Assembly: GCA_964613715.1 (NCBI GenBank) | Contig: CAZTJK010000005.1 | Span: 1 to 43,161 of the forward strand | Origin: an uncultured Candidatus Saccharibacteria bacterium | Lineage (GTDB): Bacteria; Patescibacteriota; Minisyncoccia; Phycocordibacterales; GWA1-40-21 | DNA length: 43,161 nucleotides | Direction: 5' to 3' | Part shown: piece after piece, positions 1-43,161 of the stretch | How the letters are laid out: each line of letters opens with the position of its first letter | Position numbering within the stretch: the stretch's first letter is position 1 | Made by a program: the position numbers and the translations under genes | Notes under the pieces: generated by a model | Databases searched by the model: none | Told to the model about the DNA's origin: nothing | What the model saw: the letters and a program-made list of their open reading frames with translations, nothing else

Positions 1-297
1 AAATTCGGTGAACTAGACATTATCGCTGAAATAGATGAAATGCTTCATTTTATTGAGGTAAAGTCGGTTTCACGTGAAATAGGGGAGAATGATTCACGTG
101 AAACAAGCCAGTACAGGCCAGAAGACAATGTCCATAGGGCAAAGCTAGAAAGAGTCACAAAGACTATTGAAATCTACTTAACGGAGAAAAGTATTTCACA
201 TGAAACTGAATGGCAAATTGATGTTATAACGGTCGAAATAGACAAAAAACAGCTTATTTCAAGGGTTTTTATGCTTGAAAACATTATTATTGAGTAA
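1..297 (+). CDS. yraN: YraN/UPF0102 family nuclease, 5'-truncated by window edge
   Basis: Frame 1 is open from base 1: KFGELDIIAEIDEMLHFIEVKS...RPEDNVHRAKLERV, matching the GE(I/L)DII...FVEVK PD-(D/E)XK motif of YraN; TAA at 295-297. Confidence 0.85.
   Translation, partial: KFGELDIIAEIDEMLHFIEVKSVSREIGENDSRETSQYRPEDNVHRAKLERVTKTIEIYLTEKSISHETEWQIDVITVEIDKKQLISRVFMLENIIIE
66..207. promoter_or_regulatory. Cluster of three parS-like palindromes inside yraN
   Basis: GGTTTCACGTGAAATA (66-81, 14/16), TGATTCACGTGAAACA (90-105, 15/16) and TATTTCACATGAAACT (192-207, 13/16) versus canonical TGTTTCACGTGAAACA. Confidence 0.75.
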
Positions 298-298
298 T

Positions 299-566
299 AA
301 AAAAACCGCCCATGAACTACTGAGCAAGTAGACAACGGACGGCGAAAGAAAATGTCTCGTGAGATTTCACTCCCTACACCTTGTGCGTTTTAAAATAAAA
401 TCTTAAAGCGGGTGAGGGAAGGAAAGCTATGAAATTTCACCAAACAAAGCTTTCAATTTTGAAGATGATCAGTCTTCGATGAAAGAACTCCTTGAAGTAT
501 GTTTAGGAGGACTGAAATAGCGAGTTGCGTTGACTATTTCTGTCTGATACTTCAATACTTTTGTCC
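299..566 (-). ncRNA. Candidate stand-alone structured noncoding RNA (~270 nt), unassigned
   Basis: TATAAT at 578-573, predicted TSS 566; helices 492-500/547-555, 514-520/534-540, 461-465/473-477, 422-428/448-454, 370-380/411-420; terminator stem 306-311/337-342 plus U7; no credible ORF on this strand. Confidence 0.55.
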
Positions 567-644
567 GATATGATTATACTCTAGATATAAAAGACAAGTA
601 AAGGACATAGTTGTTGATAACTTTAAAACTATCTAAAAGACAAT

Positions 645-680
645 AAAAAATGACGCTTTGGGTTTTATCCAAAGCGTCAT
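645..680 (-). terminator. Intrinsic terminator of the 690-1196 gene
   Basis: 12-bp stem ATGACGCTTTGG/CCAAAGCGTCAT followed by a U-tract on the minus strand. Confidence 0.85.
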
Positions 681-689
681 AATACGCCC

Positions 690-1196
690 TTAATGCTTGT
701 TTTTCTGAAAACACCAGACGACTTCGGCAGAGAACCTTTGCTGTAGCCTGCTTTCGCAGGAAATGCTCGTCAGCCACTTGGTCTTGCCATTGGTCTTCAG
801 GGAAAAGATGATCGGGGTTCCTTTCATACCCTTGATCGGCTCCATCGCCATGTGCACGACTTCCTGGTCAGGCTGGTCCTGATACTCTGTCCGGAGCCAG
901 GGCCCGTGACAAGGTTTGGCAGGGGAACCATTTCTTTCTCCGATACCGCGCAGCACTTCCTCAAGGGTAGCGCTGTCCTTCTTTCCGGTCAGATCCTTCG
1001 TGGTCATGAAAGCGAGCATGACCTGCTCATCTTTTTCAGGACATTCGATCGAACCACCATCGCGATCGAAAATATCCTGGACCGCGACCCCGAACATTAC
1101 CCCTGGAGCCTTCTGAAGGGCTGTTTTTAAAGCCCGAAAGCCCCCTGGAATTTTTAGACCCATCTCCGATGGGAGTACAGCCCTAGACTGAACCAT
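690..1196 (-). CDS. Hypothetical protein, Parcubacteria-type family (GPxLRxxYxDQP...MEPI...WL...VF); possible C-type-lectin-like C-terminus
   Basis: 168-aa ORF with AAGAGG SD, TTGACA-18-TGcTATAAA promoter and its own terminator. Confidence 0.7.
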   Translation of the reverse strand: MVQSRAVLPSEMGLKIPGGFRALKTALQKAPGVMFGVAVQDIFDRDGGSIECPEKDEQVMLAFMTTKDLTGKKDSATLEEVLRGIGERNGSPAKPCHGPWLRTEYQDQPDQEVVHMAMEPIKGMKGTPIIFSLKTNGKTKWLTSISCESRLQQRFSAEVVWCFQKNKH

Positions 1197-1283
1197 GCAA
1201 TACCTCTTTCTAGCGTTTTTACGCGAAAAATATGCTAAAGAACAAGGCAGTTTTATAGCATGCAGAATAGATCCATGTCAATA

Positions 1284-2054
1284 TTATTTGGATAATTCCA
1301 GGGAAACAGGGCAATGGTCGCTGCCCATGACTGAATCGAGAATATCGGCTTTTTTGACTTTTGCCTTCAAGTCGCCAGATACGAAGAAATAGTCGATTCT
1401 CCAGCCGATATTACGGTCCCGGGCATAGGTTTTCATGTCCCACCAGCTATAACGCTCGGTTTCATGCGCATGAAACAAGCGAAAGGTATCAATATAGCCC
1501 TTGGCAATGACTGCATCGATCCAAGCGCGTTCGATATCGAGAAATCCGGAAGTATTTTTATTTTCCTTCGGGTGCGCAAGATCAATTTCAGTATGGGCAG
1601 TATTCACATCGCCGCAAAAAACAACTTTGTGGCCTTTTTTCTGCAATTTCTCGATGAATTTCAGAAATTCCTCATAATAATGCATCTTGTACTTGAGGCG
1701 TTCCGGCCCGCCGCCGCCATTCGGAAAATAAACATTTAGAAGCACGAAATCCTTGAAATAGAGGATAAGGGTTCGGCCTTCGTCATCGAATTTCTTGATG
1801 CCAAGGCCGTATTCTACCTTTTCAGGCTTGATTTTCGTGAAGACAGCGACGCCGCTATAGCCTTTTTTTATTTTTGAATGATCGAAATACGAGAAATAGC
1901 CGGCAGGGGAACGCAGTTCTTCCGGCAGCTGTTCGGGATGTGCTTTGGTTTCCTGGAGACATAGGATATCCGGATCGAGGTCGAAAACAGCATTGAAAGC
2001 CCCTTTCTTGTAGACGGCGCGGATACCGTTGACGTTCCATGAAAGTAATTTCAT
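1284..2054 (-). CDS. xth: Exodeoxyribonuclease III (AP endonuclease)
   Basis: LSWNVNGIRA, LQETK, GDVNTAH, WRIDY, SDHCP motifs. Confidence 0.97.
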   Translation of the reverse strand: MKLLSWNVNGIRAVYKKGAFNAVFDLDPDILCLQETKAHPEQLPEELRSPAGYFSYFDHSKIKKGYSGVAVFTKIKPEKVEYGLGIKKFDDEGRTLILYFKDFVLLNVYFPNGGGGPERLKYKMHYYEEFLKFIEKLQKKGHKVVFCGDVNTAHTEIDLAHPKENKNTSGFLDIERAWIDAVIAKGYIDTFRLFHAHETERYSWWDMKTYARDRNIGWRIDYFFVSGDLKAKVKKADILDSVMGSDHCPVSLELSK

Positions 2055-2059
2055 ATCGA

Positions 2060-2090
2060 CGAGTATAGCACGACCAATATGCTATACTCG
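2060..2090. promoter_or_regulatory. Back-to-back divergent extended -10 promoters forming a perfect 11-bp inverted repeat
   Basis: CGAGTATAGCA-N9-TGCTATACTCG; each half is TGcTATACT; the minus copy lies 7 nt before the xth ATG. Confidence 0.7.
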
Positions 2091-2105
2091 GCTCATAGCA
2101 ACTTT

Positions 2106-2459
2106 ATGAAAACATTCATGAAATATAGTATTGCATCCCTCATGCTCGCCGGTGCACCATCCCTGGCACTTGCTCAGCGGTACATGATGTACAGTCCTGG
2201 CAGCTATGATAACTATTCGATCGGCTGGTTTCCGATGATACTGTTTGCCATCCTGCCGATTCTTTGGATCGGATTTTGCATCCTCATGTTCGTATTCTGG
2301 CTTTGCATACTCATCGATGCAATCAAGCATGCGCCGGAAAAGATGAAGCTCATCTGGGTAGTCGTTATCATATTTACGAATATCATCGGCGCGCTAATCT
2401 ATTATTTCGTAGAAAAGCGTCCGCGCAAGGTAAAAACGACAGAACGAAAAGAGGCCTAG
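2106..2459 (+). CDS. Small membrane protein with PLDc N-terminal-like (PLD_N) helical hairpin
   Basis: Signal-like N-terminus, then FVFWLCILIDAIK...KLIWVVVIIFTNIIGALIYYFV, the typical PLDc_N pattern; start uncertain (2106 or 2118). Confidence 0.7.
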   Translation: MKTFMKYSIASLMLAGAPSLALAQRYMMYSPGSYDNYSIGWFPMILFAILPILWIGFCILMFVFWLCILIDAIKHAPEKMKLIWVVVIIFTNIIGALIYYFVEKRPRKVKTTERKEA

Positions 2460-2475
2460 AATAAGAACTTCATGC

Positions 2476-2510
2476 AAAAGGGCGGGTTCGCGAAGCGAAC
2501 CCGCCCTTTT
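2476..2510. terminator. Bidirectional intrinsic terminator
   Basis: AAAAGGGCGGGTTCGC-GAA-GCGAACCCGCCCTTTT, 16-bp perfect stem between convergent genes. Confidence 0.9.
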
Positions 2511-2525
2511 GGTATGCCAGGCTAA

Positions 2526-3458
2526 TTATTTCCTGTTTTTGCCATGAAAATTCTTGTGAATGTCCCGCAAATGCTTATCGGTAACATGCGTATAGATCTG
2601 TGTCGTCGTGATATTGGCATGGCCGAGTATTGTCTGCACACTGCGCAGATCTGCCCCGTTTGACAAGAGATCGGTTGCAAATGCATGCCGAATGACATGC
2701 GGGGTTACCTTTTTCGAGATGCCGGCAATGGTTGCATAGCGTTTGACGATCCGTTCCACTGAACGGCGAGTCAGCCCTGCTGTAGTATCAGTAGAGCCGC
2801 GCGTTTCACCGCCGACCGGCACGAACAGGGCTTCGGACATATCCTTTCTGATTTTGAGATAATCGCCAACGGCGCGCTTGGCATCATCGGACAGGAATAC
2901 CACGCGGACTTTGCCACCCTTACCGCGAATGGAGAATTCGTCCGCATGGAGATCAAGGTCATTCGTAAGCGAACAAAGCTCGGAAACACGCAGGCCGGTT
3001 GAAAAGAGAAGCTCGAGTATCGCTTTGCCGCGGGCTTTCTTTTCCGGATCGGTTTCTGTATCAGGCGCTTTCAATAGGCGAGACAGTTCGGCCGGACTGA
3101 TAGTATCGATGATGCGCTCGCCGACTTTTGCAAGCTCGATATTGTCTGCTGGCAGCGAGCTGATGCCCCGACGTGCCAGGAATTTCAAGAATGTGCGTAG
3201 AGCGATGAGATAGTAGTTTTGGGTTTTCTTTTTCATGGTCTCGCCGGTCGCGCGGTTATTGCCTGCCGATTGGCGATTGAGCCACATGCGAAAATCGCGG
3301 ACAGCGTCATTGGTGATGTCTTCCGGCTTTTGCAATTTGGTCTGGCTCAAAAAAACAGATAGGTAATGGTCGTAATTTTCTATCGTGCGCAGTGCCCGGC
3401 CTTTTTCAATCTCGATATATTCAAGGAATTCGCGCTTCAGATCAGGGAGGGTTTTCAT
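2526..3458 (-). CDS. XerC/XerD-like tyrosine recombinase
   Basis: Catalytic set present: TGLRVSEL (R), GKGGK (K), HVIRH (HxxR), LGH, TTQIYT (Y); SAM-like N-domain; start MKTLPD supported by TGgTAGAAT 7 nt upstream. Confidence 0.93.
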   Translation of the reverse strand: MKTLPDLKREFLEYIEIEKGRALRTIENYDHYLSVFLSQTKLQKPEDITNDAVRDFRMWLNRQSAGNNRATGETMKKKTQNYYLIALRTFLKFLARRGISSLPADNIELAKVGERIIDTISPAELSRLLKAPDTETDPEKKARGKAILELLFSTGLRVSELCSLTNDLDLHADEFSIRGKGGKVRVVFLSDDAKRAVGDYLKIRKDMSEALFVPVGGETRGSTDTTAGLTRRSVERIVKRYATIAGISKKVTPHVIRHAFATDLLSNGADLRSVQTILGHANITTTQIYTHVTDKHLRDIHKNFHGKNRK

Positions 3459-3554
3459 CAAATCCATTCTACCATGTCGCACAATATATTCCGTACAGCC
3501 CAAGCAAACGGCTATCTCTTGCGTTTTCGAGAGAAATGTGCTAATCTTCAGCCT

Positions 3555-3818
3555 ATGTTAACGAAGACGAAAAAACAGAAAGTCATCAAGGAAGTGGCCC
3601 GCCACGACACCGATACCGGCTCCCCGGAAGTGCAGGTTGCCATCCTCTCCAAGAAAATCGAGGAATTGACGAAGCATTTGAAAAAGAATGCGAAAGACAA
3701 TCACTCCCGCCGCGGACTCATCGGCATGGTCGCCGACCGCAGAAAGCACCTGAAATACCTCGAAAAGCATAGCCCGAAAAAATACGAAGCGGTTACGAAA
3801 AAAGTCGGCCTGAAATAA
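3555..3818 (+). CDS. rpsO: 30S ribosomal protein S15
   Basis: DTGSPEVQVAIL...KDNHSRRGL motifs; ATG at 3555 is 7 nt after TGcTAATCT. Confidence 0.98.
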   Translation: MLTKTKKQKVIKEVARHDTDTGSPEVQVAILSKKIEELTKHLKKNAKDNHSRRGLIGMVADRRKHLKYLEKHSPKKYEAVTKKVGLK

Positions 3819-3846
3819 AAATTCGCTTCGAGAGAAGCGAATTTTT
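3817..3846 (+). terminator. rpsO terminator
   Basis: 13-bp stem with GAGA loop and U-tract. Confidence 0.85.
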
Positions 3847-3948
3847 ATTTCGAGTCATGAATCACGACTGAAGCCACGGGCTTGAGCCGTGATAGAATGG
3901 ATACTGGTCGATCGTTCCCTCTATTATCAATTTTTATTATTTCTTACT

Positions 3949-4473
3949 ATGAGTGTTGTAAAACATAAAGACCAGCGCGTCGGTATTTTCATCGATACGC
4001 AAAATTTGTATCATTCCGCGAAAAATCTATACGGCGGAAAAGTGAATTTTGGACAGGTGATCAATGACGCCCTTGATGGGCGCGTGCTTATCCGCGCGAC
4101 TGCATATGTGATCACGACCGAATCAGGCGATGAGAAGGGCTTCTTCGAAGCGCTCGGCAAAGTCGGCATCACGACAAAGACGAAAAACCTCCAAATCTTC
4201 GCGGGCGGCGCTAAAAAAGCCGACTGGGACGTGGGCATGGCGATCGACGCGATCGCGCTCTCGCCGAAACTCGATGCTGTGATCCTCGTCACGGGCGATG
4301 GCGACTTCGTGCCGCTTGTCGAATACCTGAAAGTGACACAAGGCTGCCAGGTGGAATGCGTTTCCTTCGGCAAATCAACTTCCTCGAAGCTTATCGATAC
4401 TGTCGATGGATTCATGGACCTTGATGATGATCCGCAGCGATACATGATCGGCGGCGGACGCAGACGCAGATAA
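3949..4473 (+). CDS. NYN domain (LabA/DUF88) protein
   Basis: IFIDTQNLY, KADWDVGMAID, LVTGDGDFVPLV motifs. Confidence 0.92.
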   Translation: MSVVKHKDQRVGIFIDTQNLYHSAKNLYGGKVNFGQVINDALDGRVLIRATAYVITTESGDEKGFFEALGKVGITTKTKNLQIFAGGAKKADWDVGMAIDAIALSPKLDAVILVTGDGDFVPLVEYLKVTQGCQVECVSFGKSTSSKLIDTVDGFMDLDDDPQRYMIGGGRRRR

Positions 4474-4508
4474 AAAGAATAGCCGGCCCAAACGGGTCGG
4501 CTATTTTT
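4472..4508. terminator. Bidirectional terminator
   Basis: AATAGCCGGCCC-AAAC-GGGTCGGCTATT flanked by A- and T-tracts. Confidence 0.85.
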
Positions 4509-4824
4509 ATTCTTCGCAGCCTATGACCTGATACGCAAGGAACTGATTGAAAAATCGTGGCTCTACAATCATGATCCGGGCATAGAACAGCATCTCTGCA
4601 GATTCGACATCCGGCTGATGCAGCAGGAGAAACGCATCCCAATGTGCTTCTTCACGCTCCACAATGAGCGAGACATCGTCCGGAGACTGCCGCTTCATCT
4701 GCTTCACCGAGAGCATGATATGCTCGAGCAGCATATCGAAAAAATCGTTGAGTATGAGCGAGTCCGCCTTTCGTTTCGGAGCCGCGAGCGCGTAATTGCG
4801 GAAAAGTACCGCGGTATCACTCAT
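4507..4824 (-). CDS. Hypothetical ~105-aa helical protein (probable distant paralog of 4925-5236)
   Basis: AGGAG/AAAGGA SD 6 nt before ATG 4824; TTTACA-16-TGcTATCAT promoter at ~4862-4889; terminator downstream. Confidence 0.65.
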   Translation of the reverse strand: MSDTAVLFRNYALAAPKRKADSLILNDFFDMLLEHIMLSVKQMKRQSPDDVSLIVEREEAHWDAFLLLHQPDVESAEMLFYARIMIVEPRFFNQFLAYQVIGCEE

Positions 4825-4890
4825 GCAATATCCTTTCACTCCTAAAATAACCTCTCGTGCCATGATAGCATCGGGCATTTTTTTGTAAAC

Positions 4891-4920
4891 AAAAAGCCGA
4901 CCCTGATACAGAATCGGCTT
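4891..4920 (-). terminator. Terminator between the two small minus-strand genes
   Basis: AAGCCGA/TCGGCTT stem followed by a U-tract on the minus strand. Confidence 0.7.
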
Positions 4921-4924
4921 GGCA

Positions 4925-5236
4925 CTACACTTCGGCATCCACCCAGTATTCGGCAAGATCCGCGCGCCGCTCGGTGACGATCATACCTTCAATCAAATGC
5001 TCGAAAGACAATACCGCGGGATCTTCAAGCACCATCTGCTTGCGAAATGCCTCCCAGGTATGGGCGGCATGTTCAATGATGGATACAGCGACCCGATGCT
5101 GTTCTTTTTGCGGAGAAAGATCTTTGTCGATTTTCTCCATAAATGTACGGAATGCCTCGAGTGAGGCTGCTTCGCTTGTCTTGTGCTCGATCGTTGTCAA
5201 ATGCCGGTACAATTGAGAGAGCAACTCAGCTGTCAT
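4925..5236 (-). CDS. Hypothetical 103-aa helical protein
   Basis: Strong SD AAGGAGGTG before ATG 5236; TTGACA at 5304-5309 (minus); own terminator. Confidence 0.7.
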   Translation of the reverse strand: MTAELLSQLYRHLTTIEHKTSEAASLEAFRTFMEKIDKDLSPQKEQHRVAVSIIEHAAHTWEAFRKQMVLEDPAVLSFEHLIEGMIVTERRADLAEYWVDAEV

Positions 5237-5348
5237 GATTCACCACCTCCTTTTCTTATTGGCTGCAGCTTCTGATGTCACTTATAGTATAGAAAAAATA
5301 ACTTGTCAACAATATGAAGAATAACGGCTGCATGGTATTTTTATAGCT

Positions 5349-7472
5349 ATGAATAAAAAAGAGTTCTCTATGGAGCTCGGCGGCAAAAAGCTCACGGCCG
5401 AATTCAACGATTGGACTGAAAATGCGCATGGATCGGTCGTATTGAAATACGGTGCAACCACAATTCTCGCAACCGCGGTCATGTCCAAAGAGCGGCATAC
5501 TGGTGGGGATTTCCTTCCACTCACGGTGGATTACGAGGAAAAATTCTACGCGACGGGCCAGATACTCGGCAGCAAGTATACACGGCGGGAAGGGAAGCCG
5601 TCCGATGAGGCGATCCTTTCAGGACGCATCGTCGACCGCACCATCAGACCGCTCTTTGACCAATGGATCAGGAACGAGGTTCAGGTTGTCATCACGACGC
5701 TTTCCATCGACCAGGATGATCCGGATGTCTTGTCAGTCATCGCCGCATCACTTGCGCTTTCCATCTCGAAAATTCCATGGAACGGACCCGTGAGTGCCGT
5801 ACGCATCGGCAAGCACAAAAATGACGGATTCCAGGTGAATCCGACCTATGTCGAGCGCGAAAACGAGGCGTATGAGATTGATCTCGTCTCATGCGGCAAG
5901 GATGGCAATATCAATATGATCGAGCTCTCCGGCGATGAGGCCCAGGAAGGAACTATTATCGACGCGCTCAAGGCAGCATCAGCCGAAATCGAAAAGATAA
6001 ACGCATGGCAGAAAAATATCATCGCCGAAATCGGCATGAAAAAAATCTCGATTCCTGAAATACCCGCGCCCGAATCCGTCGTTGCGCTTTTTGCCGAGGT
6101 AATCAAACCGAAACTCGAAAGCTATGTAATGAGCGGCATGCCCGGACATGGGAAAATAGAAGAGATTACCGAGGCATGGATGCTTATCGCCAAAGAAAAG
6201 CTTCCGGTAGATGATTTTGCATTTGCAGCAGCCTATATCGAAGAGAGAATCGACGTAATGATACACGAACAGGCGATACAGCATGGGAAGCGCGCTGATG
6301 GGCGAGGACTCGACGAGCTGCGCCCGCTTTTCGCCCAGGCTGGCGGCATCTCTCCGGTGCTCCATGGATCGGGTATCTTTTACCGCGGCGGCACGCATAT
6401 TCTTTCAGTGCTGACCCTTGGCGGACCAAAAGATGCACAGGTGATCGAGGGGCTTGAACACTCCGAACCGCCGAAGCGCTTCATGCACCACTATAATTTC
6501 CCTCCATTTTCGACCGGCGAAACCGGCAGGATGGGCGGCACAAACCGCCGCATGATCGGCCATGGCGCGCTTGCCGAAAAAGCGCTTCTGCCGATGATCC
6601 CAGACATGGAGGCATTTCCGTACACGATCCGCATTGTCTCCGAAGCGCTCGCGTCAAACGGCTCAACATCCATGGGAAGTGTCTGCGGCTCGACGCTCGC
6701 ATTGCTTGATGGCGGCGTACCGCTCAAAAAACCAGTGGCCGGCATCGCAAGCGGACTTATGTCAGACGAGAAAGGGGATTATAAGATTCTCACCGATATC
6801 CAGGGGCCGGAAGATCATTTTGGCGACATGGATTTCAAAGTCGCCGGCACGCGAGATGGCATTACCGCCATACAGATGGATATCAAGGTTGGCGGCATCC
6901 CGATACCGGTGCTTGGCGAAGCCTTTGAAAAAGCGAAAGCTGCCCGATTCAAAATTCTCGATGTCATCGCAAAGACTATCGATGCTCCGCGCACCGGACT
7001 TTCGGCAAATGCCCCGAAAATCATTACCCTTAAAATCAACCCGAGGCAGATCGGCGACGTGATCGGCTCGGGCGGCAAGACGATCAAGGCGATCAAGGAA
7101 AAAACCGGCGCCGATATCGATGTCGAAGACGACGGCACGGTCTACATCACTGGTAAGAACGGTTCCTCGGAAAAAGCCAAGGAAATCATCGAGCGCATGA
7201 CACATGAATATAAGGTGGGGGAACAGTTCCAGGGCAAGGTCGTGCGAATCGAAGCATTCGGCGCATTCGTGAATATCGGCGGTGATACCGACGGCCTCGT
7301 GCACATCTCCGAAATCGCGCCATTCCGCATTGAAACGGTGACGGATTATCTCCATGTTGGCGACATCGTGCCCGTCATCGTGCGGGAAATCGACGAACGC
7401 AAGCGAATCAACCTCTCCATCAAGGCGGCGAAGCCAGACTTGTTCAAGCAAAAACCGGATACACATGCTTGA
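5349..7472 (+). CDS. pnp: Polyribonucleotide nucleotidyltransferase (PNPase)
   Basis: Two RNase PH domains (PLTVDYEEK, HYNFPPFS, RREIGHG-like RRMIGHG, SNGSTSM, GDMDFKVAG), KH and S1 domains. Confidence 0.98.
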   Translation: MNKKEFSMELGGKKLTAEFNDWTENAHGSVVLKYGATTILATAVMSKERHTGGDFLPLTVDYEEKFYATGQILGSKYTRREGKPSDEAILSGRIVDRTIRPLFDQWIRNEVQVVITTLSIDQDDPDVLSVIAASLALSISKIPWNGPVSAVRIGKHKNDGFQVNPTYVERENEAYEIDLVSCGKDGNINMIELSGDEAQEGTIIDALKAASAEIEKINAWQKNIIAEIGMKKISIPEIPAPESVVALFAEVIKPKLESYVMSGMPGHGKIEEITEAWMLIAKEKLPVDDFAFAAAYIEERIDVMIHEQAIQHGKRADGRGLDELRPLFAQAGGISPVLHGSGIFYRGGTHILSVLTLGGPKDAQVIEGLEHSEPPKRFMHHYNFPPFSTGETGRMGGTNRRMIGHGALAEKALLPMIPDMEAFPYTIRIVSEALASNGSTSMGSVCGSTLALLDGGVPLKKPVAGIASGLMSDEKGDYKILTDIQGPEDHFGDMDFKVAGTRDGITAIQMDIKVGGIPIPVLGEAFEKAKAARFKILDVIAKTIDAPRTGLSANAPKIITLKINPRQIGDVIGSGGKTIKAIKEKTGADIDVEDDGTVYITGKNGSSEKAKEIIERMTHEYKVGEQFQGKVVRIEAFGAFVNIGGDTDGLVHISEIAPFRIETVTDYLHVGDIVPVIVREIDERKRINLSIKAAKPDLFKQKPDTHA

Positions 7473-8013
7473 AGCAAAAGAACGCATTCTGTTAAATGGT
7501 ACCTATCTGTGGTATTTCGCCGCAGGTATGCTCGGGCCTCTGTTTGCAGTGTTCGCTCAAAAAATCGGCGGCGACATCCTCGAACTTTCATCTGCTTGGG
7601 CGACATATCTCATCGTCAGTGGCATATTGATCATTATCATCGGCCGGCTGTCTGACTCATTCGCACGAAAAGAAATAATCATGATCGCTGGATATGCGCT
7701 GAATGCGGCATGCACGTTCGGCTATCTTTTCGTCAGCACACCACTACATCTCTTTCTCGTCGAAGCGGGCCTCGGCATCGCATCGGCTCTTGCCTGGCCG
7801 ACATGGGATGCGCTCTATGCGAAATACGAAAATAAGGACCATGATGGCTATACCTGGGGCCTTGCTGCCGGCGGAGAATTCCTGATGAGCGGCATCGCAC
7901 TCATTGTCGGGGGCGCAATCGTCGCACATTTTTCATTCAAAACTCTTTTTATCGTAATGGGGAGCGTGCAAACAATCGCCACACTTTATCAGGCACGTAT
8001 ACTGGCAAAGTAA
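7465..8013 (+). CDS. Half-size (about 6 TM) MFS-type membrane protein
   Basis: GRLSDSFARK matches MFS motif A; six hydrophobic segments; ATG 7465 overlaps the pnp stop. Confidence 0.8.
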   Translation: MLEAKERILLNGTYLWYFAAGMLGPLFAVFAQKIGGDILELSSAWATYLIVSGILIIIIGRLSDSFARKEIIMIAGYALNAACTFGYLFVSTPLHLFLVEAGLGIASALAWPTWDALYAKYENKDHDGYTWGLAAGGEFLMSGIALIVGGAIVAHFSFKTLFIVMGSVQTIATLYQARILAK

Positions 8014-8061
8014 GTTGCTGCGACAAAAGCACGGGCGTTTAGTATAATCGTACTACACCCT

Positions 8062-9138
8062 ATGGACGAGGAAAAAAATACTTCGCAAAATCCTATCGAC
8101 AACAAGCTGCGGGAAGCGGTGAGCAATGAATTGCGCGCATATACCGATACTGCGGCTGCCGATCTTATGCCGGCGAGAGCCCCTGCGCCGACTCCTGAAC
8201 CAAAAACGGCGCCAATTCCGGCGGCGCTTGCCCCACATGCTGCGCAGCCGATCGTGCGCACCTATAAGAGCGATATGGAAGAGGCGATACAGACGGGACA
8301 TCTGTCATCTATCAGCATGGCAGTGAGCGAAAATGCAAAGCTCCTGAAAAATGCCCGGCAAGGCGAAATCGAGGAAAAAAAAGCTAAAATCAATAAGAAT
8401 ATACTGATCCTGAGCATCGTCCTTGTATTCGGCGGCATGCTCGCGCTCCTAATTCCATACGTATTGACCAAGCAACAGCAAGTCGCAAAAACGCAGCCGA
8501 CGCAGACCATCTCGGTAAAAGCATTATTGACGCCGGATCTTGAAGAAAAAATAAATATCAATGCTATCGACAGCACGCGCTTCGGCGCAGCAATGAAGCA
8601 GCATATCGATCAGTCGTCAATCACGCTCGGTCAAGTCAAGAATCTGCTCGTGGTAAAAACAGGAGATACCGGAGATCAGGCAGTCAGTGCGAATGATTTT
8701 CTCGCCCTGATCCAAGCGCGGGTACCGGACGATATAGCCCGTACGCTTCGACCGGAATATATGTTCGGCGTGCATAATTTCAACGGCAATCAGGAATTCC
8801 TGATCTTGAAAGTCGGTTCCTATGACACAGCATTTTCCGGCATGCTCGCCTGGGAACAGAGCCTGTGGCAGGATTTCAGAAACCTCTTCGGCCTGCAATC
8901 AACCGCCACAAGCACCGATACCACAGCAACGGACGAGCAGAATTTCGGCATCACGATACAGAAATTCCAGGATGCGACATTCGCCAACAAGGATTGCCGG
9001 GTCGTACGGAATGCATCCGGCGCCATCGTATTCCTCTATTCGATCATCGATGAAAATACGGTGGTCATCGCGACGAGTGTTGATACGCTCAAGGAAATCA
9101 TTACGCGGCTGAATCGGGCAAAATCCGTCACGCAATAG
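8062..9138 (+). CDS. Single-pass membrane hypothetical protein (RTYKSD motif family of Parcubacteria)
   Basis: 358 aa; Pro-rich cytoplasmic N-terminus, IVRTYKSDMEEA motif, one TM (ILILSIVLVFGGMLALLIPYV), extracellular C-domain. Confidence 0.75.
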   Translation: MDEEKNTSQNPIDNKLREAVSNELRAYTDTAAADLMPARAPAPTPEPKTAPIPAALAPHAAQPIVRTYKSDMEEAIQTGHLSSISMAVSENAKLLKNARQGEIEEKKAKINKNILILSIVLVFGGMLALLIPYVLTKQQQVAKTQPTQTISVKALLTPDLEEKININAIDSTRFGAAMKQHIDQSSITLGQVKNLLVVKTGDTGDQAVSANDFLALIQARVPDDIARTLRPEYMFGVHNFNGNQEFLILKVGSYDTAFSGMLAWEQSLWQDFRNLFGLQSTATSTDTTATDEQNFGITIQKFQDATFANKDCRVVRNASGAIVFLYSIIDENTVVIATSVDTLKEIITRLNRAKSVTQ

Positions 9139-9169
9139 CATGCTGCCGTTTTTCTGATACAATACTTAC

Positions 9170-9520
9170 ATGAAAGAAACCGATATATTCAAACAGAAGC
9201 TCGAGAAAGAACTGAAAACCCTCGAACAGGAGCTATCCGGCATTGCAGAAAAAAATGCACATGGCGGCTGGGATGCGATAGAGACGGAAATAGACTCTGA
9301 TCATGCGGATGATAATGATGTAGCGGACAATATGGAGAGTTTTGAAGAAAACCGTGCGATCGTCGAGAAGCTTGCCGCACAATATTCGGATGTCGAAGCA
9401 GCCCTCGGAAAAATAAAGGCTGGCACGTATGGCACCTGCGATGTCTGCGGCGAACGAATCCCAGAAAAGCGGCTTACGGCAAATCCCGCCGCGCGCACCT
9501 GCATCGCGCACGCAAAATAA
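9170..9520 (+). CDS. DksA/TraR C4-type zinc-finger protein
   Basis: Coiled coil with DDNDVA tip; YGTCDVCGERI..RL.ANP.ARTCIAH zinc finger; leaderless TGaTACAAT 6 nt upstream. Confidence 0.9.
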   Translation: MKETDIFKQKLEKELKTLEQELSGIAEKNAHGGWDAIETEIDSDHADDNDVADNMESFEENRAIVEKLAAQYSDVEAALGKIKAGTYGTCDVCGERIPEKRLTANPAARTCIAHAK

Positions 9521-9545
9521 ATCCGCGACTCTGTCGCGGATTTTT
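9519..9545 (+). terminator. Intrinsic terminator
   Basis: AAATCCGCGAC-TCT-GTCGCGGATTT plus U-tract. Confidence 0.8.
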
Positions 9546-9596
9546 GCTTTCAGAGAGAAATATGCAATAATTGAGCGGAATTTTTATTGCGTACCC

Positions 9597-11150
9597 ATGT
9601 CGTTTGCAAAAACATACGCGGCGCAGACAGTCGGTCTCGGCGCGCACATCATTGATGTCGAAGTTGATCTCTCGAAAGGGCTGCATGCATTTGCCATTGT
9701 CGGCCTGCCGGACAAGGGCGTCGAGGAATCTCGCGACCGCGTGAGTGCTGCTATCAAGAATTCTGGTTTTACCTCTCCAAAAAGCCAGAATCAGAAAGTG
9801 GTCGTATCCTTAGCCCCTGCAGATATCAAAAAAGAGGGGCCTGCATTCGATGTTGCGATCGCGCTCGCATATCTTACCGCCCACGACGATATCCGCTTCG
9901 ATCCGACGGGCAGGCTCTTTCTCGGCGAGCTGTCGCTTGATGGTAATCTCCGAAAAATAAATGGCATCCTGCCCATCACACGTGCGGCGAAAGCCCAGGG
10001 CTTCCGCGAAATATTCCTGCCGCAAGAGAATGCTCGCGAAGCAGCGCTCGTTTCAGGCATCGTAATATACGGCGCAAGCAAGCTCACGGATATCATCAAT
10101 CACATAAACGCGAAGGAAACAAAAGCGACACAAGCGCCTCTGCGCAAGCTCTTGCCGCAGCCAAAAACCGACATGCCGGCGGAAACATATTCGATTGAGA
10201 TCGATATCGCCGATATCAAAGGTCAGGAAACAGCAAAGCGTGGGCTTGAGATCGCCGCAGCTGGCGGACACAATATCGCCATGTACGGGCCGCCAGGCAC
10301 TGGCAAGACCATGCTCGCAAAAGCATTCGGCGCTCTCCTGCCACCTTTGTCATTCGAGGAAATACTCGAGATCACCTCGATCCATTCGGTAGCTGGCACG
10401 CTGAAAAAAGATATCGTGACTCGGCATCCTGTCCGCGCGCCGCATCACACTGCTTCATATGTTTCAATTGTCGGCGGCGGCACGGTGCCGAAGCCGGGAG
10501 AAATCACCCTCGCGCATCGCGGCGTGCTTTTTCTCGACGAATTTCCCGAATTCGACAAGAAAGTCATCGAGACACTCCGCGAGCCGCTCGAGGAAGGAGA
10601 GATAAATATCTCACGCGCCAAAGGCACCCGCGCATTCCCTGCGAATTTTATCCTCATTGCGGCCATGAACCCGTGCCCGTGCGGGAACGCCGGCTCAAAG
10701 ACAAAAGAATGCATCTGCAAGCCGCAGGATCTTGCCCGATATGAGCGGAAAATCTCTGGGCCGATCATCGACCGCATCGATATGTGGGTAGAAGTATCAG
10801 AAATCGACTATGACAAATTATCGCGCACAACACATGCTCCCGAAACGCCAAATATCCGCAAGCGCGTGCATGCGGCCCGCGAAAAACAGCAGCGGCGATT
10901 TGCTCATCTTGCAGATGCCCGCACCAATAGCGATATGAACGCAAAAGACATCGAAGCACTTATTCCCTTGTCGAGCGCAATCAAGGAAATACTGAATACC
11001 TCGGCCAAAAAGCTCGGGCTTTCTGCTCGGGCATATCATCGGGTGATCAAACTCGCCCGCACCATCGCCGATCTCGAAGAAAGCGAGGAGGTGCTGGTAC
11101 CTCATGTTCTCGAAGCATTGCAATACCGGCCAAAACGAATCATCGCATAA
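9597..11150 (+). CDS. yifB: YifB/ComM Mg-chelatase-like AAA+ helicase
   Basis: IVGLPDKGVEESRDRV, GELSLDG, Walker A GPPGTGKT, LFLDEFPEF, AMNPCPCG, ISGPIIDRID, LSARAYHR. Confidence 0.95.
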   Translation: MSFAKTYAAQTVGLGAHIIDVEVDLSKGLHAFAIVGLPDKGVEESRDRVSAAIKNSGFTSPKSQNQKVVVSLAPADIKKEGPAFDVAIALAYLTAHDDIRFDPTGRLFLGELSLDGNLRKINGILPITRAAKAQGFREIFLPQENAREAALVSGIVIYGASKLTDIINHINAKETKATQAPLRKLLPQPKTDMPAETYSIEIDIADIKGQETAKRGLEIAAAGGHNIAMYGPPGTGKTMLAKAFGALLPPLSFEEILEITSIHSVAGTLKKDIVTRHPVRAPHHTASYVSIVGGGTVPKPGEITLAHRGVLFLDEFPEFDKKVIETLREPLEEGEINISRAKGTRAFPANFILIAAMNPCPCGNAGSKTKECICKPQDLARYERKISGPIIDRIDMWVEVSEIDYDKLSRTTHAPETPNIRKRVHAAREKQQRRFAHLADARTNSDMNAKDIEALIPLSSAIKEILNTSAKKLGLSARAYHRVIKLARTIADLEESEEVLVPHVLEALQYRPKRIIA

Positions 11151-11152
11151 GA

Positions 11153-11177
11153 AAAACAGGCTTGGAGAGCCTGTTTT
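11153..11177. terminator. Bidirectional terminator
   Basis: AAAACAGGCT-TGGAG-AGCCTGTTTT between convergent yifB and M23 genes. Confidence 0.8.
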
Positions 11178-12264
11178 AATTTGCAAATGGATTTTTCGCG
11201 CCGCGGACTTCGAAATGCAGATGCGGACCGGTCGAATCTCCAGTATTACCCGACAAACCAATCATTTGTCCCTGTGATACCTTGTCTCCCGGTGAAACGA
11301 AATTGCCGCTCAAGTGAGCATAGAGCGTCTGCGTGCCATTGTAATGCGAGATAACGATATAGCGTCCATATCCGCCATTCCAGCCGGATGTACGCGAAAT
11401 GATGACTTCGCCGGCTGCTGCTGCAAATACTGTCGAGCCGACTGGTGTACCGAGGTCGACAGCATTCCAGCCGTGCAGTCCCTGCGTAAGCACGCCACCG
11501 GCAAGGGGACGAATATAATAGCCGGGATAATCAGGGCCGTCGCCGCCGCGGAATGGGTTGTACGGTGCGCGGTGCGAAGTGCGCGCGGTAGAAAATACCG
11601 ATGAGCCGATCGTGCCACCTTCGCCATCCGGAATGATAATCGAATCGCCGACCGCAAGCGATGACGAAGCATCAACTCCGTTGAACTGAGCGATTTCATC
11701 GATATCAGCCTTATATTTCTTAGCGATCGACTTGAGCGTATCGCCGGCAGCCACCGTATGGAGCGTGCCCGAGACGGGCAGAATCACGAGAGTTTGTCCT
11801 TCATGAAGGGTTCCGACCGTCACATCATTTGCCCAAATGATCGTATTGACCGATACGCCGAACATTTTTGCAATCGAAGAAAGGGTATCGCCCTTGTGCA
11901 CGGTATATTTGCTGATCTGGCCGTTGTTTTCGGTATCTGGTACATCGGCAAGCGTGCCTGAGGGGCCCGTTGCAGATATAAGTGCTTCATTGCCAACCAC
12001 CAAAATATCGCCACCGCCGACGCCACCAGAGGTTGAAAGGCCGGTTGAACTATGCAGTACCGGGACATTCTGCGAATTCAGGTCCTCGCTTACCGCAACT
12101 TTTGCATCAGTGCCGATTCCGAGAAGATTCGTTATGGCTGAAAAGAGGCCTGCATTAGCAACAAATGGCATACCGGAGAGGGAAGAAACGAACAAAAAGA
12201 CAGCCAGCCATTCTGAATACATGGCTAAAAACAATGACTTTATGGAATGACCCTGCTTTTGCAC
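11176..12264 (-). CDS. Secreted 2xLysM + M23 peptidase (peptidoglycan hydrolase family)
   Basis: Two LysM repeats ([28 protein letters not shown]), [25 protein letters not shown]; start codon uncertain. Confidence 0.92.
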
Positions 12265-12401
12265 CTTATGCTTCGGGCCAACTATTGGTTTTTTCTCTAA
12301 AATAAGCCTATTTTCTTAAGGGAATTCTATCGGTTCTGTATTTATATGGCTCTGTTGAGCCATATAATAATCTGACAGCCTGGCGTTCAGGACAAATATT
12401 A

Positions 12402-12429
12402 ATGATACTATCTGCCGGCCCTCCGTCAA
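12402..12429 (-). promoter_or_regulatory. Sigma70-type promoter for LysM-M23 gene
   Basis: TTGACG-16 nt-TATCAT, about 130 nt upstream of the ORF start. Confidence 0.55.
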
Positions 12430-12457
12430 CAGGCTTATCAACATGCAATTGAAAAAG

Positions 12458-12489
12458 AAAAGACCTATCGCAACTCTGCGATAGGTCTT
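12458..12489 (-). terminator. Terminator of the 12501-13538 gene
   Basis: 13-bp stem AAGACCTATCGCA/TGCGATAGGTCTT followed by U-tract on minus. Confidence 0.85.
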
Positions 12490-12500
12490 AAAACCTCCTT

Positions 12501-13538
12501 TTATAGTGCCTGGGAAGGCAGTTTCATGCCGGCTTTCTCGAATGCCCGCTCGATGACAGCCTGCGGATTGTCGAAAAAGAACGTGGCTGAGCCGGAAAAC
12601 GACCGCGCATCGTCTGCTATCGACTTCCTGTCTATCAAGATAGTATCACCCTGAAAGCTGAAGTACGCCCAGCGATGCTCGCTTGAATGCTTCCAGGGAT
12701 AGACTTCGTCCCCAGCGCAATCGATTGCCAAGTCATCACTGCTCTCGAGGCGCTTCTGATGCATGACAAGCATGACTGCTATCTCGAATGCTCCGAGACC
12801 GAATTCTCCTTTCCCTTGATTCCGGAGCGCTCTGTCAATGGATTCTCCGCCATGCAACTTGCCGAATTGTGCGGGGAATATCAAAATACCGGCATCCTTC
12901 TGTTTTACGATAAGCTCAAGCATCGCGGCCTCTTTCAGCCGGCTTTCCCGCAAGTGCTGGAAACCGGGCCCCAGCTGACGCATACGCGAGAAGAACTTAG
13001 CTATGCGCGAGGGAGGCTGTTGACTCTGTTCCTCGCTCATATACTCGCTCTCCCGAAACATGCCGCCGCGGACCCGCTTGAGAACCGCGAAGGCAGCTTC
13101 AGCAGCAGTATCATATCTGTCGCCAAATATCGCCGGGTATTTGCGCCAATTCGGAACTGCGAACCAGCCTTCTGCGCCAGCCGGCATTTTCGAAAGGCCT
13201 TGCAGCACCCATGAATAGAGCTCGGGATTCGGATCTTCGATGCCTGGAAAAAATTCCTTGAGCACTTTGATCTGGCTCGCCAGACTCACCGGAGTCTGAT
13301 ATCTCGTGTATCCGTATTCCGGCACGACTTCGCGCCTCGAATCCGAAAGCTCATATGCTGTATCCGAGGCGGCTTTCAGTATCGCCGCTTCGAATTTCGC
13401 GCAACCTTTCAAAAGCGCGGTTGCATTATGCTTGGTATACCGGCTTGCCTTCTCGGCCATCATTTCGGCAAGGCGATTGCCAATGCGAAGGCACATCGCT
13501 CGGATATCCTTTTCCTGCGACTGCGTCATCAGATCCAT
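12501..13538 (-). CDS. Hypothetical protein, Parcubacteria family with QFGxxHxG.S...EFGLG.F...IDCAGDE C-domain
   Basis: 345-aa ORF; AGGGGG SD before ATG 13538; TTGACA-16-TAGCAT promoter at ~13575-13602; own terminator. Confidence 0.75.
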   Translation of the reverse strand: MDLMTQSQEKDIRAMCLRIGNRLAEMMAEKASRYTKHNATALLKGCAKFEAAILKAASDTAYELSDSRREVVPEYGYTRYQTPVSLASQIKVLKEFFPGIEDPNPELYSWVLQGLSKMPAGAEGWFAVPNWRKYPAIFGDRYDTAAEAAFAVLKRVRGGMFRESEYMSEEQSQQPPSRIAKFFSRMRQLGPGFQHLRESRLKEAAMLELIVKQKDAGILIFPAQFGKLHGGESIDRALRNQGKGEFGLGAFEIAVMLVMHQKRLESSDDLAIDCAGDEVYPWKHSSEHRWAYFSFQGDTILIDRKSIADDARSFSGSATFFFDNPQAVIERAFEKAGMKLPSQAL

Positions 13539-13632
13539 AGACACCCCCTATGATTGAGTGAACATCTGAAGCAAATGCTATTCCTGAAACAATATATGTC
13601 AAGAAAATGAGCAGCCATGCTATAGTGGAAAA

Positions 13633-15579
13633 ATGCAGTATGTTGCGGGACTCAATGAACGACAAAAAGAGGCTATTCTGCAGAAAAATGGCCCTGTTCT
13701 TGTCATTGCCGGGGCGGGTGCTGGTAAGACAAAGACCATCGTGCACCGGATACTCCACCTTATAAAGGAAGGTGTGGCTCCAGAGCATATTCTGGCTATT
13801 ACCTTCACGAATAAAGCGGCTCGAGAAATGCGGGAACGGGTTGAAGCCATGCTTGCAAGCGACCGGGACCTTAACCTGCCTATTTCATTTGCCGGAAAAC
13901 CGTTCATGAGCACGTTCCACTCGCTCGGCGTCCATATCATAAAGGAGAATGCCCGACTTGCTGGCCTGACTCGCCACTTCGCCATCATGGACAGGAGCGA
14001 CTCGGTGAAAGTCGTCAAAGACTGCCTGAAAAAGCTCGATATCGATCCGAAGCAGTTCGAACCGGGCAAAATACTCAATATTATCTCGCGCGAAAAAGGG
14101 AATTGCATGACGGCAAACGAATACAGCGCGGGCATCGAGACAAAAGGGTATACCGTGCAGGCGGTCGTCGCAAAAGTCTGGCCGATGTATGAAGCGAAGC
14201 TTCGCGAAGAAAAAGCGGTCGACTTCGATGATCTCTTGTTGAAGACCTATGAGCTTTTGCGCGACCATGCCGACGTGCGTGAGCACTATCAGCGACTCTG
14301 GCAATACATTCATGTCGATGAATATCAGGATACGAATATCGTGCAGTACAAGATCGTGCGACTGCTTGCCGAGAAGCATCAGAATATCTGCGTGGTCGGC
14401 GATATCGATCAGTCAATCTACAGCTGGCGTGGCGCGGACATCCAGAATATCCTCAACTTTGAAAAGGATTATCCGGATGCAAAGGTAGTGCTGCTTGAAG
14501 AAAATTATCGCTCGACGCAGACCATCCTCGCTATTGCAAATGATGTGATCCGGAGAAACGCCCTGCGCCGCGAAAAGAATCTCTTCACGAAAAATGCAGA
14601 GGGAGAGAAGGCGTCATTCCTCAAAGCGCTGAATGAGACGGAAGAAGCGCGATTCGTCGCGAGAAAATCGGGCGAGCTTATCGCACGCGGCGTATCGGCG
14701 CGCGAAATCGCAGTACTCTACCGCGCAAATTTCCAGTCGCGCATTCTCGAAGAGGCGATGCTCGCGGAAAGCGTGCCCTATCAGGTGCTCGGCACCAAAT
14801 TCTTCGAGCGAAAAGAAGTGAAGGATGTGCTTGCATACCTGCGAGCCGGGCTCAACCCCGACAGCCTCACTGATGTGAAGCGCATCATCAATATCCCGGC
14901 ACGCGGCATCGGCAAAGTGACCGTGCTCAAGATATTCGAGGGAAACAAAGCGGCGCTCCCGGCTGCGGTACAGCAAAAAGTATCCTTATTTTACAAACTG
15001 CTTGAGAATATACGGAAAGAAACTGCGGAGAAAAAGCCATCGGATATCATCAAATACATCATCAAGGAAAGCGGACTTGAAGCAGAGCTTGCCAAAGGCA
15101 CCGAGGAAGAAAAAGAGCGTCTCGAAAACATGCGCGAGCTCGCGACCCTTGCTATCAAATATGACCATCTGCCGAAGCCAGAGGGTATCGAGAAACTGCT
15201 TGAAGAAGCAGCGCTTGCAACTGATCAGGACACGCTCGAGAAAAATGAGAATGCCGTGAAGCTCATGACCGTGCATGCATCGAAAGGCCTTGAGTTTGAT
15301 TATGTCTTCATCACCGGCCTCGAGCAGGATCTTTTTCCGCATCAAGCTATCGGCACGGAAGAAAAGACCCCGGAAGAGAAAGAGGAGGAACGCCGGCTTT
15401 TCTATGTCGCGCTCACTCGCGCGCGCAAAAAGCTCTATCTGACGTATGCCGAAATGCGCACAATATTCGGATCGCTGCAGATGAACCTGCCATCGGAATT
15501 CTTTGGCGATTTCGACAATAGCCTGCTCGAACCCGAGCAATTTGAATTCAGAGACAAAATAATCTATCTTGACTGGTAA
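13633..15579 (+). CDS. pcrA: UvrD/PcrA SF1 DNA helicase
   Basis: AGAGAGKT, TFTNKAAREM, VDEYQD, VGDIDQSIYSWRGA, LEENYRS, MTVHASKGLEF, EERRLFYVALTRA. Confidence 0.97.
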   Translation: MQYVAGLNERQKEAILQKNGPVLVIAGAGAGKTKTIVHRILHLIKEGVAPEHILAITFTNKAAREMRERVEAMLASDRDLNLPISFAGKPFMSTFHSLGVHIIKENARLAGLTRHFAIMDRSDSVKVVKDCLKKLDIDPKQFEPGKILNIISREKGNCMTANEYSAGIETKGYTVQAVVAKVWPMYEAKLREEKAVDFDDLLLKTYELLRDHADVREHYQRLWQYIHVDEYQDTNIVQYKIVRLLAEKHQNICVVGDIDQSIYSWRGADIQNILNFEKDYPDAKVVLLEENYRSTQTILAIANDVIRRNALRREKNLFTKNAEGEKASFLKALNETEEARFVARKSGELIARGVSAREIAVLYRANFQSRILEEAMLAESVPYQVLGTKFFERKEVKDVLAYLRAGLNPDSLTDVKRIINIPARGIGKVTVLKIFEGNKAALPAAVQQKVSLFYKLLENIRKETAEKKPSDIIKYIIKESGLEAELAKGTEEEKERLENMRELATLAIKYDHLPKPEGIEKLLEEAALATDQDTLEKNENAVKLMTVHASKGLEFDYVFITGLEQDLFPHQAIGTEEKTPEEKEEERRLFYVALTRARKKLYLTYAEMRTIFGSLQMNLPSEFFGDFDNSLLEPEQFEFRDKIIYLDW

Positions 15580-16361
15580 TGGAACAGATTCACGCAAAAA
15601 AATCTCTTGGACAAAATTTCCTGAAGTCGAAGAAAGCCTTGTCGGCGATGATCGCTGCAGGAAATATTTCAGCCGGTGATACCGTGCTCGAGATCGGCCC
15701 GGGGCAAGGAGCGCTCACTGAACAACTGCTGGCAACCGGCGCGAATATAATTGCCGTGGAAAAAGATGATCGGCTCATTCCTATTCTTACAGAGAAATTC
15801 CAAAAAGAGATTACAGCAGGACAATTAAAAATTATTCGCAGAGATATTCTGGAACTCGATTTTGATTTCTTGAAAAACCACCAATATAAGCTTGTCGCGA
15901 ATATCCCGTATTACATCACCGGTCTCATTTTCAGGAAATTTCTCGAGGGTCCGGTGCAGCCATCTGTCATCGTCATCATGGTGCAAAAGGAAATTGCCGA
16001 CCGCATCGTCGCCCGAGATGGCAAGGAAAGCCTCCTATCGCTTTCGGTAAAGGCCTATGGCGAAGCGAAAAAAGTCATGAAGGTGGAAAAAGAGCATTTC
16101 AGCCCAAAGCCGAAGGTAGATTCAGCCATCCTTGCCATCACAGGCATCTCGAAGGATTTCTTCCAAGGATTTGCGGAAAAGAGATTTTTCCAGGTCCTCA
16201 AAGCTGGATTCGCACATAAGCGGAAAGTGCTTTCGGCGAATTGCAAGCCGCTTTTCGGCGCACGGACAGCCGATATATTCGCAAAGATCGGCATCGCACC
16301 AAAAGCGCGGGCTGAGGACCTGACACTTGACGAGTGGCGCGCGCTTGCACTTTCGCTTTAG
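15579..16361 (+). CDS. rsmA: 16S rRNA m6,2A dimethyltransferase KsgA
   Basis: AKKSLGQNFL, EIGPGQG, ANIPYYIT, MVQKE; TAATG coupling to pcrA. Confidence 0.97.
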   Translation: MEQIHAKKSLGQNFLKSKKALSAMIAAGNISAGDTVLEIGPGQGALTEQLLATGANIIAVEKDDRLIPILTEKFQKEITAGQLKIIRRDILELDFDFLKNHQYKLVANIPYYITGLIFRKFLEGPVQPSVIVIMVQKEIADRIVARDGKESLLSLSVKAYGEAKKVMKVEKEHFSPKPKVDSAILAITGISKDFFQGFAEKRFFQVLKAGFAHKRKVLSANCKPLFGARTADIFAKIGIAPKARAEDLTLDEWRALALSL

Positions 16362-16384
16362 GGGTCATTTGATACAATGTGTGC

Positions 16385-18577
16385 ATGAAAAAATACATCC
16401 TTGGCGTGATGCTCCTTATCCTCTCCGGCACCGCTGTCGCCCGCGCTGCTGAATATATATTGACGTCATATCCGAAAGCGACCGCAACGACGAGCACCGA
16501 GACTGTATTCGTGCGCCCGCTTTCCGTCGGTACAAGCGGACAGGATGTATTGGCGCTCCGAAAAATCCTCAGCCTCGAACTTTCCATGAATCTCGGCGTC
16601 TCGGCGCTTTTCGATGACGGCTTGAAAAGCGCCGTCGCACGATTCCAGGAAAAATATCCCGTCGATATTCTATTGCCACAGGGAAAGACATCCGGTACCG
16701 GCATGCTCGACGACTGGACGCTCACCAAGCTCAATGCGCTTGCCATAAAATACAATATTCACCTTTCGGATTTCAGCGTAAGCACCGCAGCCGCACCGCG
16801 CATTTATTTCACAGAGGATCTCTCGATCGGATCGGTCGGCAGCGAAGTGGTCTTCCTAAAAAAAGTGCTCAATTCTGATCCGGCAACGGCAATCGTGAAA
16901 ACAGGCTCCGCAGCTGCGTTAGAAAATGTATTCGATGCCGATACTGCAGCCGCTGTCATCAAATTCCAGGAAAAATACGCGGCAGACATCCTCACCCCAG
17001 CAGGACTTGTCCATGGCACTGGCACCGTAGGCGCTGCAACACGCAAAAAGCTCAATGAAATTTTCAATAAGCTCCTGGCAGCCTTCCAAACAACGGCCAC
17101 GAGCACAAGCTTGGCGGCTTCATCATCAACGACCTTCGGCAATTTCACGTTCAATTTCACCCAAGGCAGCGGCGTCAATTTCAATTCGTATCTGTGCGTC
17201 ACCGACACCTGGTCATGTTCTGATTGGAGCCCGTGCGTGGATGGCGTGCAAACACGCACTTGCAGCGTCACCTATGACTGTCCGAATACAGGCGCTCCAG
17301 CACCGACCAAACAATTATGTTATTCGCAATCAAGCGGAAGCAGTGGCGGTAACAGCGGATTTGCCGGCTGCAGCGCCGACAAGCAGACCGCAGTGCAAGC
17401 CGCGATCGATGCATTGAAAAAGAGCTCGACGCAATCTCCAGCAACGAGCGGCTTTACCCAGTCTATTTTCAGCATGCCGGGATCACCGGTAAAATCCTCT
17501 TCGGCGCCAGATCAAATCCAGAATCTCGTTGATACCTGGAAGAGCCAGCAGTCGGATGTGCAATCAGTTATCAATAAGCTCGGCAGTGCAAGCACTGATT
17601 TCGCGACAAAGCAGGCTGCAAGAGATGCAGCAAGTGTACTCACGGGACTTTCAAGCGGCCAGGGCAGGGTTGGCAGTGCACAGAGCATCAGCGAAATGGC
17701 ACAATCAATTACTGATAGCACAAATGCCGTGCAGATCATCGTCACAACCACTACAAGCGATAAACAGGCAGTGGATGATGCTATTGCAAAACTCGGATCA
17801 TTGGCAAGCGACAGCTCGATCAGTGACATCATTGCCCGCCTCAAACAAGTTTCGACGAATATTCAGGGTGAGCTCGACAAGCTGCAGGTAGTGACAGACC
17901 GTTTTCCGAGAGTTGTTTCAGCACAAAATGATGAAAAGACTGATATTGCCGCTGCGCTCGGCCTTACCCAAGGCTTTGCAAGCGGCGCATCTCCGGCAAA
18001 TCTGATCGCTGCACTGAATAAAGTACTGCTTGATCTGCAGATCGAACCGCAGACGATACAAAGCGTGCCGAGTAAGCTCACCGATATCGCCGCAGCGCGG
18101 TCCACACGGCAGCAAAATGTGCAAGCAATCATCACCGCGCTGCAATCGGCATTCGCCGCATGCCAGCCAAAGCCGAATATCGCACCAGGAACGGTCGTCG
18201 CATCGGGCTATTTCGAGGTATGCCTCGCAAATGGAAAAACAAATTGCTCAATCACGTCCGGCAATGCCACCTGCACCGGCCAAAACAGCAATCCAGTAGC
18301 TTGCCCAGCCGGCAGTTCAGTCGTCCCGGGATCGCAGACGACCAATAACAGTGCCAGTCAATGTCCTTCGCTCGGCATTGCTGGTCCGCAGGCGGCAGGA
18401 CATATCAACTTTACCTGCGTACAAGGAGGAAGCGCAGGCACACCAAGCACGGGCGGTTCGTCATCATGCACCGATGTCATCGGCTGCGCCGTGCAAGGCG
18501 TCGGCAATATTGTCGGGGGCGTGGTCAGCGGCGTCGGCAGCATTGTGCATGGCGTGCTCTCTATCTTCGGACTCTAG
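16385..18577 (+). CDS. Large secreted modular protein: 2x peptidoglycan-binding-like domains, TSP1-like Cys motif, helical region, Cys-rich domain, Gly-rich amphipathic tail
   Basis: Signal peptide; repeated AV..FQEKY...GTG.....T..KLN; WSCSDWSPCVDGVQTRTC; start at 16385 supported by TGaTACAAT 6 nt upstream. Confidence 0.8.
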   Translation: MKKYILGVMLLILSGTAVARAAEYILTSYPKATATTSTETVFVRPLSVGTSGQDVLALRKILSLELSMNLGVSALFDDGLKSAVARFQEKYPVDILLPQGKTSGTGMLDDWTLTKLNALAIKYNIHLSDFSVSTAAAPRIYFTEDLSIGSVGSEVVFLKKVLNSDPATAIVKTGSAAALENVFDADTAAAVIKFQEKYAADILTPAGLVHGTGTVGAATRKKLNEIFNKLLAAFQTTATSTSLAASSSTTFGNFTFNFTQGSGVNFNSYLCVTDTWSCSDWSPCVDGVQTRTCSVTYDCPNTGAPAPTKQLCYSQSSGSSGGNSGFAGCSADKQTAVQAAIDALKKSSTQSPATSGFTQSIFSMPGSPVKSSSAPDQIQNLVDTWKSQQSDVQSVINKLGSASTDFATKQAARDAASVLTGLSSGQGRVGSAQSISEMAQSITDSTNAVQIIVTTTTSDKQAVDDAIAKLGSLASDSSISDIIARLKQVSTNIQGELDKLQVVTDRFPRVVSAQNDEKTDIAAALGLTQGFASGASPANLIAALNKVLLDLQIEPQTIQSVPSKLTDIAAARSTRQQNVQAIITALQSAFAACQPKPNIAPGTVVASGYFEVCLANGKTNCSITSGNATCTGQNSNPVACPAGSSVVPGSQTTNNSASQCPSLGIAGPQAAGHINFTCVQGGSAGTPSTGGSSSCTDVIGCAVQGVGNIVGGVVSGVGSIVHGVLSIFGL

Positions 18578-18626
18578 AATCCACAGGCAGCATCGTGCGA
18601 ATATTGTTCCATGCTATAATTCCCGC

Positions 18627-19625
18627 ATGTTGATCGACAGAAAATACCTCCCTTCAAAACGATTCCTTGCTGCCTGCGGCGTCGCAGCAGTCATCATTGC
18701 TATCACGATCTTCCTGAACACCATAAAACCAGCGCCAGCACCGACACTTTCCACGCTTGCTGGAGCAAGCACGACCGCGCCATGGGTCAATACCATAGAC
18801 TCGGACAATGACGGCCTGCCGGACTGGCAGGAAGTGCTCTATGGTACAAACCCTCGCAAGGCAGACACGGATGGCGATGGTACCAATGACGGCGATGAGA
18901 TCGCTCTGAAGCGCGATCCGCTGAAAGCAAATACTGCGCCACAAGGGCAGGAGCCGAATGACAAGATCGCGGCAGACGTTATCGCGCAGAATGATACGAT
19001 TTCTTCCGCCATCAATAATACGCTGAGCGCAACCGAGCAGATGGCACGCAACCTAATGTCGAATATCTTCGCATCCCAGCCGACCGACAGCCAGATGGAT
19101 CAGAACACGGTTGACTCGATCGTCACGAACACGCTCGCGAATGTCCCGCAAAAACAATTCGCGACGAGCACGAAAGTATCTGATCTGAATCTGATCCCGG
19201 TCGCAAGCGACAGTAAATCAGCCGCGCCACAACTTATCGCGTATGCAAAAAGCTTTTATACAGAAACTGAAAAGCTCCGCCAGGTCATTGGCCAAGATGT
19301 CGTCGCTATCAATACTTACAATACCGACAATGACGCCATGAAAGAACAGGATTCTCTCGCTGCAATCACGAAGATATACCAGACAGTCATCAATGACTTC
19401 AAGTCAATGCCGCTGCCGGCCATTGCCGATTCTTATGGTGCTGCATACCATCTCGCGGTTATCAATGATCTCGAGCAATTGATCGAGATCGACAATGATA
19501 TAATGAAATCAACCGCGGATGGTGTGAGTATCTATGGAGACCTTCTCGCATACACGAATGTGATCAATAATCTGACAAAAACTCTCGGCATCCTGGATAA
19601 TGTTCTGCAGATTACCAGACATTGA
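18627..19625 (+). CDS. Membrane-anchored protein with bacterial thrombospondin type-3 (Ca-binding) repeats
   Basis: N-terminal TM; DSDNDGLPDWQE...DTDGDGTNDGDE; TGcTATAAT 6 nt before ATG 18627. Confidence 0.85.
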   Translation: MLIDRKYLPSKRFLAACGVAAVIIAITIFLNTIKPAPAPTLSTLAGASTTAPWVNTIDSDNDGLPDWQEVLYGTNPRKADTDGDGTNDGDEIALKRDPLKANTAPQGQEPNDKIAADVIAQNDTISSAINNTLSATEQMARNLMSNIFASQPTDSQMDQNTVDSIVTNTLANVPQKQFATSTKVSDLNLIPVASDSKSAAPQLIAYAKSFYTETEKLRQVIGQDVVAINTYNTDNDAMKEQDSLAAITKIYQTVINDFKSMPLPAIADSYGAAYHLAVINDLEQLIEIDNDIMKSTADGVSIYGDLLAYTNVINNLTKTLGILDNVLQITRH

Positions 19626-19630
19626 TTACC

Positions 19631-21490
19631 ATGCGTATGAACCAGTTTCTAAAAAAAATAAATATGAAGGCTTGCGCTGCGCTCTCTAGCATCCTGGCTC
19701 TCGTTCTTGCCGGCATCATATCTATGCCGCAAAAGGCGCAAGCAGTGTTTGGCGTCGGCGACGTAACATTCACGACCCTTACCTCGGTCATCGACCCGGC
19801 AACGCTCGCATTTTATACCGCAAGCCAGGCATTCTATACGGCAACTGGCGTTGTGCAGCAAAAGCAACTGACTGCGCCGTCCATTTGGGATATCGCACGC
19901 AAAGAGGGTGTGGAGCCAGCTCTCGCTGCAGCCGCAAAAACGCTTGCGAAAAATCTCATTCTCCAGCTCACTGAAGCGACCGTAAACTGGATCAACTCCG
20001 GCTTCCAAGGCAATCCCGCATTCGTCGCCGATCCCGCAGATTTCCTCGCGCAGACTGCAGACCAAACCGTTGGCCAGTTCCTGATGGAAAGCAGTGACCT
20101 GCGTTTTCTCTGCGCCCCATTTCAGGCCCAGGTAAAAATCGCCCTCGGTCTCGGCTACTCGCAGCCATTCTACAAATCCATCAGCTGTACCCTTACCGGC
20201 GCCATCACCAATGTACAGAACGCCGTGAATAGCTTCACGAGTGCGGGCGGCTGGCAGAATTGGATTCAGATCACGCAGCCGCAGAACAATCCGGTCGGCG
20301 CATTCCTTTTGGCAAAAAGCGAGCTCGATTCACAGATCGAAGGGAGAAAGGCGGCCGCATCGGCGGAGCTCAATTTCGGACAAGGCGCGCTTTCGTATAA
20401 AGATTGCACCGACACCACATATGACACGACCGGCAATGTGGTTTCGACAAAGCGCTATTCCGGCTCCAATTTCTTCAGCGCGACCGCATCCGGCTCGGGC
20501 CGAGGTACAAATCAGACGGTGAAGACTTCCTGCAAAGTCACTACGCCAGGCAAAGTCGTCGTCGATATGCTCGGCTTCAAAGCTACGTCCGATCTGCGCC
20601 AGCTCGAGCTTGAAGCTGCGCTTGGCAATGGTATCGATACCGTGCTTTCATCCCTTGCCAATGCACTGTTGACCAAAGGCCTGCAAGCAATTCAGAACGG
20701 CATTCTCGGCGACAACTCTTCAGCAAACAATCAGTACAATACCCAGCTCGGTACCACTATCGGCCAGATCCCGACCAATTATAATAATCAGCTGGTGAAT
20801 ATCGCGAACGCAACATCATCCCTCTATTTCGGCGATCAGTTCAATGCTTACAACAGCCTCTATGGCAATGGCTTCGGCCAGAGCTTTAGCAATGTGAATA
20901 CCGGCCCGGGCACGCCGTATGATGGGGGAAATATAAATGATCCGTATGCACGCGAGCGCGGGACCGCGATCAATAGCATCAATAATCTCGAAAACTACGA
21001 GGCTACTTATCAAAATGCATATCTGACTGCGACAAATGTGCTTTCAAGCGGCCGCGGGGTATTCGTCGGCGCACGAAATTGCAATGCTGCGTACAGCGAT
21101 CCGAATTCAGCTCTGCGCGCCCTTCAGATTGATGCAAATGTCGTCACCAATATCGACGGCACGCCGAATTCCGATCGCAATGTCGCGCAGATTCCGTGGA
21201 ATCTCACCGATATCGGCAATCTCGTTGCTGTTTCAAACCAGCATGTCGCACTGCTCGATACTGCTCGCACAGCCGTAGCAGCAGCAAGCTCGACGGATGC
21301 GATCAATCTTGCCATGCTGCCGGTCAATTCCACTGCATTCAATACATCGAACCCGACGAATGTCATCACGAATATAAAAACTTGGATGACCGGCATGCAG
21401 AACAATTACAGTACAAGCGCCTGCCCGATCAACCTGACTGCAACATTCCAGATCACTGGCCCTGCAAGCTCCACTCCAACAGGGAATTAG
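19631..21490 (+). CDS. Secreted/membrane hypothetical protein of the Parcubacteria T4SS-like cluster (VNWINSGFQGNPAFV motif)
   Basis: ~620 aa, signal-like N-terminus, CxPF and CTL motifs, Asn/Thr-rich C-half; start uncertain (19631/19637/19664). Confidence 0.75.
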   Translation: MRMNQFLKKINMKACAALSSILALVLAGIISMPQKAQAVFGVGDVTFTTLTSVIDPATLAFYTASQAFYTATGVVQQKQLTAPSIWDIARKEGVEPALAAAAKTLAKNLILQLTEATVNWINSGFQGNPAFVADPADFLAQTADQTVGQFLMESSDLRFLCAPFQAQVKIALGLGYSQPFYKSISCTLTGAITNVQNAVNSFTSAGGWQNWIQITQPQNNPVGAFLLAKSELDSQIEGRKAAASAELNFGQGALSYKDCTDTTYDTTGNVVSTKRYSGSNFFSATASGSGRGTNQTVKTSCKVTTPGKVVVDMLGFKATSDLRQLELEAALGNGIDTVLSSLANALLTKGLQAIQNGILGDNSSANNQYNTQLGTTIGQIPTNYNNQLVNIANATSSLYFGDQFNAYNSLYGNGFGQSFSNVNTGPGTPYDGGNINDPYARERGTAINSINNLENYEATYQNAYLTATNVLSSGRGVFVGARNCNAAYSDPNSALRALQIDANVVTNIDGTPNSDRNVAQIPWNLTDIGNLVAVSNQHVALLDTARTAVAAASSTDAINLAMLPVNSTAFNTSNPTNVITNIKTWMTGMQNNYSTSACPINLTATFQITGPASSTPTGN

Positions 21491-21498
21491 GAAACGGG

Positions 21499-21561
21499 AA
21501 AAAACCGCTTAAAAGCGGTTTTTTAAATAATAAAAAAGCGAGGTTCTCACGAACCTCGCTT
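21499..21561. terminator. Tandem terminator hairpins between convergent genes
   Basis: AAAAAACCGCT-TAAA-AGCGGTTTTTT (21499-21524) and AAGCGAGGTTC-TCAC-GAACCTCGCTT (21536-21561). Confidence 0.85.
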
Positions 21562-21573
21562 GAGAACAGTCGA

Positions 21574-21921
21574 TCAACTGTGGCTATTCTTCTGCTCTTC
21601 CCTTACTTCTTGAAGGAATGCTTTGACACACGGAGACAAATCCCTCTCCGGCACCAAAACGACATAGCTGAAGTAGTAGTTGAAATCGACAGCAGAGTGC
21701 TTAATATTATGCTGCTTTTCCCAGTGATACCGAGTAATCATGGTATCCATGTGATCGCAGGCATATTGCGCCTCTTTCGTCTTCGCTTTCGTATCGCATT
21801 TCTGCGAAACGGCGGGCGAAGACGTGTTTTGAGCTTTGGAACCGTTGCCAGAACCAAAGCCGAAACCCGCGATAGCGATCGCGAGGACCAGCGTTAAGCC
21901 AACCATGACCTTGATCTTCAT
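21574..21921 (-). CDS. Small secreted hypothetical protein (115 aa, three Cys)
   Basis: AAGGAG SD before ATG 21921; signal peptide MKIKVMVGLTLVLAIAIAG; TTGACT-18-TATAAT promoter at ~22000-22029. Confidence 0.7.
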   Translation of the reverse strand: MKIKVMVGLTLVLAIAIAGFGFGSGNGSKAQNTSSPAVSQKCDTKAKTKEAQYACDHMDTMITRYHWEKQHNIKHSAVDFNYYFSYVVLVPERDLSPCVKAFLQEVREEQKNSHS

Positions 21922-22129
21922 GTCTGATCTCCTTGTAAAGAACAATTTTTTGGACTTTCGCCCACGAGTTAATCAGGTTACGACTAACTTCCTTTTTATA
22001 TTATATAATATCAATCAATAACAAGTCAAGTATTAGACGATTTTTCCAATAAAGCCTTGTTTTTAGTCATTTTTATGCACAGGGATATCTTGTGTATATC
22101 TCAATAGGAATGATACAATGTAAAGGTCA

Positions 22130-24313
22130 ATGAAACGATTTTTCACAAAATCCGTTGCGCTTTTTTTGCTTGGCACGATCCTTGGAGGCCTCTTATCCGT
22201 TCATACTGCCTATGCCGGATCGAATCCGAACCTTGTCGGTACTGATTTATCCGGGGGAACAGCATCATCAAGTTACTCGTCAAACACCGGGAGCTTTTCA
22301 TTTGGAAAGGCTGCAGATTTAGGATTCGGAGTTGGTAACTTTATCGTCAATGGCGTTGCGCTTGCCGGAATCGCCACTGTTTTGTATCTAGTCTATGCGC
22401 TTGCAAGCCTCATCCTTGCATTGCTCGGCCTCATGTTTGATGGGGCATTGAATGTTTCATTTTACGGACTGCATAATTTCTTCGACAATCTCGGACCGGT
22501 CGCGACTATCTGGACGCTGATCCGGGATACGGTAAATGTCTGCTTTATATTCATGCTGCTCTATATTGCAATCAGCATGATTCTCGGCAGCATCGGCGTG
22601 AAAGCAAAATCGAATCTTGCAAGCGTACTTATCAGTGCGATTTTCGTTAATTTCAGCATGTTTTTCGCAAAAATCATCATTGATGCAGGAAATATTGTCG
22701 CTATCTCGATTTACAACAGCCTGGGCGGTGGCAATCTTGGCTGGAGCATTGCAGGACAACTTATGGATGGTTTCAATATAGGAGGGGTCATGAGTATTTT
22801 TTCAATATCTGGACAGACAAATATCATGATCAATTTGATCCTGCACCTTGTGCTTGTCGGCATCGCCTGCTATGTGTTCTTCAAAATAGCTGCAATTTTT
22901 ATAGGAAGGACTGTCATGCTTGTCATACACGTGGCCACGTCTCCAGTCGGATTCTTGAGAGTCGGCGCTATACCGTGGCTTGATGAATTGCGAGGCAAGT
23001 GGTGGGGATCATTCGTAAATCAGGTGATGGTGGCTCCACTTTTCATGCTGCTCATGCTCATATTCATGCGGTTCTTGTCTGTCGTTAATGTGGCCATTCA
23101 TCAGTCAACAAGTAGCATGACGTTTGCAGAACAAGCTGCTCCAGGAATTGATTTTGCTGGGTACCTTGCATACATGATGATCGCATTCCTGCTTTGGGAA
23201 GGCATGAAGATCGTGGAGAAAAGCAGCGGCAAGATCGGAGAAATCACCGGCAGTGTGCTGAACACGCTCACCTTTGCAGGTATTGCAGCTGCAACGGGCG
23301 GCGTAGGCATGCTTGGCCGGGCAGGAGGGCTTGTTGCTGGCGGCCTCGAACGGGCCGGCCTGACAAAAACAGCACAAGCAGTCGGTGGTTTTTCAAAAAC
23401 ACTGCGGGAAGTCCCATCCACAGCGAGTAAATTTGTCAAAGGCGAATACAAAGAGAAACCGGGGCTTGTCGGATTCCTCGGCAACAAAGCACGCGATTTC
23501 GGCTTCTCTGAAATCAAGAAAGCTACAGGCGGCGTGGTAAGCCCGAAGGGTATAGAAGATTTCATAAAGAAATCAAAGAGTGGGAACGAGGCAAATGTCA
23601 TGAAGGAGATGGAGAAGGCTGGGCCACAGAAGGATATTGACCGACAGACGCAACTTAAAGATATTGAACAAAATATTACCGAGCAGGCGAAACAGCGCCT
23701 TACGGCTGATTTCGGTTTTAAGGATGATCAGATCAAGGCTGCAAATGCGAGACAAAAAGAGCATGACAAGAATATTGTGGCCCTGAATGAAAGCCAGACG
23801 AAGCTACAGAAGGCCACTACGGACTTGGCATCGTCTATCGGTTCTGAAGAGAGCGTGACCAAAGCGAAAAAAGAATATGAGCAGGCCCAGAAAAATGCCG
23901 ATATTTCGAAAGGTAAGTTGACTACGGATATGCAAGCTATTTTGACGAAACAAGCTGAAGCAAAGGAAGCTGTAGCAAAAGAATTAAAAGTTGACCTACA
24001 AGGACTTAAGAGCGAGCAGGAAAAATTGAAACAAACCATCCGAGAGAAGACGGCAGCAAAAAATGTCTATATTAGCAATGTAGCCTCATACGGCCCAGTT
24101 CGCGGAATGCTAAGTACTGGTTTGACCAGTAAAGATCGCCAAAAACTGGTAGAAAAAATGAGGGCGCAGAAAGGGAAATATAACGCCGATAAAGAAAACG
24201 TGGCGAAGAATATTGTTAAAGCCTTGAAAGATGCCGGCATGGGAGATGCATTGAAAGAAGAAGGTGGTGGAGAGAAAAAGGAGGAGAAAAAAGGAGAGGA
24301 AGGGAAAAAATAG
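22130..24313 (+). CDS. VirB6/TrbL-like polytopic membrane protein with C-terminal coiled coil
   Basis: Multiple TMs, WTLIRDTVN, LISAIFVNFSMFFAKIIID, R.VML......SPVGF, WWGSF..Q...AP; position before prgI and virB4. Confidence 0.75.
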   Translation: MKRFFTKSVALFLLGTILGGLLSVHTAYAGSNPNLVGTDLSGGTASSSYSSNTGSFSFGKAADLGFGVGNFIVNGVALAGIATVLYLVYALASLILALLGLMFDGALNVSFYGLHNFFDNLGPVATIWTLIRDTVNVCFIFMLLYIAISMILGSIGVKAKSNLASVLISAIFVNFSMFFAKIIIDAGNIVAISIYNSLGGGNLGWSIAGQLMDGFNIGGVMSIFSISGQTNIMINLILHLVLVGIACYVFFKIAAIFIGRTVMLVIHVATSPVGFLRVGAIPWLDELRGKWWGSFVNQVMVAPLFMLLMLIFMRFLSVVNVAIHQSTSSMTFAEQAAPGIDFAGYLAYMMIAFLLWEGMKIVEKSSGKIGEITGSVLNTLTFAGIAAATGGVGMLGRAGGLVAGGLERAGLTKTAQAVGGFSKTLREVPSTASKFVKGEYKEKPGLVGFLGNKARDFGFSEIKKATGGVVSPKGIEDFIKKSKSGNEANVMKEMEKAGPQKDIDRQTQLKDIEQNITEQAKQRLTADFGFKDDQIKAANARQKEHDKNIVALNESQTKLQKATTDLASSIGSEESVTKAKKEYEQAQKNADISKGKLTTDMQAILTKQAEAKEAVAKELKVDLQGLKSEQEKLKQTIREKTAAKNVYISNVASYGPVRGMLSTGLTSKDRQKLVEKMRAQKGKYNADKENVAKNIVKALKDAGMGDALKEEGGGEKKEEKKGEEGKK

Positions 24314-24327
24314 ACTAAAAAATACAT

Positions 24328-25077
24328 ATGGATGATTCAATAACAAATGATCTCAAGCAACAGTACCAGAGCCTGCCGAAAGAATTGCAGCAGGCCATTG
24401 CTGATATCAATCTGCCGGCAAAGCTCAGTACTATCGTCAAGAACAATAAATTGATGATCGATCAGGCAGGCATACTTGAAACGGAAACAACGCTCGTCCT
24501 CTTCGGCCTTGAGCCACTCGAGAATTATGTCGATAATCTTGCGCGTGAGCTCGGTATGCCAAAAGACCGAGCACTGACTATTGCGAAAGATGCCGATGAG
24601 CTCATTTTTAAAGGCATCCGCGATGCGCTGCGGCAGGTAAATGAGGAGATGACAGAGGCAGAAAACGCCGAAGTGGCGCAGACCGAAGGACATCCGTCGA
24701 AAGAAGATATCCTCGCCGGCATCGAAAAGCCGCATGAGATTACTACAAGGGAAAATTCGGTATCGGTCAGTTCATTGCCGTCGAATAATAATGGCGTGCA
24801 GGGGACAGCGCCTGTTGTTACGTCAAAAATTGAAATGCAAAAGCCGCTCGTACCTGAAATGCGACCGGAAGAGATTTCCCTCGGCACGGTCATCAAGAAA
24901 CCGCAGCCGGCATCGCCGATTCCTGCAAGCGTTTCACCGCTCAAGAATATTGTTGAAACGAAAATGACAGAGACGGTTGCATTGCCAAAAAAGACTGTTG
25001 TGATCGAGGAAAAAACGAAGCTACCGCAAGCGAATGCGGCAAAACCTGCTGATCCGTATCGCGAATCAATAAGCTAA
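24328..25077 (+). CDS. Hypothetical protein with C-terminal DPYRE motif
   Basis: N-terminal helical domain (QYQSLPKELQQAI...ETETTLVLFGL), Pro-rich linker, ends ADPYRESIS. Confidence 0.75.
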   Translation: MDDSITNDLKQQYQSLPKELQQAIADINLPAKLSTIVKNNKLMIDQAGILETETTLVLFGLEPLENYVDNLARELGMPKDRALTIAKDADELIFKGIRDALRQVNEEMTEAENAEVAQTEGHPSKEDILAGIEKPHEITTRENSVSVSSLPSNNNGVQGTAPVVTSKIEMQKPLVPEMRPEEISLGTVIKKPQPASPIPASVSPLKNIVETKMTETVALPKKTVVIEEKTKLPQANAAKPADPYRESIS

Positions 25078-25089
25078 ATTAACTACAGG

Positions 25090-25521
25090 ATGCAATTCCA
25101 AGTACCACAATTCATTGAAGTAGAGGACCGGATTTTCGGGCCGCTGACGCTGCGGCAGTTCATTTACCTTGCCGGCGGGGCAGGGGCATCGGCTGTCGCC
25201 TATATCTACCTTCCTTCAAAGCTTATCGCTATTCCTATCATTCTCATTGTTGTCGCATTCTCGCTTGCGCTCGCATTTTACAAGACGAACGGCAAGGCAT
25301 TCATCGATGTGGTGCAGGCAGCCTTCTACTATGCCGTGGGCGGCAAGCTCTATATCTGGAAGAAAGTAGACAAGAAGCCCGAGCACAGCCTGACTGCCGA
25401 GGTGCAGAAAGCGAAATCCATGGTAAGCGTCCCGAAAATGTCCCAATCGAAGCTGAAAGATCTCACCTGGTCGCTCGACATCAAGGAAAGCCTCAATCCG
25501 GTCACCCGCGAGAACAAGTAG
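25090..25521 (+). CDS. prgI: PrgI family (VirB3-like) protein
   Basis: MQFQVPQFIEVEDRIFGPLTLRQF signature and two TMs. Confidence 0.88.
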   Translation: MQFQVPQFIEVEDRIFGPLTLRQFIYLAGGAGASAVAYIYLPSKLIAIPIILIVVAFSLALAFYKTNGKAFIDVVQAAFYYAVGGKLYIWKKVDKKPEHSLTAEVQKAKSMVSVPKMSQSKLKDLTWSLDIKESLNPVTRENK

Positions 25522-25560
25522 CCTTTCGAATCCGGCTGCTTCTCGTGTATAATAATCGAA

Positions 25561-26190
25561 ATGGCAGTTTCAAAAGCAACACAGGACTTTGTGCCGATCA
25601 AGGAGATCCGCGACGGTATCGTCATGCTCAAAGACGGCTCGATGCGCGCCATTGTCATGGCATCATCGGTGAACTTTGCCTTGAAGTCGCCCGAGGAGCA
25701 GCAGGCGATCATTATGCAGTTTCAAAGCTTTCTGAACGCGCTTGATTTCTCGATACAGGTATCCGTGCAGTCTCGCCAGCTCGACATACGCCCATATATT
25801 TCCATGCTTGAATCAAGATATAAAGACGAGCTCGGCGACCTGATGAAGATACAGATCCGCGAATATATCCAGTTCGTCAAGAATTTCGTCAGTCAGACGA
25901 ATATCATGACGAAGACATTTTTCGTCGTCATCCCGTTCTCGCCGGCAGTCATCAGCACGCAGGATAATCCGCTCGCGACGATCATGCAGAAGCAGAAGGG
26001 AACGACAGTGAAAGCATCGGATCATTTCGAGGAAAACCGCACGCAGCTCGAACAGCGCATCAGTTCTGTTTCCCAGGGCCTCACCCGCTGCGGGATCCGG
26101 AGCGTGCAGCTCGGCACTGAAGAGATTGTCGAGCTCTTCTACAAGACCTTCAACCCAGGCGACATGGAAAAGCCGATCATGCCGGCATAA
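25561..26190 (+). CDS. Conserved T4SS-cluster protein resembling the N-terminal (non-ATPase) part of VirB4/TraC
   Basis: SKATQDFVPIKEIRDG...SSVNFALKS.EEQ.AII...FLNALDF.IQ...SR.LDI; lies between prgI and the ATPase. Confidence 0.75.
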   Translation: MAVSKATQDFVPIKEIRDGIVMLKDGSMRAIVMASSVNFALKSPEEQQAIIMQFQSFLNALDFSIQVSVQSRQLDIRPYISMLESRYKDELGDLMKIQIREYIQFVKNFVSQTNIMTKTFFVVIPFSPAVISTQDNPLATIMQKQKGTTVKASDHFEENRTQLEQRISSVSQGLTRCGIRSVQLGTEEIVELFYKTFNPGDMEKPIMPA

Positions 26191-26201
26191 CAATCACCAT
26201 C

Positions 26202-28022
26202 ATGAGCTTTCTTACCGACATATTCAAAAAGAAAGAAAAGCAGGAGCAGCTGACGTCGTTCCTGCCACAGGAGATCTATGAATCCGGTGTTTTGGAATTG
26301 CAGGATATTATCGCGCCATCCGCGCTCAAAATTTCCCCGAAAGAATTATCTCTTGGCGAAAAAATCGTGCGTACCTTTTTCGTCATCTCATATCCACGCT
26401 TTTTGTCTGAGAGCTGGTTCTCGCCGATCATCAATCTCGACAAGGTATTCAATATTTCTGTATTCATCCATCCGATCGACACAGCAAAGATCCTACGCCA
26501 ATTCCAGAAAAAAGTAGCCGAGGTGCAGAGCCAGATCAATGCTCGCGAGAAAAAGGGCTTGGTGCGCGACCCAATGCTCGATACGGCATATCAGGATCTC
26601 GAGGGGCTGCGCGATAATCTCCAGCAAGCGCAAGAAAAGCTCTTTGATATCGGCCTCTATATCACGCTCTACGGCGACAGCGAGGATGAGCTTGATAAGG
26701 TGGAAGCGGAGGTGAAATCCATTCTCGAATCCCGCCTTATTTATATCAAGCCGGCTCTCTTCCAGCAGGAGCAGGGCTTCAAGAGCGTGCTGCCGATTGC
26801 AACTGATCTCCTCGAGGTACATTCGAAGCTCAATTCATCGCCGCTTTCCTCCATTTTCCCATTCGTATCATTCGACCTGACCTCCGACAAAGGCATTCTC
26901 TACGGCATCAATCGCCACAATGCATCCCTCGTGCTCTTTGACCGCTTCTCGCTTGAAAACTACAATTCGATTACCTTCGCAAAATCCGGTTCGGGCAAAT
27001 CCTACTGCACAAAGCTCGAGATCCTGCGCAGTCTCATGTTTGATACCGATGTCATCGTCATCGACCCGGAAAAGGAATATGAATTCCTCGCTGAAGCAAC
27101 CGGCGGCAAATCATTCGCGATCTCTCTCAATTCCTCAAGCCATATCAACCCGTTCGATTTGCCGGCACCAAAAGAAGATGAGTCATCCGCGGATGTCCTG
27201 CGCAGCAATATCATCAATCTCGTCGGCCTCTTCCGCATCATGCTCGGCGGACTGACTGCGGAGGAAGATGCGATCATCGACCGCGCGATTTCCGAAACGT
27301 ATGCGCTCAAAGACATCACGCCGGATTCTGATTTCAGCAATATCGAGCCGCCGCTTCTTTCCGACTTCGAGCTCGTGCTCTCCGGCATGAAAGGCGCAGA
27401 GGGAATCGTGCAGAAGCTTTCGAAATACACCCGCGGCACCTGGGCCGGGTTCCTGAACAAGCCAACAAATATCAATATCAATTACAAATTCATCGTCTTC
27501 TCCATCCGCGATATGGAAGACGAGCTCAAGCCGGTGGCCATGTACCTGATCACGCACTATATCTGGAATGCCATCCGCCGCGTGACAAAGAAGCGCCTCA
27601 TGGTCATCGACGAGGCATGGTGGATGATGAAATCCGAAGACACGGCGTCCTTCTTGTATTCACTCGCAAAACGCGGTCGCAAATACTATCTCGGCCTTGC
27701 GACCATTACCCAAGACGTCGAAGACTTCCTGAAATCCCCCTACGGCCTGCCGATCGTGACGAACTCGTCCATCCAAATCCTCCTAAAGCAGTCACCGACG
27801 GTCGTCGACAATCTTCAGAAGGTATTCAACCTGACAGACGAGGAGAAATATCTCCTTTTGGAATCGGATGTCGGCGAAGGTATATTCTTTGTCGGTCTCA
27901 AACATGTGGCCATCAAAATCATCGCCTCCTATACCGAGGACCAGATCATCACCTCCGATCCATCACAGCTTTTGAATATTCAGAAAGCGAAGGAGGAGCT
28001 GAAAATGACCCAGGGTCTCTAG
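26202..28022 (+). CDS. virB4: VirB4-like (TraC/DUF87) ATPase
   Basis: Walker A AKSGSGKS, VIVIDPEKEY, INPFD, Walker B MVIDEAW, KRGRKYYLG, TITQD, GEGIF. Confidence 0.9.
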   Translation: MSFLTDIFKKKEKQEQLTSFLPQEIYESGVLELQDIIAPSALKISPKELSLGEKIVRTFFVISYPRFLSESWFSPIINLDKVFNISVFIHPIDTAKILRQFQKKVAEVQSQINAREKKGLVRDPMLDTAYQDLEGLRDNLQQAQEKLFDIGLYITLYGDSEDELDKVEAEVKSILESRLIYIKPALFQQEQGFKSVLPIATDLLEVHSKLNSSPLSSIFPFVSFDLTSDKGILYGINRHNASLVLFDRFSLENYNSITFAKSGSGKSYCTKLEILRSLMFDTDVIVIDPEKEYEFLAEATGGKSFAISLNSSSHINPFDLPAPKEDESSADVLRSNIINLVGLFRIMLGGLTAEEDAIIDRAISETYALKDITPDSDFSNIEPPLLSDFELVLSGMKGAEGIVQKLSKYTRGTWAGFLNKPTNININYKFIVFSIRDMEDELKPVAMYLITHYIWNAIRRVTKKRLMVIDEAWWMMKSEDTASFLYSLAKRGRKYYLGLATITQDVEDFLKSPYGLPIVTNSSIQILLKQSPTVVDNLQKVFNLTDEEKYLLLESDVGEGIFFVGLKHVAIKIIASYTEDQIITSDPSQLLNIQKAKEELKMTQGL

Positions 28023-28083
28023 GCACCTTCTCTGTGGCTCTTTTGTGCACAGCAAGGAGCATTCATGGTATAATAAGCCTGAA

Positions 28084-29103
28084 ATGAGGACTGTTTTTCA
28101 AAGCATGATGGCATTGTTTCTCGTTGTTTTGCTGTTTTCTGCAACCGAAAACGCTGTGCAAGCCCAGACGGCGTCTATTTTCGACAGCGAGCTTATCGGC
28201 CTCTCCATTACCTACAGCCCGACAAGCCCGAAAGCGGGCGATACGGTCGATTTGTCATTGTCGGCATATTCCGGAAATCTGAACACCGCCAAAATCACCT
28301 GGTATGTCGACGGCATCGCGAAAAAGGAGGATGTCGGCGCGAAAACATTCGATATCCAGGCGAAAAATAACGGCGAAGCAACCGAGGTACGCGTGACTGC
28401 TGAAAGCGCCGATGGCATCGTGAGCGATGCATCGACCGAGATCATTCCTGCAGACCTCGACCTGGTCATCGAACCGCAGTCGTATACGCCGCCGTTTTAC
28501 AAAGGCAAAGCGCTTTTCGCCAATCAAGGCACCGTGCGCCTCATCGCTCTGCCAAACGTATTTGTCGCCGGTAAAAAGGCAAGCGCAAGCAGCCTGACCT
28601 TCCGATGGCAAAAAGATGGCACCTTACTTTCCGACAGTTCCGGCCGCGGCGCAAATACGCTGACGGTTACCGGTGTCGTGCCGATCCGCGATATCAATAT
28701 CACCGTGAGCGTCTTCGATGATAGCGGCCGCCAAGTGGCCGGTGCATCAAAAATACTCACCACGAATGATCCGAAAGTACTCTTCTACGAGAACAGCCCG
28801 CTCTACGGAATCCTCTACAACAAAACCGTGAGCGACAATTACTATCTCGGCGGGCGCGAAGAGCTTGATATCGTCGCCAAGCCATATTTCTTCGATTTCG
28901 CAGTGGATGCGGGCAGCGATGCAAGCTACAAATGGTCGGTCAATGGCAATGCGGTACCATCGAGCGGCAAGACAAATGAGCTCTTGCTCAAGCAGACGAG
29001 CCCAAACCTGAAAGGTACGGCGACCGTATCTCTCTCTGCGAGCAACCTTGTGCGAATATTCCAATTCGCCGATAATAGCTTTAATGTCGCCTTTGGCATT
29101 TAA
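28084..29103 (+). CDS. Secreted multi-Ig-like beta-sandwich protein
   Basis: Signal peptide; repeated beta-rich units with W-Y-V-D-G, W-Q-K-D-G and W-S-V-N-G Ig-type motifs; TGgTATAAT promoter upstream. Confidence 0.7.
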   Translation: MRTVFQSMMALFLVVLLFSATENAVQAQTASIFDSELIGLSITYSPTSPKAGDTVDLSLSAYSGNLNTAKITWYVDGIAKKEDVGAKTFDIQAKNNGEATEVRVTAESADGIVSDASTEIIPADLDLVIEPQSYTPPFYKGKALFANQGTVRLIALPNVFVAGKKASASSLTFRWQKDGTLLSDSSGRGANTLTVTGVVPIRDINITVSVFDDSGRQVAGASKILTTNDPKVLFYENSPLYGILYNKTVSDNYYLGGREELDIVAKPYFFDFAVDAGSDASYKWSVNGNAVPSSGKTNELLLKQTSPNLKGTATVSLSASNLVRIFQFADNSFNVAFGI

Positions 29104-29107
29104 TACC

Positions 29108-29983
29108 ATGAAATTCATCACGACCATATTTGCCTTCGCGATCGCCGGCACAGCATATGCGGCAGACACTACCGTCAAGCCATATCTCTTGGAACCGGGC
29201 GCATTCCCTGGCCTCAATACCAGCTCGCCTGATCTCGGATCTTTCCTCGCATCGGTGTTCAATTTCGCCATTGCCGCGGCAGTAGCGCTCACGCTCGTCA
29301 TGATCATCATCGGTGGCATCGAATATATGACCACCGATGCCTGGGACAAGAAAGAGCATGGTAAGGAGCGCATCTGGGGAGCACTCAAAGGCCTCGGGCT
29401 TGCGCTTGTCTCATGGCTCATCCTGTACACCATAAATCCATGCTTGGTCGATTTCTTCGGCGTAAAGGCTGGCGGATGCAAAACGGCAAATACGCTCATC
29501 AACCCGCCAGCGCCAGTCCAGACAGGAACAACAAATACCGGCGCGCCCGGACTTGTTGCCGGCACCGGCCAGGATTTAAGCTGCGGCACGACCTCCTATA
29601 CCTGCCAAGTCTGCCAGGATTGCATCAATCTCGATACGATGGGCGTAGCGCATAAATATCCAGGGCAATCCCTGAATAGCGACCTGGCCAGAAGGCTCGC
29701 GAATGCGCTTGCCGGCGTTCCGGCGCAGATTACCGAAGGCTGGCCACCGACGACGGATCACATATCCACCTGCCACCAGAATGGCAGATGCGCTGATGTA
29801 AACCTCTTCAACCAAAACCAAGATCCAGCGGCAGTAAAGCAGGTATATGACGCGCTCGTCAGCCAGGGGCTCCAGGTCATTTACGAAGCTGATGCAGGCC
29901 ACTGCAGCGTCTATACCGCTGCCGGAGTCAATTGTACTGAAGAATACGATCACACCGCGCCGTCATTTCACGTACATATGTAA
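29108..29983 (+). CDS. VirB2/TrbC-like pilin domain fused to a C-terminal M15-like Zn-peptidase domain
   Basis: LTLVMIIIGGIEYMTT...GKERIWGALKGLGLALVSWLILYTINP (CPR pilin pattern); STCHQNGRCAD (H-x6-D) and terminal FHVH. Confidence 0.72.
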   Translation: MKFITTIFAFAIAGTAYAADTTVKPYLLEPGAFPGLNTSSPDLGSFLASVFNFAIAAAVALTLVMIIIGGIEYMTTDAWDKKEHGKERIWGALKGLGLALVSWLILYTINPCLVDFFGVKAGGCKTANTLINPPAPVQTGTTNTGAPGLVAGTGQDLSCGTTSYTCQVCQDCINLDTMGVAHKYPGQSLNSDLARRLANALAGVPAQITEGWPPTTDHISTCHQNGRCADVNLFNQNQDPAAVKQVYDALVSQGLQVIYEADAGHCSVYTAAGVNCTEEYDHTAPSFHVHM

Positions 29984-29984
29984 C

Positions 29985-31235
29985 ATGTCCAATCGAAATT
30001 CGATCATCGTGCTCGGCCTCATCGTCATTCTCATCATCGGAGGACTCTTTTGGTATTTCAACACTGGCACATCGACGCCGAATACCACGCCGATCACGCA
30101 GACAGACAATACTGCATTGCCCTTCGGCAACACCCCTCAAAACAAGCCCTCGAATACCGGCGGGACTGGAGCGACAAGCACGACGGTCGGCACAAGCACT
30201 CAGGTCATTCCGGCAAAAATAACCGCAAAGCTGTTCCAGGTATATAAAAATCCGACATCAGGTTCCGTCTTTTTTGTGAACAAGAGCGGACAGGAAGCGC
30301 TTCGATTCGTCGATCGTGGCAATGGCAATGTCTATGAATACGTGCCGGCAAGCAATTCTGGCGAATCAGTGCGCATTACGAATACAACCGTGCCGAAGAT
30401 ACAGGAAGCACTCTGGTCTGCGGCAGGCAGTGCGGTACTTTTCCGCTATCTCGACGGTGATACCGACCATATCGCGACATTCGATGCAAAAATCGTCGCG
30501 ACGAGCACAGGCAGCCTTGGCATGATCACCGGAACATTCCTCGCATCGGATATCCTTCAGGCTGCTGCCAATCCGAAAGGCGACAAGCTGTTTTCATTTT
30601 TTGAAAAGAAAGGTGGAGCAGGATCATACGGCGTTCTTTCGAATTTCGATGGCAGCGGCAAGAAGCAAGTGTTCGATTCGCCGGTCGCATTATGGAACGT
30701 GTCCTGGCCGAAGGAAAATATCCTTGCCTTCACAACGAAGCCAACCTATAAAGATGATGGATTTCTGTTCTTTTTCAATCCGACGACAAGCTCATTCGAT
30801 AAAATACTCGGCGGCCTACCAGGGCTTTCAGCGCTTGCGAATCAGGCTACCGACCGTATTGCCTATTCGATGACAAATAATGGCTCGTTCTATCTCGATA
30901 TATATGATGTCAAAAACAAAGCGACAAAGGATATTCGCATATCGACGCTTGCCGACAAATGCGCCTGGGATCCGACCGACAGCACCGTGCTCTATTGTGC
31001 GATTCCGCAAACGATACCAAACGCAAATTATCCGGACAGCTGGTATGACGGCACCGTATCTTTCTCGGACAGCCTGTGGCGAATAAATACCGATGCCGAT
31101 GAGGCTGAGCGCGTCTACCAGACGAGTGAAAGTGACGGCCGTATCGATGCAATGAACCTCGCCATCAGCCCGTCGGGGCAGTACGTGAGCTTCATAAACA
31201 AGAACGATCTGAGTTTCTGGCTCCTCTCACTATAA
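29985..31235 (+). CDS. Membrane-anchored beta-propeller (TolB/WD40-like) protein
   Basis: N-terminal TM, Thr-rich linker, repeated blades (ALWSAAG, NPKGDK, WPKEN, CAWDP, ISPSGQYVSFIN). Confidence 0.75.
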   Translation: MSNRNSIIVLGLIVILIIGGLFWYFNTGTSTPNTTPITQTDNTALPFGNTPQNKPSNTGGTGATSTTVGTSTQVIPAKITAKLFQVYKNPTSGSVFFVNKSGQEALRFVDRGNGNVYEYVPASNSGESVRITNTTVPKIQEALWSAAGSAVLFRYLDGDTDHIATFDAKIVATSTGSLGMITGTFLASDILQAAANPKGDKLFSFFEKKGGAGSYGVLSNFDGSGKKQVFDSPVALWNVSWPKENILAFTTKPTYKDDGFLFFFNPTTSSFDKILGGLPGLSALANQATDRIAYSMTNNGSFYLDIYDVKNKATKDIRISTLADKCAWDPTDSTVLYCAIPQTIPNANYPDSWYDGTVSFSDSLWRINTDADEAERVYQTSESDGRIDAMNLAISPSGQYVSFINKNDLSFWLLSL

Positions 31236-31258
31236 AACCCGCCGAGAGCGGGTTTTTT
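31234..31258. terminator. Bidirectional terminator ending the T4SS-like operon and the jag operon
   Basis: AAAACCCGC-CGAGA-GCGGGTTTT. Confidence 0.8.
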
Positions 31259-31719
31259 CATGGCTTGGCAACGTATCGAATGACGATTCTTCTTTCTTTT
31301 CCTTCACCGATTGATTCCGTCTTTATCGACGACTCGCCGGAAAGCATCCCGTGCACGAGCAGCCGCTCGTATGAGGACATGGGTTCCATTTCGACATCCG
31401 ATTTCGTGTCGCGTGCCCGACCGGCCAAGAGTGCAGCCTTGATTTTCAGCTTTTCCGTCCTTCCTGAACGGTAATCATTCACGTCGATAGAGAAGAGTGG
31501 CGCTTCGAGAGCATCTTTCTGCGCGATGCGCTTCACGAGATGCGACAAAGCTTCGAATGTTTCTCCATGATCCCCGATGAGCAGGGGCTGATCCTTTGTT
31601 TTGATCACAAACACCGTGTTCTGCGTGATGGGATCAAGCGTCAATTCGACTGCGTCAAAAGATGCCCCGAGAGCGCGAAGCATGCTTTCTATGAGAGCTT
31701 TGATAGCATGTGCATCCAT
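31258..31719 (-). CDS. jag: Jag/KhpB (KH + R3H) RNA-binding protein, short form
   Basis: LLIGDHGETFEALSHL, IDVNDYR, MSSYERLLVH, TESIGEG..RRIVI; follows yidC. Confidence 0.88.
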   Translation of the reverse strand: MDAHAIKALIESMLRALGASFDAVELTLDPITQNTVFVIKTKDQPLLIGDHGETFEALSHLVKRIAQKDALEAPLFSIDVNDYRSGRTEKLKIKAALLAGRARDTKSDVEMEPMSSYERLLVHGMLSGESSIKTESIGEGKERRIVIRYVAKP

Positions 31720-31721
31720 AA

Positions 31722-32468
31722 TTATTTTGCTGCAATGGCTGACGCATGCCGCTTGACGTAGATTTCCTGGCCGATAGCGAAGAGGCTCGAGGTGATGAGA
31801 TAGAGCGATACGACGGCAGGGAAGCTGCGTCCGATAAAGAAAATGACGACCGGCATGAAATATTTCATCTGCATGCTCATGCTGCGGGAAAGCTCGTCGC
31901 CGAATGTCGGCGCCGCGCCGGGCGCCAAGGATTTTTTCGGCTGTTTTGGCATGATGACCTGCATCTGGAAAAATTGCGCGATCGCGGCGCCGAGCGCGAA
32001 TATAATGCTTTTCCCAGCAACACTTGCACCGAACAAGGTGATGTTGATCACGTCCGGTATGCGGGTAAATGAGTAGAGGGCAGTGTGATCGAGATTTGGC
32101 AATCCGCTCTTTGAAAAGATCATATAGAGCGCCAAGAGCACCGGAAGCTGGATGAACATGACGAGGATTCCGGCAAATGGATTGATGCCGCGCTCGCGAT
32201 AGAGCTCCATGGTCTTTTCTGCCTGCAGTTGCTTATTGTCCTTATAGGCAGATTTTAAGGCATTGAGCTCCGGCTCGAGGCGCTTCATCTCGAATTGCGT
32301 CCTGACCGCCTTCTGAGACAGGGGGAAGAGAAGTATCTTGATGATGAGGGTAAAGAGTATGACAGCAACCCCGACATTGTGGAATGGGATGATGCTGATA
32401 AAAAAGATAAGGCCGTTGTAGAGCGGCGCATAGAAAAAGGTAGTAAAGATATAGTGCATACCCCTCAT
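31722..32468 (-). CDS. yidC: Membrane insertase YidC/Oxa1 (short form, no periplasmic domain)
   Basis: GVAVILFTLIIKILLFPL, MELYRERGINPF, IQLPVLLALY, LYLITSSLF; start may be 32459. Confidence 0.95.
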   Translation of the reverse strand: MRGMHYIFTTFFYAPLYNGLIFFISIIPFHNVGVAVILFTLIIKILLFPLSQKAVRTQFEMKRLEPELNALKSAYKDNKQLQAEKTMELYRERGINPFAGILVMFIQLPVLLALYMIFSKSGLPNLDHTALYSFTRIPDVINITLFGASVAGKSIIFALGAAIAQFFQMQVIMPKQPKKSLAPGAAPTFGDELSRSMSMQMKYFMPVVIFFIGRSFPAVVSLYLITSSLFAIGQEIYVKRHASAIAAK

Positions 32469-32497
32469 TCTATACGAAAAACGACGACTGTACAGCG

Positions 32498-32848
32498 CTA
32501 TTTTTTCTTCAAAAACCCAATAGTTTCAAGGATATTTCTGATATTTTCTTCAAGGAGACGATAGGAGGCCGATGGTTCCTGCGGTTGGGCGAAAAAGACA
32601 ATGGTAAAGGAGGGCTGGGATGCCTCTAAAGAAGTATATTTTTCAATAGCGGCACTCATCTGCCGCTTGAGCCGGTGCCTGCCAACCGATGTTTTTTGAG
32701 CTTTTTTTGATACTACAACAGCAAAATGGGAGTGTGGGGAGCTCGCGGAAGCATATTTTGCATAGACAAGCCGGCCCGGCGCGGTCCTGCCGTTTTTGAT
32801 TGTGCTCGTGATATCGATTCGCGATGCTCGGTACTCTTTTTTCAGCAT
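32498..32848 (-). CDS. rnpA: RNase P protein component
   Basis: FAVVVSKK...VGRHRLKRQM (RNR-motif variant); position between rpmH and yidC. Confidence 0.88.
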   Translation of the reverse strand: MLKKEYRASRIDITSTIKNGRTAPGRLVYAKYASASSPHSHFAVVVSKKAQKTSVGRHRLKRQMSAAIEKYTSLEASQPSFTIVFFAQPQEPSASYRLLEENIRNILETIGFLKKK

Positions 32849-32911
32849 GGTTTCGTATAGTATACCCTGGAAACAAACAAAATATCCGCTTGCGGCGGAT
32901 ATAGTGGGGAT

Positions 32912-33046
32912 TTAGACGGTGAGCTTGGCGCGGCCCTTCTGTCGTCTGCGCTTGATGGTATTTCTGCCATATTTGCTCGAGCTGCGGACCAAAAATCCGT
33001 GCGTTTTCGCTCGTTTCCGCTTATTCGGCTTGTATGTGAATGACAT
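32912..33046 (-). CDS. rpmH: 50S ribosomal protein L34
   Basis: [21 protein letters not shown]...RRQKGRAKL (44 aa). Confidence 0.97.
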
Positions 33047-33146
33047 GCGGAGAGCATACATCAGAAACAAAAAAATGTAAAGTTCTTTTGCTCGGCATTT
33101 CCGGCATAATGAGAGGGTATCGGCGCATGAAATATTCCTTTGTTTC

Positions 33147-33178
33147 TTATCCACTTTTTGTGCACAGATTGTGAACAA
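33147..33178. promoter_or_regulatory. DnaA-box cluster upstream of dnaA
   Basis: TTATCCACT (33147-55), TTGTGCACA (33158-66), TGTGAACAA (33170-78), each one mismatch from TTWTNCACA. Confidence 0.7.
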
Positions 33179-33224
33179 AAAAATTCATTCGCGCCCGAAC
33201 ATCAGCATACTATAATTGAGCGAC

Positions 33225-34559
33225 ATGGTTGAACATAAAACATTGTGGAATAACGTCCTCTCGCAGATCGAGCTTGCTATCTCGAAAGCGAATTTCGGCA
33301 TGTGGTTCAAAGACACCCATATTACCAAGCAGGAAGACGGCGTAGTCTTCGTGGGCGTGCCAAATATCTTCGTGAAAGACTGGCTGTCGAACAAATATCA
33401 CAAGGATATCATGAAGCAGCTGCGCACCTTTGGAGAAAATATCCGCAATGTCGAATACGTGGTGGCGAAAATCGAGGCGAAAGCACCGGTGAAAGAGGCA
33501 CCAGTAAATGTAAACGAATTGCCGCTCGCCGATTTCTATGTCAACAAGGAGGACAATCTTAATCCACGCTATACGTTCAAGACATTCGTTGTCGGACCGT
33601 TCAACGAGCTCGCGCATGCGGCTTCCCAGGCGATCCTGAAGCGCACCGCAACCTATAATCCGCTCTTTATTTTCGGTTCCACCGGCCATGGCAAGACACA
33701 TCTGATCCAAGCGCTTGGCAATCAGGTCAAGGAAGACGATCCGTCGAAAAAGATCTATTATATGACCTCGGAGCGCTTTGCGAACGACTATCTCAACTCG
33801 CTCAACAGCGGCGAAATCAATATTTTCAAGGAAAAATACAAGAAATACGATGTTTTGATCATTGATGATATCCAGTTCCTTTCCGCAAAGACGAAGACGC
33901 AGGAGGAATTCTTTCATCTGTTCAATAGTTTCCATGATGTCGGCAAGCAGCTTATCTTTTCTTCGGACAAGCACCCGAATTTCATCGCCGATCTCGAAGA
34001 GCGTATCAAATCCCGCTTCAATGCGGGCATGATTCTCGAGATCCAAAAGCCTGATTTCGAATCCCGCATCCAGATTTTCAGGAAAAAAGCCCTCTTGATG
34101 AACCTGGCGCTCTCCGATGAGATGGTGGAATTCCTCGCATCGTCCGTCGAAGGGAATATTCGCGAGCTTGAGGGAATCCTCAACCTCATTCTCTGCCAAT
34201 CCCAACTGAAAAATAGGGAATTGAATATCAATGAGATCAAAGACTTGATCAAGAACACCTCGAAGCCGAAAAAGAGTCTGTCAGTGAAGGATGTGACGCG
34301 TGTTGTATCAGAGTTTTACGGCATTGAAGAATCAAGTATCTTTGAGAAGGGCCGTAAAAAGGAAGTGATTCTGCCCCGACAGGTTATTATGTACCTTCTT
34401 CGGGAGGATTTTGGCATCTCATTTCCGTCGATCGGGGATAAGGTAGGTAATAGGGATCATTCAACGGTTATTCACTCCTACGAGAAGATTAAAAATGACT
34501 TGAAAAGTAATTCAGAACTCACCCAGGAAATAAGCCACATACGCTCGATGTTGAAATGA
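33225..34559 (+). CDS. dnaA: Chromosomal replication initiator DnaA
   Basis: LNPRYTF..FVVG..N, YNPLFIFG.TGHGKTHL, LIIDDIQFL, EEFFHLFN, NIRELEG, RDHSTVIH; ATG 33225 is 8 nt after TATAAT. Confidence 0.98.
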   Translation: MVEHKTLWNNVLSQIELAISKANFGMWFKDTHITKQEDGVVFVGVPNIFVKDWLSNKYHKDIMKQLRTFGENIRNVEYVVAKIEAKAPVKEAPVNVNELPLADFYVNKEDNLNPRYTFKTFVVGPFNELAHAASQAILKRTATYNPLFIFGSTGHGKTHLIQALGNQVKEDDPSKKIYYMTSERFANDYLNSLNSGEINIFKEKYKKYDVLIIDDIQFLSAKTKTQEEFFHLFNSFHDVGKQLIFSSDKHPNFIADLEERIKSRFNAGMILEIQKPDFESRIQIFRKKALLMNLALSDEMVEFLASSVEGNIRELEGILNLILCQSQLKNRELNINEIKDLIKNTSKPKKSLSVKDVTRVVSEFYGIEESSIFEKGRKKEVILPRQVIMYLLREDFGISFPSIGDKVGNRDHSTVIHSYEKIKNDLKSNSELTQEISHIRSMLK

Positions 34560-34748
34560 TTGTGGAAAAGCTTGGGAAAAGATATGGAGAAAATTATACA
34601 CAATATGTTGAAACTGTATGGATAAAAATGAAACGATGTATTGTAGACATATTGTCCAGTCAGAAAAAGCTTTGAAATTGAAAAATAAACAGGAATAATA
34701 AGAATAAAAATAGATTCACATATCAACAAGGATAATAAAAATATTAGT
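34560..34748. other. Probable oriC (dnaA-dnaN intergenic)
   Basis: Perfect boxes TGTGGAAAA (34561-69) and TTATACACA (34594-602), near-match TATGGATAA (34617-25), followed by a very A-rich tract (AATAATAAGAATAAAAATAG). Confidence 0.8.
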
Positions 34749-35849
34749 ATGAAAATAGAGTGTGTAAAAGAAAAACTCCATATCGCCGTATCAAATGCTG
34801 AAAAGATTGTGACTAAGAACAACACTCTTCCAGTACTATCCTGTATTTTGTTTGAAGCAAAAAACAATACCCTTACTATCCAATCAACAAACATAGACCT
34901 TGGTTTTGAGGTATCCATCCCAGTAAAGATGAAGGAACAAGGAAAAGTAGCAGTTCCAGCCCATATCATCGGTTCTTTTTTAAACACTATTACCGATGAT
35001 GAAAGTATCAATCTCGAAACCAATGAACAGACCCTCCATATATCGACAAAAAATCACAAAGCGACCATAAAAACCATCTCATATGATGATTTTCCAACTA
35101 TACCAACGATCGATGGTGGCGCTACATTCACACTTTCAGCCCAGGATATGCGCAATGGCATCAAATCAGTGCTGTATAGTGCCGCAGTTTCTTCAGTAAA
35201 ACCTGAATTGGCAAGCGTCTACCTGTATTCGAATGAAGAGTCGATTATTTTCGTCGCAACAGACTCTTTCCGTCTTGCCGAGAAGCGCATACAAACAAAG
35301 AAACCGCTGAAAATAAGCGGCATTCTCATTCCATTCAAGAATGCGACGGATATCCTGAAAATCATAGATTCAGTCGCCGGAGATATCACGATTCATACAA
35401 CAAAAAACCAGATATCATTCGTATTCGCCGAAACATACCTCGTTTCCCGCGTGATCGACGGCACATTTCCCGACTACAAACAGATTCTCCCGAAGGAGGA
35501 GAAAACGAAAGTAACTATCCTGAAGCAGGATCTTCTCAGTACACTCAAGATATCGAACATTTTTTCCGACAGTTTCAACCAGATGAATATTGCAGCGATG
35601 CCCGGAGCAAAGACCATCGAGGTGAAGACAAAAAATGCCAATGTGGGCGAGAGCACCAATACGATCAGTGCTCGCGTTGAGGGGGAGACAATCGCCGTCA
35701 ATTTTAACTACCGCTACATTACCGACTCCTTGCAATCCATCGCTTCCGATAGCATCACCCTTTCATTCAATGGCACGACGAAGCCCCTGGTGATTCGCGG
35801 TAGCGCGGACTCAAGCTTTACCTACCTGGTCATGCCGATGAACCGATAA
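34749..35849 (+). CDS. dnaN: DNA polymerase III beta sliding clamp
   Basis: TLPVLSCIL, STNIDLG, ATDSFRLAE, IDGTFPDY, FNYRYI, YLVMPMN. Confidence 0.97.
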   Translation: MKIECVKEKLHIAVSNAEKIVTKNNTLPVLSCILFEAKNNTLTIQSTNIDLGFEVSIPVKMKEQGKVAVPAHIIGSFLNTITDDESINLETNEQTLHISTKNHKATIKTISYDDFPTIPTIDGGATFTLSAQDMRNGIKSVLYSAAVSSVKPELASVYLYSNEESIIFVATDSFRLAEKRIQTKKPLKISGILIPFKNATDILKIIDSVAGDITIHTTKNQISFVFAETYLVSRVIDGTFPDYKQILPKEEKTKVTILKQDLLSTLKISNIFSDSFNQMNIAAMPGAKTIEVKTKNANVGESTNTISARVEGETIAVNFNYRYITDSLQSIASDSITLSFNGTTKPLVIRGSADSSFTYLVMPMNR

Positions 35850-35857
35850 TATCTGCC

Positions 35858-36109
35858 ATGTTCGACATTGCCGGCTATCTGCAGAAATTCAAGAAATTCT
35901 CCGAATCGAGAAATGCAGTACGCATTGTGATTCAAGAAGCACTAGAGAAGGTCTGTGGTGTACAGATCGACCTGTCTTCAATCGATGTGAAAAACGGGAT
36001 CGCGCGAATCAAAGGGACGCCTGCCCTGAAGAATGAACTCGTTATAAAAAAACAAAAGATACTTGCACAGTTGTCGCAAAAAACATCAGATATCAAAGAT
36101 ATTCAGTGA
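35858..36109 (+). CDS. Small conserved protein downstream of dnaN; possibly DciA/DUF721-like
   Basis: 83 aa; IDVKNGIARIKGTPALKNELVIKKQKILAQL resembles the KH-like DciA core; position after dnaN. Confidence 0.55.
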   Translation: MFDIAGYLQKFKKFSESRNAVRIVIQEALEKVCGVQIDLSSIDVKNGIARIKGTPALKNELVIKKQKILAQLSQKTSDIKDIQ

Positions 36110-38644
36110 TCAGTGTATTGTTATCGGCACCGTCACGCTGTTTTTATTGTAGAGCGTATCGTATATCGTTACGGTAAACTGATTCGTCCCGTCGATGAGG
36201 GTATGTGCGGAAGACGGCATAAAGCTGAAGAAGAAAGGTGCGGTCGCGCTTGAGCCGACGAGCTCATTGTTGAGGTAGAAATTCGCTTTCGCAAGGGGAT
36301 AGCGGCTCGTCGTCTTGAGCATGACGGTCAGGTTTCCATCTTTCGCATAGGACATGTTTTGTATCGGCGACAGGACAGTAATTTGCGGCTGATTCGCCGC
36401 GGTGTGCACGTCGTCTGTTACCGTCGGCTTCATGACGAGCGGCTGTGGGTTTGCCTTCAGCCACTCTTGTATCGGATATTCCCAGAGATTGAACTGTGCA
36501 TCGTCCGCAGGGTTTGCTGGTGCTGGCCCTGTCGGATCATTTTTATCGACCCAATAGAGGATCGAGTGGATGTTCGGCACCGCCACCTCCTTTTTTGTTT
36601 CCGGCGGCGTCATGTCAGTCGCAAGCTTGCCCGAAACAGTGTCGATGAAATAGGTATCATTGCCCTGCCAGATGCCGCGAAGGGCCGGTTTCTCTGTCGG
36701 ATCGGTTGGCTCGGGCTTCAAGAAAGTTTCTCTGCTTGTAGATGCGAGAGCCTCTGCCATGAGGGAGTGCCAGAGCGGTGCGACGATGAGGCCGGCGACA
36801 TTCTTGTGCATCGGCGTATTGTCATTGTTGCCGGCCCATGCGCCGACGACCATTTCCGGGGTATAGCCGATGGTCCAAGCATCGCGAGAGTCGTTCGTGG
36901 TGCCTGTTTTTGCCGCCACCTGAAAGCCTGGGAACATGAAGACCGAATTCGTGCCGTATTCGGGAGCTTTGGCCACATTGTCGGAAAGCACGTCCGATAC
37001 AAGCTCGGTAGCGTTTGCGGGGATGATCCGTTCCGGCCTCGCATTGTAGCTTTCGATGGTATTGCCATTTGCATCCTGTATCGACAAGATGCCGGTATAG
37101 GGATTACGCACGCCATCATTCGCGAATACGCCGTACGCGCTTGTCATATCGAGGAGCGAAACTTCACCGCCGCCAAGGACAAGTGTCAGGCCGTATTGAT
37201 TCGGATCGTCAGAGAGGCTGGTCACCCCCATCGATTTTGCCGTATCGAGTGAATCCTTGATGCCGGCAAGATAGAGCAGTTGAATCGATGGGATATTGAG
37301 CGATAGGGCGAGCGCAGTGCGCAGCGATACTGGGCCACGGTAAAGGCCGTCGAAGTCCTGCGGCATATAGCAGGCGGTCGAAGATGAAATGATCGCATTC
37401 GGATCGATCGGATCCCCTTGCGGCGTGCAGGTCGATTGGAATTCGGTTGGCAGATCAAAAAGAACGGTGTCCGGCGTATAGCCTTTTTCAAAGGCCGTTT
37501 CATAGACAAATGGCTTGAAGGTCGAGCCTGGCTGGCGGTGGGCGAGTGCCACATTGAAATTGCCATCGGTCGTGGTCGCGAAATAGTCGCGGGAGCCGAC
37601 CATAGCGAGGATCTGGCCGGTTTTCGGATCGATAGCCACCGCTGACGCATTCGACATATTGAACTTGTCCTGATTCGCTGCGACGTAATTTTTCACACTT
37701 GCTTCCATCTGCGCTTCCAGGCTGTAATCAAGCGTTGTGATGACCTTGTAGCCATTGCCCTGTATTGCATCCTCGCCGTAGGTATCGGCCAAATATTGCC
37801 GGATGAATTGCACGAAATGCGGCGCGAGGATGCCGTAAGGCGATTGGGGGAGGAAGCCTACCTGTTCTTTCAGGGCAGCATCATATTCTGCCTGTGTGAT
37901 GAGCTTGTTCTCGAGCATCTTTTGCAAGACGAGATGTGCGCGGGCATCGAGATCCTGCTTGTGCTGGCCGTATGGCGAATAATATGTCGGCGCTTTCGGG
38001 ATGGCTGCGATATATGCCGCCTGCGCGAGCGTCACATGCGCGGAGCTCGTGCCGAAGAATGTCTCGCTTGCTTCCTCGACACCGTAAATATTGCCGCCGT
38101 ACGGATTTTCATTCAGATAAATCGACAGGATCTCGTCTTTGCTCATTACTTTCTCGAGCTTGATGGAGAGGAACCATTCCTTCAGCTTGCGCGATATTTT
38201 CTTTTCGCTTGTTAGCAACGAATTCTTGATTACCTGCTGGGTGATGGTCGAGCCTCCCTGGCTGAAGCTGCCGGACAAGAAATTGGCGAATATGGAACGG
38301 ATGATCGACGAGATGCGGATGCCGCCATGGGTATAGAATGTCGCGTCCTCGATGGCAACCGTCGCCTTTTTTATATTGTCGGAAATCTGGTCAAACGGCA
38401 CCACGGTGCGCTTTTCATTCTGGAATACGTCATAGAGAAGCACCGTGCCGGTACGGTCATAGATTTTCGTCGACTGCTCTACTTTTCTTGTTTCGAACGA
38501 AGAAAGATCTGGCAGGCGGAAGCTCGCAATCCAGAGGGCAAGTAAGCCGAAAAGCACGAAGATTGCTGCAAAGAAGATATGCAACGTTTCTTTCCGTTTA
38601 TGCCTGACAAAATGCGCCGTGCGCCTGAGATGTTTTTCGAGCAT
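36110..38644 (-). CDS. Class A penicillin-binding protein (PBP1A family) with C-terminal Ig-like domain
   Basis: GT51 motifs EDATFYTH.G, GGSTITQQ..KN, RKLKE; transpeptidase STFK, SLN, KTG; ATG 38644 is 8 nt after TGcTATAAT. Confidence 0.95.
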   Translation of the reverse strand: MLEKHLRRTAHFVRHKRKETLHIFFAAIFVLFGLLALWIASFRLPDLSSFETRKVEQSTKIYDRTGTVLLYDVFQNEKRTVVPFDQISDNIKKATVAIEDATFYTHGGIRISSIIRSIFANFLSGSFSQGGSTITQQVIKNSLLTSEKKISRKLKEWFLSIKLEKVMSKDEILSIYLNENPYGGNIYGVEEASETFFGTSSAHVTLAQAAYIAAIPKAPTYYSPYGQHKQDLDARAHLVLQKMLENKLITQAEYDAALKEQVGFLPQSPYGILAPHFVQFIRQYLADTYGEDAIQGNGYKVITTLDYSLEAQMEASVKNYVAANQDKFNMSNASAVAIDPKTGQILAMVGSRDYFATTTDGNFNVALAHRQPGSTFKPFVYETAFEKGYTPDTVLFDLPTEFQSTCTPQGDPIDPNAIISSSTACYMPQDFDGLYRGPVSLRTALALSLNIPSIQLLYLAGIKDSLDTAKSMGVTSLSDDPNQYGLTLVLGGGEVSLLDMTSAYGVFANDGVRNPYTGILSIQDANGNTIESYNARPERIIPANATELVSDVLSDNVAKAPEYGTNSVFMFPGFQVAAKTGTTNDSRDAWTIGYTPEMVVGAWAGNNDNTPMHKNVAGLIVAPLWHSLMAEALASTSRETFLKPEPTDPTEKPALRGIWQGNDTYFIDTVSGKLATDMTPPETKKEVAVPNIHSILYWVDKNDPTGPAPANPADDAQFNLWEYPIQEWLKANPQPLVMKPTVTDDVHTAANQPQITVLSPIQNMSYAKDGNLTVMLKTTSRYPLAKANFYLNNELVGSSATAPFFFSFMPSSAHTLIDGTNQFTVTIYDTLYNKNSVTVPITIH

Positions 38645-38719
38645 TTCCGTCAATTATAGCATCATACTCTCGTACGGGCGACAGATGAAAAAAGGTGCAT
38701 TGTATGCTACATTTGGGCA

Positions 38720-39919
38720 ATGATACAGAGAGGGAGAGAGCAGATCGATGATTTTCTCACGCGCGGCGTCGAGAATATCTTTCCAAGCAAGGAATTTGTA
38801 AAAAAGCGCCTCCTATCCGGCGAAAAGCTCCGCGTCTATCTCGGCATCGACCCGACCGGGCCGACCCTTCATTTGGGCCACGCAGTACAGCTCAAGAAAA
38901 TGAAAGAGCTGCAGGAGCTCGGGCACGAGGTGATCATCCTCATCGGCGATTTTACAGCGCAGATCGGCGATCCGACTGACAAGACAGCGGCACGAAAGCC
39001 TTTGACGCATCATGAAGTACTTGCCAATGCCCGCCTCTATAAGGAGCAGGCATCGGTATTCCTTAAATTCGGCTTTGGCGGCGCAAAGATCAAATACAAT
39101 TCCGTCTGGCTCTCACGCATGCATTTTGCCGATGTGGTCAAGCTTGCATCGAAAATGACCGTGGACCAGATGCTGAAGCGCGACATGTTCGAAAAGCGTC
39201 GCGAAGAAGGCAAGCCGACCCATATCCATGAATTCCTCTATCCGCTCATGCAGGGCTATGACAGCGTAGCGCTTGCTGTCGACGGCGAGATCGGCGGTAA
39301 TGACCAGACCTTCAATATGCTCGCGGGCCGTGATCTCGAGAAAGAGATGCTTGGCAAGGACAAATTCGTCCTCACCACGAAGCTCCTCGAGGATTCTTCC
39401 GGCAAGAAGATGGGCAAGACCGATAACAATGCCGTTTCCATGCTCCATGACGAATTTGAAATGTTCGGTAAGGTGATGAGCTGGACAGATGGCATGATCA
39501 TCCGCGCATTTGAGATCTGCACGTTCGTGCCGATGCAAGAGGTAGCGCAGATTGAGAAAGACCTTGCTGCTGGGGCTAATCCGCGCGATGCCAAGGCCCG
39601 TCTTGCCAGGGAAATCGTTACTATCTATCACGGCGCAAAAAAAGCAGCGAAAGCCGAGGAAAATTTTTTCAATACGTTCAAGCGCGGTGGTGTGCCGGAA
39701 AATACTGAAGAGGTGAGAGTGCATGCGGGGGCATCGCTTGCAGAGACTTTGCTTAGCGCTCGTATCGTGGAATCAAAAAGCGAATTTCGCCGCCTCATAC
39801 TCGAAGGGGCCGTATCTGATGCGATCTCCGGAGAAAAAATCACCGATCCGAATTATAAGATCGAGAAAGAAATTACCCTTCGCGTCGGCAAGAAGCGCTT
39901 CGTGCATATTATCCTCTAA
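38720..39919 (+). CDS. tyrS: Tyrosine--tRNA ligase
   Basis: GIDPTGPTLHLGH, EFLYPLMQGYD, GGNDQTFN, KMGKT, C-terminal S4 domain. Confidence 0.97.
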   Translation: MIQRGREQIDDFLTRGVENIFPSKEFVKKRLLSGEKLRVYLGIDPTGPTLHLGHAVQLKKMKELQELGHEVIILIGDFTAQIGDPTDKTAARKPLTHHEVLANARLYKEQASVFLKFGFGGAKIKYNSVWLSRMHFADVVKLASKMTVDQMLKRDMFEKRREEGKPTHIHEFLYPLMQGYDSVALAVDGEIGGNDQTFNMLAGRDLEKEMLGKDKFVLTTKLLEDSSGKKMGKTDNNAVSMLHDEFEMFGKVMSWTDGMIIRAFEICTFVPMQEVAQIEKDLAAGANPRDAKARLAREIVTIYHGAKKAAKAEENFFNTFKRGGVPENTEEVRVHAGASLAETLLSARIVESKSEFRRLILEGAVSDAISGEKITDPNYKIEKEITLRVGKKRFVHIIL

Positions 39920-39922
39920 GCC

Positions 39923-40399
39923 ATGCGCATCATCGCCATCGATCCCGGCTATGAGCGCATGGGCGTCGCCATACTTGAGAAAACCGGCGCGAAAGAATCG
40001 CTGATTTTTTCTGAATGCTTCAAAACATCTCCGAAGCTTGCGCATGCAGAGCGGCTGCGCCTTGTCGGCGAGGAAATCACCAGGCTCATTCGTGAGTATG
40101 AGGCGGAGGAAATGGCCATCGAGACACTTTTCTTTGAGAAGAATCAAAAGACTGCGATGAAAGTCTCCGAATCCCGCGGTGTCATGCTGTTTGCTGCGGC
40201 GTCCGCCGGCATACCGGTCGCGGAATTCACCCCGATGCAGATAAAGGTCGCCGTGACCGGCTACGGCAAAAGCGACAAAAGCCAAGTGACAGAGATGGTC
40301 AAGCGGCTCATTCGTATTGATCGGGCCATTCAATATGATGATGAATATGATGCTATCGCCATTGGCCTGACCTGCTTTGCGACGAAAAAATCCGCCTGA
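39923..40399 (+). CDS. ruvC: Holliday junction resolvase RuvC
   Basis: IIAIDPG, AIETLFF, ESRGV, IKVAVTGYGKSDK.QV, DDEYDAIAI. Confidence 0.95.
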   Translation: MRIIAIDPGYERMGVAILEKTGAKESLIFSECFKTSPKLAHAERLRLVGEEITRLIREYEAEEMAIETLFFEKNQKTAMKVSESRGVMLFAAASAGIPVAEFTPMQIKVAVTGYGKSDKSQVTEMVKRLIRIDRAIQYDDEYDAIAIGLTCFATKKSA

Positions 40400-40410
40400 A
40401 GCGGATTTTT
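40386..40410. terminator. Bidirectional terminator overlapping the ruvC stop
   Basis: AAAAATCCGC-CTGAA-GCGGATTTTT. Confidence 0.75.
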
Positions 40411-40413
40411 CTT

Positions 40414-40665
40414 TTAATATTCGTCTGAAGACATGCGGTAATCATCGAGCTCGTCCTCCTCTTCAAGGGACGGGTCATCCTCCGTGCCTTCCCCGGTATT
40501 TTCCTCGAATGCATCGAGCACACCGTCAGATATTACGCCGCCTTCTTTCGTCTCTTCTTCCTCTTCGCCTTCCTGCGGCGCTGCTGCCGGCGTTTCCTCG
40601 ACCTTCTTGTTCTTTTTTTCGTCCTTGGGACTTGGCTTTGCTTTCGGTTTTGGCATAACGCTCAT
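40414..40665 (-). CDS. Small low-complexity protein: Lys/Pro-rich N-terminus, highly acidic C-terminus
   Basis: MSVMPKPKAKPSPKDEKK...EEEDELDDYRMSSDEY; start 40665 or 40656. Confidence 0.65.
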   Translation of the reverse strand: MSVMPKPKAKPSPKDEKKNKKVEETPAAAPQEGEEEEETKEGGVISDGVLDAFEENTGEGTEDDPSLEEEDELDDYRMSSDEY

Positions 40666-40717
40666 ATTTTCCAAAATTGTATGAAAATTGCAAATAGTGG
40701 GGATTGTGGATAACGCC

Positions 40718-41248
40718 TTACTCGGCGTTCGTATAGATATCCTGCACCTCCTCGTTGTTTTCGAGATCATTGATAAGCTTTTCGAGGACGGGTGCATCAG
40801 CATCGCTTACGGCAACCATTGTCTTTGGCATCCAGCCTTCGGCTGTTTTCTCGAATGCCCAGGATGCAGAGCCGGAGCTTGCAAGCGATGTACCGTTGTC
40901 CGACAGGATATGCTTGATCTCAGCCGCAGCCTTGTTTTTATTCGCAGTCAGCGCTTCAATGATGAGCGCCACGCCGCCCGGACCGTACGCTTCGTACGTG
41001 ATCTCGTACATTTCCTCGCCGCCTGCGCCCGTCGCTTTCTTGATCGCGCGGTCGATATTGTCGGCAGGCATGCTCGCTTCTTTTGCCTGTTCTATTGCTG
41101 CGCGCAGTCCCGGAGAGGAGAGATTGCCGTTCGCTTTCTTTGCCTCGATCTGGAGCATCTTTGCCAAGCGGCCGAATATCTTGCTCTTTTCAGCATCCGT
41201 TTTTGCTTTCAACCGCTTTATTTTCGAGAATTTATTATGTCCTGACAT
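40718..41248 (-). CDS. yebC: YebC/PmpR family protein, internally shortened (176 aa)
   Basis: MSGHNKFSKIKR, SMPADNIDRAIKKA, YEAYGPGGVALII..LT.N, EVQDIYTNA. Confidence 0.93.
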   Translation of the reverse strand: MSGHNKFSKIKRLKAKTDAEKSKIFGRLAKMLQIEAKKANGNLSSPGLRAAIEQAKEASMPADNIDRAIKKATGAGGEEMYEITYEAYGPGGVALIIEALTANKNKAAAEIKHILSDNGTSLASSGSASWAFEKTAEGWMPKTMVAVSDADAPVLEKLINDLENNEEVQDIYTNAE

Positions 41249-41289
41249 GGGAGGGAATATATCACTATAAGATAAAAAATAAAAGCTTC

Positions 41290-41643
41290 TTAACCTAGAT
41301 GCACATATATTTTTTGTTGTCTTATTTTTGAAGCTTCAGCTAATCCTTGTGCAATTTCTTTCAAATGTAGACGGATCATTTCATTAGGTATATGCATCGT
41401 GGCGTAACCAGCTTGATGAGAGTAATACCCTCGATTCAAGTCAGCCACAATCTGATGTGGATTAGTAAGGTGTTGGATTCCATCCACTTCAATATTTAAT
41501 TTTGCTTTTGGAATTGTTAGATCAATACGTTTATGACCGTCATTTAGCTCAACAAGGACTCGTACACCAAGGCGTTCGAGAGCTTCTTTCAATGCTTTCG
41601 CCTCTATTGTTGGTGAACGAAAATAATGAATTAAATTTATCAT
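41290..41643 (-). CDS. DUF559/Vsr-like PD-(D/E)XK endonuclease-domain protein
   Basis: GHKRIDLTIPKAKLNIEVDGIQH motif; visibly AT-richer than its neighbours. Confidence 0.65.
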   Translation of the reverse strand: MINLIHYFRSPTIEAKALKEALERLGVRVLVELNDGHKRIDLTIPKAKLNIEVDGIQHLTNPHQIVADLNRGYYSHQAGYATMHIPNEMIRLHLKEIAQGLAEASKIRQQKIYVHLG

Positions 41644-41648
41644 TCTTT

Positions 41649-42689
41649 CTAGAGCAATTTCCCCGGATTCTTGATATTCAAATGCTTTCGCGCCCGGTCG
41701 GTCACCACGCGGCCGCGCGATGTACGCTCGATGAAGCCAAGCTGGAGCAGATACGGCTCGTACACATCTTCAATCGTCGCTTGTTCTTCCGAAAGGGAGG
41801 CAGCCATGGTATTCAGGCCGACCGGTCCGCCTGAGAATTTATCCTCAATCATGGAAAGAAGCGCCCGGTCCTCGGCATTGAGCCCCGCTTCGTCAATATT
41901 GAGCATGGCAAGCGCTTCATCTACCACCGCTTTCGTGAGCGGCTGCTTCTTAATTTGCGCAAGGTCGCGTGCGCGCTTCAGGAGATAGTTCGCCGTGCGC
42001 GGTGTAAAGCGGCTGCGTTTGGCGATTTCTTTCTTTGCCGCCGCATCTATGTCGATGCCGAGTATCTTTGCCGACCGCTCGATGATTTTTTCTATTTCTT
42101 CATTCGTATAAAACTCAAGTTTGAATACGCCACCTGAAAAACGGCTGCGCAGCGGGGCGGAGAGCATCGCTACACGTGTCGTTGCCGCGATGAGGGTGAA
42201 GGGCGGCAGGTCAAGCTGTATCGTGCGCGCTGATGGGCCTTTGCCAATAATGATGTCGAGCGACCCGGATTCCATAGCAGGGTAGAGCACCTCTTCGATC
42301 GTCTTGTTCAGGCGATGGATCTCATCGATGAACAAAATGTCGCCGGGAGAGAGGTTTGTGAGGATCGATGCAAGGTCGCCGACTTTCTCGATGGCCGGGC
42401 CGGAGGTTGATTTCAATTGCGCACGGGTTTCTTTGGCAATCAGGTTTGCAAGCGTCGTCTTGCCGAGGCCGGGCGGGCCGTAAAAGAGAAGATGCTCCGG
42501 CGGATGCTTGCGCTCCTCGGCAGCTTTCAGGAGGATATGGAGGTTTTCTTTGATATTTTTTTGGCCGATATATTCATTCCAGGATGACGGCCTGAGGGTC
42601 TGGTCGAGGAATTTCGTGTCGCCGTTTTTATGGCTCAAATCTTTGCTATTTTCTGGAGAGGAAGTATCGGAAGTGTTTTTTCTTGACAT
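41649..42689 (-). CDS. ruvB: Holliday junction branch-migration helicase RuvB
   Basis: LRPSSWNEYIGQ, YGPPGLGKTT, LFIDEIHRL, YPAMES, SRFTPR.AN.LL.R, IE...EPYL.Q.G...RT.RGR; start 42689 (alternative 42716). Confidence 0.97.
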   Translation of the reverse strand: MSRKNTSDTSSPENSKDLSHKNGDTKFLDQTLRPSSWNEYIGQKNIKENLHILLKAAEERKHPPEHLLFYGPPGLGKTTLANLIAKETRAQLKSTSGPAIEKVGDLASILTNLSPGDILFIDEIHRLNKTIEEVLYPAMESGSLDIIIGKGPSARTIQLDLPPFTLIAATTRVAMLSAPLRSRFSGGVFKLEFYTNEEIEKIIERSAKILGIDIDAAAKKEIAKRSRFTPRTANYLLKRARDLAQIKKQPLTKAVVDEALAMLNIDEAGLNAEDRALLSMIEDKFSGGPVGLNTMAASLSEEQATIEDVYEPYLLQLGFIERTSRGRVVTDRARKHLNIKNPGKLL

Positions 42690-42710
42690 ACCATTAATAT
42701 ATGCTACACT
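42683..42710 (+). promoter_or_regulatory. Near-consensus sigma70 promoter pointing away from ruvB
   Basis: TTGACA (42683-88)-16 nt-TGcTACACT (42702-10); no plus-strand gene downstream. Confidence 0.65.
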
Positions 42711-42716
42711 GCTCAC

Positions 42717-43013
42717 AGAGCCTTCGCAGGGGCTTTTTATTTCACCCTCTTCGTTTGATTGTCAGTTCTGAATATAAATCTCTAAACAATTACGCTCGCA
42801 AGAGTGTACGAGTTTCTTTTCAAGGACATCTTGGTTTATTTCTTCGGAAATACTGCTGAGGTTATCCTTAAAAATTAATTTAACTTTTCACCGCCAGGTT
42901 TAAAGTATTGCTTAGAGATTTATGTTTTGAACGACGTCCGTCGGACGCTTCAAACATGTATCTCTTCTGGTATGGTAGCTCGGCCTGCAGGTTTTGCAAG
43001 GCCTTTTTATTTT
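42717..43013 (+). ncRNA. Candidate stand-alone structured noncoding RNA (~295 nt), unassigned
   Basis: Promoter upstream; 14/15-bp long-range helix 42774-88/42909-23; GCAA tetraloop hairpin 42791-808; cUUCGg hairpin 42837-52 within 42822-69 stem; hairpin 42922-57; terminator 42982-43013. Confidence 0.6.
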
Positions 43014-43022
43014 AGGACACAC

Positions 43023-43160
43023 TTAGTCTTCGCTCGCAAGGTCTATCACTTTCGCGAGTTCGTCGAGCGTGCTCACCCCGCGAAGTACTTTCAGTACTCC
43101 ATCCTGCCGCATGTCAAGAATATTCTGCGATAGTGCGGCTTTTTTAATATCGCGATCGCT
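43023..43160 (-). CDS. C-terminus of a PilB/GspE-type secretion/type IV pilus ATPase (truncated by window edge; not in ORF track)
   Basis: Minus frame reads SDRDIKKAALSQNILDMRQDGVLKVLRGVSTLDELAKVIDLASED*, the typical M..DG..KV..G.T...E...V end of PilB/GspE. Confidence 0.8.
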   Translation of the reverse strand, partial: SDRDIKKAALSQNILDMRQDGVLKVLRGVSTLDELAKVIDLASED

Positions 43161-43161
43161 C

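Follow-up and report, generated by a model that had tools for sequence, protein, structure and literature searches.

The window (the whole stretch of DNA analysed here, 43,161 nucleotides) begins inside a gene. Its first 297 positions (1..297, plus strand) constitute the 3' part of yraN, which encodes a UPF0102 protein (Pfam PF02021) with a PD-(D/E)xK-like fold; they specify residues 38-135 of the 135-aa protein P0001 together with the stop codon. Three parS-like palindromes, none assigned to a strand, are embedded in this part: site A at 66..81 (GGTTTCACGTGAAATA, 14/16 identical positions, 2 mismatches), site B at 90..105 (TGATTCACGTGAAACA, 15/16, 1 mismatch) and site C at 192..207 (TATTTCACATGAAACT, 13/16, 3 mismatches). 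An initial annotation had described these palindromes, with the same degrees of identity, as lying within 142 bp. A mismatch search of the entire window confirmed this description: exactly three matches to TGTTTCACGTGAAACA with at most 3 mismatches exist, and all of them are located in the first 207 bp. The mean for shuffled versions of the window is 0.12 such matches, and three were not reached in any of 100 shuffles. All three sites start at the third codon position of the frame-1 ORF that ends at 297. Translation of this ORF verified the previously reported single reading register and the peptides (S)VSREI, DSRET and ISHET for sites A, B and C, respectively. The first two sites lie just after the conserved E-V-K motif, as had also been stated, with the GAG GTA AAG codons of this motif (55..63, plus strand) immediately preceding site A.

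The common register is forced by a stop codon in one of the frames. In frame 0, parS reads TGT TTC ACG TGA, and since the motif is a palindrome, the stop is encountered on both strands. Two frames are open, namely T GTT TCA CGT GAA ACA (V-S-R-E-T) and xTG TTT CAC GTG AAA CAx (F-H-V-K-Q/H). Coding sites are limited to these two registers, both of which are used, because the third one carries TGA.

The full-length YraN of the source organism (P0001) was found on a 2,950-bp Logan contig (L098) from a rock metagenome, which overlaps the window without mismatch and extends 2,474 bp further to the left. Two additional parS-like sites, each with 2 mismatches, are present in this extension: TTTTTCACGTGAAACT (L098:2114-2129), 360 bp left of window position 1 and 235 bp before the yraN ATG, and TGTTTCATGTGAAAAA (L098:2301-2316), 173 bp left of window position 1 and 48 bp before the ATG. 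In total, the source organism thus has five sites in 570 bp, compared with 0.01 expected. To the left of the spacer sites, L098 carries two tRNA-Arg genes, a tRNA-Gly gene and the divergent CCA-adding-enzyme gene cca (L098:3-1493), the last of which contains no parS-like site. The original placement of the cluster in the yraN coding sequence is therefore correct for the three sites inside the gene; it does not describe the full extent of the cluster, which is truncated by the window, continues upstream of yraN in the source organism and reaches into the tRNA spacer and cca in relatives. None of the five known sites is a perfect 16/16 match. Site B is the best of them and site C the weakest; given its three mismatches, site C is the one among A, B and C for which binding by ParB is least certain. 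Sites with 3 mismatches were classed as degenerate in a study of C. glutamicum (PMC7083940).

On the other side of yraN, a 168-aa ORF directly downstream (690-1196, minus strand) has no Pfam match and was seen only on L002 and L003, contigs that belong to the same organism. Most relatives have tRNA genes following yraN, but the region 298-690 is devoid of them.

As marker of the replication origin we used dnaA (33216..34559, plus strand; Pfam DnaA_N, Bac_DnaA and Bac_DnaA_C), which is preceded by jag, yidC, rnpA and rpmH and followed by dnaN. Three DnaA-box-like 9-mers, each with 1 mismatch, are situated in the dnaA-dnaN spacer (34561..34625, no strand assigned) and represent a candidate oriC, so that the distance of about 34.5 kb to oriC given earlier holds. 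The parS cluster itself lies 33 kb from dnaA. Similar distances were observed in related genomes. On contig CAYZNH010000002.1, dnaA (36.8 kb) follows yraN (about 4.7 kb) at a distance of 32 kb. On the 606,401-bp contig_80216 (ERZ25039512; locus L312), the distance from yraN (18.75 kb) to dnaA (59.85 kb) is 41 kb, or about 7% of the contig. In the latter locus, one site precedes yraN by 87 bp and three lie inside the gene, at +173, +197 and +302. These three fill the slots of the window sites; the counterpart of site B has an identical offset.

Two further features of the origin region were recorded. Genes reminiscent of a type IV secretion or conjugation system form a block (22130-31235) between the parS cluster and the origin, with a local shift of GC skew; it comprises genes for a PrgI-family protein, a TraG/VirB4-like ATPase and a T4SS pilin-like protein, as well as several large ORFs without Pfam match. 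Beyond the origin, a YebC/TACO1 gene (40414-41248, minus strand) is apparently split into a 176-aa ORF, consisting of the N-terminal domain and the first third of the second domain, and an overlapping 129-aa ORF in another frame that has no Pfam match. This could reflect a frameshift or an assembly error.

To our knowledge, the YraN/UPF0102 family is biochemically uncharacterised and its nuclease function is a prediction. Full-length P0001 scores 71.2 bits against PF02021 (cut-off 23.6), while the fragment encoded in the window alone scores 41 bits. Residues G40, E41, D43, E56, V57 and K58, which make up the GE.D...EVK core, are invariant in 113 homologues. An AF2 model of P0001 (pLDDT 86) finds its best PDB match in the UPF0102 structure 3FOV (E 3e-8, TM 0.81 on target), followed by the nuclease domains of Hjc, HincII and SPARDA. 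The protein accordingly combines a PF02021 score above the gathering value with a GE.D...EVK core on a restriction-endonuclease-like fold, as is proper to YraN. In the model, the site A peptide is placed at the end of a beta strand entering a loop, the site B peptide in the least confident, variable-length loop (pLDDT below 50 for residues 69-72) and the site C peptide in the loop preceding the last beta hairpin. YraN thus appears to bear the motif where its fold is least likely to be disturbed, and the peptides would be tolerated in loops.

We wondered how far this arrangement extends among relatives. A search with a profile built from four YraN proteins yielded 80 loci of different Parcubacteria/Paceibacteria species, with protein identities of 41-55%; together with the three relatives found first and the source contig they form a set of 84 loci. 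The survey covered the surroundings of yraN and of dnaA; in other parts of the genomes there may be additional, even stronger parS clusters. A zone reaching from 300 bp before yraN to 100 bp beyond it holds at least one site in 74 of the 80 loci. Here the density is 3.05 sites per kb, as compared with 0.26 per kb in 499 kb of flanking DNA. Almost no sites occur downstream of yraN, and a second cloud is seen 0.6-2.5 kb upstream. When a wider zone is considered, at least one site is found in 81 of the 84 loci, with a median of 4 and a maximum of 16. In seven loci, a 16/16 match without any mismatch precedes yraN by 35-125 bp.

The common gene order is cca (on the minus strand), tRNA genes, sites, yraN and again tRNA genes. 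Upstream sites are distributed among cca (93), DNA outside long ORFs (84) and other ORFs (35). A cca gene was detected in 64 of the 84 loci, and the 93 sites within it are in frame, mostly in the V-S-x-E-T register. Inside yraN, sites fall into four slots in the 84 orthologues: FL(V/M)K(H/Q) near the N-terminus (33 genes), slot A with VSRE just after EVK (33 of 84), the slot of site B with VSxET in the loop of variable length (about 28) and slot C with VSxET before EWQ (16). The yraN of the window fills the last three, that is A, B and C.

Several individual loci deserve mention. One relative has seven parS-like sites inside cca (L066:848-1691). In another, the yraN start codon lies within the parS-like palindrome TTTCACATGAAA, which reads F-H-M-K (L005:9882-9897), and similar cases occur in L021, L031, L066, L072 and L083; ParB binding at such a palindrome could overlap with initiation of yraN translation or transcription. 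A further relative (L304:1-6402) shares with the window (1-7472) genes for PNPase, NYN, S15, a xer-type integrase and ExoIII along with cca and yraN. Its cca-tRNA-yraN block is inverted relative to the other genes, and a tyrosine recombinase gene adjoins the block in both L304 and the window.

The placement of sites around gene starts raises the question of whether the palindromes are rather operators for another DNA-binding protein, either a transcription factor or a ParB-like repressor of yraN, cca or the tRNA genes, with no centromere role. Sites flank and overlap promoter and start regions; a palindrome encloses the start codon of many yraN genes, and the divergent cca-yraN spacer is filled with such sites. 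Some ParB homologues, such as KorB, do act as regulators, and the Parcubacteria ParBs described below, which have no ParA-binding motif, would also suit this explanation. However, many sites lie deep in coding sequences, from hundreds of bp to 3 kb away from promoters, their origin-proximal position is conserved, and agreement with the pan-bacterial ParB site extends to positions 2-4 and 13-15 of the motif. We therefore regard a purely regulatory function as improbable, with the reservation that regulatory and centromere roles are not mutually exclusive.

It could be argued that the match to parS is a by-product of YraN needing V-S-R-E-T-like peptides. In support of this argument, conservation of S59, V60 and S61 reaches 90% or more in the 113 homologues. 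Since the closest relatives among metagenome contigs are only 46-51% identical, codon resampling was employed in place of a classical dS comparison. Each protein sequence of 83 yraN genes was kept fixed while synonymous codons were drawn from local or pooled usage in 500 trials. At up to 3 mismatches, 112 sites were observed, whereas resampled genes contained 8.0 +/- 2.6 and never more than 18; the corresponding numbers were 46 and 1.5 when up to 2 mismatches were allowed and 7 and 0.16 when no more than 1 was. Eight sites in about 33 kb still exceed the expectation for random DNA, which speaks for some contribution of the peptides, yet the observed count is 14 times the resampled one. For the yraN of the window itself, 3 sites were observed and 0.12 expected under the codon usage of the window (GTT 13%, TCA 17%, CGT 10%); none of 5,000 trials reached three (P(>=3) <1/5000). 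The excess of 112 sites over 8 implies that selection acts on the DNA itself, and the codons of yraN are chosen for the DNA motif.

Codon alignment of the 84 yraN genes reveals which codons are affected. In site columns, valine is encoded by GTT in 61 of 72 cases (background 0.32), serine by TCA in 34 of 62 (background 0.19) and arginine by CGT in 25 of 46 (background 0.17), while glutamate is GAA in 35 of 38. Columns under sites are the strongest codon-bias outliers of the gene, with GTT, TCA and CGT over-used at site A. Control valine columns elsewhere in yraN show background-like usage, so that rare codons are picked specifically at sites and no global skew to GTT, TCA and CGT exists. The only other xSRET peptide encoded in the window, in a PBP gene, is written ACA AGC AGA GAA ACT, giving ACAAGCAGAGAAACT, which matches parS at 7/16 positions. 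The synonymous codons of relatives, proposed earlier as a check, are evidently not free to vary at the sites. A by-product of protein sequence is difficult to reconcile also with the approximately 84 upstream sites outside long ORFs, which include perfect 16/16 matches, with the 93 sites in another gene, cca, and with the position of site B in a loop of variable length. A protein-driven origin of the motif, contradicted by resampling of both the 83 genes and the window gene, was thus rejected and is in our opinion scarcely credible.

The identity of the motif was determined in a manner that avoids circularity. Only the central 8-mer TCACGTGA served as seed, leaving the outer positions unselected. 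In the 84 loci, 70 seeds are located in the cluster zone and 3 outside. On the left of the 70 seeds, the outer positions are G (86%), T (90%) and T (96%), and on the right A (91%), A (91%) and C (69%), with weaker T and A at the extreme ends. These unselected flanks reproduce canonical parS, and the motif is, as far as its sequence tells, a canonical ParB site; the initial identification of the 16-mer as the ParB-binding consensus is supported accordingly. Taken one by one, the features of a chromosomal parS are present as follows: a 16-bp inverted repeat matching tGTTtCAcGTGaAACa (in the window sites, in the 16/16 sites of seven relatives and in the flanks), non-random clustering near the origin, and DNA conserved beyond coding need.

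Noc-binding sites (NBS) of Firmicutes are likewise palindromes, bound by a paralogue of ParB. Their consensus is ATTTCCCGGGAAAT with a CCCGGG core. This core differs from the one found here, which is CACGTG or CACATG in all sites; CCCGGG is absent, and the NBS reading was discarded.

Since every 16-mer can form a short hairpin, the sites might also act in yraN mRNA by affecting its stability or translation. CACGTG is, furthermore, a typical palindrome of type II restriction enzymes, and the sites might be targets of a restriction-modification system. Conserved RNA structure would, however, show compensatory changes, whereas the identical primary sequence recurs at all sites and in all species, and sites occur in both transcription orientations and in untranscribed spacers. 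As for restriction, conservation extends 5 bp past CACGTG on each side, and restriction sites are scattered or avoided genome-wide rather than clustered at one locus. Both proposals were rejected on grounds of recurrence, orientation, extended conservation and clustering at a single locus, and we consider them very improbable.

A centromere calls for a ParB protein. No parB was detected in the 43-kb window. The GERRxRA regular expression and phmmer, queried with Spo0J and with a ParB from Parcubacteria, revealed none in approximately 800 kb (660-800 kb) of related yraN and dnaA loci. None was present within 4-10 kb of yraN in related loci, and ParB is thus not linked to yraN. No assembly with both ParB and the yraN cluster was found across the matches of YraN and ParB protein searches. 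Scanning of species genomes with a generic ParB profile, which ranks hits by similarity to Thermus ParB, returned only non-CPR phyla.

Patescibacteria parB genes were found with a DNA-level pattern of the GERRxRA box in which the GAA and AGA codons were fixed. It detected four loci, assigned to Dojkabacteria, Saccharimonadia, 'Patescibacteria group' and, by an automatic label, 'Saccharibacteria', all of which encode canonical ParB (E-values 1e-44 to 1e-60 against Spo0J). Homologues of the ParB from the 'Saccharibacteria'-labelled locus number more than 8,000. The best 120 of them (P0121-P0240) contain ParB_N and HTH_ParB and most also ParB_C, and the sources named by NCBI include Tagabacteria, Kaiserbacteria, Niyogibacteria, Parcubacteria group and Patescibacteria group. 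Judging from these proteins, canonical ParB is widespread in Parcubacteria as a clade. Among the same best 120 homologues, the recognition-helix motif GKSR..V.N.LRLL is conserved in 105. GKSR and Q are specificity residues of ParB and Noc, respectively; the Parcubacteria proteins, unlike Noc, have the GKSR motif of the ParB type and not the Noc-type Q.

The N-terminal ParA-binding motif (L/F/I)G(K/R)G(L/F/I), as defined in PMC12704722, was found in none of the best 120 homologues. In the one parB locus inspected (L300:4051-5103), the gene has a recombinase gene on one side and relA/spoT-topA-dprA on the other, and parA is not among its neighbours. Further Parcubacteria parB loci are L234 and L269. 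Parcubacteria ParBs look like the orphan ParBs of PMC12704722, with which they share the ParB-CTPase fold, the HTH and mostly the C-terminal domain along with the missing ParA-binding motif. The main text of that paper makes no mention of Patescibacteria or CPR. Because the 120 proteins are without this motif, a classical role in ParA-driven segregation is uncertain.

Taken together, the palindromes are probably genuine and functional chromosomal parS sites (probability roughly 0.8), the three in the window representing the right-hand part of a compact centromere with five or more sites within about 570 bp, some 33 kb from oriC. This centromere most likely spans the tRNA-yraN spacer and the coding sequence of yraN; that ParB binds there we infer from the motif. 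The earlier proposal that YraN has such peptides because its DNA doubles as a centromere gains support from codon resampling, from the canonical form of the motif, from its proximity to the origin and from the wide occurrence of canonical ParB among Parcubacteria.

The sites would serve as loading sites for the ParB CTPase clamp. ParB dimers would recognise the 16-bp inverted repeat through their helix-turn-helix, bind CTP, close into a clamp and slide onto flanking DNA. The partition complex built in this way may mark the origin region for segregation, for SMC loading or for both. Sites in coding DNA would have to be written in a stop-free frame, and YraN would host the V-S-x-E-T version in surface loops. 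Selection on the DNA would then fix codons that are otherwise rare in the genome, namely GTT, TCA and CGT.

It has long been established that parS sites occur near the origin and inside genes, as in spo0J of B. subtilis. The parS in spo0J, which we take to be TGTTCCACGTGAAACA, would be read as N-V-P-R-E-T and so use the frame found here for VSRET; a Spo0J protein sequence with NVPRET matched PDB entries 6sdk and 5noc. The ParB (Spo0J) parS of the B. subtilis and Thermus type, with consensus TGTTNCACGTGAAACA, is a 16-bp repeat identical to the one described here, including the tolerated variation at position 5, and is likewise found in multiple copies near the origin, some of them inside coding sequences. 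Three differences from B. subtilis are apparent. The sites of Parcubacteria are unlinked to parB, which is lacking both in the 43-kb origin window and within 4-10 kb of yraN. Their packing is much tighter, with 5 sites in 570 bp and a maximum of 16 in 3.5 kb. Finally, the slots that they occupy in the two host genes stay the same throughout a radiation of about class rank.

In C. glutamicum, ten parS sites are spread over 35 kb at 73 kb from oriC, nine of them intergenic and one in a coding sequence, and the cluster is the zone of ParB nucleation and SMC loading (PMC7083940). A single cluster of B. subtilis-type 16-mers located tens of kb from oriC is common to both cases; in contrast to the 35-kb cluster, many sites are intragenic here and the cluster spans 0.6-3.5 kb. 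What is said here about the distribution of parS in general draws on PMC7333895, PMC7083940 and common background.

A wider interpretation may be put forward tentatively, and we think it unlikely to hold. Parcubacteria (Paceibacteria) might keep their whole centromere as a compact, clade-wide module, largely contained in cca, yraN and the tRNA spacer, unlinked to parB and served by an orphan ParB without ParA-binding peptide. As part of the same tentative interpretation, yraN as a persistent host is perhaps not accidental, and YraN could act at the partition complex or be regulated by it. Such a system would be ParA-independent and perhaps used for SMC loading only.

In a full-text literature search, no paper was found that combines parS and ParB with Patescibacteria/CPR or links parS to yraN. 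As far as this search shows, the present analysis offers the first sequence-level picture of a CPR centromere. What sets the case apart from known systems is the lineage, the density of sites, their fixed slots in two host genes, the lack of a nearby parB and the orphan type of ParB. The parS cluster of the cca-tRNA-yraN region could act as an origin-side landmark for orienting and checking metagenome assemblies of Parcubacteria. It also represents an unusually clean natural case of dual coding, in which a protein-binding DNA element dictates codons, and probably loop peptides, in two unrelated genes. For the biology of these organisms, an orphan ParB raises the question of what use tiny cells make of ParB if it does not bind ParA.

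Follow-up and report, generated by a model that had tools for sequence, protein, structure and literature searches.

A putative structured non-coding RNA family of Paceibacteria with a DnaA-box promoter

Introduction

Few regulators are known from the uncultured Paceibacteria and other CPR bacteria, whose genomes measure roughly 0.5-1 Mb. In Rfam 15 and in the literature searched, no non-coding RNA beyond the universal RNAs has been described for Paceibacteria or CPR. Among described RNAs, the closest to the one analysed here, RNA A, are raiA, OLE, ROOL, and GOLLD, which share with it independent transcription (predicted in the case of RNA A), clade-wide occurrence, covarying helices combined with invariant unpaired nucleotides, and an obscure function. 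OLE, ROOL, and GOLLD form homo-oligomers, and natural homo-oligomers of bacterial RNA are thus documented (PMC12286853), whereas self-pairing of RNA A is only suggested, by a self-complementary loop. RNA A differs from all four in showing no similarity of sequence or structure to them (all Rfam 15 models were negative), in its smaller size (185-510 nt), in its restriction to Paceibacteria as far as seen, and in its DnaA-box promoter.

CsrB and RsmZ sequester CsrA, and 6S RNA sequesters RNA polymerase. Like RNA A, they are stand-alone genes with their own promoter and terminator, and a short single-stranded word, often duplicated, is placed among their hairpins. In RNA A, however, the word is GUUCUUU and not the GGA of CsrB/RsmZ, it is present in 1-3 copies rather than many, and the rod and central bubble of the 6S type are missing. 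Dimerisation by kissing loops is known from the HIV-1 DIS and from the RNA I/RNA II loops of ColE1. Here the likeness consists of a 7-nt apical loop with a 6-nt sequence that stays self-complementary through two-sided changes (UGAUCA, UAGCUA, UGGCCA). In contrast to the HIV-1 DIS, RNA A is a bacterial chromosomal non-coding RNA, its loop has one flanking unpaired base in place of purine flanks, and its dimer is a prediction.

The window in this study is the whole stretch of 43,161 nucleotides; all coordinates refer to it, and all features of RNA A lie on the minus strand. RNA A appears to be the window's member of an undescribed family of structured non-coding RNAs in Paceibacteria, predicted to be independently transcribed, which may act in trans as a dimerising scaffold or decoy linked to DnaA; the probability of this reading is put at about 0.55.

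Promoter and transcription unit

A consensus scan of the minus strand found the sigma-70-type promoter TTTACT-18-TATAAT at 602-573 with 10 of 12 matches, as a previous interpretation made from the letters of the window alone (the sequence-only reading) had claimed, as well as a terminator stem that ends at 306 and is followed by T7. The predicted transcript of RNA A (300-566, 267 nt) begins at G566, a start site inferred from the position of the -10 hexamer and from a conserved GGA start, and it ends within U7 (305-299). Since the 168-aa ORF upstream (690-1196, minus strand) ends in its own terminator at 680-650, the region of RNA A constitutes a separate transcription unit.

A DnaA-box-like site, TTATCAACA, is located at 612-620, 9 nt upstream of the -35 hexamer. 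It matches TTATCCACA in 8 of 9 positions, with the single mismatch within the CACA core. Among the six relatives recovered via the RNA body alone, the box is TTATCCACA (9/9) in L203, L206, L208, L210, and L214 and TTATCAACA in L215, and its position is unchanged; a box in five of six exact and in a fixed place is what would be expected of a DnaA-regulated promoter. Three direct repeats of TGTCYTTTA (634-642, 599-607, and 588-596) span 588-642, and the middle repeat supplies the -35 hexamer. TGTCYTTTA has five matches in the window against 1.1 expected, and three of the five belong to this promoter block. The exact word GTCCTTTAC has a single occurrence in the 43-kb window and, as a rule, one in each 20-kb locus; therefore, it is not a general promoter word.

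Within the family, the promoter block is near-invariant, with the DnaA box TTATCCACA followed by TGTCCTTTAC (-35) and TATAAT, and a TTTACA-16/17-TATAAT-like promoter is found in 58 extracted loci. The recurring order of the unit is GTTATCCACA, a short spacer, ATGTCCTTTACATGTCTTTTA, TATAAT, 185-510 nt of non-coding sequence, and a terminator, and AAGTTATC[C/A]ACA-N4-5-TGTCCTTTAC is located upstream in each of the relatives recovered via the RNA body. The promoter is the best-conserved part of the unit, above the RNA body, and it combines the DnaA box with TGTCYTTTA/TAAAGGACA repeats in direct and inverted orientation. Around the start site, many copies (573-566 in the window; also L203, L116, L111, L149, and L060) contain TAAAGGACA, which is the inverted form of the -35 word TGTCCTTTA, and the promoter is therefore bracketed by an inverted repeat.

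The block is also present at other sites. In L041, L063, and L072, a DnaA box and AAAGGACA repeats adjoin parS/yraN without the RNA, and in L088 a DnaA box with the GTCCTTTAC block lies upstream of a CDS that starts near 220 and that we take, from its N-terminal sequence, to be gyrB. These occurrences suggest control by DnaA together with a second factor. Since the block stands before the apparent gyrB and at three loci without the RNA, the TGTCYTTTA/TAAAGGACA word looks like the site of a putative DNA-binding factor of Paceibacteria.

Secondary structure of RNA A

The 274-nt minus-strand transcript folds with -76.4 kcal/mol (z = -4.6), and none of 200 shuffles was equally stable. The plus strand folds nearly as well (z = -4.3); therefore, the folding energy of the window sequence alone cannot choose the strand. 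The strand is set by the orientation of promoter and terminator, by the strand bias of GUUCUUU, by G-U pairs, and by the z-scores of the relatives. The G-U pairs, which had already been taken to favour the minus strand, amount to 28 cells within the 3'-domain alignment, and in all ten full-length relatives the forward z (-1.9 to -6.0) is more negative than the reverse.

Relatives were gathered by nhmmer with the RNA body and from contigs with close xth homologues (74-82% identity). The set of close relatives contains eleven sequences: the window, L134, L159, L003, L103 (cut by the contig end), L203, L206, L208, L210, L214, and L215, the last six being those recovered via the RNA body alone. 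Their individual minimum-energy folds all recover one common layout, and the architecture shared by the eleven comprises P0 enclosing P1, CUCC, GUUCUUUC, P2, a long 3' hairpin, and a terminator with an inner hairpin.

The 5' domain (492-555) consists of P0 (UUGAAGUAU/AUACUUCAA, 555-547/500-492) around P1 (GAC-GAAAUAG/CUAUUUC-GUC, 544-534/520-510), both of which are conserved. The GCAAC in the P1 loop (528-524) and the single-stranded CUCC on the 3' side of P1 (509-506) are invariant, and the pyrimidine hallmark word GUUCUUUC (481-488) lies between P0 and P2. In the 5' alignment of model R2, 63.3% was paired compared with 58.5% in shuffles, in an alignment that kept register errors of the MAFFT seed. 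Because of these register errors and the marginal statistics, it was replaced by folding of each sequence with the three conserved words held unpaired, with segment shuffles as the null. By this motif-constrained folding, 11 of 11 relatives adopt the topology of P0 around P1, with a P1 of 10-13 bp and a P0 of 6-22 bp; both lengths were reached by no more than 1 of the 200 segment shuffles of any sequence and by 3 of 2200 overall. The 5' stems themselves differ in sequence, P0 being CAAUUGGA/UCUAGUUG in L134, AAGUGU/ACACUU in L206, and UAAAGUGU/ACACUUUA in L210. The nested helix of the sequence-only reading is borne out by these results, and so is its GAAGA/UCUUC hairpin, which corresponds to the conserved P2 (GAAGA-CUGAUCA-UCUUC, 461-477, strands 477-473/465-461) with the self-complementary loop sequence UGAUCA at 471-466.

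The long 3' hairpin (344-454) was analysed with covariance model R1, by which the eleven sequences were re-aligned (alignment A2), and the same hairpin is found in the minimum-energy fold of each relative. It is closed in all relatives by the helix GAAAG/CUUUC (454-450/348-344) and contains P3 (446-437/362-353), P3b (435-429/370-364), and the apical P4 (UCCCUCACC/GGUGUAGGGA, 419-411/380-371). In this domain, 80.2% is paired compared with 71.2% in shuffles, 17 pairs are changed on both sides compared with 9.3, and the covariation score is 0.293 compared with 0.169, none of 500 shuffles being as high in any of the three; partners that were slid gave scores of 0.08-0.14. The two outer helices are 93-94% paired, and the inner helices, including P4, score lower (61-76% in the model-fitted alignment) because the alignment is imperfect there. 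P4, proposed earlier as a UUCCCU-CACC hairpin, is found in every relative's own fold but is less well paired in the alignment. Another proposed hairpin, GAAAGCU/AGCUUUC, can be formed in the window but is unsupported, because it is not conserved and would break the closure in which GAAAG pairs with the distal CUUUC in all relatives.

The intrinsic terminator (299-342) is formed by P5 (CCGUCC 342-337/GGGCGG 311-306) and U7 (305-299), and P5 encloses P6 (CUACU/AGUAG, 331-327/321-317, loop UGCUC). P5 around P6 is predicted in all ten full-length relatives, with GCUCA at or in the P6 loop in nine of them, and the terminator with its inner hairpin thus agrees with the earlier proposal. Overall, compensatory changes preserve the helices, a few single-stranded words stay invariant, and the search for homologues that the sequence-only reading had recommended has yielded relatives with such changes. 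It is very likely that RNA A is a real, conserved, structured RNA.

The P2 loop deserves separate mention. In two related subfamilies, a 4-nt palindrome is present in 17 of 17 P2 loops and a 6-nt palindrome in 14 of 17, compared with 14% and 4% in the other 4-8-nt loops of the same RNAs; a scan of the whole family based on minimum-energy folds found palindromic loops in these two subfamilies only. The cores are UGAUCA in seven RNAs, UGAUCG in L134, UAGCUA in four, UGGCCA in three (L010, L144, and L004), and GGCC in two (L103 and L203), so that three core types (GAUC, AGCU, and GGCC) stand on differing stems. A change from UGAUCA to UAGCUA or UGGCCA needs paired changes that keep self-complementarity, and this retention of the palindrome despite sequence change is as expected of a kissing-loop RNA. 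A loop of 5-7 nt is unable to pair the positions of a palindrome within itself. Since the stems covary, a DNA-binding site is disfavoured as the explanation of the palindrome. The simplest reading would be the pairing of two RNA copies, which we infer at somewhat less than even odds.

Occurrence and gene context

BLASTN and nhmmer searches against 80 xth loci revealed a single unit that recurs in many species immediately after the repair gene xth, and the conserved block also follows xth in species-representative genomes. A metagenome scan with the promoter pattern matched at least 120 rows, and at least 62 distinct RNAs of 185-510 nt (267 nt in the window) were extracted from Paceibacteria (CPR) genomes and metagenome contigs. 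RNA A can thus no longer be called an orphan, as it had been. The other part of that description, an unannotated small RNA or larger non-coding RNA class of CPR bacteria, is supported by the Patescibacteria context, the negative Rfam results, and the compensatory changes; the best matches of the window xth (56-72% identity) are almost all from Patescibacteria/Paceibacteria MAGs. Models R1 and R2 detected no other subfamilies, apart from a weak, non-significant match in L004 (E = 0.11) that lies inside the RNA of that locus. Because R2 missed the other subfamilies, the family is tied together by promoter, synteny, motif, and layout and not by one covariance model.

The word GUUCUUU (GTTCTTT in DNA), which is absent from the pattern used for locus selection, is present in 42 of 62 RNAs against 1.9 expected from shuffles (about 20-fold enriched) and in one on the reverse strand. 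Outside the window subfamily, GTTCTTT is the top non-trivial 7-mer (33 of 51 RNAs). It is often duplicated, and in unconstrained minimum-energy folds it is unpaired in 46% compared with an average of 40%, a slight excess. The conserved words are therefore of two ranges: GUUCUUU belongs to the whole family, and GCAAC and CUCC are invariant in the window subfamily.

In the window, RNA A is accompanied by xth (ExoIII, 1284-2054), a PLDc_N protein gene, an xerC-like gene, rpsO, an NYN-domain gene, and pnp, and 2 nt separate the end of its terminator from the stop codon of UPF0102/yraN, which is convergent. The order S15-xerC-(PLDc_N)-xth-RNA-yraN (convergent)-cca is retained among close relatives. 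Among the matches listed, 31 loci picked by the promoter pattern without reference to xth have enough upstream sequence; 25 of them have a same-strand xth no more than 1.5 kb upstream, its end typically some 80 nt from the predicted RNA start. The RNA has the opposite orientation to xth in L208 and L214, and the xth-homologue contigs L212, L216, L218, and L219 carry no RNA copy beside xth. Downstream of the RNA, many genomes have cca or some other gene, or yraN at a distance of 2-4 kb on the same strand. The convergence on yraN/parS that had been noted earlier therefore applies to the window and its close relatives, but the conserved neighbour is the upstream xth. Three parS-like sites (TGTTTCACGTGAAACA with 1-3 mismatches; plus strand, 66-81, 90-105, and 192-207, with 0.12 expected by chance) sit inside the yraN/UPF0102 CDS of the window, and similar sites flank yraN in related loci.

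The 168-aa ORF has no homologue among 5.8 billion proteins, and xth was therefore used as the synteny handle. The ORF is confined to the contig of the window, which recurs in the runs SRR12313477 and SRR12313478; none of the relatives has the ORF between xth and the RNA, and a recent insertion is therefore probable. An SD-like AAGAGG, together with its own terminator, sets the ORF apart from its neighbours.

The likely oriC region of the window (32498-35849) contains rnpA (32498-32848), dnaA (33216-34559), and dnaN (34749-35849), with yidC (31722-32468) and jag/KhpB (31258-31719) just upstream of rnpA. Three DnaA-box-like sites are clustered at 34561-34625 in the low-GC spacer between dnaA and dnaN. 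From dnaA, dnaN, and this cluster it follows that RNA A is about 34 kb from the likely oriC, and an oriC-resident RNA was accordingly rejected.

Alternative explanations

At gathering score, no Rfam 15 family matches the window, so that the covariance-model check proposed earlier has returned no known family. With E<=10 there was no match on RNA A within 1-1400 of the window, the weak matches being outside the RNA or on the plus strand, and the 296-nt interval gave, on the RNA strand, a single chance match to engA (11.7 bits versus a gathering score of 46). At the homologous position of 20 related loci no family was found either, and the Rfam searches as a whole returned tRNAs and chance matches only. 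BLASTN against phage records gave no match. The placement of a riboswitch or leader is not seen: the terminator is followed by convergent yraN (in the window and close relatives) or convergent cca, and because the downstream genes are convergent RNA A is not a cis-leader. The conserved words GUUCUUU, CUCC, and GCAAC do not resemble the many GGA loop motifs of a Csr/Rsm sponge.

The alternative that survives best is a base-pairing sRNA, in which CCUCC and GUUCUUUC would serve as seeds and repress translation by pairing with purine-rich, SD-like mRNA regions. In its favour, the conserved unpaired words are pyrimidine-rich, GUCCUCCU resembles the anti-SD core, and a stand-alone unit with promoter and terminator would suit such an RNA. 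However, most genes of the window have no SD and show a TATAAT-like box 6-12 nt before the start codon (e.g. 1284-2054, 8062-9138, 25561-26190, and 32498-32848). Because of this box, the window genes appear to be expressed mostly from leaderless mRNAs, which makes a role in SD pairing unlikely. Besides, the GAAAGAAC sites of the window are not at gene starts, and the many conserved loops and covarying helices exceed what a seed and a terminator need. This explanation is regarded as rather improbable.

It is much less likely that the unit is a DNA element, that is, an origin-proximal array of sites for DnaA and another factor near parS, whose transcript is incidental. Such an array would fit the higher conservation of the promoter block compared with the RNA body, and also the occurrence of its motifs without the RNA near parS/yraN (L041, L063, and L072) and upstream of the apparent gyrB (L088). 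However, DNA-binding sites do not covary as these helices do, GUUCUUU is strand-specific (42 versus 1), the terminator is always present, and the DnaA-box cluster of the likely oriC is some 34 kb distant, in the spacer between dnaA and dnaN. Regulation of yraN in cis, by an antisense or convergent RNA that acts through read-through, is hardly more convincing. The 2-nt distance from the terminator to the yraN stop codon and the convergence kept in close relatives speak for it, but in many genomes cca or another gene lies downstream, or yraN is 2-4 kb off on the same strand; the terminator with its U7 is strong, and convergence alone leaves the conserved internal structure unexplained.

Finally, RNA A could be a highly diverged universal RNA (RNase P RNA, 6S, SRP, or tmRNA) that escapes the covariance models. 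Bacterial RNase P RNA has a P4 helix made from conserved regions I and V and a GAGGAAAGUCC-type word; neither P4 long-range pairing nor such a word was seen in the 11 aligned relatives. 6S RNA is rod-like, its 5' and 3' ends pairing around a large central bubble. RNA A forms no rod and has no 5'-3' closing stem, since in all relatives four separate domains (5' domain, P2, 3' hairpin, and terminator) fold locally. tmRNA combines a tRNA-like acceptor/T-arm domain with a tag reading frame, and SRP RNA carries the domain IV motif. ARAGORN found no tRNA or tmRNA, the 3' end of RNA A is an intrinsic terminator and not tRNA-like, and none of the RNase P, 6S, SRP, and tmRNA models matched at E<=10, nor did the homologous position in the 20 related loci give a hit; the hallmarks of tmRNA, RNase P, SRP, and tRNA are thus missing, as judged by eye before. 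A length range of 185-510 nt with just one 7-nt universal word is also unlike those RNAs. On the other hand, the window encodes RnpA at 32498-32848, therefore an RNase P RNA must exist in the genome, and none is found in the window. Divergent RNase P RNA is reported in some CPR genomes; Lui et al. needed lowered score thresholds to detect it in 10 of 35 complete CPR genomes (PMC8172020). RNase P RNA, including these diverged forms (PMC8172020), resembles RNA A in being a structured RNA of a few hundred nt that is missed by standard annotation, but RNA A has no P4 or conserved-region signatures, gives no model match at the thresholds tried, and differs in length and hallmark word. Overall, a diverged universal RNA is highly improbable. 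A small-protein gene, for which a 28-aa TTG ORF at 469-555 (minus strand) might speak, can practically be dismissed, since no ORF is conserved in position or peptide among the 11 relatives (in L203, forward ORFs of >=15 aa are absent altogether), substitutions track base-pairing rather than codons, and the earlier statement that no usable ORF exists is confirmed.

Proposed function

The preferred reading is that RNA A would act in trans as a scaffold or decoy, its exposed pyrimidine-rich words binding a single-strand-specific partner. A cold-shock-domain, S1, or KH-type protein would be a likelier partner than an mRNA. Bacillus subtilis CspB prefers 5'-GTCTTTG/T-3' (PMC1904285); likewise, GTCTTTT occurs twice in the repeats of the RNA A promoter block, and GUUCUUU contains the UCUUU core of the CspB consensus. 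The likeness to CspB ligands (PMC1904285) is one of short words, and a scan of about 2 Mb of CPR loci, which are small parts of the genomes, revealed no cold-shock gene. Because the words resemble the CspB ligand and SD pairing is unlikely, a protein-binding scaffold or decoy is favoured, although as a function in its own right the scaffold is put forward tentatively, with perhaps one chance in three.

In addition, a kissing-loop dimer may form between two RNA copies by way of the palindromic P2 loop. DnaA and a putative TGTCYTTTA-binding factor may set transcription, by which the level of the RNA would be tied to replication status; judging from the promoter sequence, control of RNA A synthesis by DnaA is plausible but less than even. 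A bolder version, in which a class-wide regulatory RNA of Paceibacteria is controlled by DnaA, is at least dimeric via P2, and sequesters a single-strand-binding factor through GUUCUUU and CUCC, is considered unlikely. If it were true, it would provide an RNA-based link from replication status to the control of RNA and translation in bacteria with few regulators and largely leaderless mRNAs.

A class-wide structured RNA with a DnaA box and the best-conserved promoter of its neighbourhood offers a testable handle on regulation in CPR bacteria, and with its self-complementary P2 loop this RNA, about 270 nt long, is a candidate natural self-assembling RNA. Furthermore, the 'empty' spacer of 300-500 nt after xth in hundreds of MAGs would be a gene, by which a gap in annotation is filled. 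A second non-coding unit without a match in Rfam was observed beside the RNA A homologue in L208 (about 5290-5650) and L214 (about 4290-4650); it consists of TTGACA-17-TATAAT, about 300 nt with GTTCTTT, and a terminator.

Follow-up and report, generated by a model that had tools for sequence, protein, structure and literature searches.

A type IV secretion system locus beside dnaA in Paceibacteria, with a predicted Hedgehog-like peptidase head on its pilin

Do conjugation-type genes that lie directly beside dnaA form a mobile element, or do they belong to a machine that the chromosome has made its own? The question is raised by a stretch of 43,161 nucleotides (the window) from a rock-metagenome MAG. 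The locus reaches from the ATG of its first exported protein (16385) to the stop codon of its final gene (31235), flanked by rsmA on one side and by jag-yidC-rnpA-rpmH-dnaA-dnaN on the other (Table 1). It encodes a VirB6-like protein, PrgI/VirB3, a VirB4 split into a TrsD-like N-terminal part and the ATPase, and a VirB2-like pilin. Of its seven other proteins, five are exported or membrane-anchored: one that binds peptidoglycan, one with TSP3 repeats, a helical one of 619 aa, an Ig-like one, and one of 416 aa. The locus is almost certainly the Paceibacteria version of the Patescibacteria clade's type IV secretion system (T4SS). An earlier note on this DNA had named the VirB6-like, PrgI, VirB4, and pilin genes as well as both boundaries, all of which were borne out, the VirB6-like gene by weaker signals and the others by Pfam or NCBIfam or, for rpmH, by inspection of the L34 sequence; it had missed the TrsD-like gene and a minus-strand gene of 115 aa.

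Table 1. Genes and other features of the locus and its flanks, with positions in the window.
Feature	Position	Strand	Characteristics
rsmA/ksgA, 16S rRNA dimethyltransferase	15579-16361	+	Pfam RrnaAD 1.9e-55; upstream boundary, outside the machine
Variable exported protein, 730 aa	16385-18577	+	Signal peptide, peptidoglycan-binding repeats, 16 Cys, C-terminal hydrophobic anchor
Variable membrane-anchored protein, TSP3 repeats (bacterial thrombospondin type 3)	18627-19625	+	TSP3_bac 1.3e-8
Conserved exported protein, 619 aa	19631-21490	+	Mostly helical; invariant Cys and Trp residues
Lineage-specific insertion, exported ORF, 115 aa	21574-21921	-	Own sigma-70 promoter, AAGGAG SD site, terminators
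VirB6-like, extended polytopic membrane protein	22130-24313	+	Signal peptide; 5 or more TM segments; C-terminal half a K/E-rich coiled coil
Conserved cytoplasmic protein, 249 aa	24328-25077	+	Invariant C-terminal DPYRE motif, no TM segment
PrgI/VirB3-like small membrane protein	25090-25521	+	Pfam PF12666, E = 1e-10
TrsD-like protein (VirB4 N-terminal domain as separate gene)	25561-26190	+	NCBIfam TrsD/TraD 4.4e-8
VirB4 ATPase, MPF_FATA / CD1110 type	26202-28022	+	NCBIfam CD1110-family VirB4, 5.8e-110
Conserved exported Ig-like protein	28084-29103	+	Signal peptide; Ig_3 5e-6
Pilin-head fusion	29108-29983	+	Signal peptide, two-TM VirB2-like pilin module (aa 46-111), extracytoplasmic Cys-rich head
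Conserved membrane-anchored protein, 416 aa	29985-31235	+	N-terminal TM segment; in 51/51 relatives
jag/khpB	31258-31719	-	Pfam R3H/KH; downstream boundary
yidC	31722-32468	-	Pfam 60KD_IMP; in 51/51 relatives
rnpA	32498-32848	-	Pfam Ribonuclease_P
rpmH	32912-33046	-	L34 sequence inspected; in 48/51 relatives
dnaA	33216-34559	+	Bac_DnaA 1e-61; in 51/51 relatives
Putative oriC, AT-rich spacer	34561-34625		Three DnaA-box-like sites
dnaN	34749-35849	+	Beyond dnaA and AT-rich spacer

The VirB4 ATPase scored 368.7 bits against an NCBIfam cut-off of 325 and displays intact Walker A (AKSGSGKS, aa 260) and Walker B (LMVIDE, aa 466) motifs; over 100 clusters match it at 83-95% identity, those with a taxon name all being Patescibacteria/Paceibacterota MAGs. 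The TrsD-like protein also matches positions 2-136 of the CD1110 VirB4 model of NCBIfam, and the split is common to all relatives examined, with ORFs of 202-272 aa at 82 of 82 loci. VirB4, TrsD, and PrgI are all of the monoderm MPF_FATA type, in agreement with the earlier description of the system as conjugation-derived. The VirB6 assignment is the weakest call. The window protein revealed no Pfam match, but 6 of 36 orthologues match TrbL/VirB6 (best 1.6e-4), hhalign relates it to PrgH of pCF10 (E = 3.5e-4, probability 37%), and R388 TrwI/VirB6 is the top Foldseek PDB match of its low-confidence model (probability 0.97, E = 0.21). These three weak but concordant signals suggest a putative VirB6, whose gene lies upstream of PrgI and VirB4, with the gene of the 249-aa protein between it and PrgI. 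The 249-aa protein is fast-evolving, was detected in 30 of 52 relatives, and is without match in Pfam, NCBIfam, or PDB.

The locus comprises a conserved core of nine genes and two variable ones. Of the variable proteins, the 730-aa protein, which matches PG_binding_1 at 3.2e-5, was detected in only 15 of 52 relatives with 29% identity to the nearest one, and the TSP3 protein in 16 of 52; the true start of the latter, at 18627, lies inside a longer ORF (18351-19625). The 619-aa protein is found in 49 of 52 relatives, and some of its homologues carry added F5/8 type C (discoidin) domains; its AF2 model (mean pLDDT 64) is confident for a bundle of helices (aa 440-610), and no fold match to the model was present in PDB and BFVD. 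The Ig-like protein (51/51 relatives) shows a profile match to the Ig domains of phage T4 Hoc (E = 0.007). The 416-aa protein, which has no family match, is a possible beta-propeller, judged from a faint match to the TolB propeller (E = 0.11). Neither a VirB8-like protein nor a classical VirB1 was recognised in the locus, and the "complete accessory set" of the earlier note corresponds to no defined state.

One detail of the locus is apparently new, namely a predicted Hedgehog-like cell-wall peptidase domain on the pilin. PF18895, the pilin module, is matched by the window protein at the Pfam cut-off and is found in 52 of 58 orthologues (best E = 2e-11), and the predicted topology puts the C-terminal zinc peptidase head outside the cell. 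The head, at about aa 165-291 (E210, H218, H223, D230, E260, and H288), belongs to the Hedgehog/DD-peptidase (LAS zinc peptidase) family. Searched alone against PDB, its best 22 matches are all Hedgehog N-domains (E = 0.002); as a profile of 42 sequences, its best 24 matches are again all Hedgehog (E = 3.5e-7). Glutamate, histidine, H-x6-D, and a further glutamate are invariant across the head family, and 138 of its 150 representatives also carry the pilin module. With the Hedgehog/DD-peptidase family (MEROPS M15A; bacHh, Roelink 2018, PMC6027127), the head shares the TEGW-like motif, the H-x6-D zinc ligands, and the catalytic glutamate in a YE context, all of them known from the Sonic hedgehog N-domain; in bacHh proteins, the domain likewise sits C-terminally in a larger protein anchored in the membrane. 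In contrast to these, whose identity to Hedgehog exceeds 50%, the pilin head is about 30% identical or less, a Cys-rich insertion precedes its third histidine, which is found at the extreme C-terminus (FHV), and its predicted enzymatic activity would be borne by a T4SS pilin module, a fusion not shared by Hedgehog or bacHh proteins. The heads are swappable, with at least 23 unrelated C-terminal types among 46 comparable orthologues, one of them carrying an NlpC/P60 head in place of the Hedgehog-like one. A pilin with a globular head of 180 aa may not polymerise as VirB2 does, and could be a plain membrane anchor for the enzyme.

The kind of locus described here, which the ultrasmall Paceibacteria keep beside dnaA, is already published, and nearly all of it is reported in PMC12102498 (Quinonero-Coronel et al. 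2025). As in the Paceibacteria arrangement given there, VirB4 is nested in MPF_FATA, TrsD is separate, PrgI/VirB3, VirB6, and a VirB2-like pilin are found near virB4, relaxase and T4CP are absent nearby, and the neighbours dnaA, dnaN, rnpA, ksgA, and rpmH are all reproduced in the window; the locus is one more member of that system, with no essential difference. In the sections of the paper that were searched, there is no discussion of heads fused to the pilin, of the contrast in rate with DnaA, of promoter style, or of the conserved unnamed components, and neither there nor in Wang et al. 2023 did we find the rate contrast, the swappable heads, the Hedgehog/DD-peptidase head, or the lineage-only SD-bearing gene. 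Function has been tested in Southlakia epibionticum ML1, where the homologous cluster SEML1_0006-0019 was essential for epibiotic growth in Tn-seq (Wang et al. 2023, PMC10633639) and comEC was dispensable (PMC10633639, PMC12857230). The two clusters have in common the core run of VirB6-like, PrgI, TrsD-like, and VirB4 genes, behind which come exported proteins and wall hydrolases; in both, pilins are present and neither a relaxase nor a coupling protein is recognisable, and the Southlakia cluster also lies beside dnaA, judged from its locus tags. Southlakia belongs to a different class (Saccharimonadia), however. Where the window has a single pilin-head fusion, its cluster has an array of six small pilins; its lysozyme-type hydrolases have genes of their own, and an NTF2-like (VirB8-like) gene is present as well as two that are VirB6-like. 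Among the conjugation systems, pCF10 Prg/Pcf has a similar order, PrgH(VirB6)-PrgI(VirB3)-PrgJ(VirB4) and then a wall hydrolase, and the TrsD model that matches the window was built from Trs systems (pGO1/pSK41), while the window VirB4 is in the CD1110 family. Those systems reside on plasmids or ICEs and carry a VirD4-type coupling protein, relaxase, oriT, and LPXTG adhesins without a pilin; the window locus, at a fixed chromosomal site, has a VirB2-like pilin and no DNA-processing module.

Across 80 species-level Paceibacteria genomes, drawn from the Taylor-, Zambryski-, Kaiser-, Wolfe-, and Campbellbacteria lineages, the genes of the locus stand in one and the same order, and synteny is likewise seen in the nearest relative, L081; dnaA lies downstream in 51 of 51 and rsmA upstream in 48 of 52 relatives. 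An order kept so widely indicates that the locus is fixed and vertically inherited; the patchiness in relatives that had been set beforehand as the point against such a view is not seen, and the wording "fixed next to oriC" stands. In relatives, the end of VirB4 is a median of 5.5 kb from dnaA, though a gene-dosage reading of this proximity is doubtful for slow growers. The GC content falls to 0.387 in the 34-35 kb region, and of 14 DnaA boxes in the window (7.05 expected), three lie within 65 bp of the spacer. Median identities to the window are 79% for VirB4 (over the 80 species), 61% for TrsD, 58% for DnaA, 56% for PrgI (present in 52/52 relatives), 40% for the pilin, 32% for G462, 31% each for C622 and Ig352, and 27% for the VirB6-like protein, which is nevertheless kept in 51 of 52 relatives; VirB4 is more conserved than DnaA, while exposed parts range from 27 to 40%, and this ranking is unchanged in the comparison with L081.

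Mobility is further addressed by gene content and composition. Scans of the major ORFs with Pfam or NCBIfam and a repeat search revealed no MOB relaxase, VirD4 (T4CP), transposase, integrase, or att-like repeat in the 43-kb window, the statement on VirD4 applying to the window only; the earlier list of absences holds, except that an Xer-type tyrosine recombinase (2526-3503), the sole recombinase, lies 13 kb from the locus with housekeeping genes between. GC is 0.504 within the locus and 0.493 elsewhere, and its RSCU follows that of housekeeping genes (r = 0.95). Leaderless promoters of the host style, as proposed before, are supported by a -10 box 3-13 nt before the start in 8 of 32 genes (1.3% by chance, p = 8e-9) and an SD-like site in only one of the 32; they are predicted, without SD, at five locus genes from -10 boxes adjoining the start codons, among them the genes of the 730-aa protein (6 nt before ATG), the TSP3 protein (TGcTATAAT, 6 nt), the TrsD-like protein (7 nt), and the Ig-like protein (TGgTATAAT, 9 nt), and the style recurs at orthologues in relatives. 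"Domesticated" is thus an apt term. A present or recent ICE, with relaxase, coupling protein, and integrase outside the window and a T4SS still moving DNA between cells, could invoke the homology of the components to conjugation machinery and the VirD4-like genes that, according to PMC12102498, lie elsewhere in most Patescibacteria genomes, with relaxases in a few. The same paper reports only 109 relaxases in 3,035 genomes, rarely near virB4, and a VirB4 phylogeny that tracks class taxonomy, and with the constant position, the lack of att-like repeats, and the host-like composition, codon use, and promoters also against it, an ICE is hardly credible; synteny has already largely refuted it.

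Under the reading we prefer, an ancestor would have acquired a monoderm (MPF_FATA-type) mating-pair-formation apparatus, whose DNA-processing partners were lost in cis and which settled in the chromosome as a vertically inherited operon set some 2-17 kb from dnaA/oriC, now serving as a cell-envelope machine for an epibiotic lifestyle and not as a mobile element. The VirB4/TrsD motor, docked via PrgI to the VirB6-like channel, would build a surface structure from pilin subunits, and the peptidase head and the peptidoglycan-binding protein would cut or remodel peptide bonds of the cell wall at the point of contact, be it in the wall of the host or of the cell itself, opening a path between epibiont and host for the translocation of proteins or other macromolecules. 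The exposed parts may evolve fast and exchange their heads because they need to match different hosts. Such a contact or host-exploitation machine is suggested by analogy to the Tn-seq results from Saccharimonadia, a different class (PMC10633639), and no substrate, effector, or coupling protein was identified in the locus. Identity, loss of DNA-processing partners, and envelope function, taken as one statement, are reasonably probable, the functional reading being much less certain than the identity. The T4SS could instead take up host DNA, nucleotides, or other macromolecules, like archaeal Ced DNA import, and feed an organism deficient in nucleotide synthesis, which Patescibacteria lack (PMC10633639). 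Consistent with this are the absence of a coupling protein in cis, a minority of Patescibacteria VirB4 proteins that cluster with archaeal ones in PMC12102498, and a weak CedB match of VirB4 (about 70 aa in the P-loop region, E = 1.9e-8); that match, however, covers the generic ATPase core only and, at 33 bits, is far under the cut-off of 700, this VirB4 belongs to the bacterial CD1110 type, and neither a CedA-like partner nor a nucleic-acid-binding component was found in the locus, so import appears improbable. Some chance, if a small one, is left to a self-directed role, in which the motor only builds a pilus or adhesive layer, the predicted peptidase head would remodel only the wall of the cell that bears it, and no substrate enters a host. 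The pilin, the peptidoglycan-binding protein, the head, and the adhesin-type Ig-like and TSP3 proteins would suit it, as would the lack of an effector or coupling protein and the setting amid envelope-biogenesis genes (yidC, jag, and PBP1A are adjacent), but the retained VirB6-like channel protein argues against it, and the extreme diversity of the pilin heads fits adaptation to external targets better than own-wall housekeeping.

The minus-strand gene of 115 aa stands apart from the rest of the locus. It revealed neither a Pfam or NCBIfam family match nor a homologue in the related loci compared, where L081 has just a 98-nt gap at this site, and judged from these sequences it is an insertion confined to the lineage of the window. 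Its promoter (TTGACT-18-TATAAT, 22029-22000) is accompanied by terminator hairpins, and it is the only SD-bearing gene among the 32 examined.

In the window, whose GC content is about 50%, the locus beside dnaA consists of twelve genes, eleven on the plus strand and a small one on the minus strand. It is bounded by rsmA (ksgA) on one side and by the block jag-yidC-rnpA-rpmH on the other, beyond which come dnaA, dnaN and, between these two, an AT-rich spacer. That this is a real T4SS locus, as the earlier note had recognised, was borne out by family matches for VirB4, PrgI and the pilin, with a probable VirB6-like protein in addition. The VirB4 ATPase, with intact Walker A and B motifs and a match to the TraG P-loop domain as well, revealed the CD1110-family VirB4 as its best model (368.7 bits against a cut-off of 325). 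Its closest homologues are 83-95% identical, and every one of these carrying a taxon name is a Patescibacteria/Paceibacterota MAG protein; on the model match and the homologue names, the protein would be classified into the Patescibacteria-clade type nested within MPF_FATA. Directly upstream lies a TrsD-like gene, a component that the list in the earlier note lacked. Because the TrsD-like ORF is separate in all 82 related loci (202-272 aa), the split between TrsD and VirB4 is natural, and in the survey of Quinonero-Coronel et al. 2025 (PMC12102498) it is the commonest T4SS feature. PrgI and TrsD are encoded next to virB4 and are present in 52/52 relatives, and the pilin family PF18895 was detected in the window pilin (2.5e-6) as well as in 52 of 58 pilin orthologues.

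The protein encoded upstream of PrgI and VirB4, with a 249-aa gene in between, displayed no direct Pfam family match. Six of its 36 orthologues match Pfam TrbL/VirB6, the best only weakly (1.6e-4), and the orthologue profile aligned weakly with PrgH of pCF10 (hhalign E = 3.5e-4, probability 37%). A Foldseek search of 350,542 PDB chains returned R388 TrwI/VirB6 chains as top matches (probability 0.97, E = 0.21), though the AF2 model behind it, built on seven sequences, is poor (pLDDT 46.6) and the match counts as a concordant hint only. As these three weak signals agree, the protein is probably, not provenly, VirB6-like, and the gene order is close to PrgH-PrgI-PrgJ of pCF10. By topology prediction, the eleven plus-strand genes specify seven exported or membrane proteins, three cytoplasmic ones (the 249-aa protein, TrsD and VirB4) and PrgI, which shows a single TM-like segment.

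Features of the window, their presence in related loci with full flanks, and their median identity to the window over the same genome pairs, the loci having been picked by VirB4 similarity
Feature	Coordinates	Strand	Match or character	Presence	Median identity
Xer-type tyrosine recombinase	2526-3503	-			
MFS transporter ORF	7465-8013	+	182 aa, about half of family model covered		
Wall hydrolase	11176-12264	-	LysM + Peptidase_M23		
347-aa ORF	12501-13544	-			
UvrD					56%
rsmA/ksgA, upstream boundary	15579-16361			48/52	50%
Peptidoglycan-binding protein	16385-18577	+	Cys-rich, C-terminal anchor	15/52	
TSP3-repeat protein	18627 (real start)-19625	+		16/52	
619-aa protein (C622)	19631-21490	+	helical	49/52	31-32%
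Inserted ORF	21574-21921	-	115 aa, exported		
VirB6-like protein (probable)	22130-24313	+	727 aa; signal peptide, at least 5 TM segments, K/E-rich coiled-coil tail	51/52	27%
249-aa protein (D249)	24328-25077	+			
PrgI/VirB3	25090-25521	+	PF12666, 1e-10		56%
TrsD-like protein	25561-26190	+	209 aa; TrsD family 4.4e-8; VirB4 model N-terminal 136 positions		61%
VirB4 ATPase	26202-28022	+			79%
Ig-like protein (Ig352)	28084 (real start)	+		51/51	31-32%
T4SS pilin	29108-29983	+		46/51	40% (pilin module)
416-aa protein (G462)	29985-31235	+	membrane-anchored	51/51	31-32%
jag-yidC-rnpA-rpmH, downstream boundary	31258-33046	-		yidC 51/51; rpmH 48/51	
dnaA/putative oriC	33216-34748			dnaA 51/51	DnaA 58%
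dnaN				50/51	DnaN 49%
YebC/TACO1-like ORF	40718-41248	-	short, 176 aa		
DUF559 ORF	41290-41643	-	small, restriction-endonuclease-like		

The survey of 3,035 Patescibacteria genomes (PMC12102498) describes a monophyletic VirB4 clade inside MPF_FATA, with TrsD, PrgI, VirB6 and VirB2-like pilins near virB4, relaxases almost absent, and DnaA, DnaN, RnpA, KsgA and RpmH as neighbours in Paceibacteria. The window locus resembles this Paceibacteria system both in its parts (TrsD and PrgI, a VirB2-like pilin, no relaxase or coupling protein among the major ORFs of the 43 kb) and in its position near dnaA, dnaN, rnpA, ksgA and rpmH. The homologous genes SEML1_0006-0019 of Southlakia epibionticum, the one species in which such a requirement is shown, were reported by Wang et al. 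2023 (PMC10633639) to be essential for growth on the host (Tn-seq); they also lie beside dnaA and show the same core order. In that species comEC is dispensable (reviewed in PMC12857230). The locus is thus a published system correctly recognised, another member rather than a discovery. With each species represented by a single genome, the scan yielded 80 loci, and the possibility that the locus is patchy in close relatives was set aside by the same order in every one of these species-level loci. From the upstream to the dnaA side the order reads uvrD-rsmA-[619 aa-VirB6-like-(249 aa)-PrgI-TrsD-VirB4-Ig-like-pilin-416 aa]-(jag)-yidC-(rnpA)-rpmH-dnaA-dnaN-PBP1A, and from uvrD to PBP1A it is the same in every related locus mapped with window proteins, including the nearest relative (167-kb contig, VirB4 94-95% identical). 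The earlier note's "complete accessory set" did not hold, as the first two genes, given their low presence in related loci, are variable additions outside any complete set.

An active ICE or a plasmid of the MPF_FATA type would be expected to carry its own DNA-processing genes, as pCF10 does with a relaxase, oriT and a coupling protein within 12 kb of prgJ (VirB4); in contrast, Pfam/NCBIfam scans of the major ORFs over the 43 kb revealed no relaxase, oriT or VirD4/TcpA. Neither a transposase nor a phage-type integrase was detected among the scanned window ORFs, and no direct repeats flank the locus, so that the earlier note's claim on these absences stands. The sole recombinase, of the tyrosine type, lies 13 kb away with the housekeeping genes rpsO, pnp, comM and uvrD in between; matching the XerD, XerC and XerA models end to end (about 1e-70), it looks like an enzyme that resolves chromosome dimers and not like the integrase of an element. 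The composition is host-like, with a GC of 0.504 within and 0.493 outside the locus, a GC3 of 0.587 against 0.601, and an RSCU correlation with housekeeping genes of r = 0.95. Together with a site fixed in 80 species, these features led us to reject the ICE/plasmid identity, and an active ICE is considered extremely improbable.

The promoters agree with a host style as well. A TA[TCG]A[AT]T box ends 6-10 nt 5' of the ATG at 16385, 18627, 22130, 25561 and 28084, and likewise at dksA, tyrS and one more host gene; in total, a -10 box so placed was counted in 8 of the 32 genes, where chance would give 1.3% (p = 8e-9). An SD-like site was found at 1 of 32 window genes. In relatives, such sites occur at 0-5% of orthologue starts, fewer than the roughly 7% that chance predicts, and the orthologues share the -10-box-near-ATG style. 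The near absence of SD sites and the closeness of the box to the start codon suggest that most mRNAs of this lineage are leaderless or have very short leaders, and the boxes predict five transcription units in the locus; at sequence level, the host-style leaderless promoters of the earlier note were thus upheld. The window sequence was detected in rock-metagenome runs, and no RNA runs containing it were found.

The single gene with a canonical SD site (AAGGAG) among the 32 examined is the inserted 115-aa ORF between the genes of the 619-aa and VirB6-like proteins, which has a near-consensus -35/-10 promoter with leader (22029-22000) and terminators at 21499-21561. It is absent from all related loci, the nearest relative showing a 98-nt gap at this site, and neither a family match nor a homologue was found; it may be a recent acquisition.

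Components of the locus differ strongly in their conservation. VirB4 exceeds DnaA in median identity, a difference inflated somewhat, though not by 20 points, by the choice of loci, and the order of identities is the same in the nearest relative (VirB4 94%, DnaA 85%, VirB6-like 27%). The motor is under a stronger constraint than the initiator of replication, and divergence is fast in the exposed parts. Among the accessory proteins, the AF2 model of the 619-aa protein reached a mean pLDDT of 64 with a confident C-terminal helical bundle; it gave no meaningful Foldseek match in PDB or BFVD, nor did a profile search of PDB or hhalign against the pCF10 hydrolase PrgK. Profiles searched against PDB gave a faint match of the Ig-like protein to the Hoc Ig (E = 0.007), a faint match of the 416-aa protein to TolB (E = 0.11) and no match for the 249-aa protein; a Pfam scan of the individual orthologues of the 416-aa protein brought no family match.

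The pilin is composed of a signal peptide, a two-TM pilin module (aa 46-111) and the head, a Cys-rich domain some 130 aa long that is predicted to lie outside the cell. Searched alone against PDB, the head found Hedgehog N-terminal domains in all of its 22 best matches (E = 0.002); a five-sequence profile was too shallow (E = 0.17), and a profile of 42 sequences matched Sonic hedgehog at E = 3.5e-7, all 24 best matches being Hedgehog proteins. Invariant in the 42 family members are E210, H218, H223-x6-D230 and E260, while H288 lies in a conserved C-terminal FHV motif after a nearly invariant Phe and is present in the family consensus. The same residue features are described for Shh and for bacterial Hh-like peptidoglycan peptidases (Roelink 2018, PMC6027127). 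Judged by homology, zinc ligands and catalytic Glu, the head is a predicted Hedgehog/DD-peptidase domain (LAS, M15A). An exhaustive search yielded 313 clusters of this head type, and 138 of the top 150 head-family representatives also carry the pilin module; the head was not matched in a plasmid collection, searched as a test of a link to rhizobial bacHh proteins. Among 52 orthologues with a delimitable pilin module, the window's own protein included, 46 have a head of at least 60 aa. BLAST separates these heads into at least 23 unlinked groups; one orthologue carries an NlpC/P60 head and another an Ig head. The heads appear exchangeable, and the nearest relative's head differs in type from that of the window. 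For this head of the nearest relative, no assignment as a LAS peptidase is claimed: the motif is similar by eye, but PDB and Pfam gave no match and hhalign finds no link to the window head. The available sections of PMC12102498, a term search included, hold no mention of pilin-head fusions.

From this parts list, its predicted topology, the fixed position and the lack of DNA-processing genes in cis in the window, a mechanism may be outlined in which PrgI would dock VirB4/TrsD to the VirB6-like channel and this motor would drive the assembly of pilin subunits. Their peptidase heads, together with the peptidoglycan-binding protein, would cut peptide bonds of the wall at the contact site, and something, most likely protein, would cross the interface between epibiont and host. 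As the pilin-borne peptidase domain is predicted outside the cell, it suggests that cleavage of the wall where the two cells touch belongs to the mechanism. A machine serving purely the assembly of the cell's own surface we regard as unlikely. An import machine appears more doubtful still; identity with the archaeal Ced DNA import system was rejected, CedB reaching 33 bits, where the cut-off is 700, in the P-loop core only and a search for CedA-like proteins finding none. One may speculate, though we would not put much weight on it, that the pilin subunit is a conserved membrane/pilus module with exchangeable extracellular heads, that the T4SS is a wall-cutting contact organelle and that the heads set the host range. 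If true, head swapping would decide which host cell-wall chemistry is breachable, comparable to the receptor-binding or lysin modules of phages.

The T4SS is nearly universal in Patescibacteria, a group that accounts for a large part of the diversity of bacteria and whose members are attached to other microbes. To its description, our analysis adds an independent confirmation of the fixed arrangement in 80 species, numbers for an extremely conserved cytoplasmic motor, which evolves more slowly than DnaA, beside fast-evolving exposed parts, and, with the pilin-borne Hedgehog/DD-peptidase domain predicted outside the cell, a testable biochemical handle.

Regarding the origin, the AT-rich dnaA-dnaN spacer contains three DnaA-box-like sites clustered in 65 bp. 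The cumulative GC skew has its minimum near 31 kb, just where the genes change strand; it is therefore uninformative and was not used as evidence. Rfam and tRNA scans of the window gave no match. The plus-strand T4SS genes, like uvrD and rsmA before them (13633-31235), all point towards dnaA and the putative oriC, an orientation kept in all related loci; if replication starts there, they would face the fork head-on. A gene for a wall hydrolase (LysM + Peptidase_M23) precedes the locus by about 4 kb, and the same gene lies upstream of uvrD in at least ten related loci. Since M23/LysM proteins are counted among the VirB1-like candidates near virB4 in Paceibacteria in PMC12102498, this hydrolase may work with the T4SS. 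Divergent to uvrD lies a 347-aa ORF without a Pfam/NCBIfam match or a homologue in related loci. A small DUF559 ORF is located towards the other end of the window, and the MFS and YebC/TACO1-like ORFs may be gene remnants.

Follow-up and report, generated by a model that had tools for sequence, protein, structure and literature searches.

What is encoded on the plus strand at 42683-43013 of the window (the whole 43,161-nucleotide stretch of DNA that was analysed), between ruvB and a pilB-type gene and opposite in direction to both? The region is a free-standing gene for a structured non-coding small RNA, apparently of a family without earlier description that, within sampling, is confined to a single clade of Parcubacteria/Paceibacteria (Minisyncoccia in NCBI naming). 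The family counts over 130 distinct examples, from well over 100 species of these tiny uncultured bacteria. The conserved unit occupies 42765-42932 on the plus strand and consists of a closing helix, P1, around the arms P2, a long P3 and P4, an almost perfect four-way junction with linkers of 0-1 nt. Among homologues, the core closed by P1 measures 131-166 nt, and ~160-300 nt once leader and tail are included; the ~295-nt RNA of the original prediction holds for this genome, but as a family trait the conserved unit is ~155-170 nt. Every feature then listed is present in its predicted place, but the leader hairpin, the 3′ hairpin, the terminator and a proposed switch are not family-wide. The features of the locus are as follows.

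41649-42689, minus strand: ruvB, 346 aa from the ATG at 42689; Pfam RuvB_N, AAA_lid_4 and RuvB_C
42683-42688, plus strand: -35 hexamer TTGACA; its last bases and T42689 read, on the opposite strand, as the ruvB start codon
42696-42701, minus strand: TATATT, which resembles a -10 box and lies 6 nt ahead of the ruvB ATG, inside the RNA-promoter spacer
42700-42710, plus strand: extended -10, comprising TATG (42700-42703, the TRTG motif), C and TACACT (42705-42710)
42717, plus strand: transcription start, predicted from promoter geometry ~7 nt after the -10
42718-42743, plus strand: 5′ leader hairpin (42718-42736) and U-run, lineage-specific and outside the conserved core
42765-42790, plus strand: P1 5′ strand (core 42773-42790; outer extension 42765-42772), 18 core pairs, from covariation
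42791-42808, plus strand: P2, a 7-bp hairpin with a GCAA cap; 7/7 pairs covary
42810-42881, plus strand: P3, the long arm, helices 3-6, all covarying
42810-42820 with 42871-42881, plus strand: outer pairs of P3
42822-42826 with 42865-42869, plus strand: AAGGA/UCCUU of P3
42828-42835 with 42855-42862, plus strand: G-U-rich helix of P3
42837-42852, plus strand: UUCG-capped tip of P3
42883-42906, plus strand: P4 hairpin, ACUUU...AAAGU base and variable top, helices 7-8
42907-42932, plus strand: P1 3′ strand (core 42907-42924; extension to 42932), from covariation and length statistics
42922-42957, plus strand: 3′ hairpin peculiar to this genome, overlapping the outer P1 extension
42982-43003 and 43004-43013, plus strand: terminator-like hairpin and its U-tract, which stops 10 nt short of the convergent gene's stop codon
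43023-43161, minus strand: convergent gene, of which the window includes the 3′ end with 45 codons and the stop; GspE/PilB-type ATPase by homology of position

The gene recurs in a single genomic setting. A ruvB-anchored search (RuvB at least 62% identical) placed the RNA upstream of ruvB in 23 of 23 related genomes, and ~118 further metagenome contigs have it there as well. Among 120 metagenome loci gathered with a search pattern that required P1 and YYATCCT, many of the metagenome loci coming from Hainich groundwater samples, 109 have the divergent RNA/ruvB arrangement; of the other 11, six are too short, three are merely flipped, and two (L104 and L181) are false pattern matches that were rejected as members. 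Remote matches in L033-L035 lie at the same place, the orientation relative to ruvB is constant, and no locus other than upstream of ruvB was found, a strict linkage that could reflect a cis-regulatory rather than a trans function. The genome C7867-002 (L005), from the set of Nelson & Stegen (2015; PMC4508563), also carries the RNA. The window itself holds one copy by the covariance models R1 and R2, and since the covariance model of this RNA (the “RNA B” of the original prediction) finds no second copy there, its companion “RNA A” is not a detectable paralogue and was set aside in that role; the strongly folded intergenic regions at 1-689 and 12265-12500 were likewise judged unrelated. A phage or mobile origin was discarded after a search of viral contigs returned no match, as was the coding of a small protein, given that the plus strand has no conserved ORF and that the longest ATG ORF of the core has a median of 3 codons among homologues. 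No conserved RNA-binding gene was seen next to the RNA.

That the product is a structured RNA follows from compensatory base-pair substitutions beyond chance. In an alignment of 92 sequences with 8 helices and 56 pairs, which was fitted to the model structure and so favours pairing, a bias mitigated by the ruvB-anchored set and by independent single-sequence folds, 89.1% of cells are canonically paired as opposed to 73.3% in shuffles, 49 of the 56 pairs show double changes, and the covariation score is 0.470 against 0.188 in shuffles and 0.07-0.11 for slid partners. None of 500 shuffles reaches any of the five measures used, the slid controls fall 4-6 times lower, and all 8 helices covary. Because the metagenome search pattern required both P1 and YYATCCT, the conservation of these two elements is inflated in the 92-sequence alignment, and the 24 ruvB-anchored sequences form the unbiased set. 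Folded singly, 85 of 112 sequences give a closing helix with exactly three branches, compared with 11 of 114 shuffles. Collecting homologous regions and building a covariance model had been proposed as a check on the original prediction of an undescribed plus-strand CPR ncRNA; the outcome, strong covariation in every helix, supports it, as do strand indicators that agree and the lack of an Rfam match.

The individual helices are defined in some detail. Compensatory changes occur at 16 of the 18 pairs of the P1 core (42773-42790 with 42907-42924), with 96.9% of cells paired in the alignment partly selected for P1, and the helix is a near-perfect duplex with a median of 19 contiguous bp, or ~27 with its extension. 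The P1 sequences of L008, L015 and L022 differ yet stay complementary, and near the junction P1 ranks with the best-conserved sequence of the whole RNA. A closing helix of 14/15 bp had been described; the helix exists but is longer, with 18 covarying pairs extendable to 42765-42790/42907-42932. The GCAA-capped 7-bp stem at 42791-42808 and the UUCG-capped stem at 42837-42852 atop a G-U-rich helix had been drawn correctly, and in homologues the P2 loop is often UUCG, CUUG or GCAA. P3 contains a conserved internal loop (C / UA), near-invariant AGGA/UCCU together with a G-C pair at alignment columns 90/123, and two wobbles side by side, U-G in 75 of 92 sequences (columns 88/125) and G-U in 77 of 92 (columns 89/124), while all 9 pairs of P4 show compensatory changes. 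Conserved positions fall within the helices; loops and linkers are least conserved, and many loops are closed UNCG, GNRA or CUUG tetraloops.

The flanks behave differently from the core. The 5′ hairpin with its U-run exists in the window and is common to the close relatives L001, L002, L003 and L160, but it is no defining part, being present in just 16 of 134 homologues, and with this 12% it was rejected as a conserved attenuator. The further long hairpin and the terminator with its U-tract are also real in the window but not conserved across the family, and cannot be aligned even in the closest relatives (L127, L160). Hairpin terminators within 200 nt are found on the plus strand in 71 of 135 homologues and on the minus strand in 40 of 135. 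In 59 of 136 homologues (43%) a U-run directly follows P1, which therefore doubles as the terminator stem; an A-run precedes P1 in 14 of 136. The conformational switch built on AGAGAU did not hold up, since only 9 of 136 homologues have a third, complementary copy in their 3′ tail, as against 3 in the control.

The promoter ties the RNA to ruvB. The family promoter, TTGACA-17-TRTGnTAnnnT, is near-consensus and of sigma-70 type, with a spacer of 16 nt in the window and 17 nt in most homologues and an extended -10 in which T19 (92%), R20 (94%), T21 (100%), G22 (99%) and C23 (85%) precede TAnnnT. One match to it was found in the window where 1.0 is expected, which alone is not significant; its significance comes from conservation, TTGACA lying upstream of the RNA in 109 of 120 homologous loci, and on this evidence the near-consensus promoter overlapping the ruvB start had been rightly recognized. 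The ruvB ATG (42689-42687, minus strand) overlaps the -35 box. Of 105 loci in which this could be tested, 95 have the ruvB ATG, in frame, as the CAT within the -35, and 90 of these 95 offer no alternative start. The gene has no Shine-Dalgarno sequence, and TATATT is probably a leaderless ruvB promoter: TAnnnT lies 5-8 nt before the start codon in 10 of 32 window genes, compared with 4.7% of all ATGs (P ~1e-6). Across the family, this minus-strand -10 is not clearly conserved beyond the bases that TRTG explains, T19/A20 being conserved and the last T of the hexamer reaching 50%. If ruvB is leaderless, its mRNA would not overlap the RNA, and the idea of a ruvB 5′ UTR antisense to the RNA (which a GTCAATTGAC palindrome, seen past the RNA at some loci, had suggested) was largely dropped because window genes are often leaderless and ruvB fits the pattern. 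With the ruvB start inside the -35 and the probable ruvB -10 in the spacer, the two promoters are interleaved in back-to-back orientation, so that a given DNA molecule should be able to use only one of them at a time. Overlapping divergent promoters elsewhere likewise interdigitate their opposite core elements within ~40 bp and admit one RNA polymerase at a time; in contrast to these, the ncRNA promoter here is near-consensus, its -35 also encodes Met-Ser of RuvB, the partner is a probable leaderless mRNA, and the arrangement is conserved over ~130 species-level genomes.

On the other side, the 45-aa fragment of the convergent gene gave no Pfam match, but of 8 loci sampled, 7 have a full-length gene with GspE/PilB Walker motifs at this position. 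The pilB stop codon lies 20-130 nt from the P1 3′ end and 10-130 nt from the RNA 3′ end, and an overlap of the RNA with the pilB 3′ UTR or with a read-through transcript is possible. No gene follows the RNA on the same strand, the next gene being convergent in the window, as it is in 7 of the 8 loci sampled. A split ruvAB operon occurs only in genomes that carry the RNA; the RNA as a replacement for RuvA was rejected, ruvA being present ~10 kb away in L088 and L101.

Which strand functions, and whether the RNA or something else at the locus is under selection, can be weighed from these data. Folding stability alone gives no strand: compared with dinucleotide shuffles, the window RNA has z = -5.4 and the minus strand z = -5.3, both far outside chance. 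It is extremely improbable that the functional molecule is the minus strand, as a structured 3′ UTR of pilB or 5′ UTR of ruvB: both genes do lie on that strand, which folds nearly as well in the window and is also scored by the covariance model because P1 is near-palindromic, but the plus strand scores 45-90 bits higher (with a model built in plus orientation), canonical cells number 78.6% in reverse and 89.1% forward, and the conserved G-U pairs (672 G-U against 146 A-C cells on the plus-strand reading) would turn into A-C mismatches. Tetraloops are counted as 30 UNCG and 11 CUUG forward against 1 and 0 in reverse, the conserved promoter and the U-tracts are on the plus strand, and ruvB looks leaderless. 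That selection acts on the DNA itself, through an operator for a protein, an invertible segment or the inverted repeats of a MITE, has a practically negligible probability; conserved inverted repeats of 15-19 bp do flank ~115 bp, but the element occurs once, its locus and orientation do not vary, viral contigs gave no match to it, its repeats change by compensatory substitution, including to G-U, and its interior has covarying helices of its own. An unlikely but credible alternative is that the act of transcription matters more than its product, the promoter occluding or competing with that of ruvB, the RNA polymerase meeting pilB read-through head-on, or both, with the folded RNA mainly a stable terminator or insulator module. 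This would account for the ruvB start codon in the -35 at 95 of 105 loci despite a variable RuvB N-terminus, the interleaved promoters, the invariable synteny, the split of the ruvAB operon, the P1 that acts as a terminator with its U-run in 43% of homologues, and the closeness of the pilB stop codon. An insulator or terminator, however, needs only a hairpin and not a 110-nt interior with three covarying arms, in which AGGAC/UAUCCU is near invariant and the G-U wobbles are kept down to RuvB identities of ~57-62%.

Among RNA functions, known families offer no ready assignment. Rfam 15, applied to the entire window at the gathering threshold and, with E up to 10, to three sub-regions (42500-43161 and 42712-43015 among them) and the divergent homologue L012 (2680-2960), gave no family match to the RNA, 6S, SRP, RNase P and tmRNA included; at E up to 10 only chance matches appeared, such as snoRNAs and K10_TLS. 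ARAGORN found no tmRNA in the window, and the full-text literature search no description of such an RNA. RNase P RNA and tmRNA are also rejected because the core is far too small, and SRP (4.5S) RNA because, beyond the unmatched Rfam models, neither ffh nor ffs is reported as detectable in Parcubacteria, which lack standard components such as the signal recognition particle (Nelson & Stegen, 2015; PMC4508563). The absence of tmRNA, RNase P and SRP motifs had been stated in the original prediction, and a match to a known family such as 6S, which would have refuted it, did not appear. A divergent 6S-like RNA is distinctly unlikely. As the closing stem, P1 would then mimic downstream DNA, with P3 corresponding to the upstream stem and the P2/P4 region to the central “bubble”, the RNA sequestering the sigma-70 holoenzyme until escape via a short product RNA templated on the P1 5′ strand. 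Like 6S RNA (ssrS, RF00013), this RNA is a stand-alone gene with a very strong housekeeping promoter, as stable RNAs have, measures ~160-200 nt with its tail, has paired 5′ and 3′ ends and is rod-shaped, a long closing stem and a long opposite stem, probably coaxial, adding up to ~50 bp; its most conserved sequence, junction-proximal P1, is where the 6S template would lie, and the literature search found no report of 6S RNA in these bacteria. Yet the Rfam 6S and 6S-like families are unmatched at E up to 10 in two divergent members, P1 is almost perfectly paired and lacks the bulges that 6S closing stems typically have, and the large single-stranded bubble is replaced by a closed junction with 0-1-nt linkers and two covarying hairpins, P2 often capped by UUCG, GCAA or CUUG, which implies selection for closure rather than for an open-promoter mimic. 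It is very unlikely, in turn, that the RNA senses a ligand or signal as an aptamer, in the manner of an orphan riboswitch that would choose between a stop after P1 and antisense read-on into pilB. Riboswitch-controlled antisense RNAs are known, namely the B12 riboswitch/AspocR in Listeria and the S-box antisense RNA in Clostridium acetobutylicum, and the RNA resembles them in its multi-helix junction domain closed by P1, its conserved internal-loop nucleotides and a terminator directly downstream, aimed at a convergent gene 20-130 nt away. It differs from them in a P1 of 19-27 bp with a conserved junction-proximal part, the opposite of a short switchable P1, in a junction whose linkers are 0-1 nt and not conserved, and in having no conserved alternative pairing (9 of 136 homologues vs 3 in the control), and no riboswitch model matched. 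Accessible conserved loops or single strands, a trait of cis-antisense RNAs, were not found either, and a role as a base-pairing sRNA or riboswitch is unlikely. The RNA also has features in common with the orphan large structured RNAs that comparative genomics has brought to light in bacteria, such as the raiA motif RNA, OLE, ROOL and GOLLD, which were likewise recognized by covariation, have their own promoter and terminator, are lineage-restricted yet widespread there, and have conserved helix and internal-loop nucleotides that suggest a protein partner or tertiary fold. The present RNA differs from them in sequence and architecture, leaving their Rfam models unmatched, is smaller than OLE, ROOL and GOLLD, lives in Parcubacteria, and is uniquely locked to ruvB through the promoter/start-codon overlap.

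Taken as a whole, the reading that we favour, an undescribed structured RNA that is abundant, acts in trans, binds protein and has a promoter competing with that of ruvB, stands about an even chance of being right. Its near-consensus sigma-70-type promoter would fire away from ruvB, and the transcript would fold so that the long P1 and P3 carry the conserved nucleotides, with P2 and P4 as two short arms that frequently end in stable tetraloops. Transcription would end at a U-tract right after P1 or, as predicted for the window, at a separate downstream terminator, leaving leader and tail free to evolve. The bases conserved inside helices (junction-proximal P1, AGGAC/UAUCCU and the adjacent U-G and G-U wobbles) would give an abundant trans-acting RNA a fixed helical surface to present to a protein partner, as a scaffold or a decoy; such a protein-facing role is most likely because the conserved bases lie in helices, loops and linkers vary, and no gene comes next on the same strand. 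Judging from the promoter geometry, the strong RNA promoter would also set or limit ruvB transcription. A bolder reading, for which the chances are slim indeed, is that the RNA uses its four-way junction to act as a decoy for the Holliday-junction machinery or to regulate it, titrating or regulating RuvAB(C). Its opposite long arms, P1 and P3, are ~25 bp each and its other two arms short, and RuvA with two RuvB rings assembles on a four-way junction of such arm geometry; moreover, its gene sits directly over the start codon of ruvB, and ruvA has become separated from ruvB in this clade. Were this so, recombination would be tied to the activity of one strong promoter.

The significance of the RNA lies in the biology of its hosts. 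Parcubacteria are among the most abundant uncultured bacteria of groundwater and sediments and have tiny genomes, and to our knowledge almost nothing has been reported on their regulatory RNAs. A -35 box that also contains the start codon of ruvB, a gene that is probably leaderless, makes an exceptionally clean and conserved example of promoter DNA shared by two genes, and the covariance model provides a new annotation marker for the clade. Since the RNA is lineage-wide, covaries in every helix, has a near-consensus promoter and is unlike any curated RNA family, it is a concrete target for finding a new RNA–protein complex, or a 6S analogue, in Parcubacteria.

The feature called RNA B, a putative non-coding RNA gene at window 42683-43013 on the plus strand, occupies a 336-bp gap between ruvB and the 3′ end of the next minus-strand gene, and every feature listed in the original prediction is present there. 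Its parts are as follows.

42689, minus: ATG of ruvB (Pfam RuvB_N/lid/C)
42683-42688, plus: −35 box of the RNA B promoter, TTGACA, followed by a 16-nt spacer
ending at 42710, plus: extended −10 of the RNA B promoter, TATG-C-TACACT
42718-42743, plus: leader hairpin with U-run
42765-42790 paired with 42907-42932, plus: P1, the long helix closing the core
42791-42808, plus: P2, a GCAA-capped stem inside P1
42810-42881, plus: P3, the long arm, with a G-U-rich helix and a UUCG cap
42883-42906, plus: P4, the third hairpin
42922-42957, plus: extra 3′ hairpin
42982-43013, plus: terminator-like hairpin with U-tract
43023-43025, minus: stop codon at the 3′ end of the convergent-looking gene beyond RNA B

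Because both strands of the region fold far beyond their shuffles, and equally so (z = −5.4 and −5.3) and the window on its own yields only as many promoter matches as chance predicts for a region of that size, the window alone is not decisive. A ruvB-anchored search with one genome per species gave 80 loci. In 23 of these RuvB shares at least 62% identity with that of the window, and in every one of the 23 nhmmer and then a covariance model placed the core immediately upstream of ruvB. Their genomes go under the names Parcubacteria, Paceibacteria, Kaiserbacteria, Minisyncoccia or, loosely, ‘Saccharibacteria’; the core was not found in the other 57, among which are further candidate-phyla-radiation classes as well as ordinary phyla. 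With a second model, three more distant genomes yielded weak matches that agree in position and orientation (L034, E = 0.0026; L035, 0.047; L033, 0.1). A degenerate DNA pattern built from the conserved parts matched at least 120 contigs of a metagenome collection and no viral contig; among the 120 matches listed, a divergent ruvB holds the same position in 109, six contigs are too short to tell, three are read on the other strand and two (L104, L181) are false positives. The gene on the far side encodes a GspE/PilB-type ATPase in seven of the eight loci inspected. pilB also lies upstream of ruvB, about 1.3 kb away, in a more distant Parcubacteria locus (L028, 1671-3001), where the interval has no match to the RNA model and could contain some other element or a strongly diverged one.

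The homologues share an architecture. When 112 of them were folded singly and independently, a terminal closing helix formed in every one, and exactly three branches lay inside it in 85, as against 11 of 114 shuffled sequences. In A4, an alignment of 92 clean plus-strand matches that was fitted to the model and for which the search pattern had fixed part of P1 and YYATCCT, the 56 model pairs are 89.1% paired (73.3% with 3′ partners shuffled), two-sided changes occur in 49 of them, compensatory changes fall in all eight helices, and the covariation score is 0.470, against 0.188 for shuffles (0/500 reach 0.470) and 0.07-0.11 with partners slid by 1-3 columns. P1 already covaries in an unbiased 24-sequence MAFFT alignment, and in three species its sequence is wholly different yet complementary. 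This helix is unusually long, with a median of 19 contiguous pairs (range 11-31), or about 27 if two mismatches are allowed. Since the junction linkers measure only 0-1 nt, the four helices of the core meet in a nearly perfect junction. Its conserved bases sit within helices, namely in junction-proximal P1 (CUCUAAGCAAU / AUUGCUUAGAG), in AGGAC...UAUCCU and its small internal loop (C/UA), in side-by-side U-G and G-U wobbles flanked by invariant G-C, and in the basal part of P4. Loops and linkers are variable.

RNA B is on the plus strand, on which all model-independent evidence agrees. G-U cells outnumber A-C cells by 672 to 146, and a minus-strand reading of the structure is 78.6% canonical (against 89.1%), turning conserved G-U pairs into A-C mismatches. 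Tetraloops follow suit (UNCG 30 vs 1, CUUG 11 vs 0, plus vs minus). Upstream on the plus strand, TTGACA, a 16-18-nt spacing and TAnnnT occur in 109 of the 120 loci among the matches listed, and beyond what the search imposed the logo shows T19, R20, T21, G22 and C23, that is, the TRTG extended −10 familiar from Gram-positive promoters. Of 136 loci, 59 have a U-run no more than 28 nt downstream of P1, whereas an A-run precedes P1 in 14. Separate hairpin terminators within 200 nt number 71 on the plus and 40 on the minus strand. No protein-coding capacity was found in the core. In one subfamily (L012, L016, L017, L098, L106, L114, L122, L123, L128, L133 and others), outer P1 ends in ...AUUAAUGC and UUUUUU follows at once; there the closing helix of a 110-nt domain seems to serve as the stem of an intrinsic terminator, an unusual geometry. 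Elsewhere in the window, a minus-strand site at 1252-1281, TTGACATGGATCTATTCTGCATGCTATAAA, just upstream of the ORF at 690-1196, resembles the RNA B promoter, with one mismatch to the extended −10 search pattern (last base A, not T).

The flanks behave differently from the core. The predicted start lies 12-194 nt from P1, the terminator-like leader hairpin of the window recurs among close relatives only (16 of 134 loci), and the 3′ hairpin and terminator cannot be aligned with those of L127 or L160 despite near-identical cores, so that these elements, which the original prediction had counted as parts of the RNA, do not hold as conserved ones. Nor does the proposed conformational switch, in which AGAGAU would pair alternatively: 9 of 136 loci show a counterpart of this pairing, compared with 3 in the control. 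The functional unit is thus the core of about 155-170 nt rather than the 295-nt transcript. In eight loci (L004, L005, L006, L007, L019, L021, L112, L121), the stretch that separates the 3′ end of the RNA from the pilB stop contains a recurring motif of the CAATTGAC type, (GT)CAATTGAC(A), absent from the window, which could be a shared −35 or operator; L006 and L019 contain the perfect 10-bp palindrome GTCAATTGAC, with TTGAC on both strands, and in some of these loci a bidirectional terminator follows the motif.

What kind of RNA is this? Rfam 15 returned no match for the whole window at the gathering threshold, nor at E up to 10 for the RNA B region and a divergent homologue, and no description of such an RNA was found in the literature. 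Together with the covariation and the plus-strand signals, this bears out the proposal of an undescribed non-coding RNA, and RNA B is very probably a true RNA gene, transcribed on its own and belonging to a new family. Single-copy synteny and compensatory changes, including G-U, rule out a DNA-level repeat. SRP RNA is likewise ruled out, as Parcubacteria lack ffh and ffs (PMC4508563) and a genome from that study (L005) carries RNA B. The nearest functional analogy is 6S RNA, given the size, paired ends, two long stems and strong promoter; however, two covarying hairpins replace its defining open bubble and P1, the closing stem, forms an almost perfect duplex, so RNA B is not filed as 6S and a 6S-like mechanism appears improbable.

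A riboswitch is unlikely, as no gene follows on the same strand, P1 is very long and conserved, and no alternative fold is conserved. A purely antisense or insulator role would leave the conserved interior unexplained. That RNA B is a four-way-junction mimic acting on the RuvAB machinery is very improbable, and the idea that the RNA replaces RuvA is ruled out by the presence of ruvA in L088 and L101.

In loci without the RNA, ruvA lies directly upstream of ruvB in nearly all cases; in RNA-bearing genomes it does not, lying about 10 kb off in L088 and L101. By this comparison, which covers the window and loci L023, L030, L088 and L101, the ruvAB operon is split in this clade. The 43-kb window has no ruvA; RuvC, YebC/TACO1, a DUF559 endonuclease-like gene and RuvB cluster at 39923-42689. 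At 31725-35846, yidC (minus) is followed by a gap of about 750 bp, with an unannotated 116-codon frame (32498-32848, minus), and then by dnaA and dnaN (plus); the cumulative GC-skew minimum falls nearby, at about 30-31 kb, and this stretch is probably the replication origin region, some 10 kb from the RNA gene. Two other intergenic stretches fold strongly. The large AT-rich one at 1-689 (z about −7.0, both strands) is unrelated to RNA B, gives nothing beyond chance matches in Rfam at gathering or E up to 1, and may be the ‘RNA A’ of the original prediction or another unknown RNA. The other, at 12265-12500 (z = −4.3 plus, −5.6 minus), has a weak, sub-threshold match to the ribosomal protein L10 leader (12447-12530, minus; 27.3 bits vs gathering 44, E = 0.01).

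The promoter of RNA B reaches into ruvB itself. The T that follows TTGACA makes up the triplet CAT, the in-frame ruvB ATG (frame of at least 300 codons), in 95 of 105 testable loci, and in 90 of those 95 no alternative upstream start codon is available; the −35 box of RNA B thus supplies the first two codons of RuvB in this clade, which is why the protein starts Met-Ser. In the window, ruvB lacks a Shine-Dalgarno sequence, and −10-like boxes precede its start and others.

42701-42696, minus: TATATT, 6 nt before the ruvB ATG
2054, 5349, 13633, 25561, 38653, 38720, 41248, 42689 and others: gene starts with a −10 box

TAnnnT stands 5-8 nt before the start codon in 10 of 32 window genes, whereas the rate over all ATGs is 4.7% (P about 1e-6); the 10 lack a Shine-Dalgarno sequence, and several have a TG extension (often TGnTAnnnT). 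This excess suggests that leaderless mRNAs are common in the organism, a pattern that ruvB fits. If ruvB is leaderless, the elements would interleave in the order RNA −35, ruvB −10, RNA −10, ruvB −35, and the two promoters could presumably not be occupied together. In the logo of the family, conservation of the ruvB −10 is limited to bases that TRTG already accounts for. There is about an even chance that RNA B acts in trans by binding protein and that its promoter competes with that of a leaderless ruvB.
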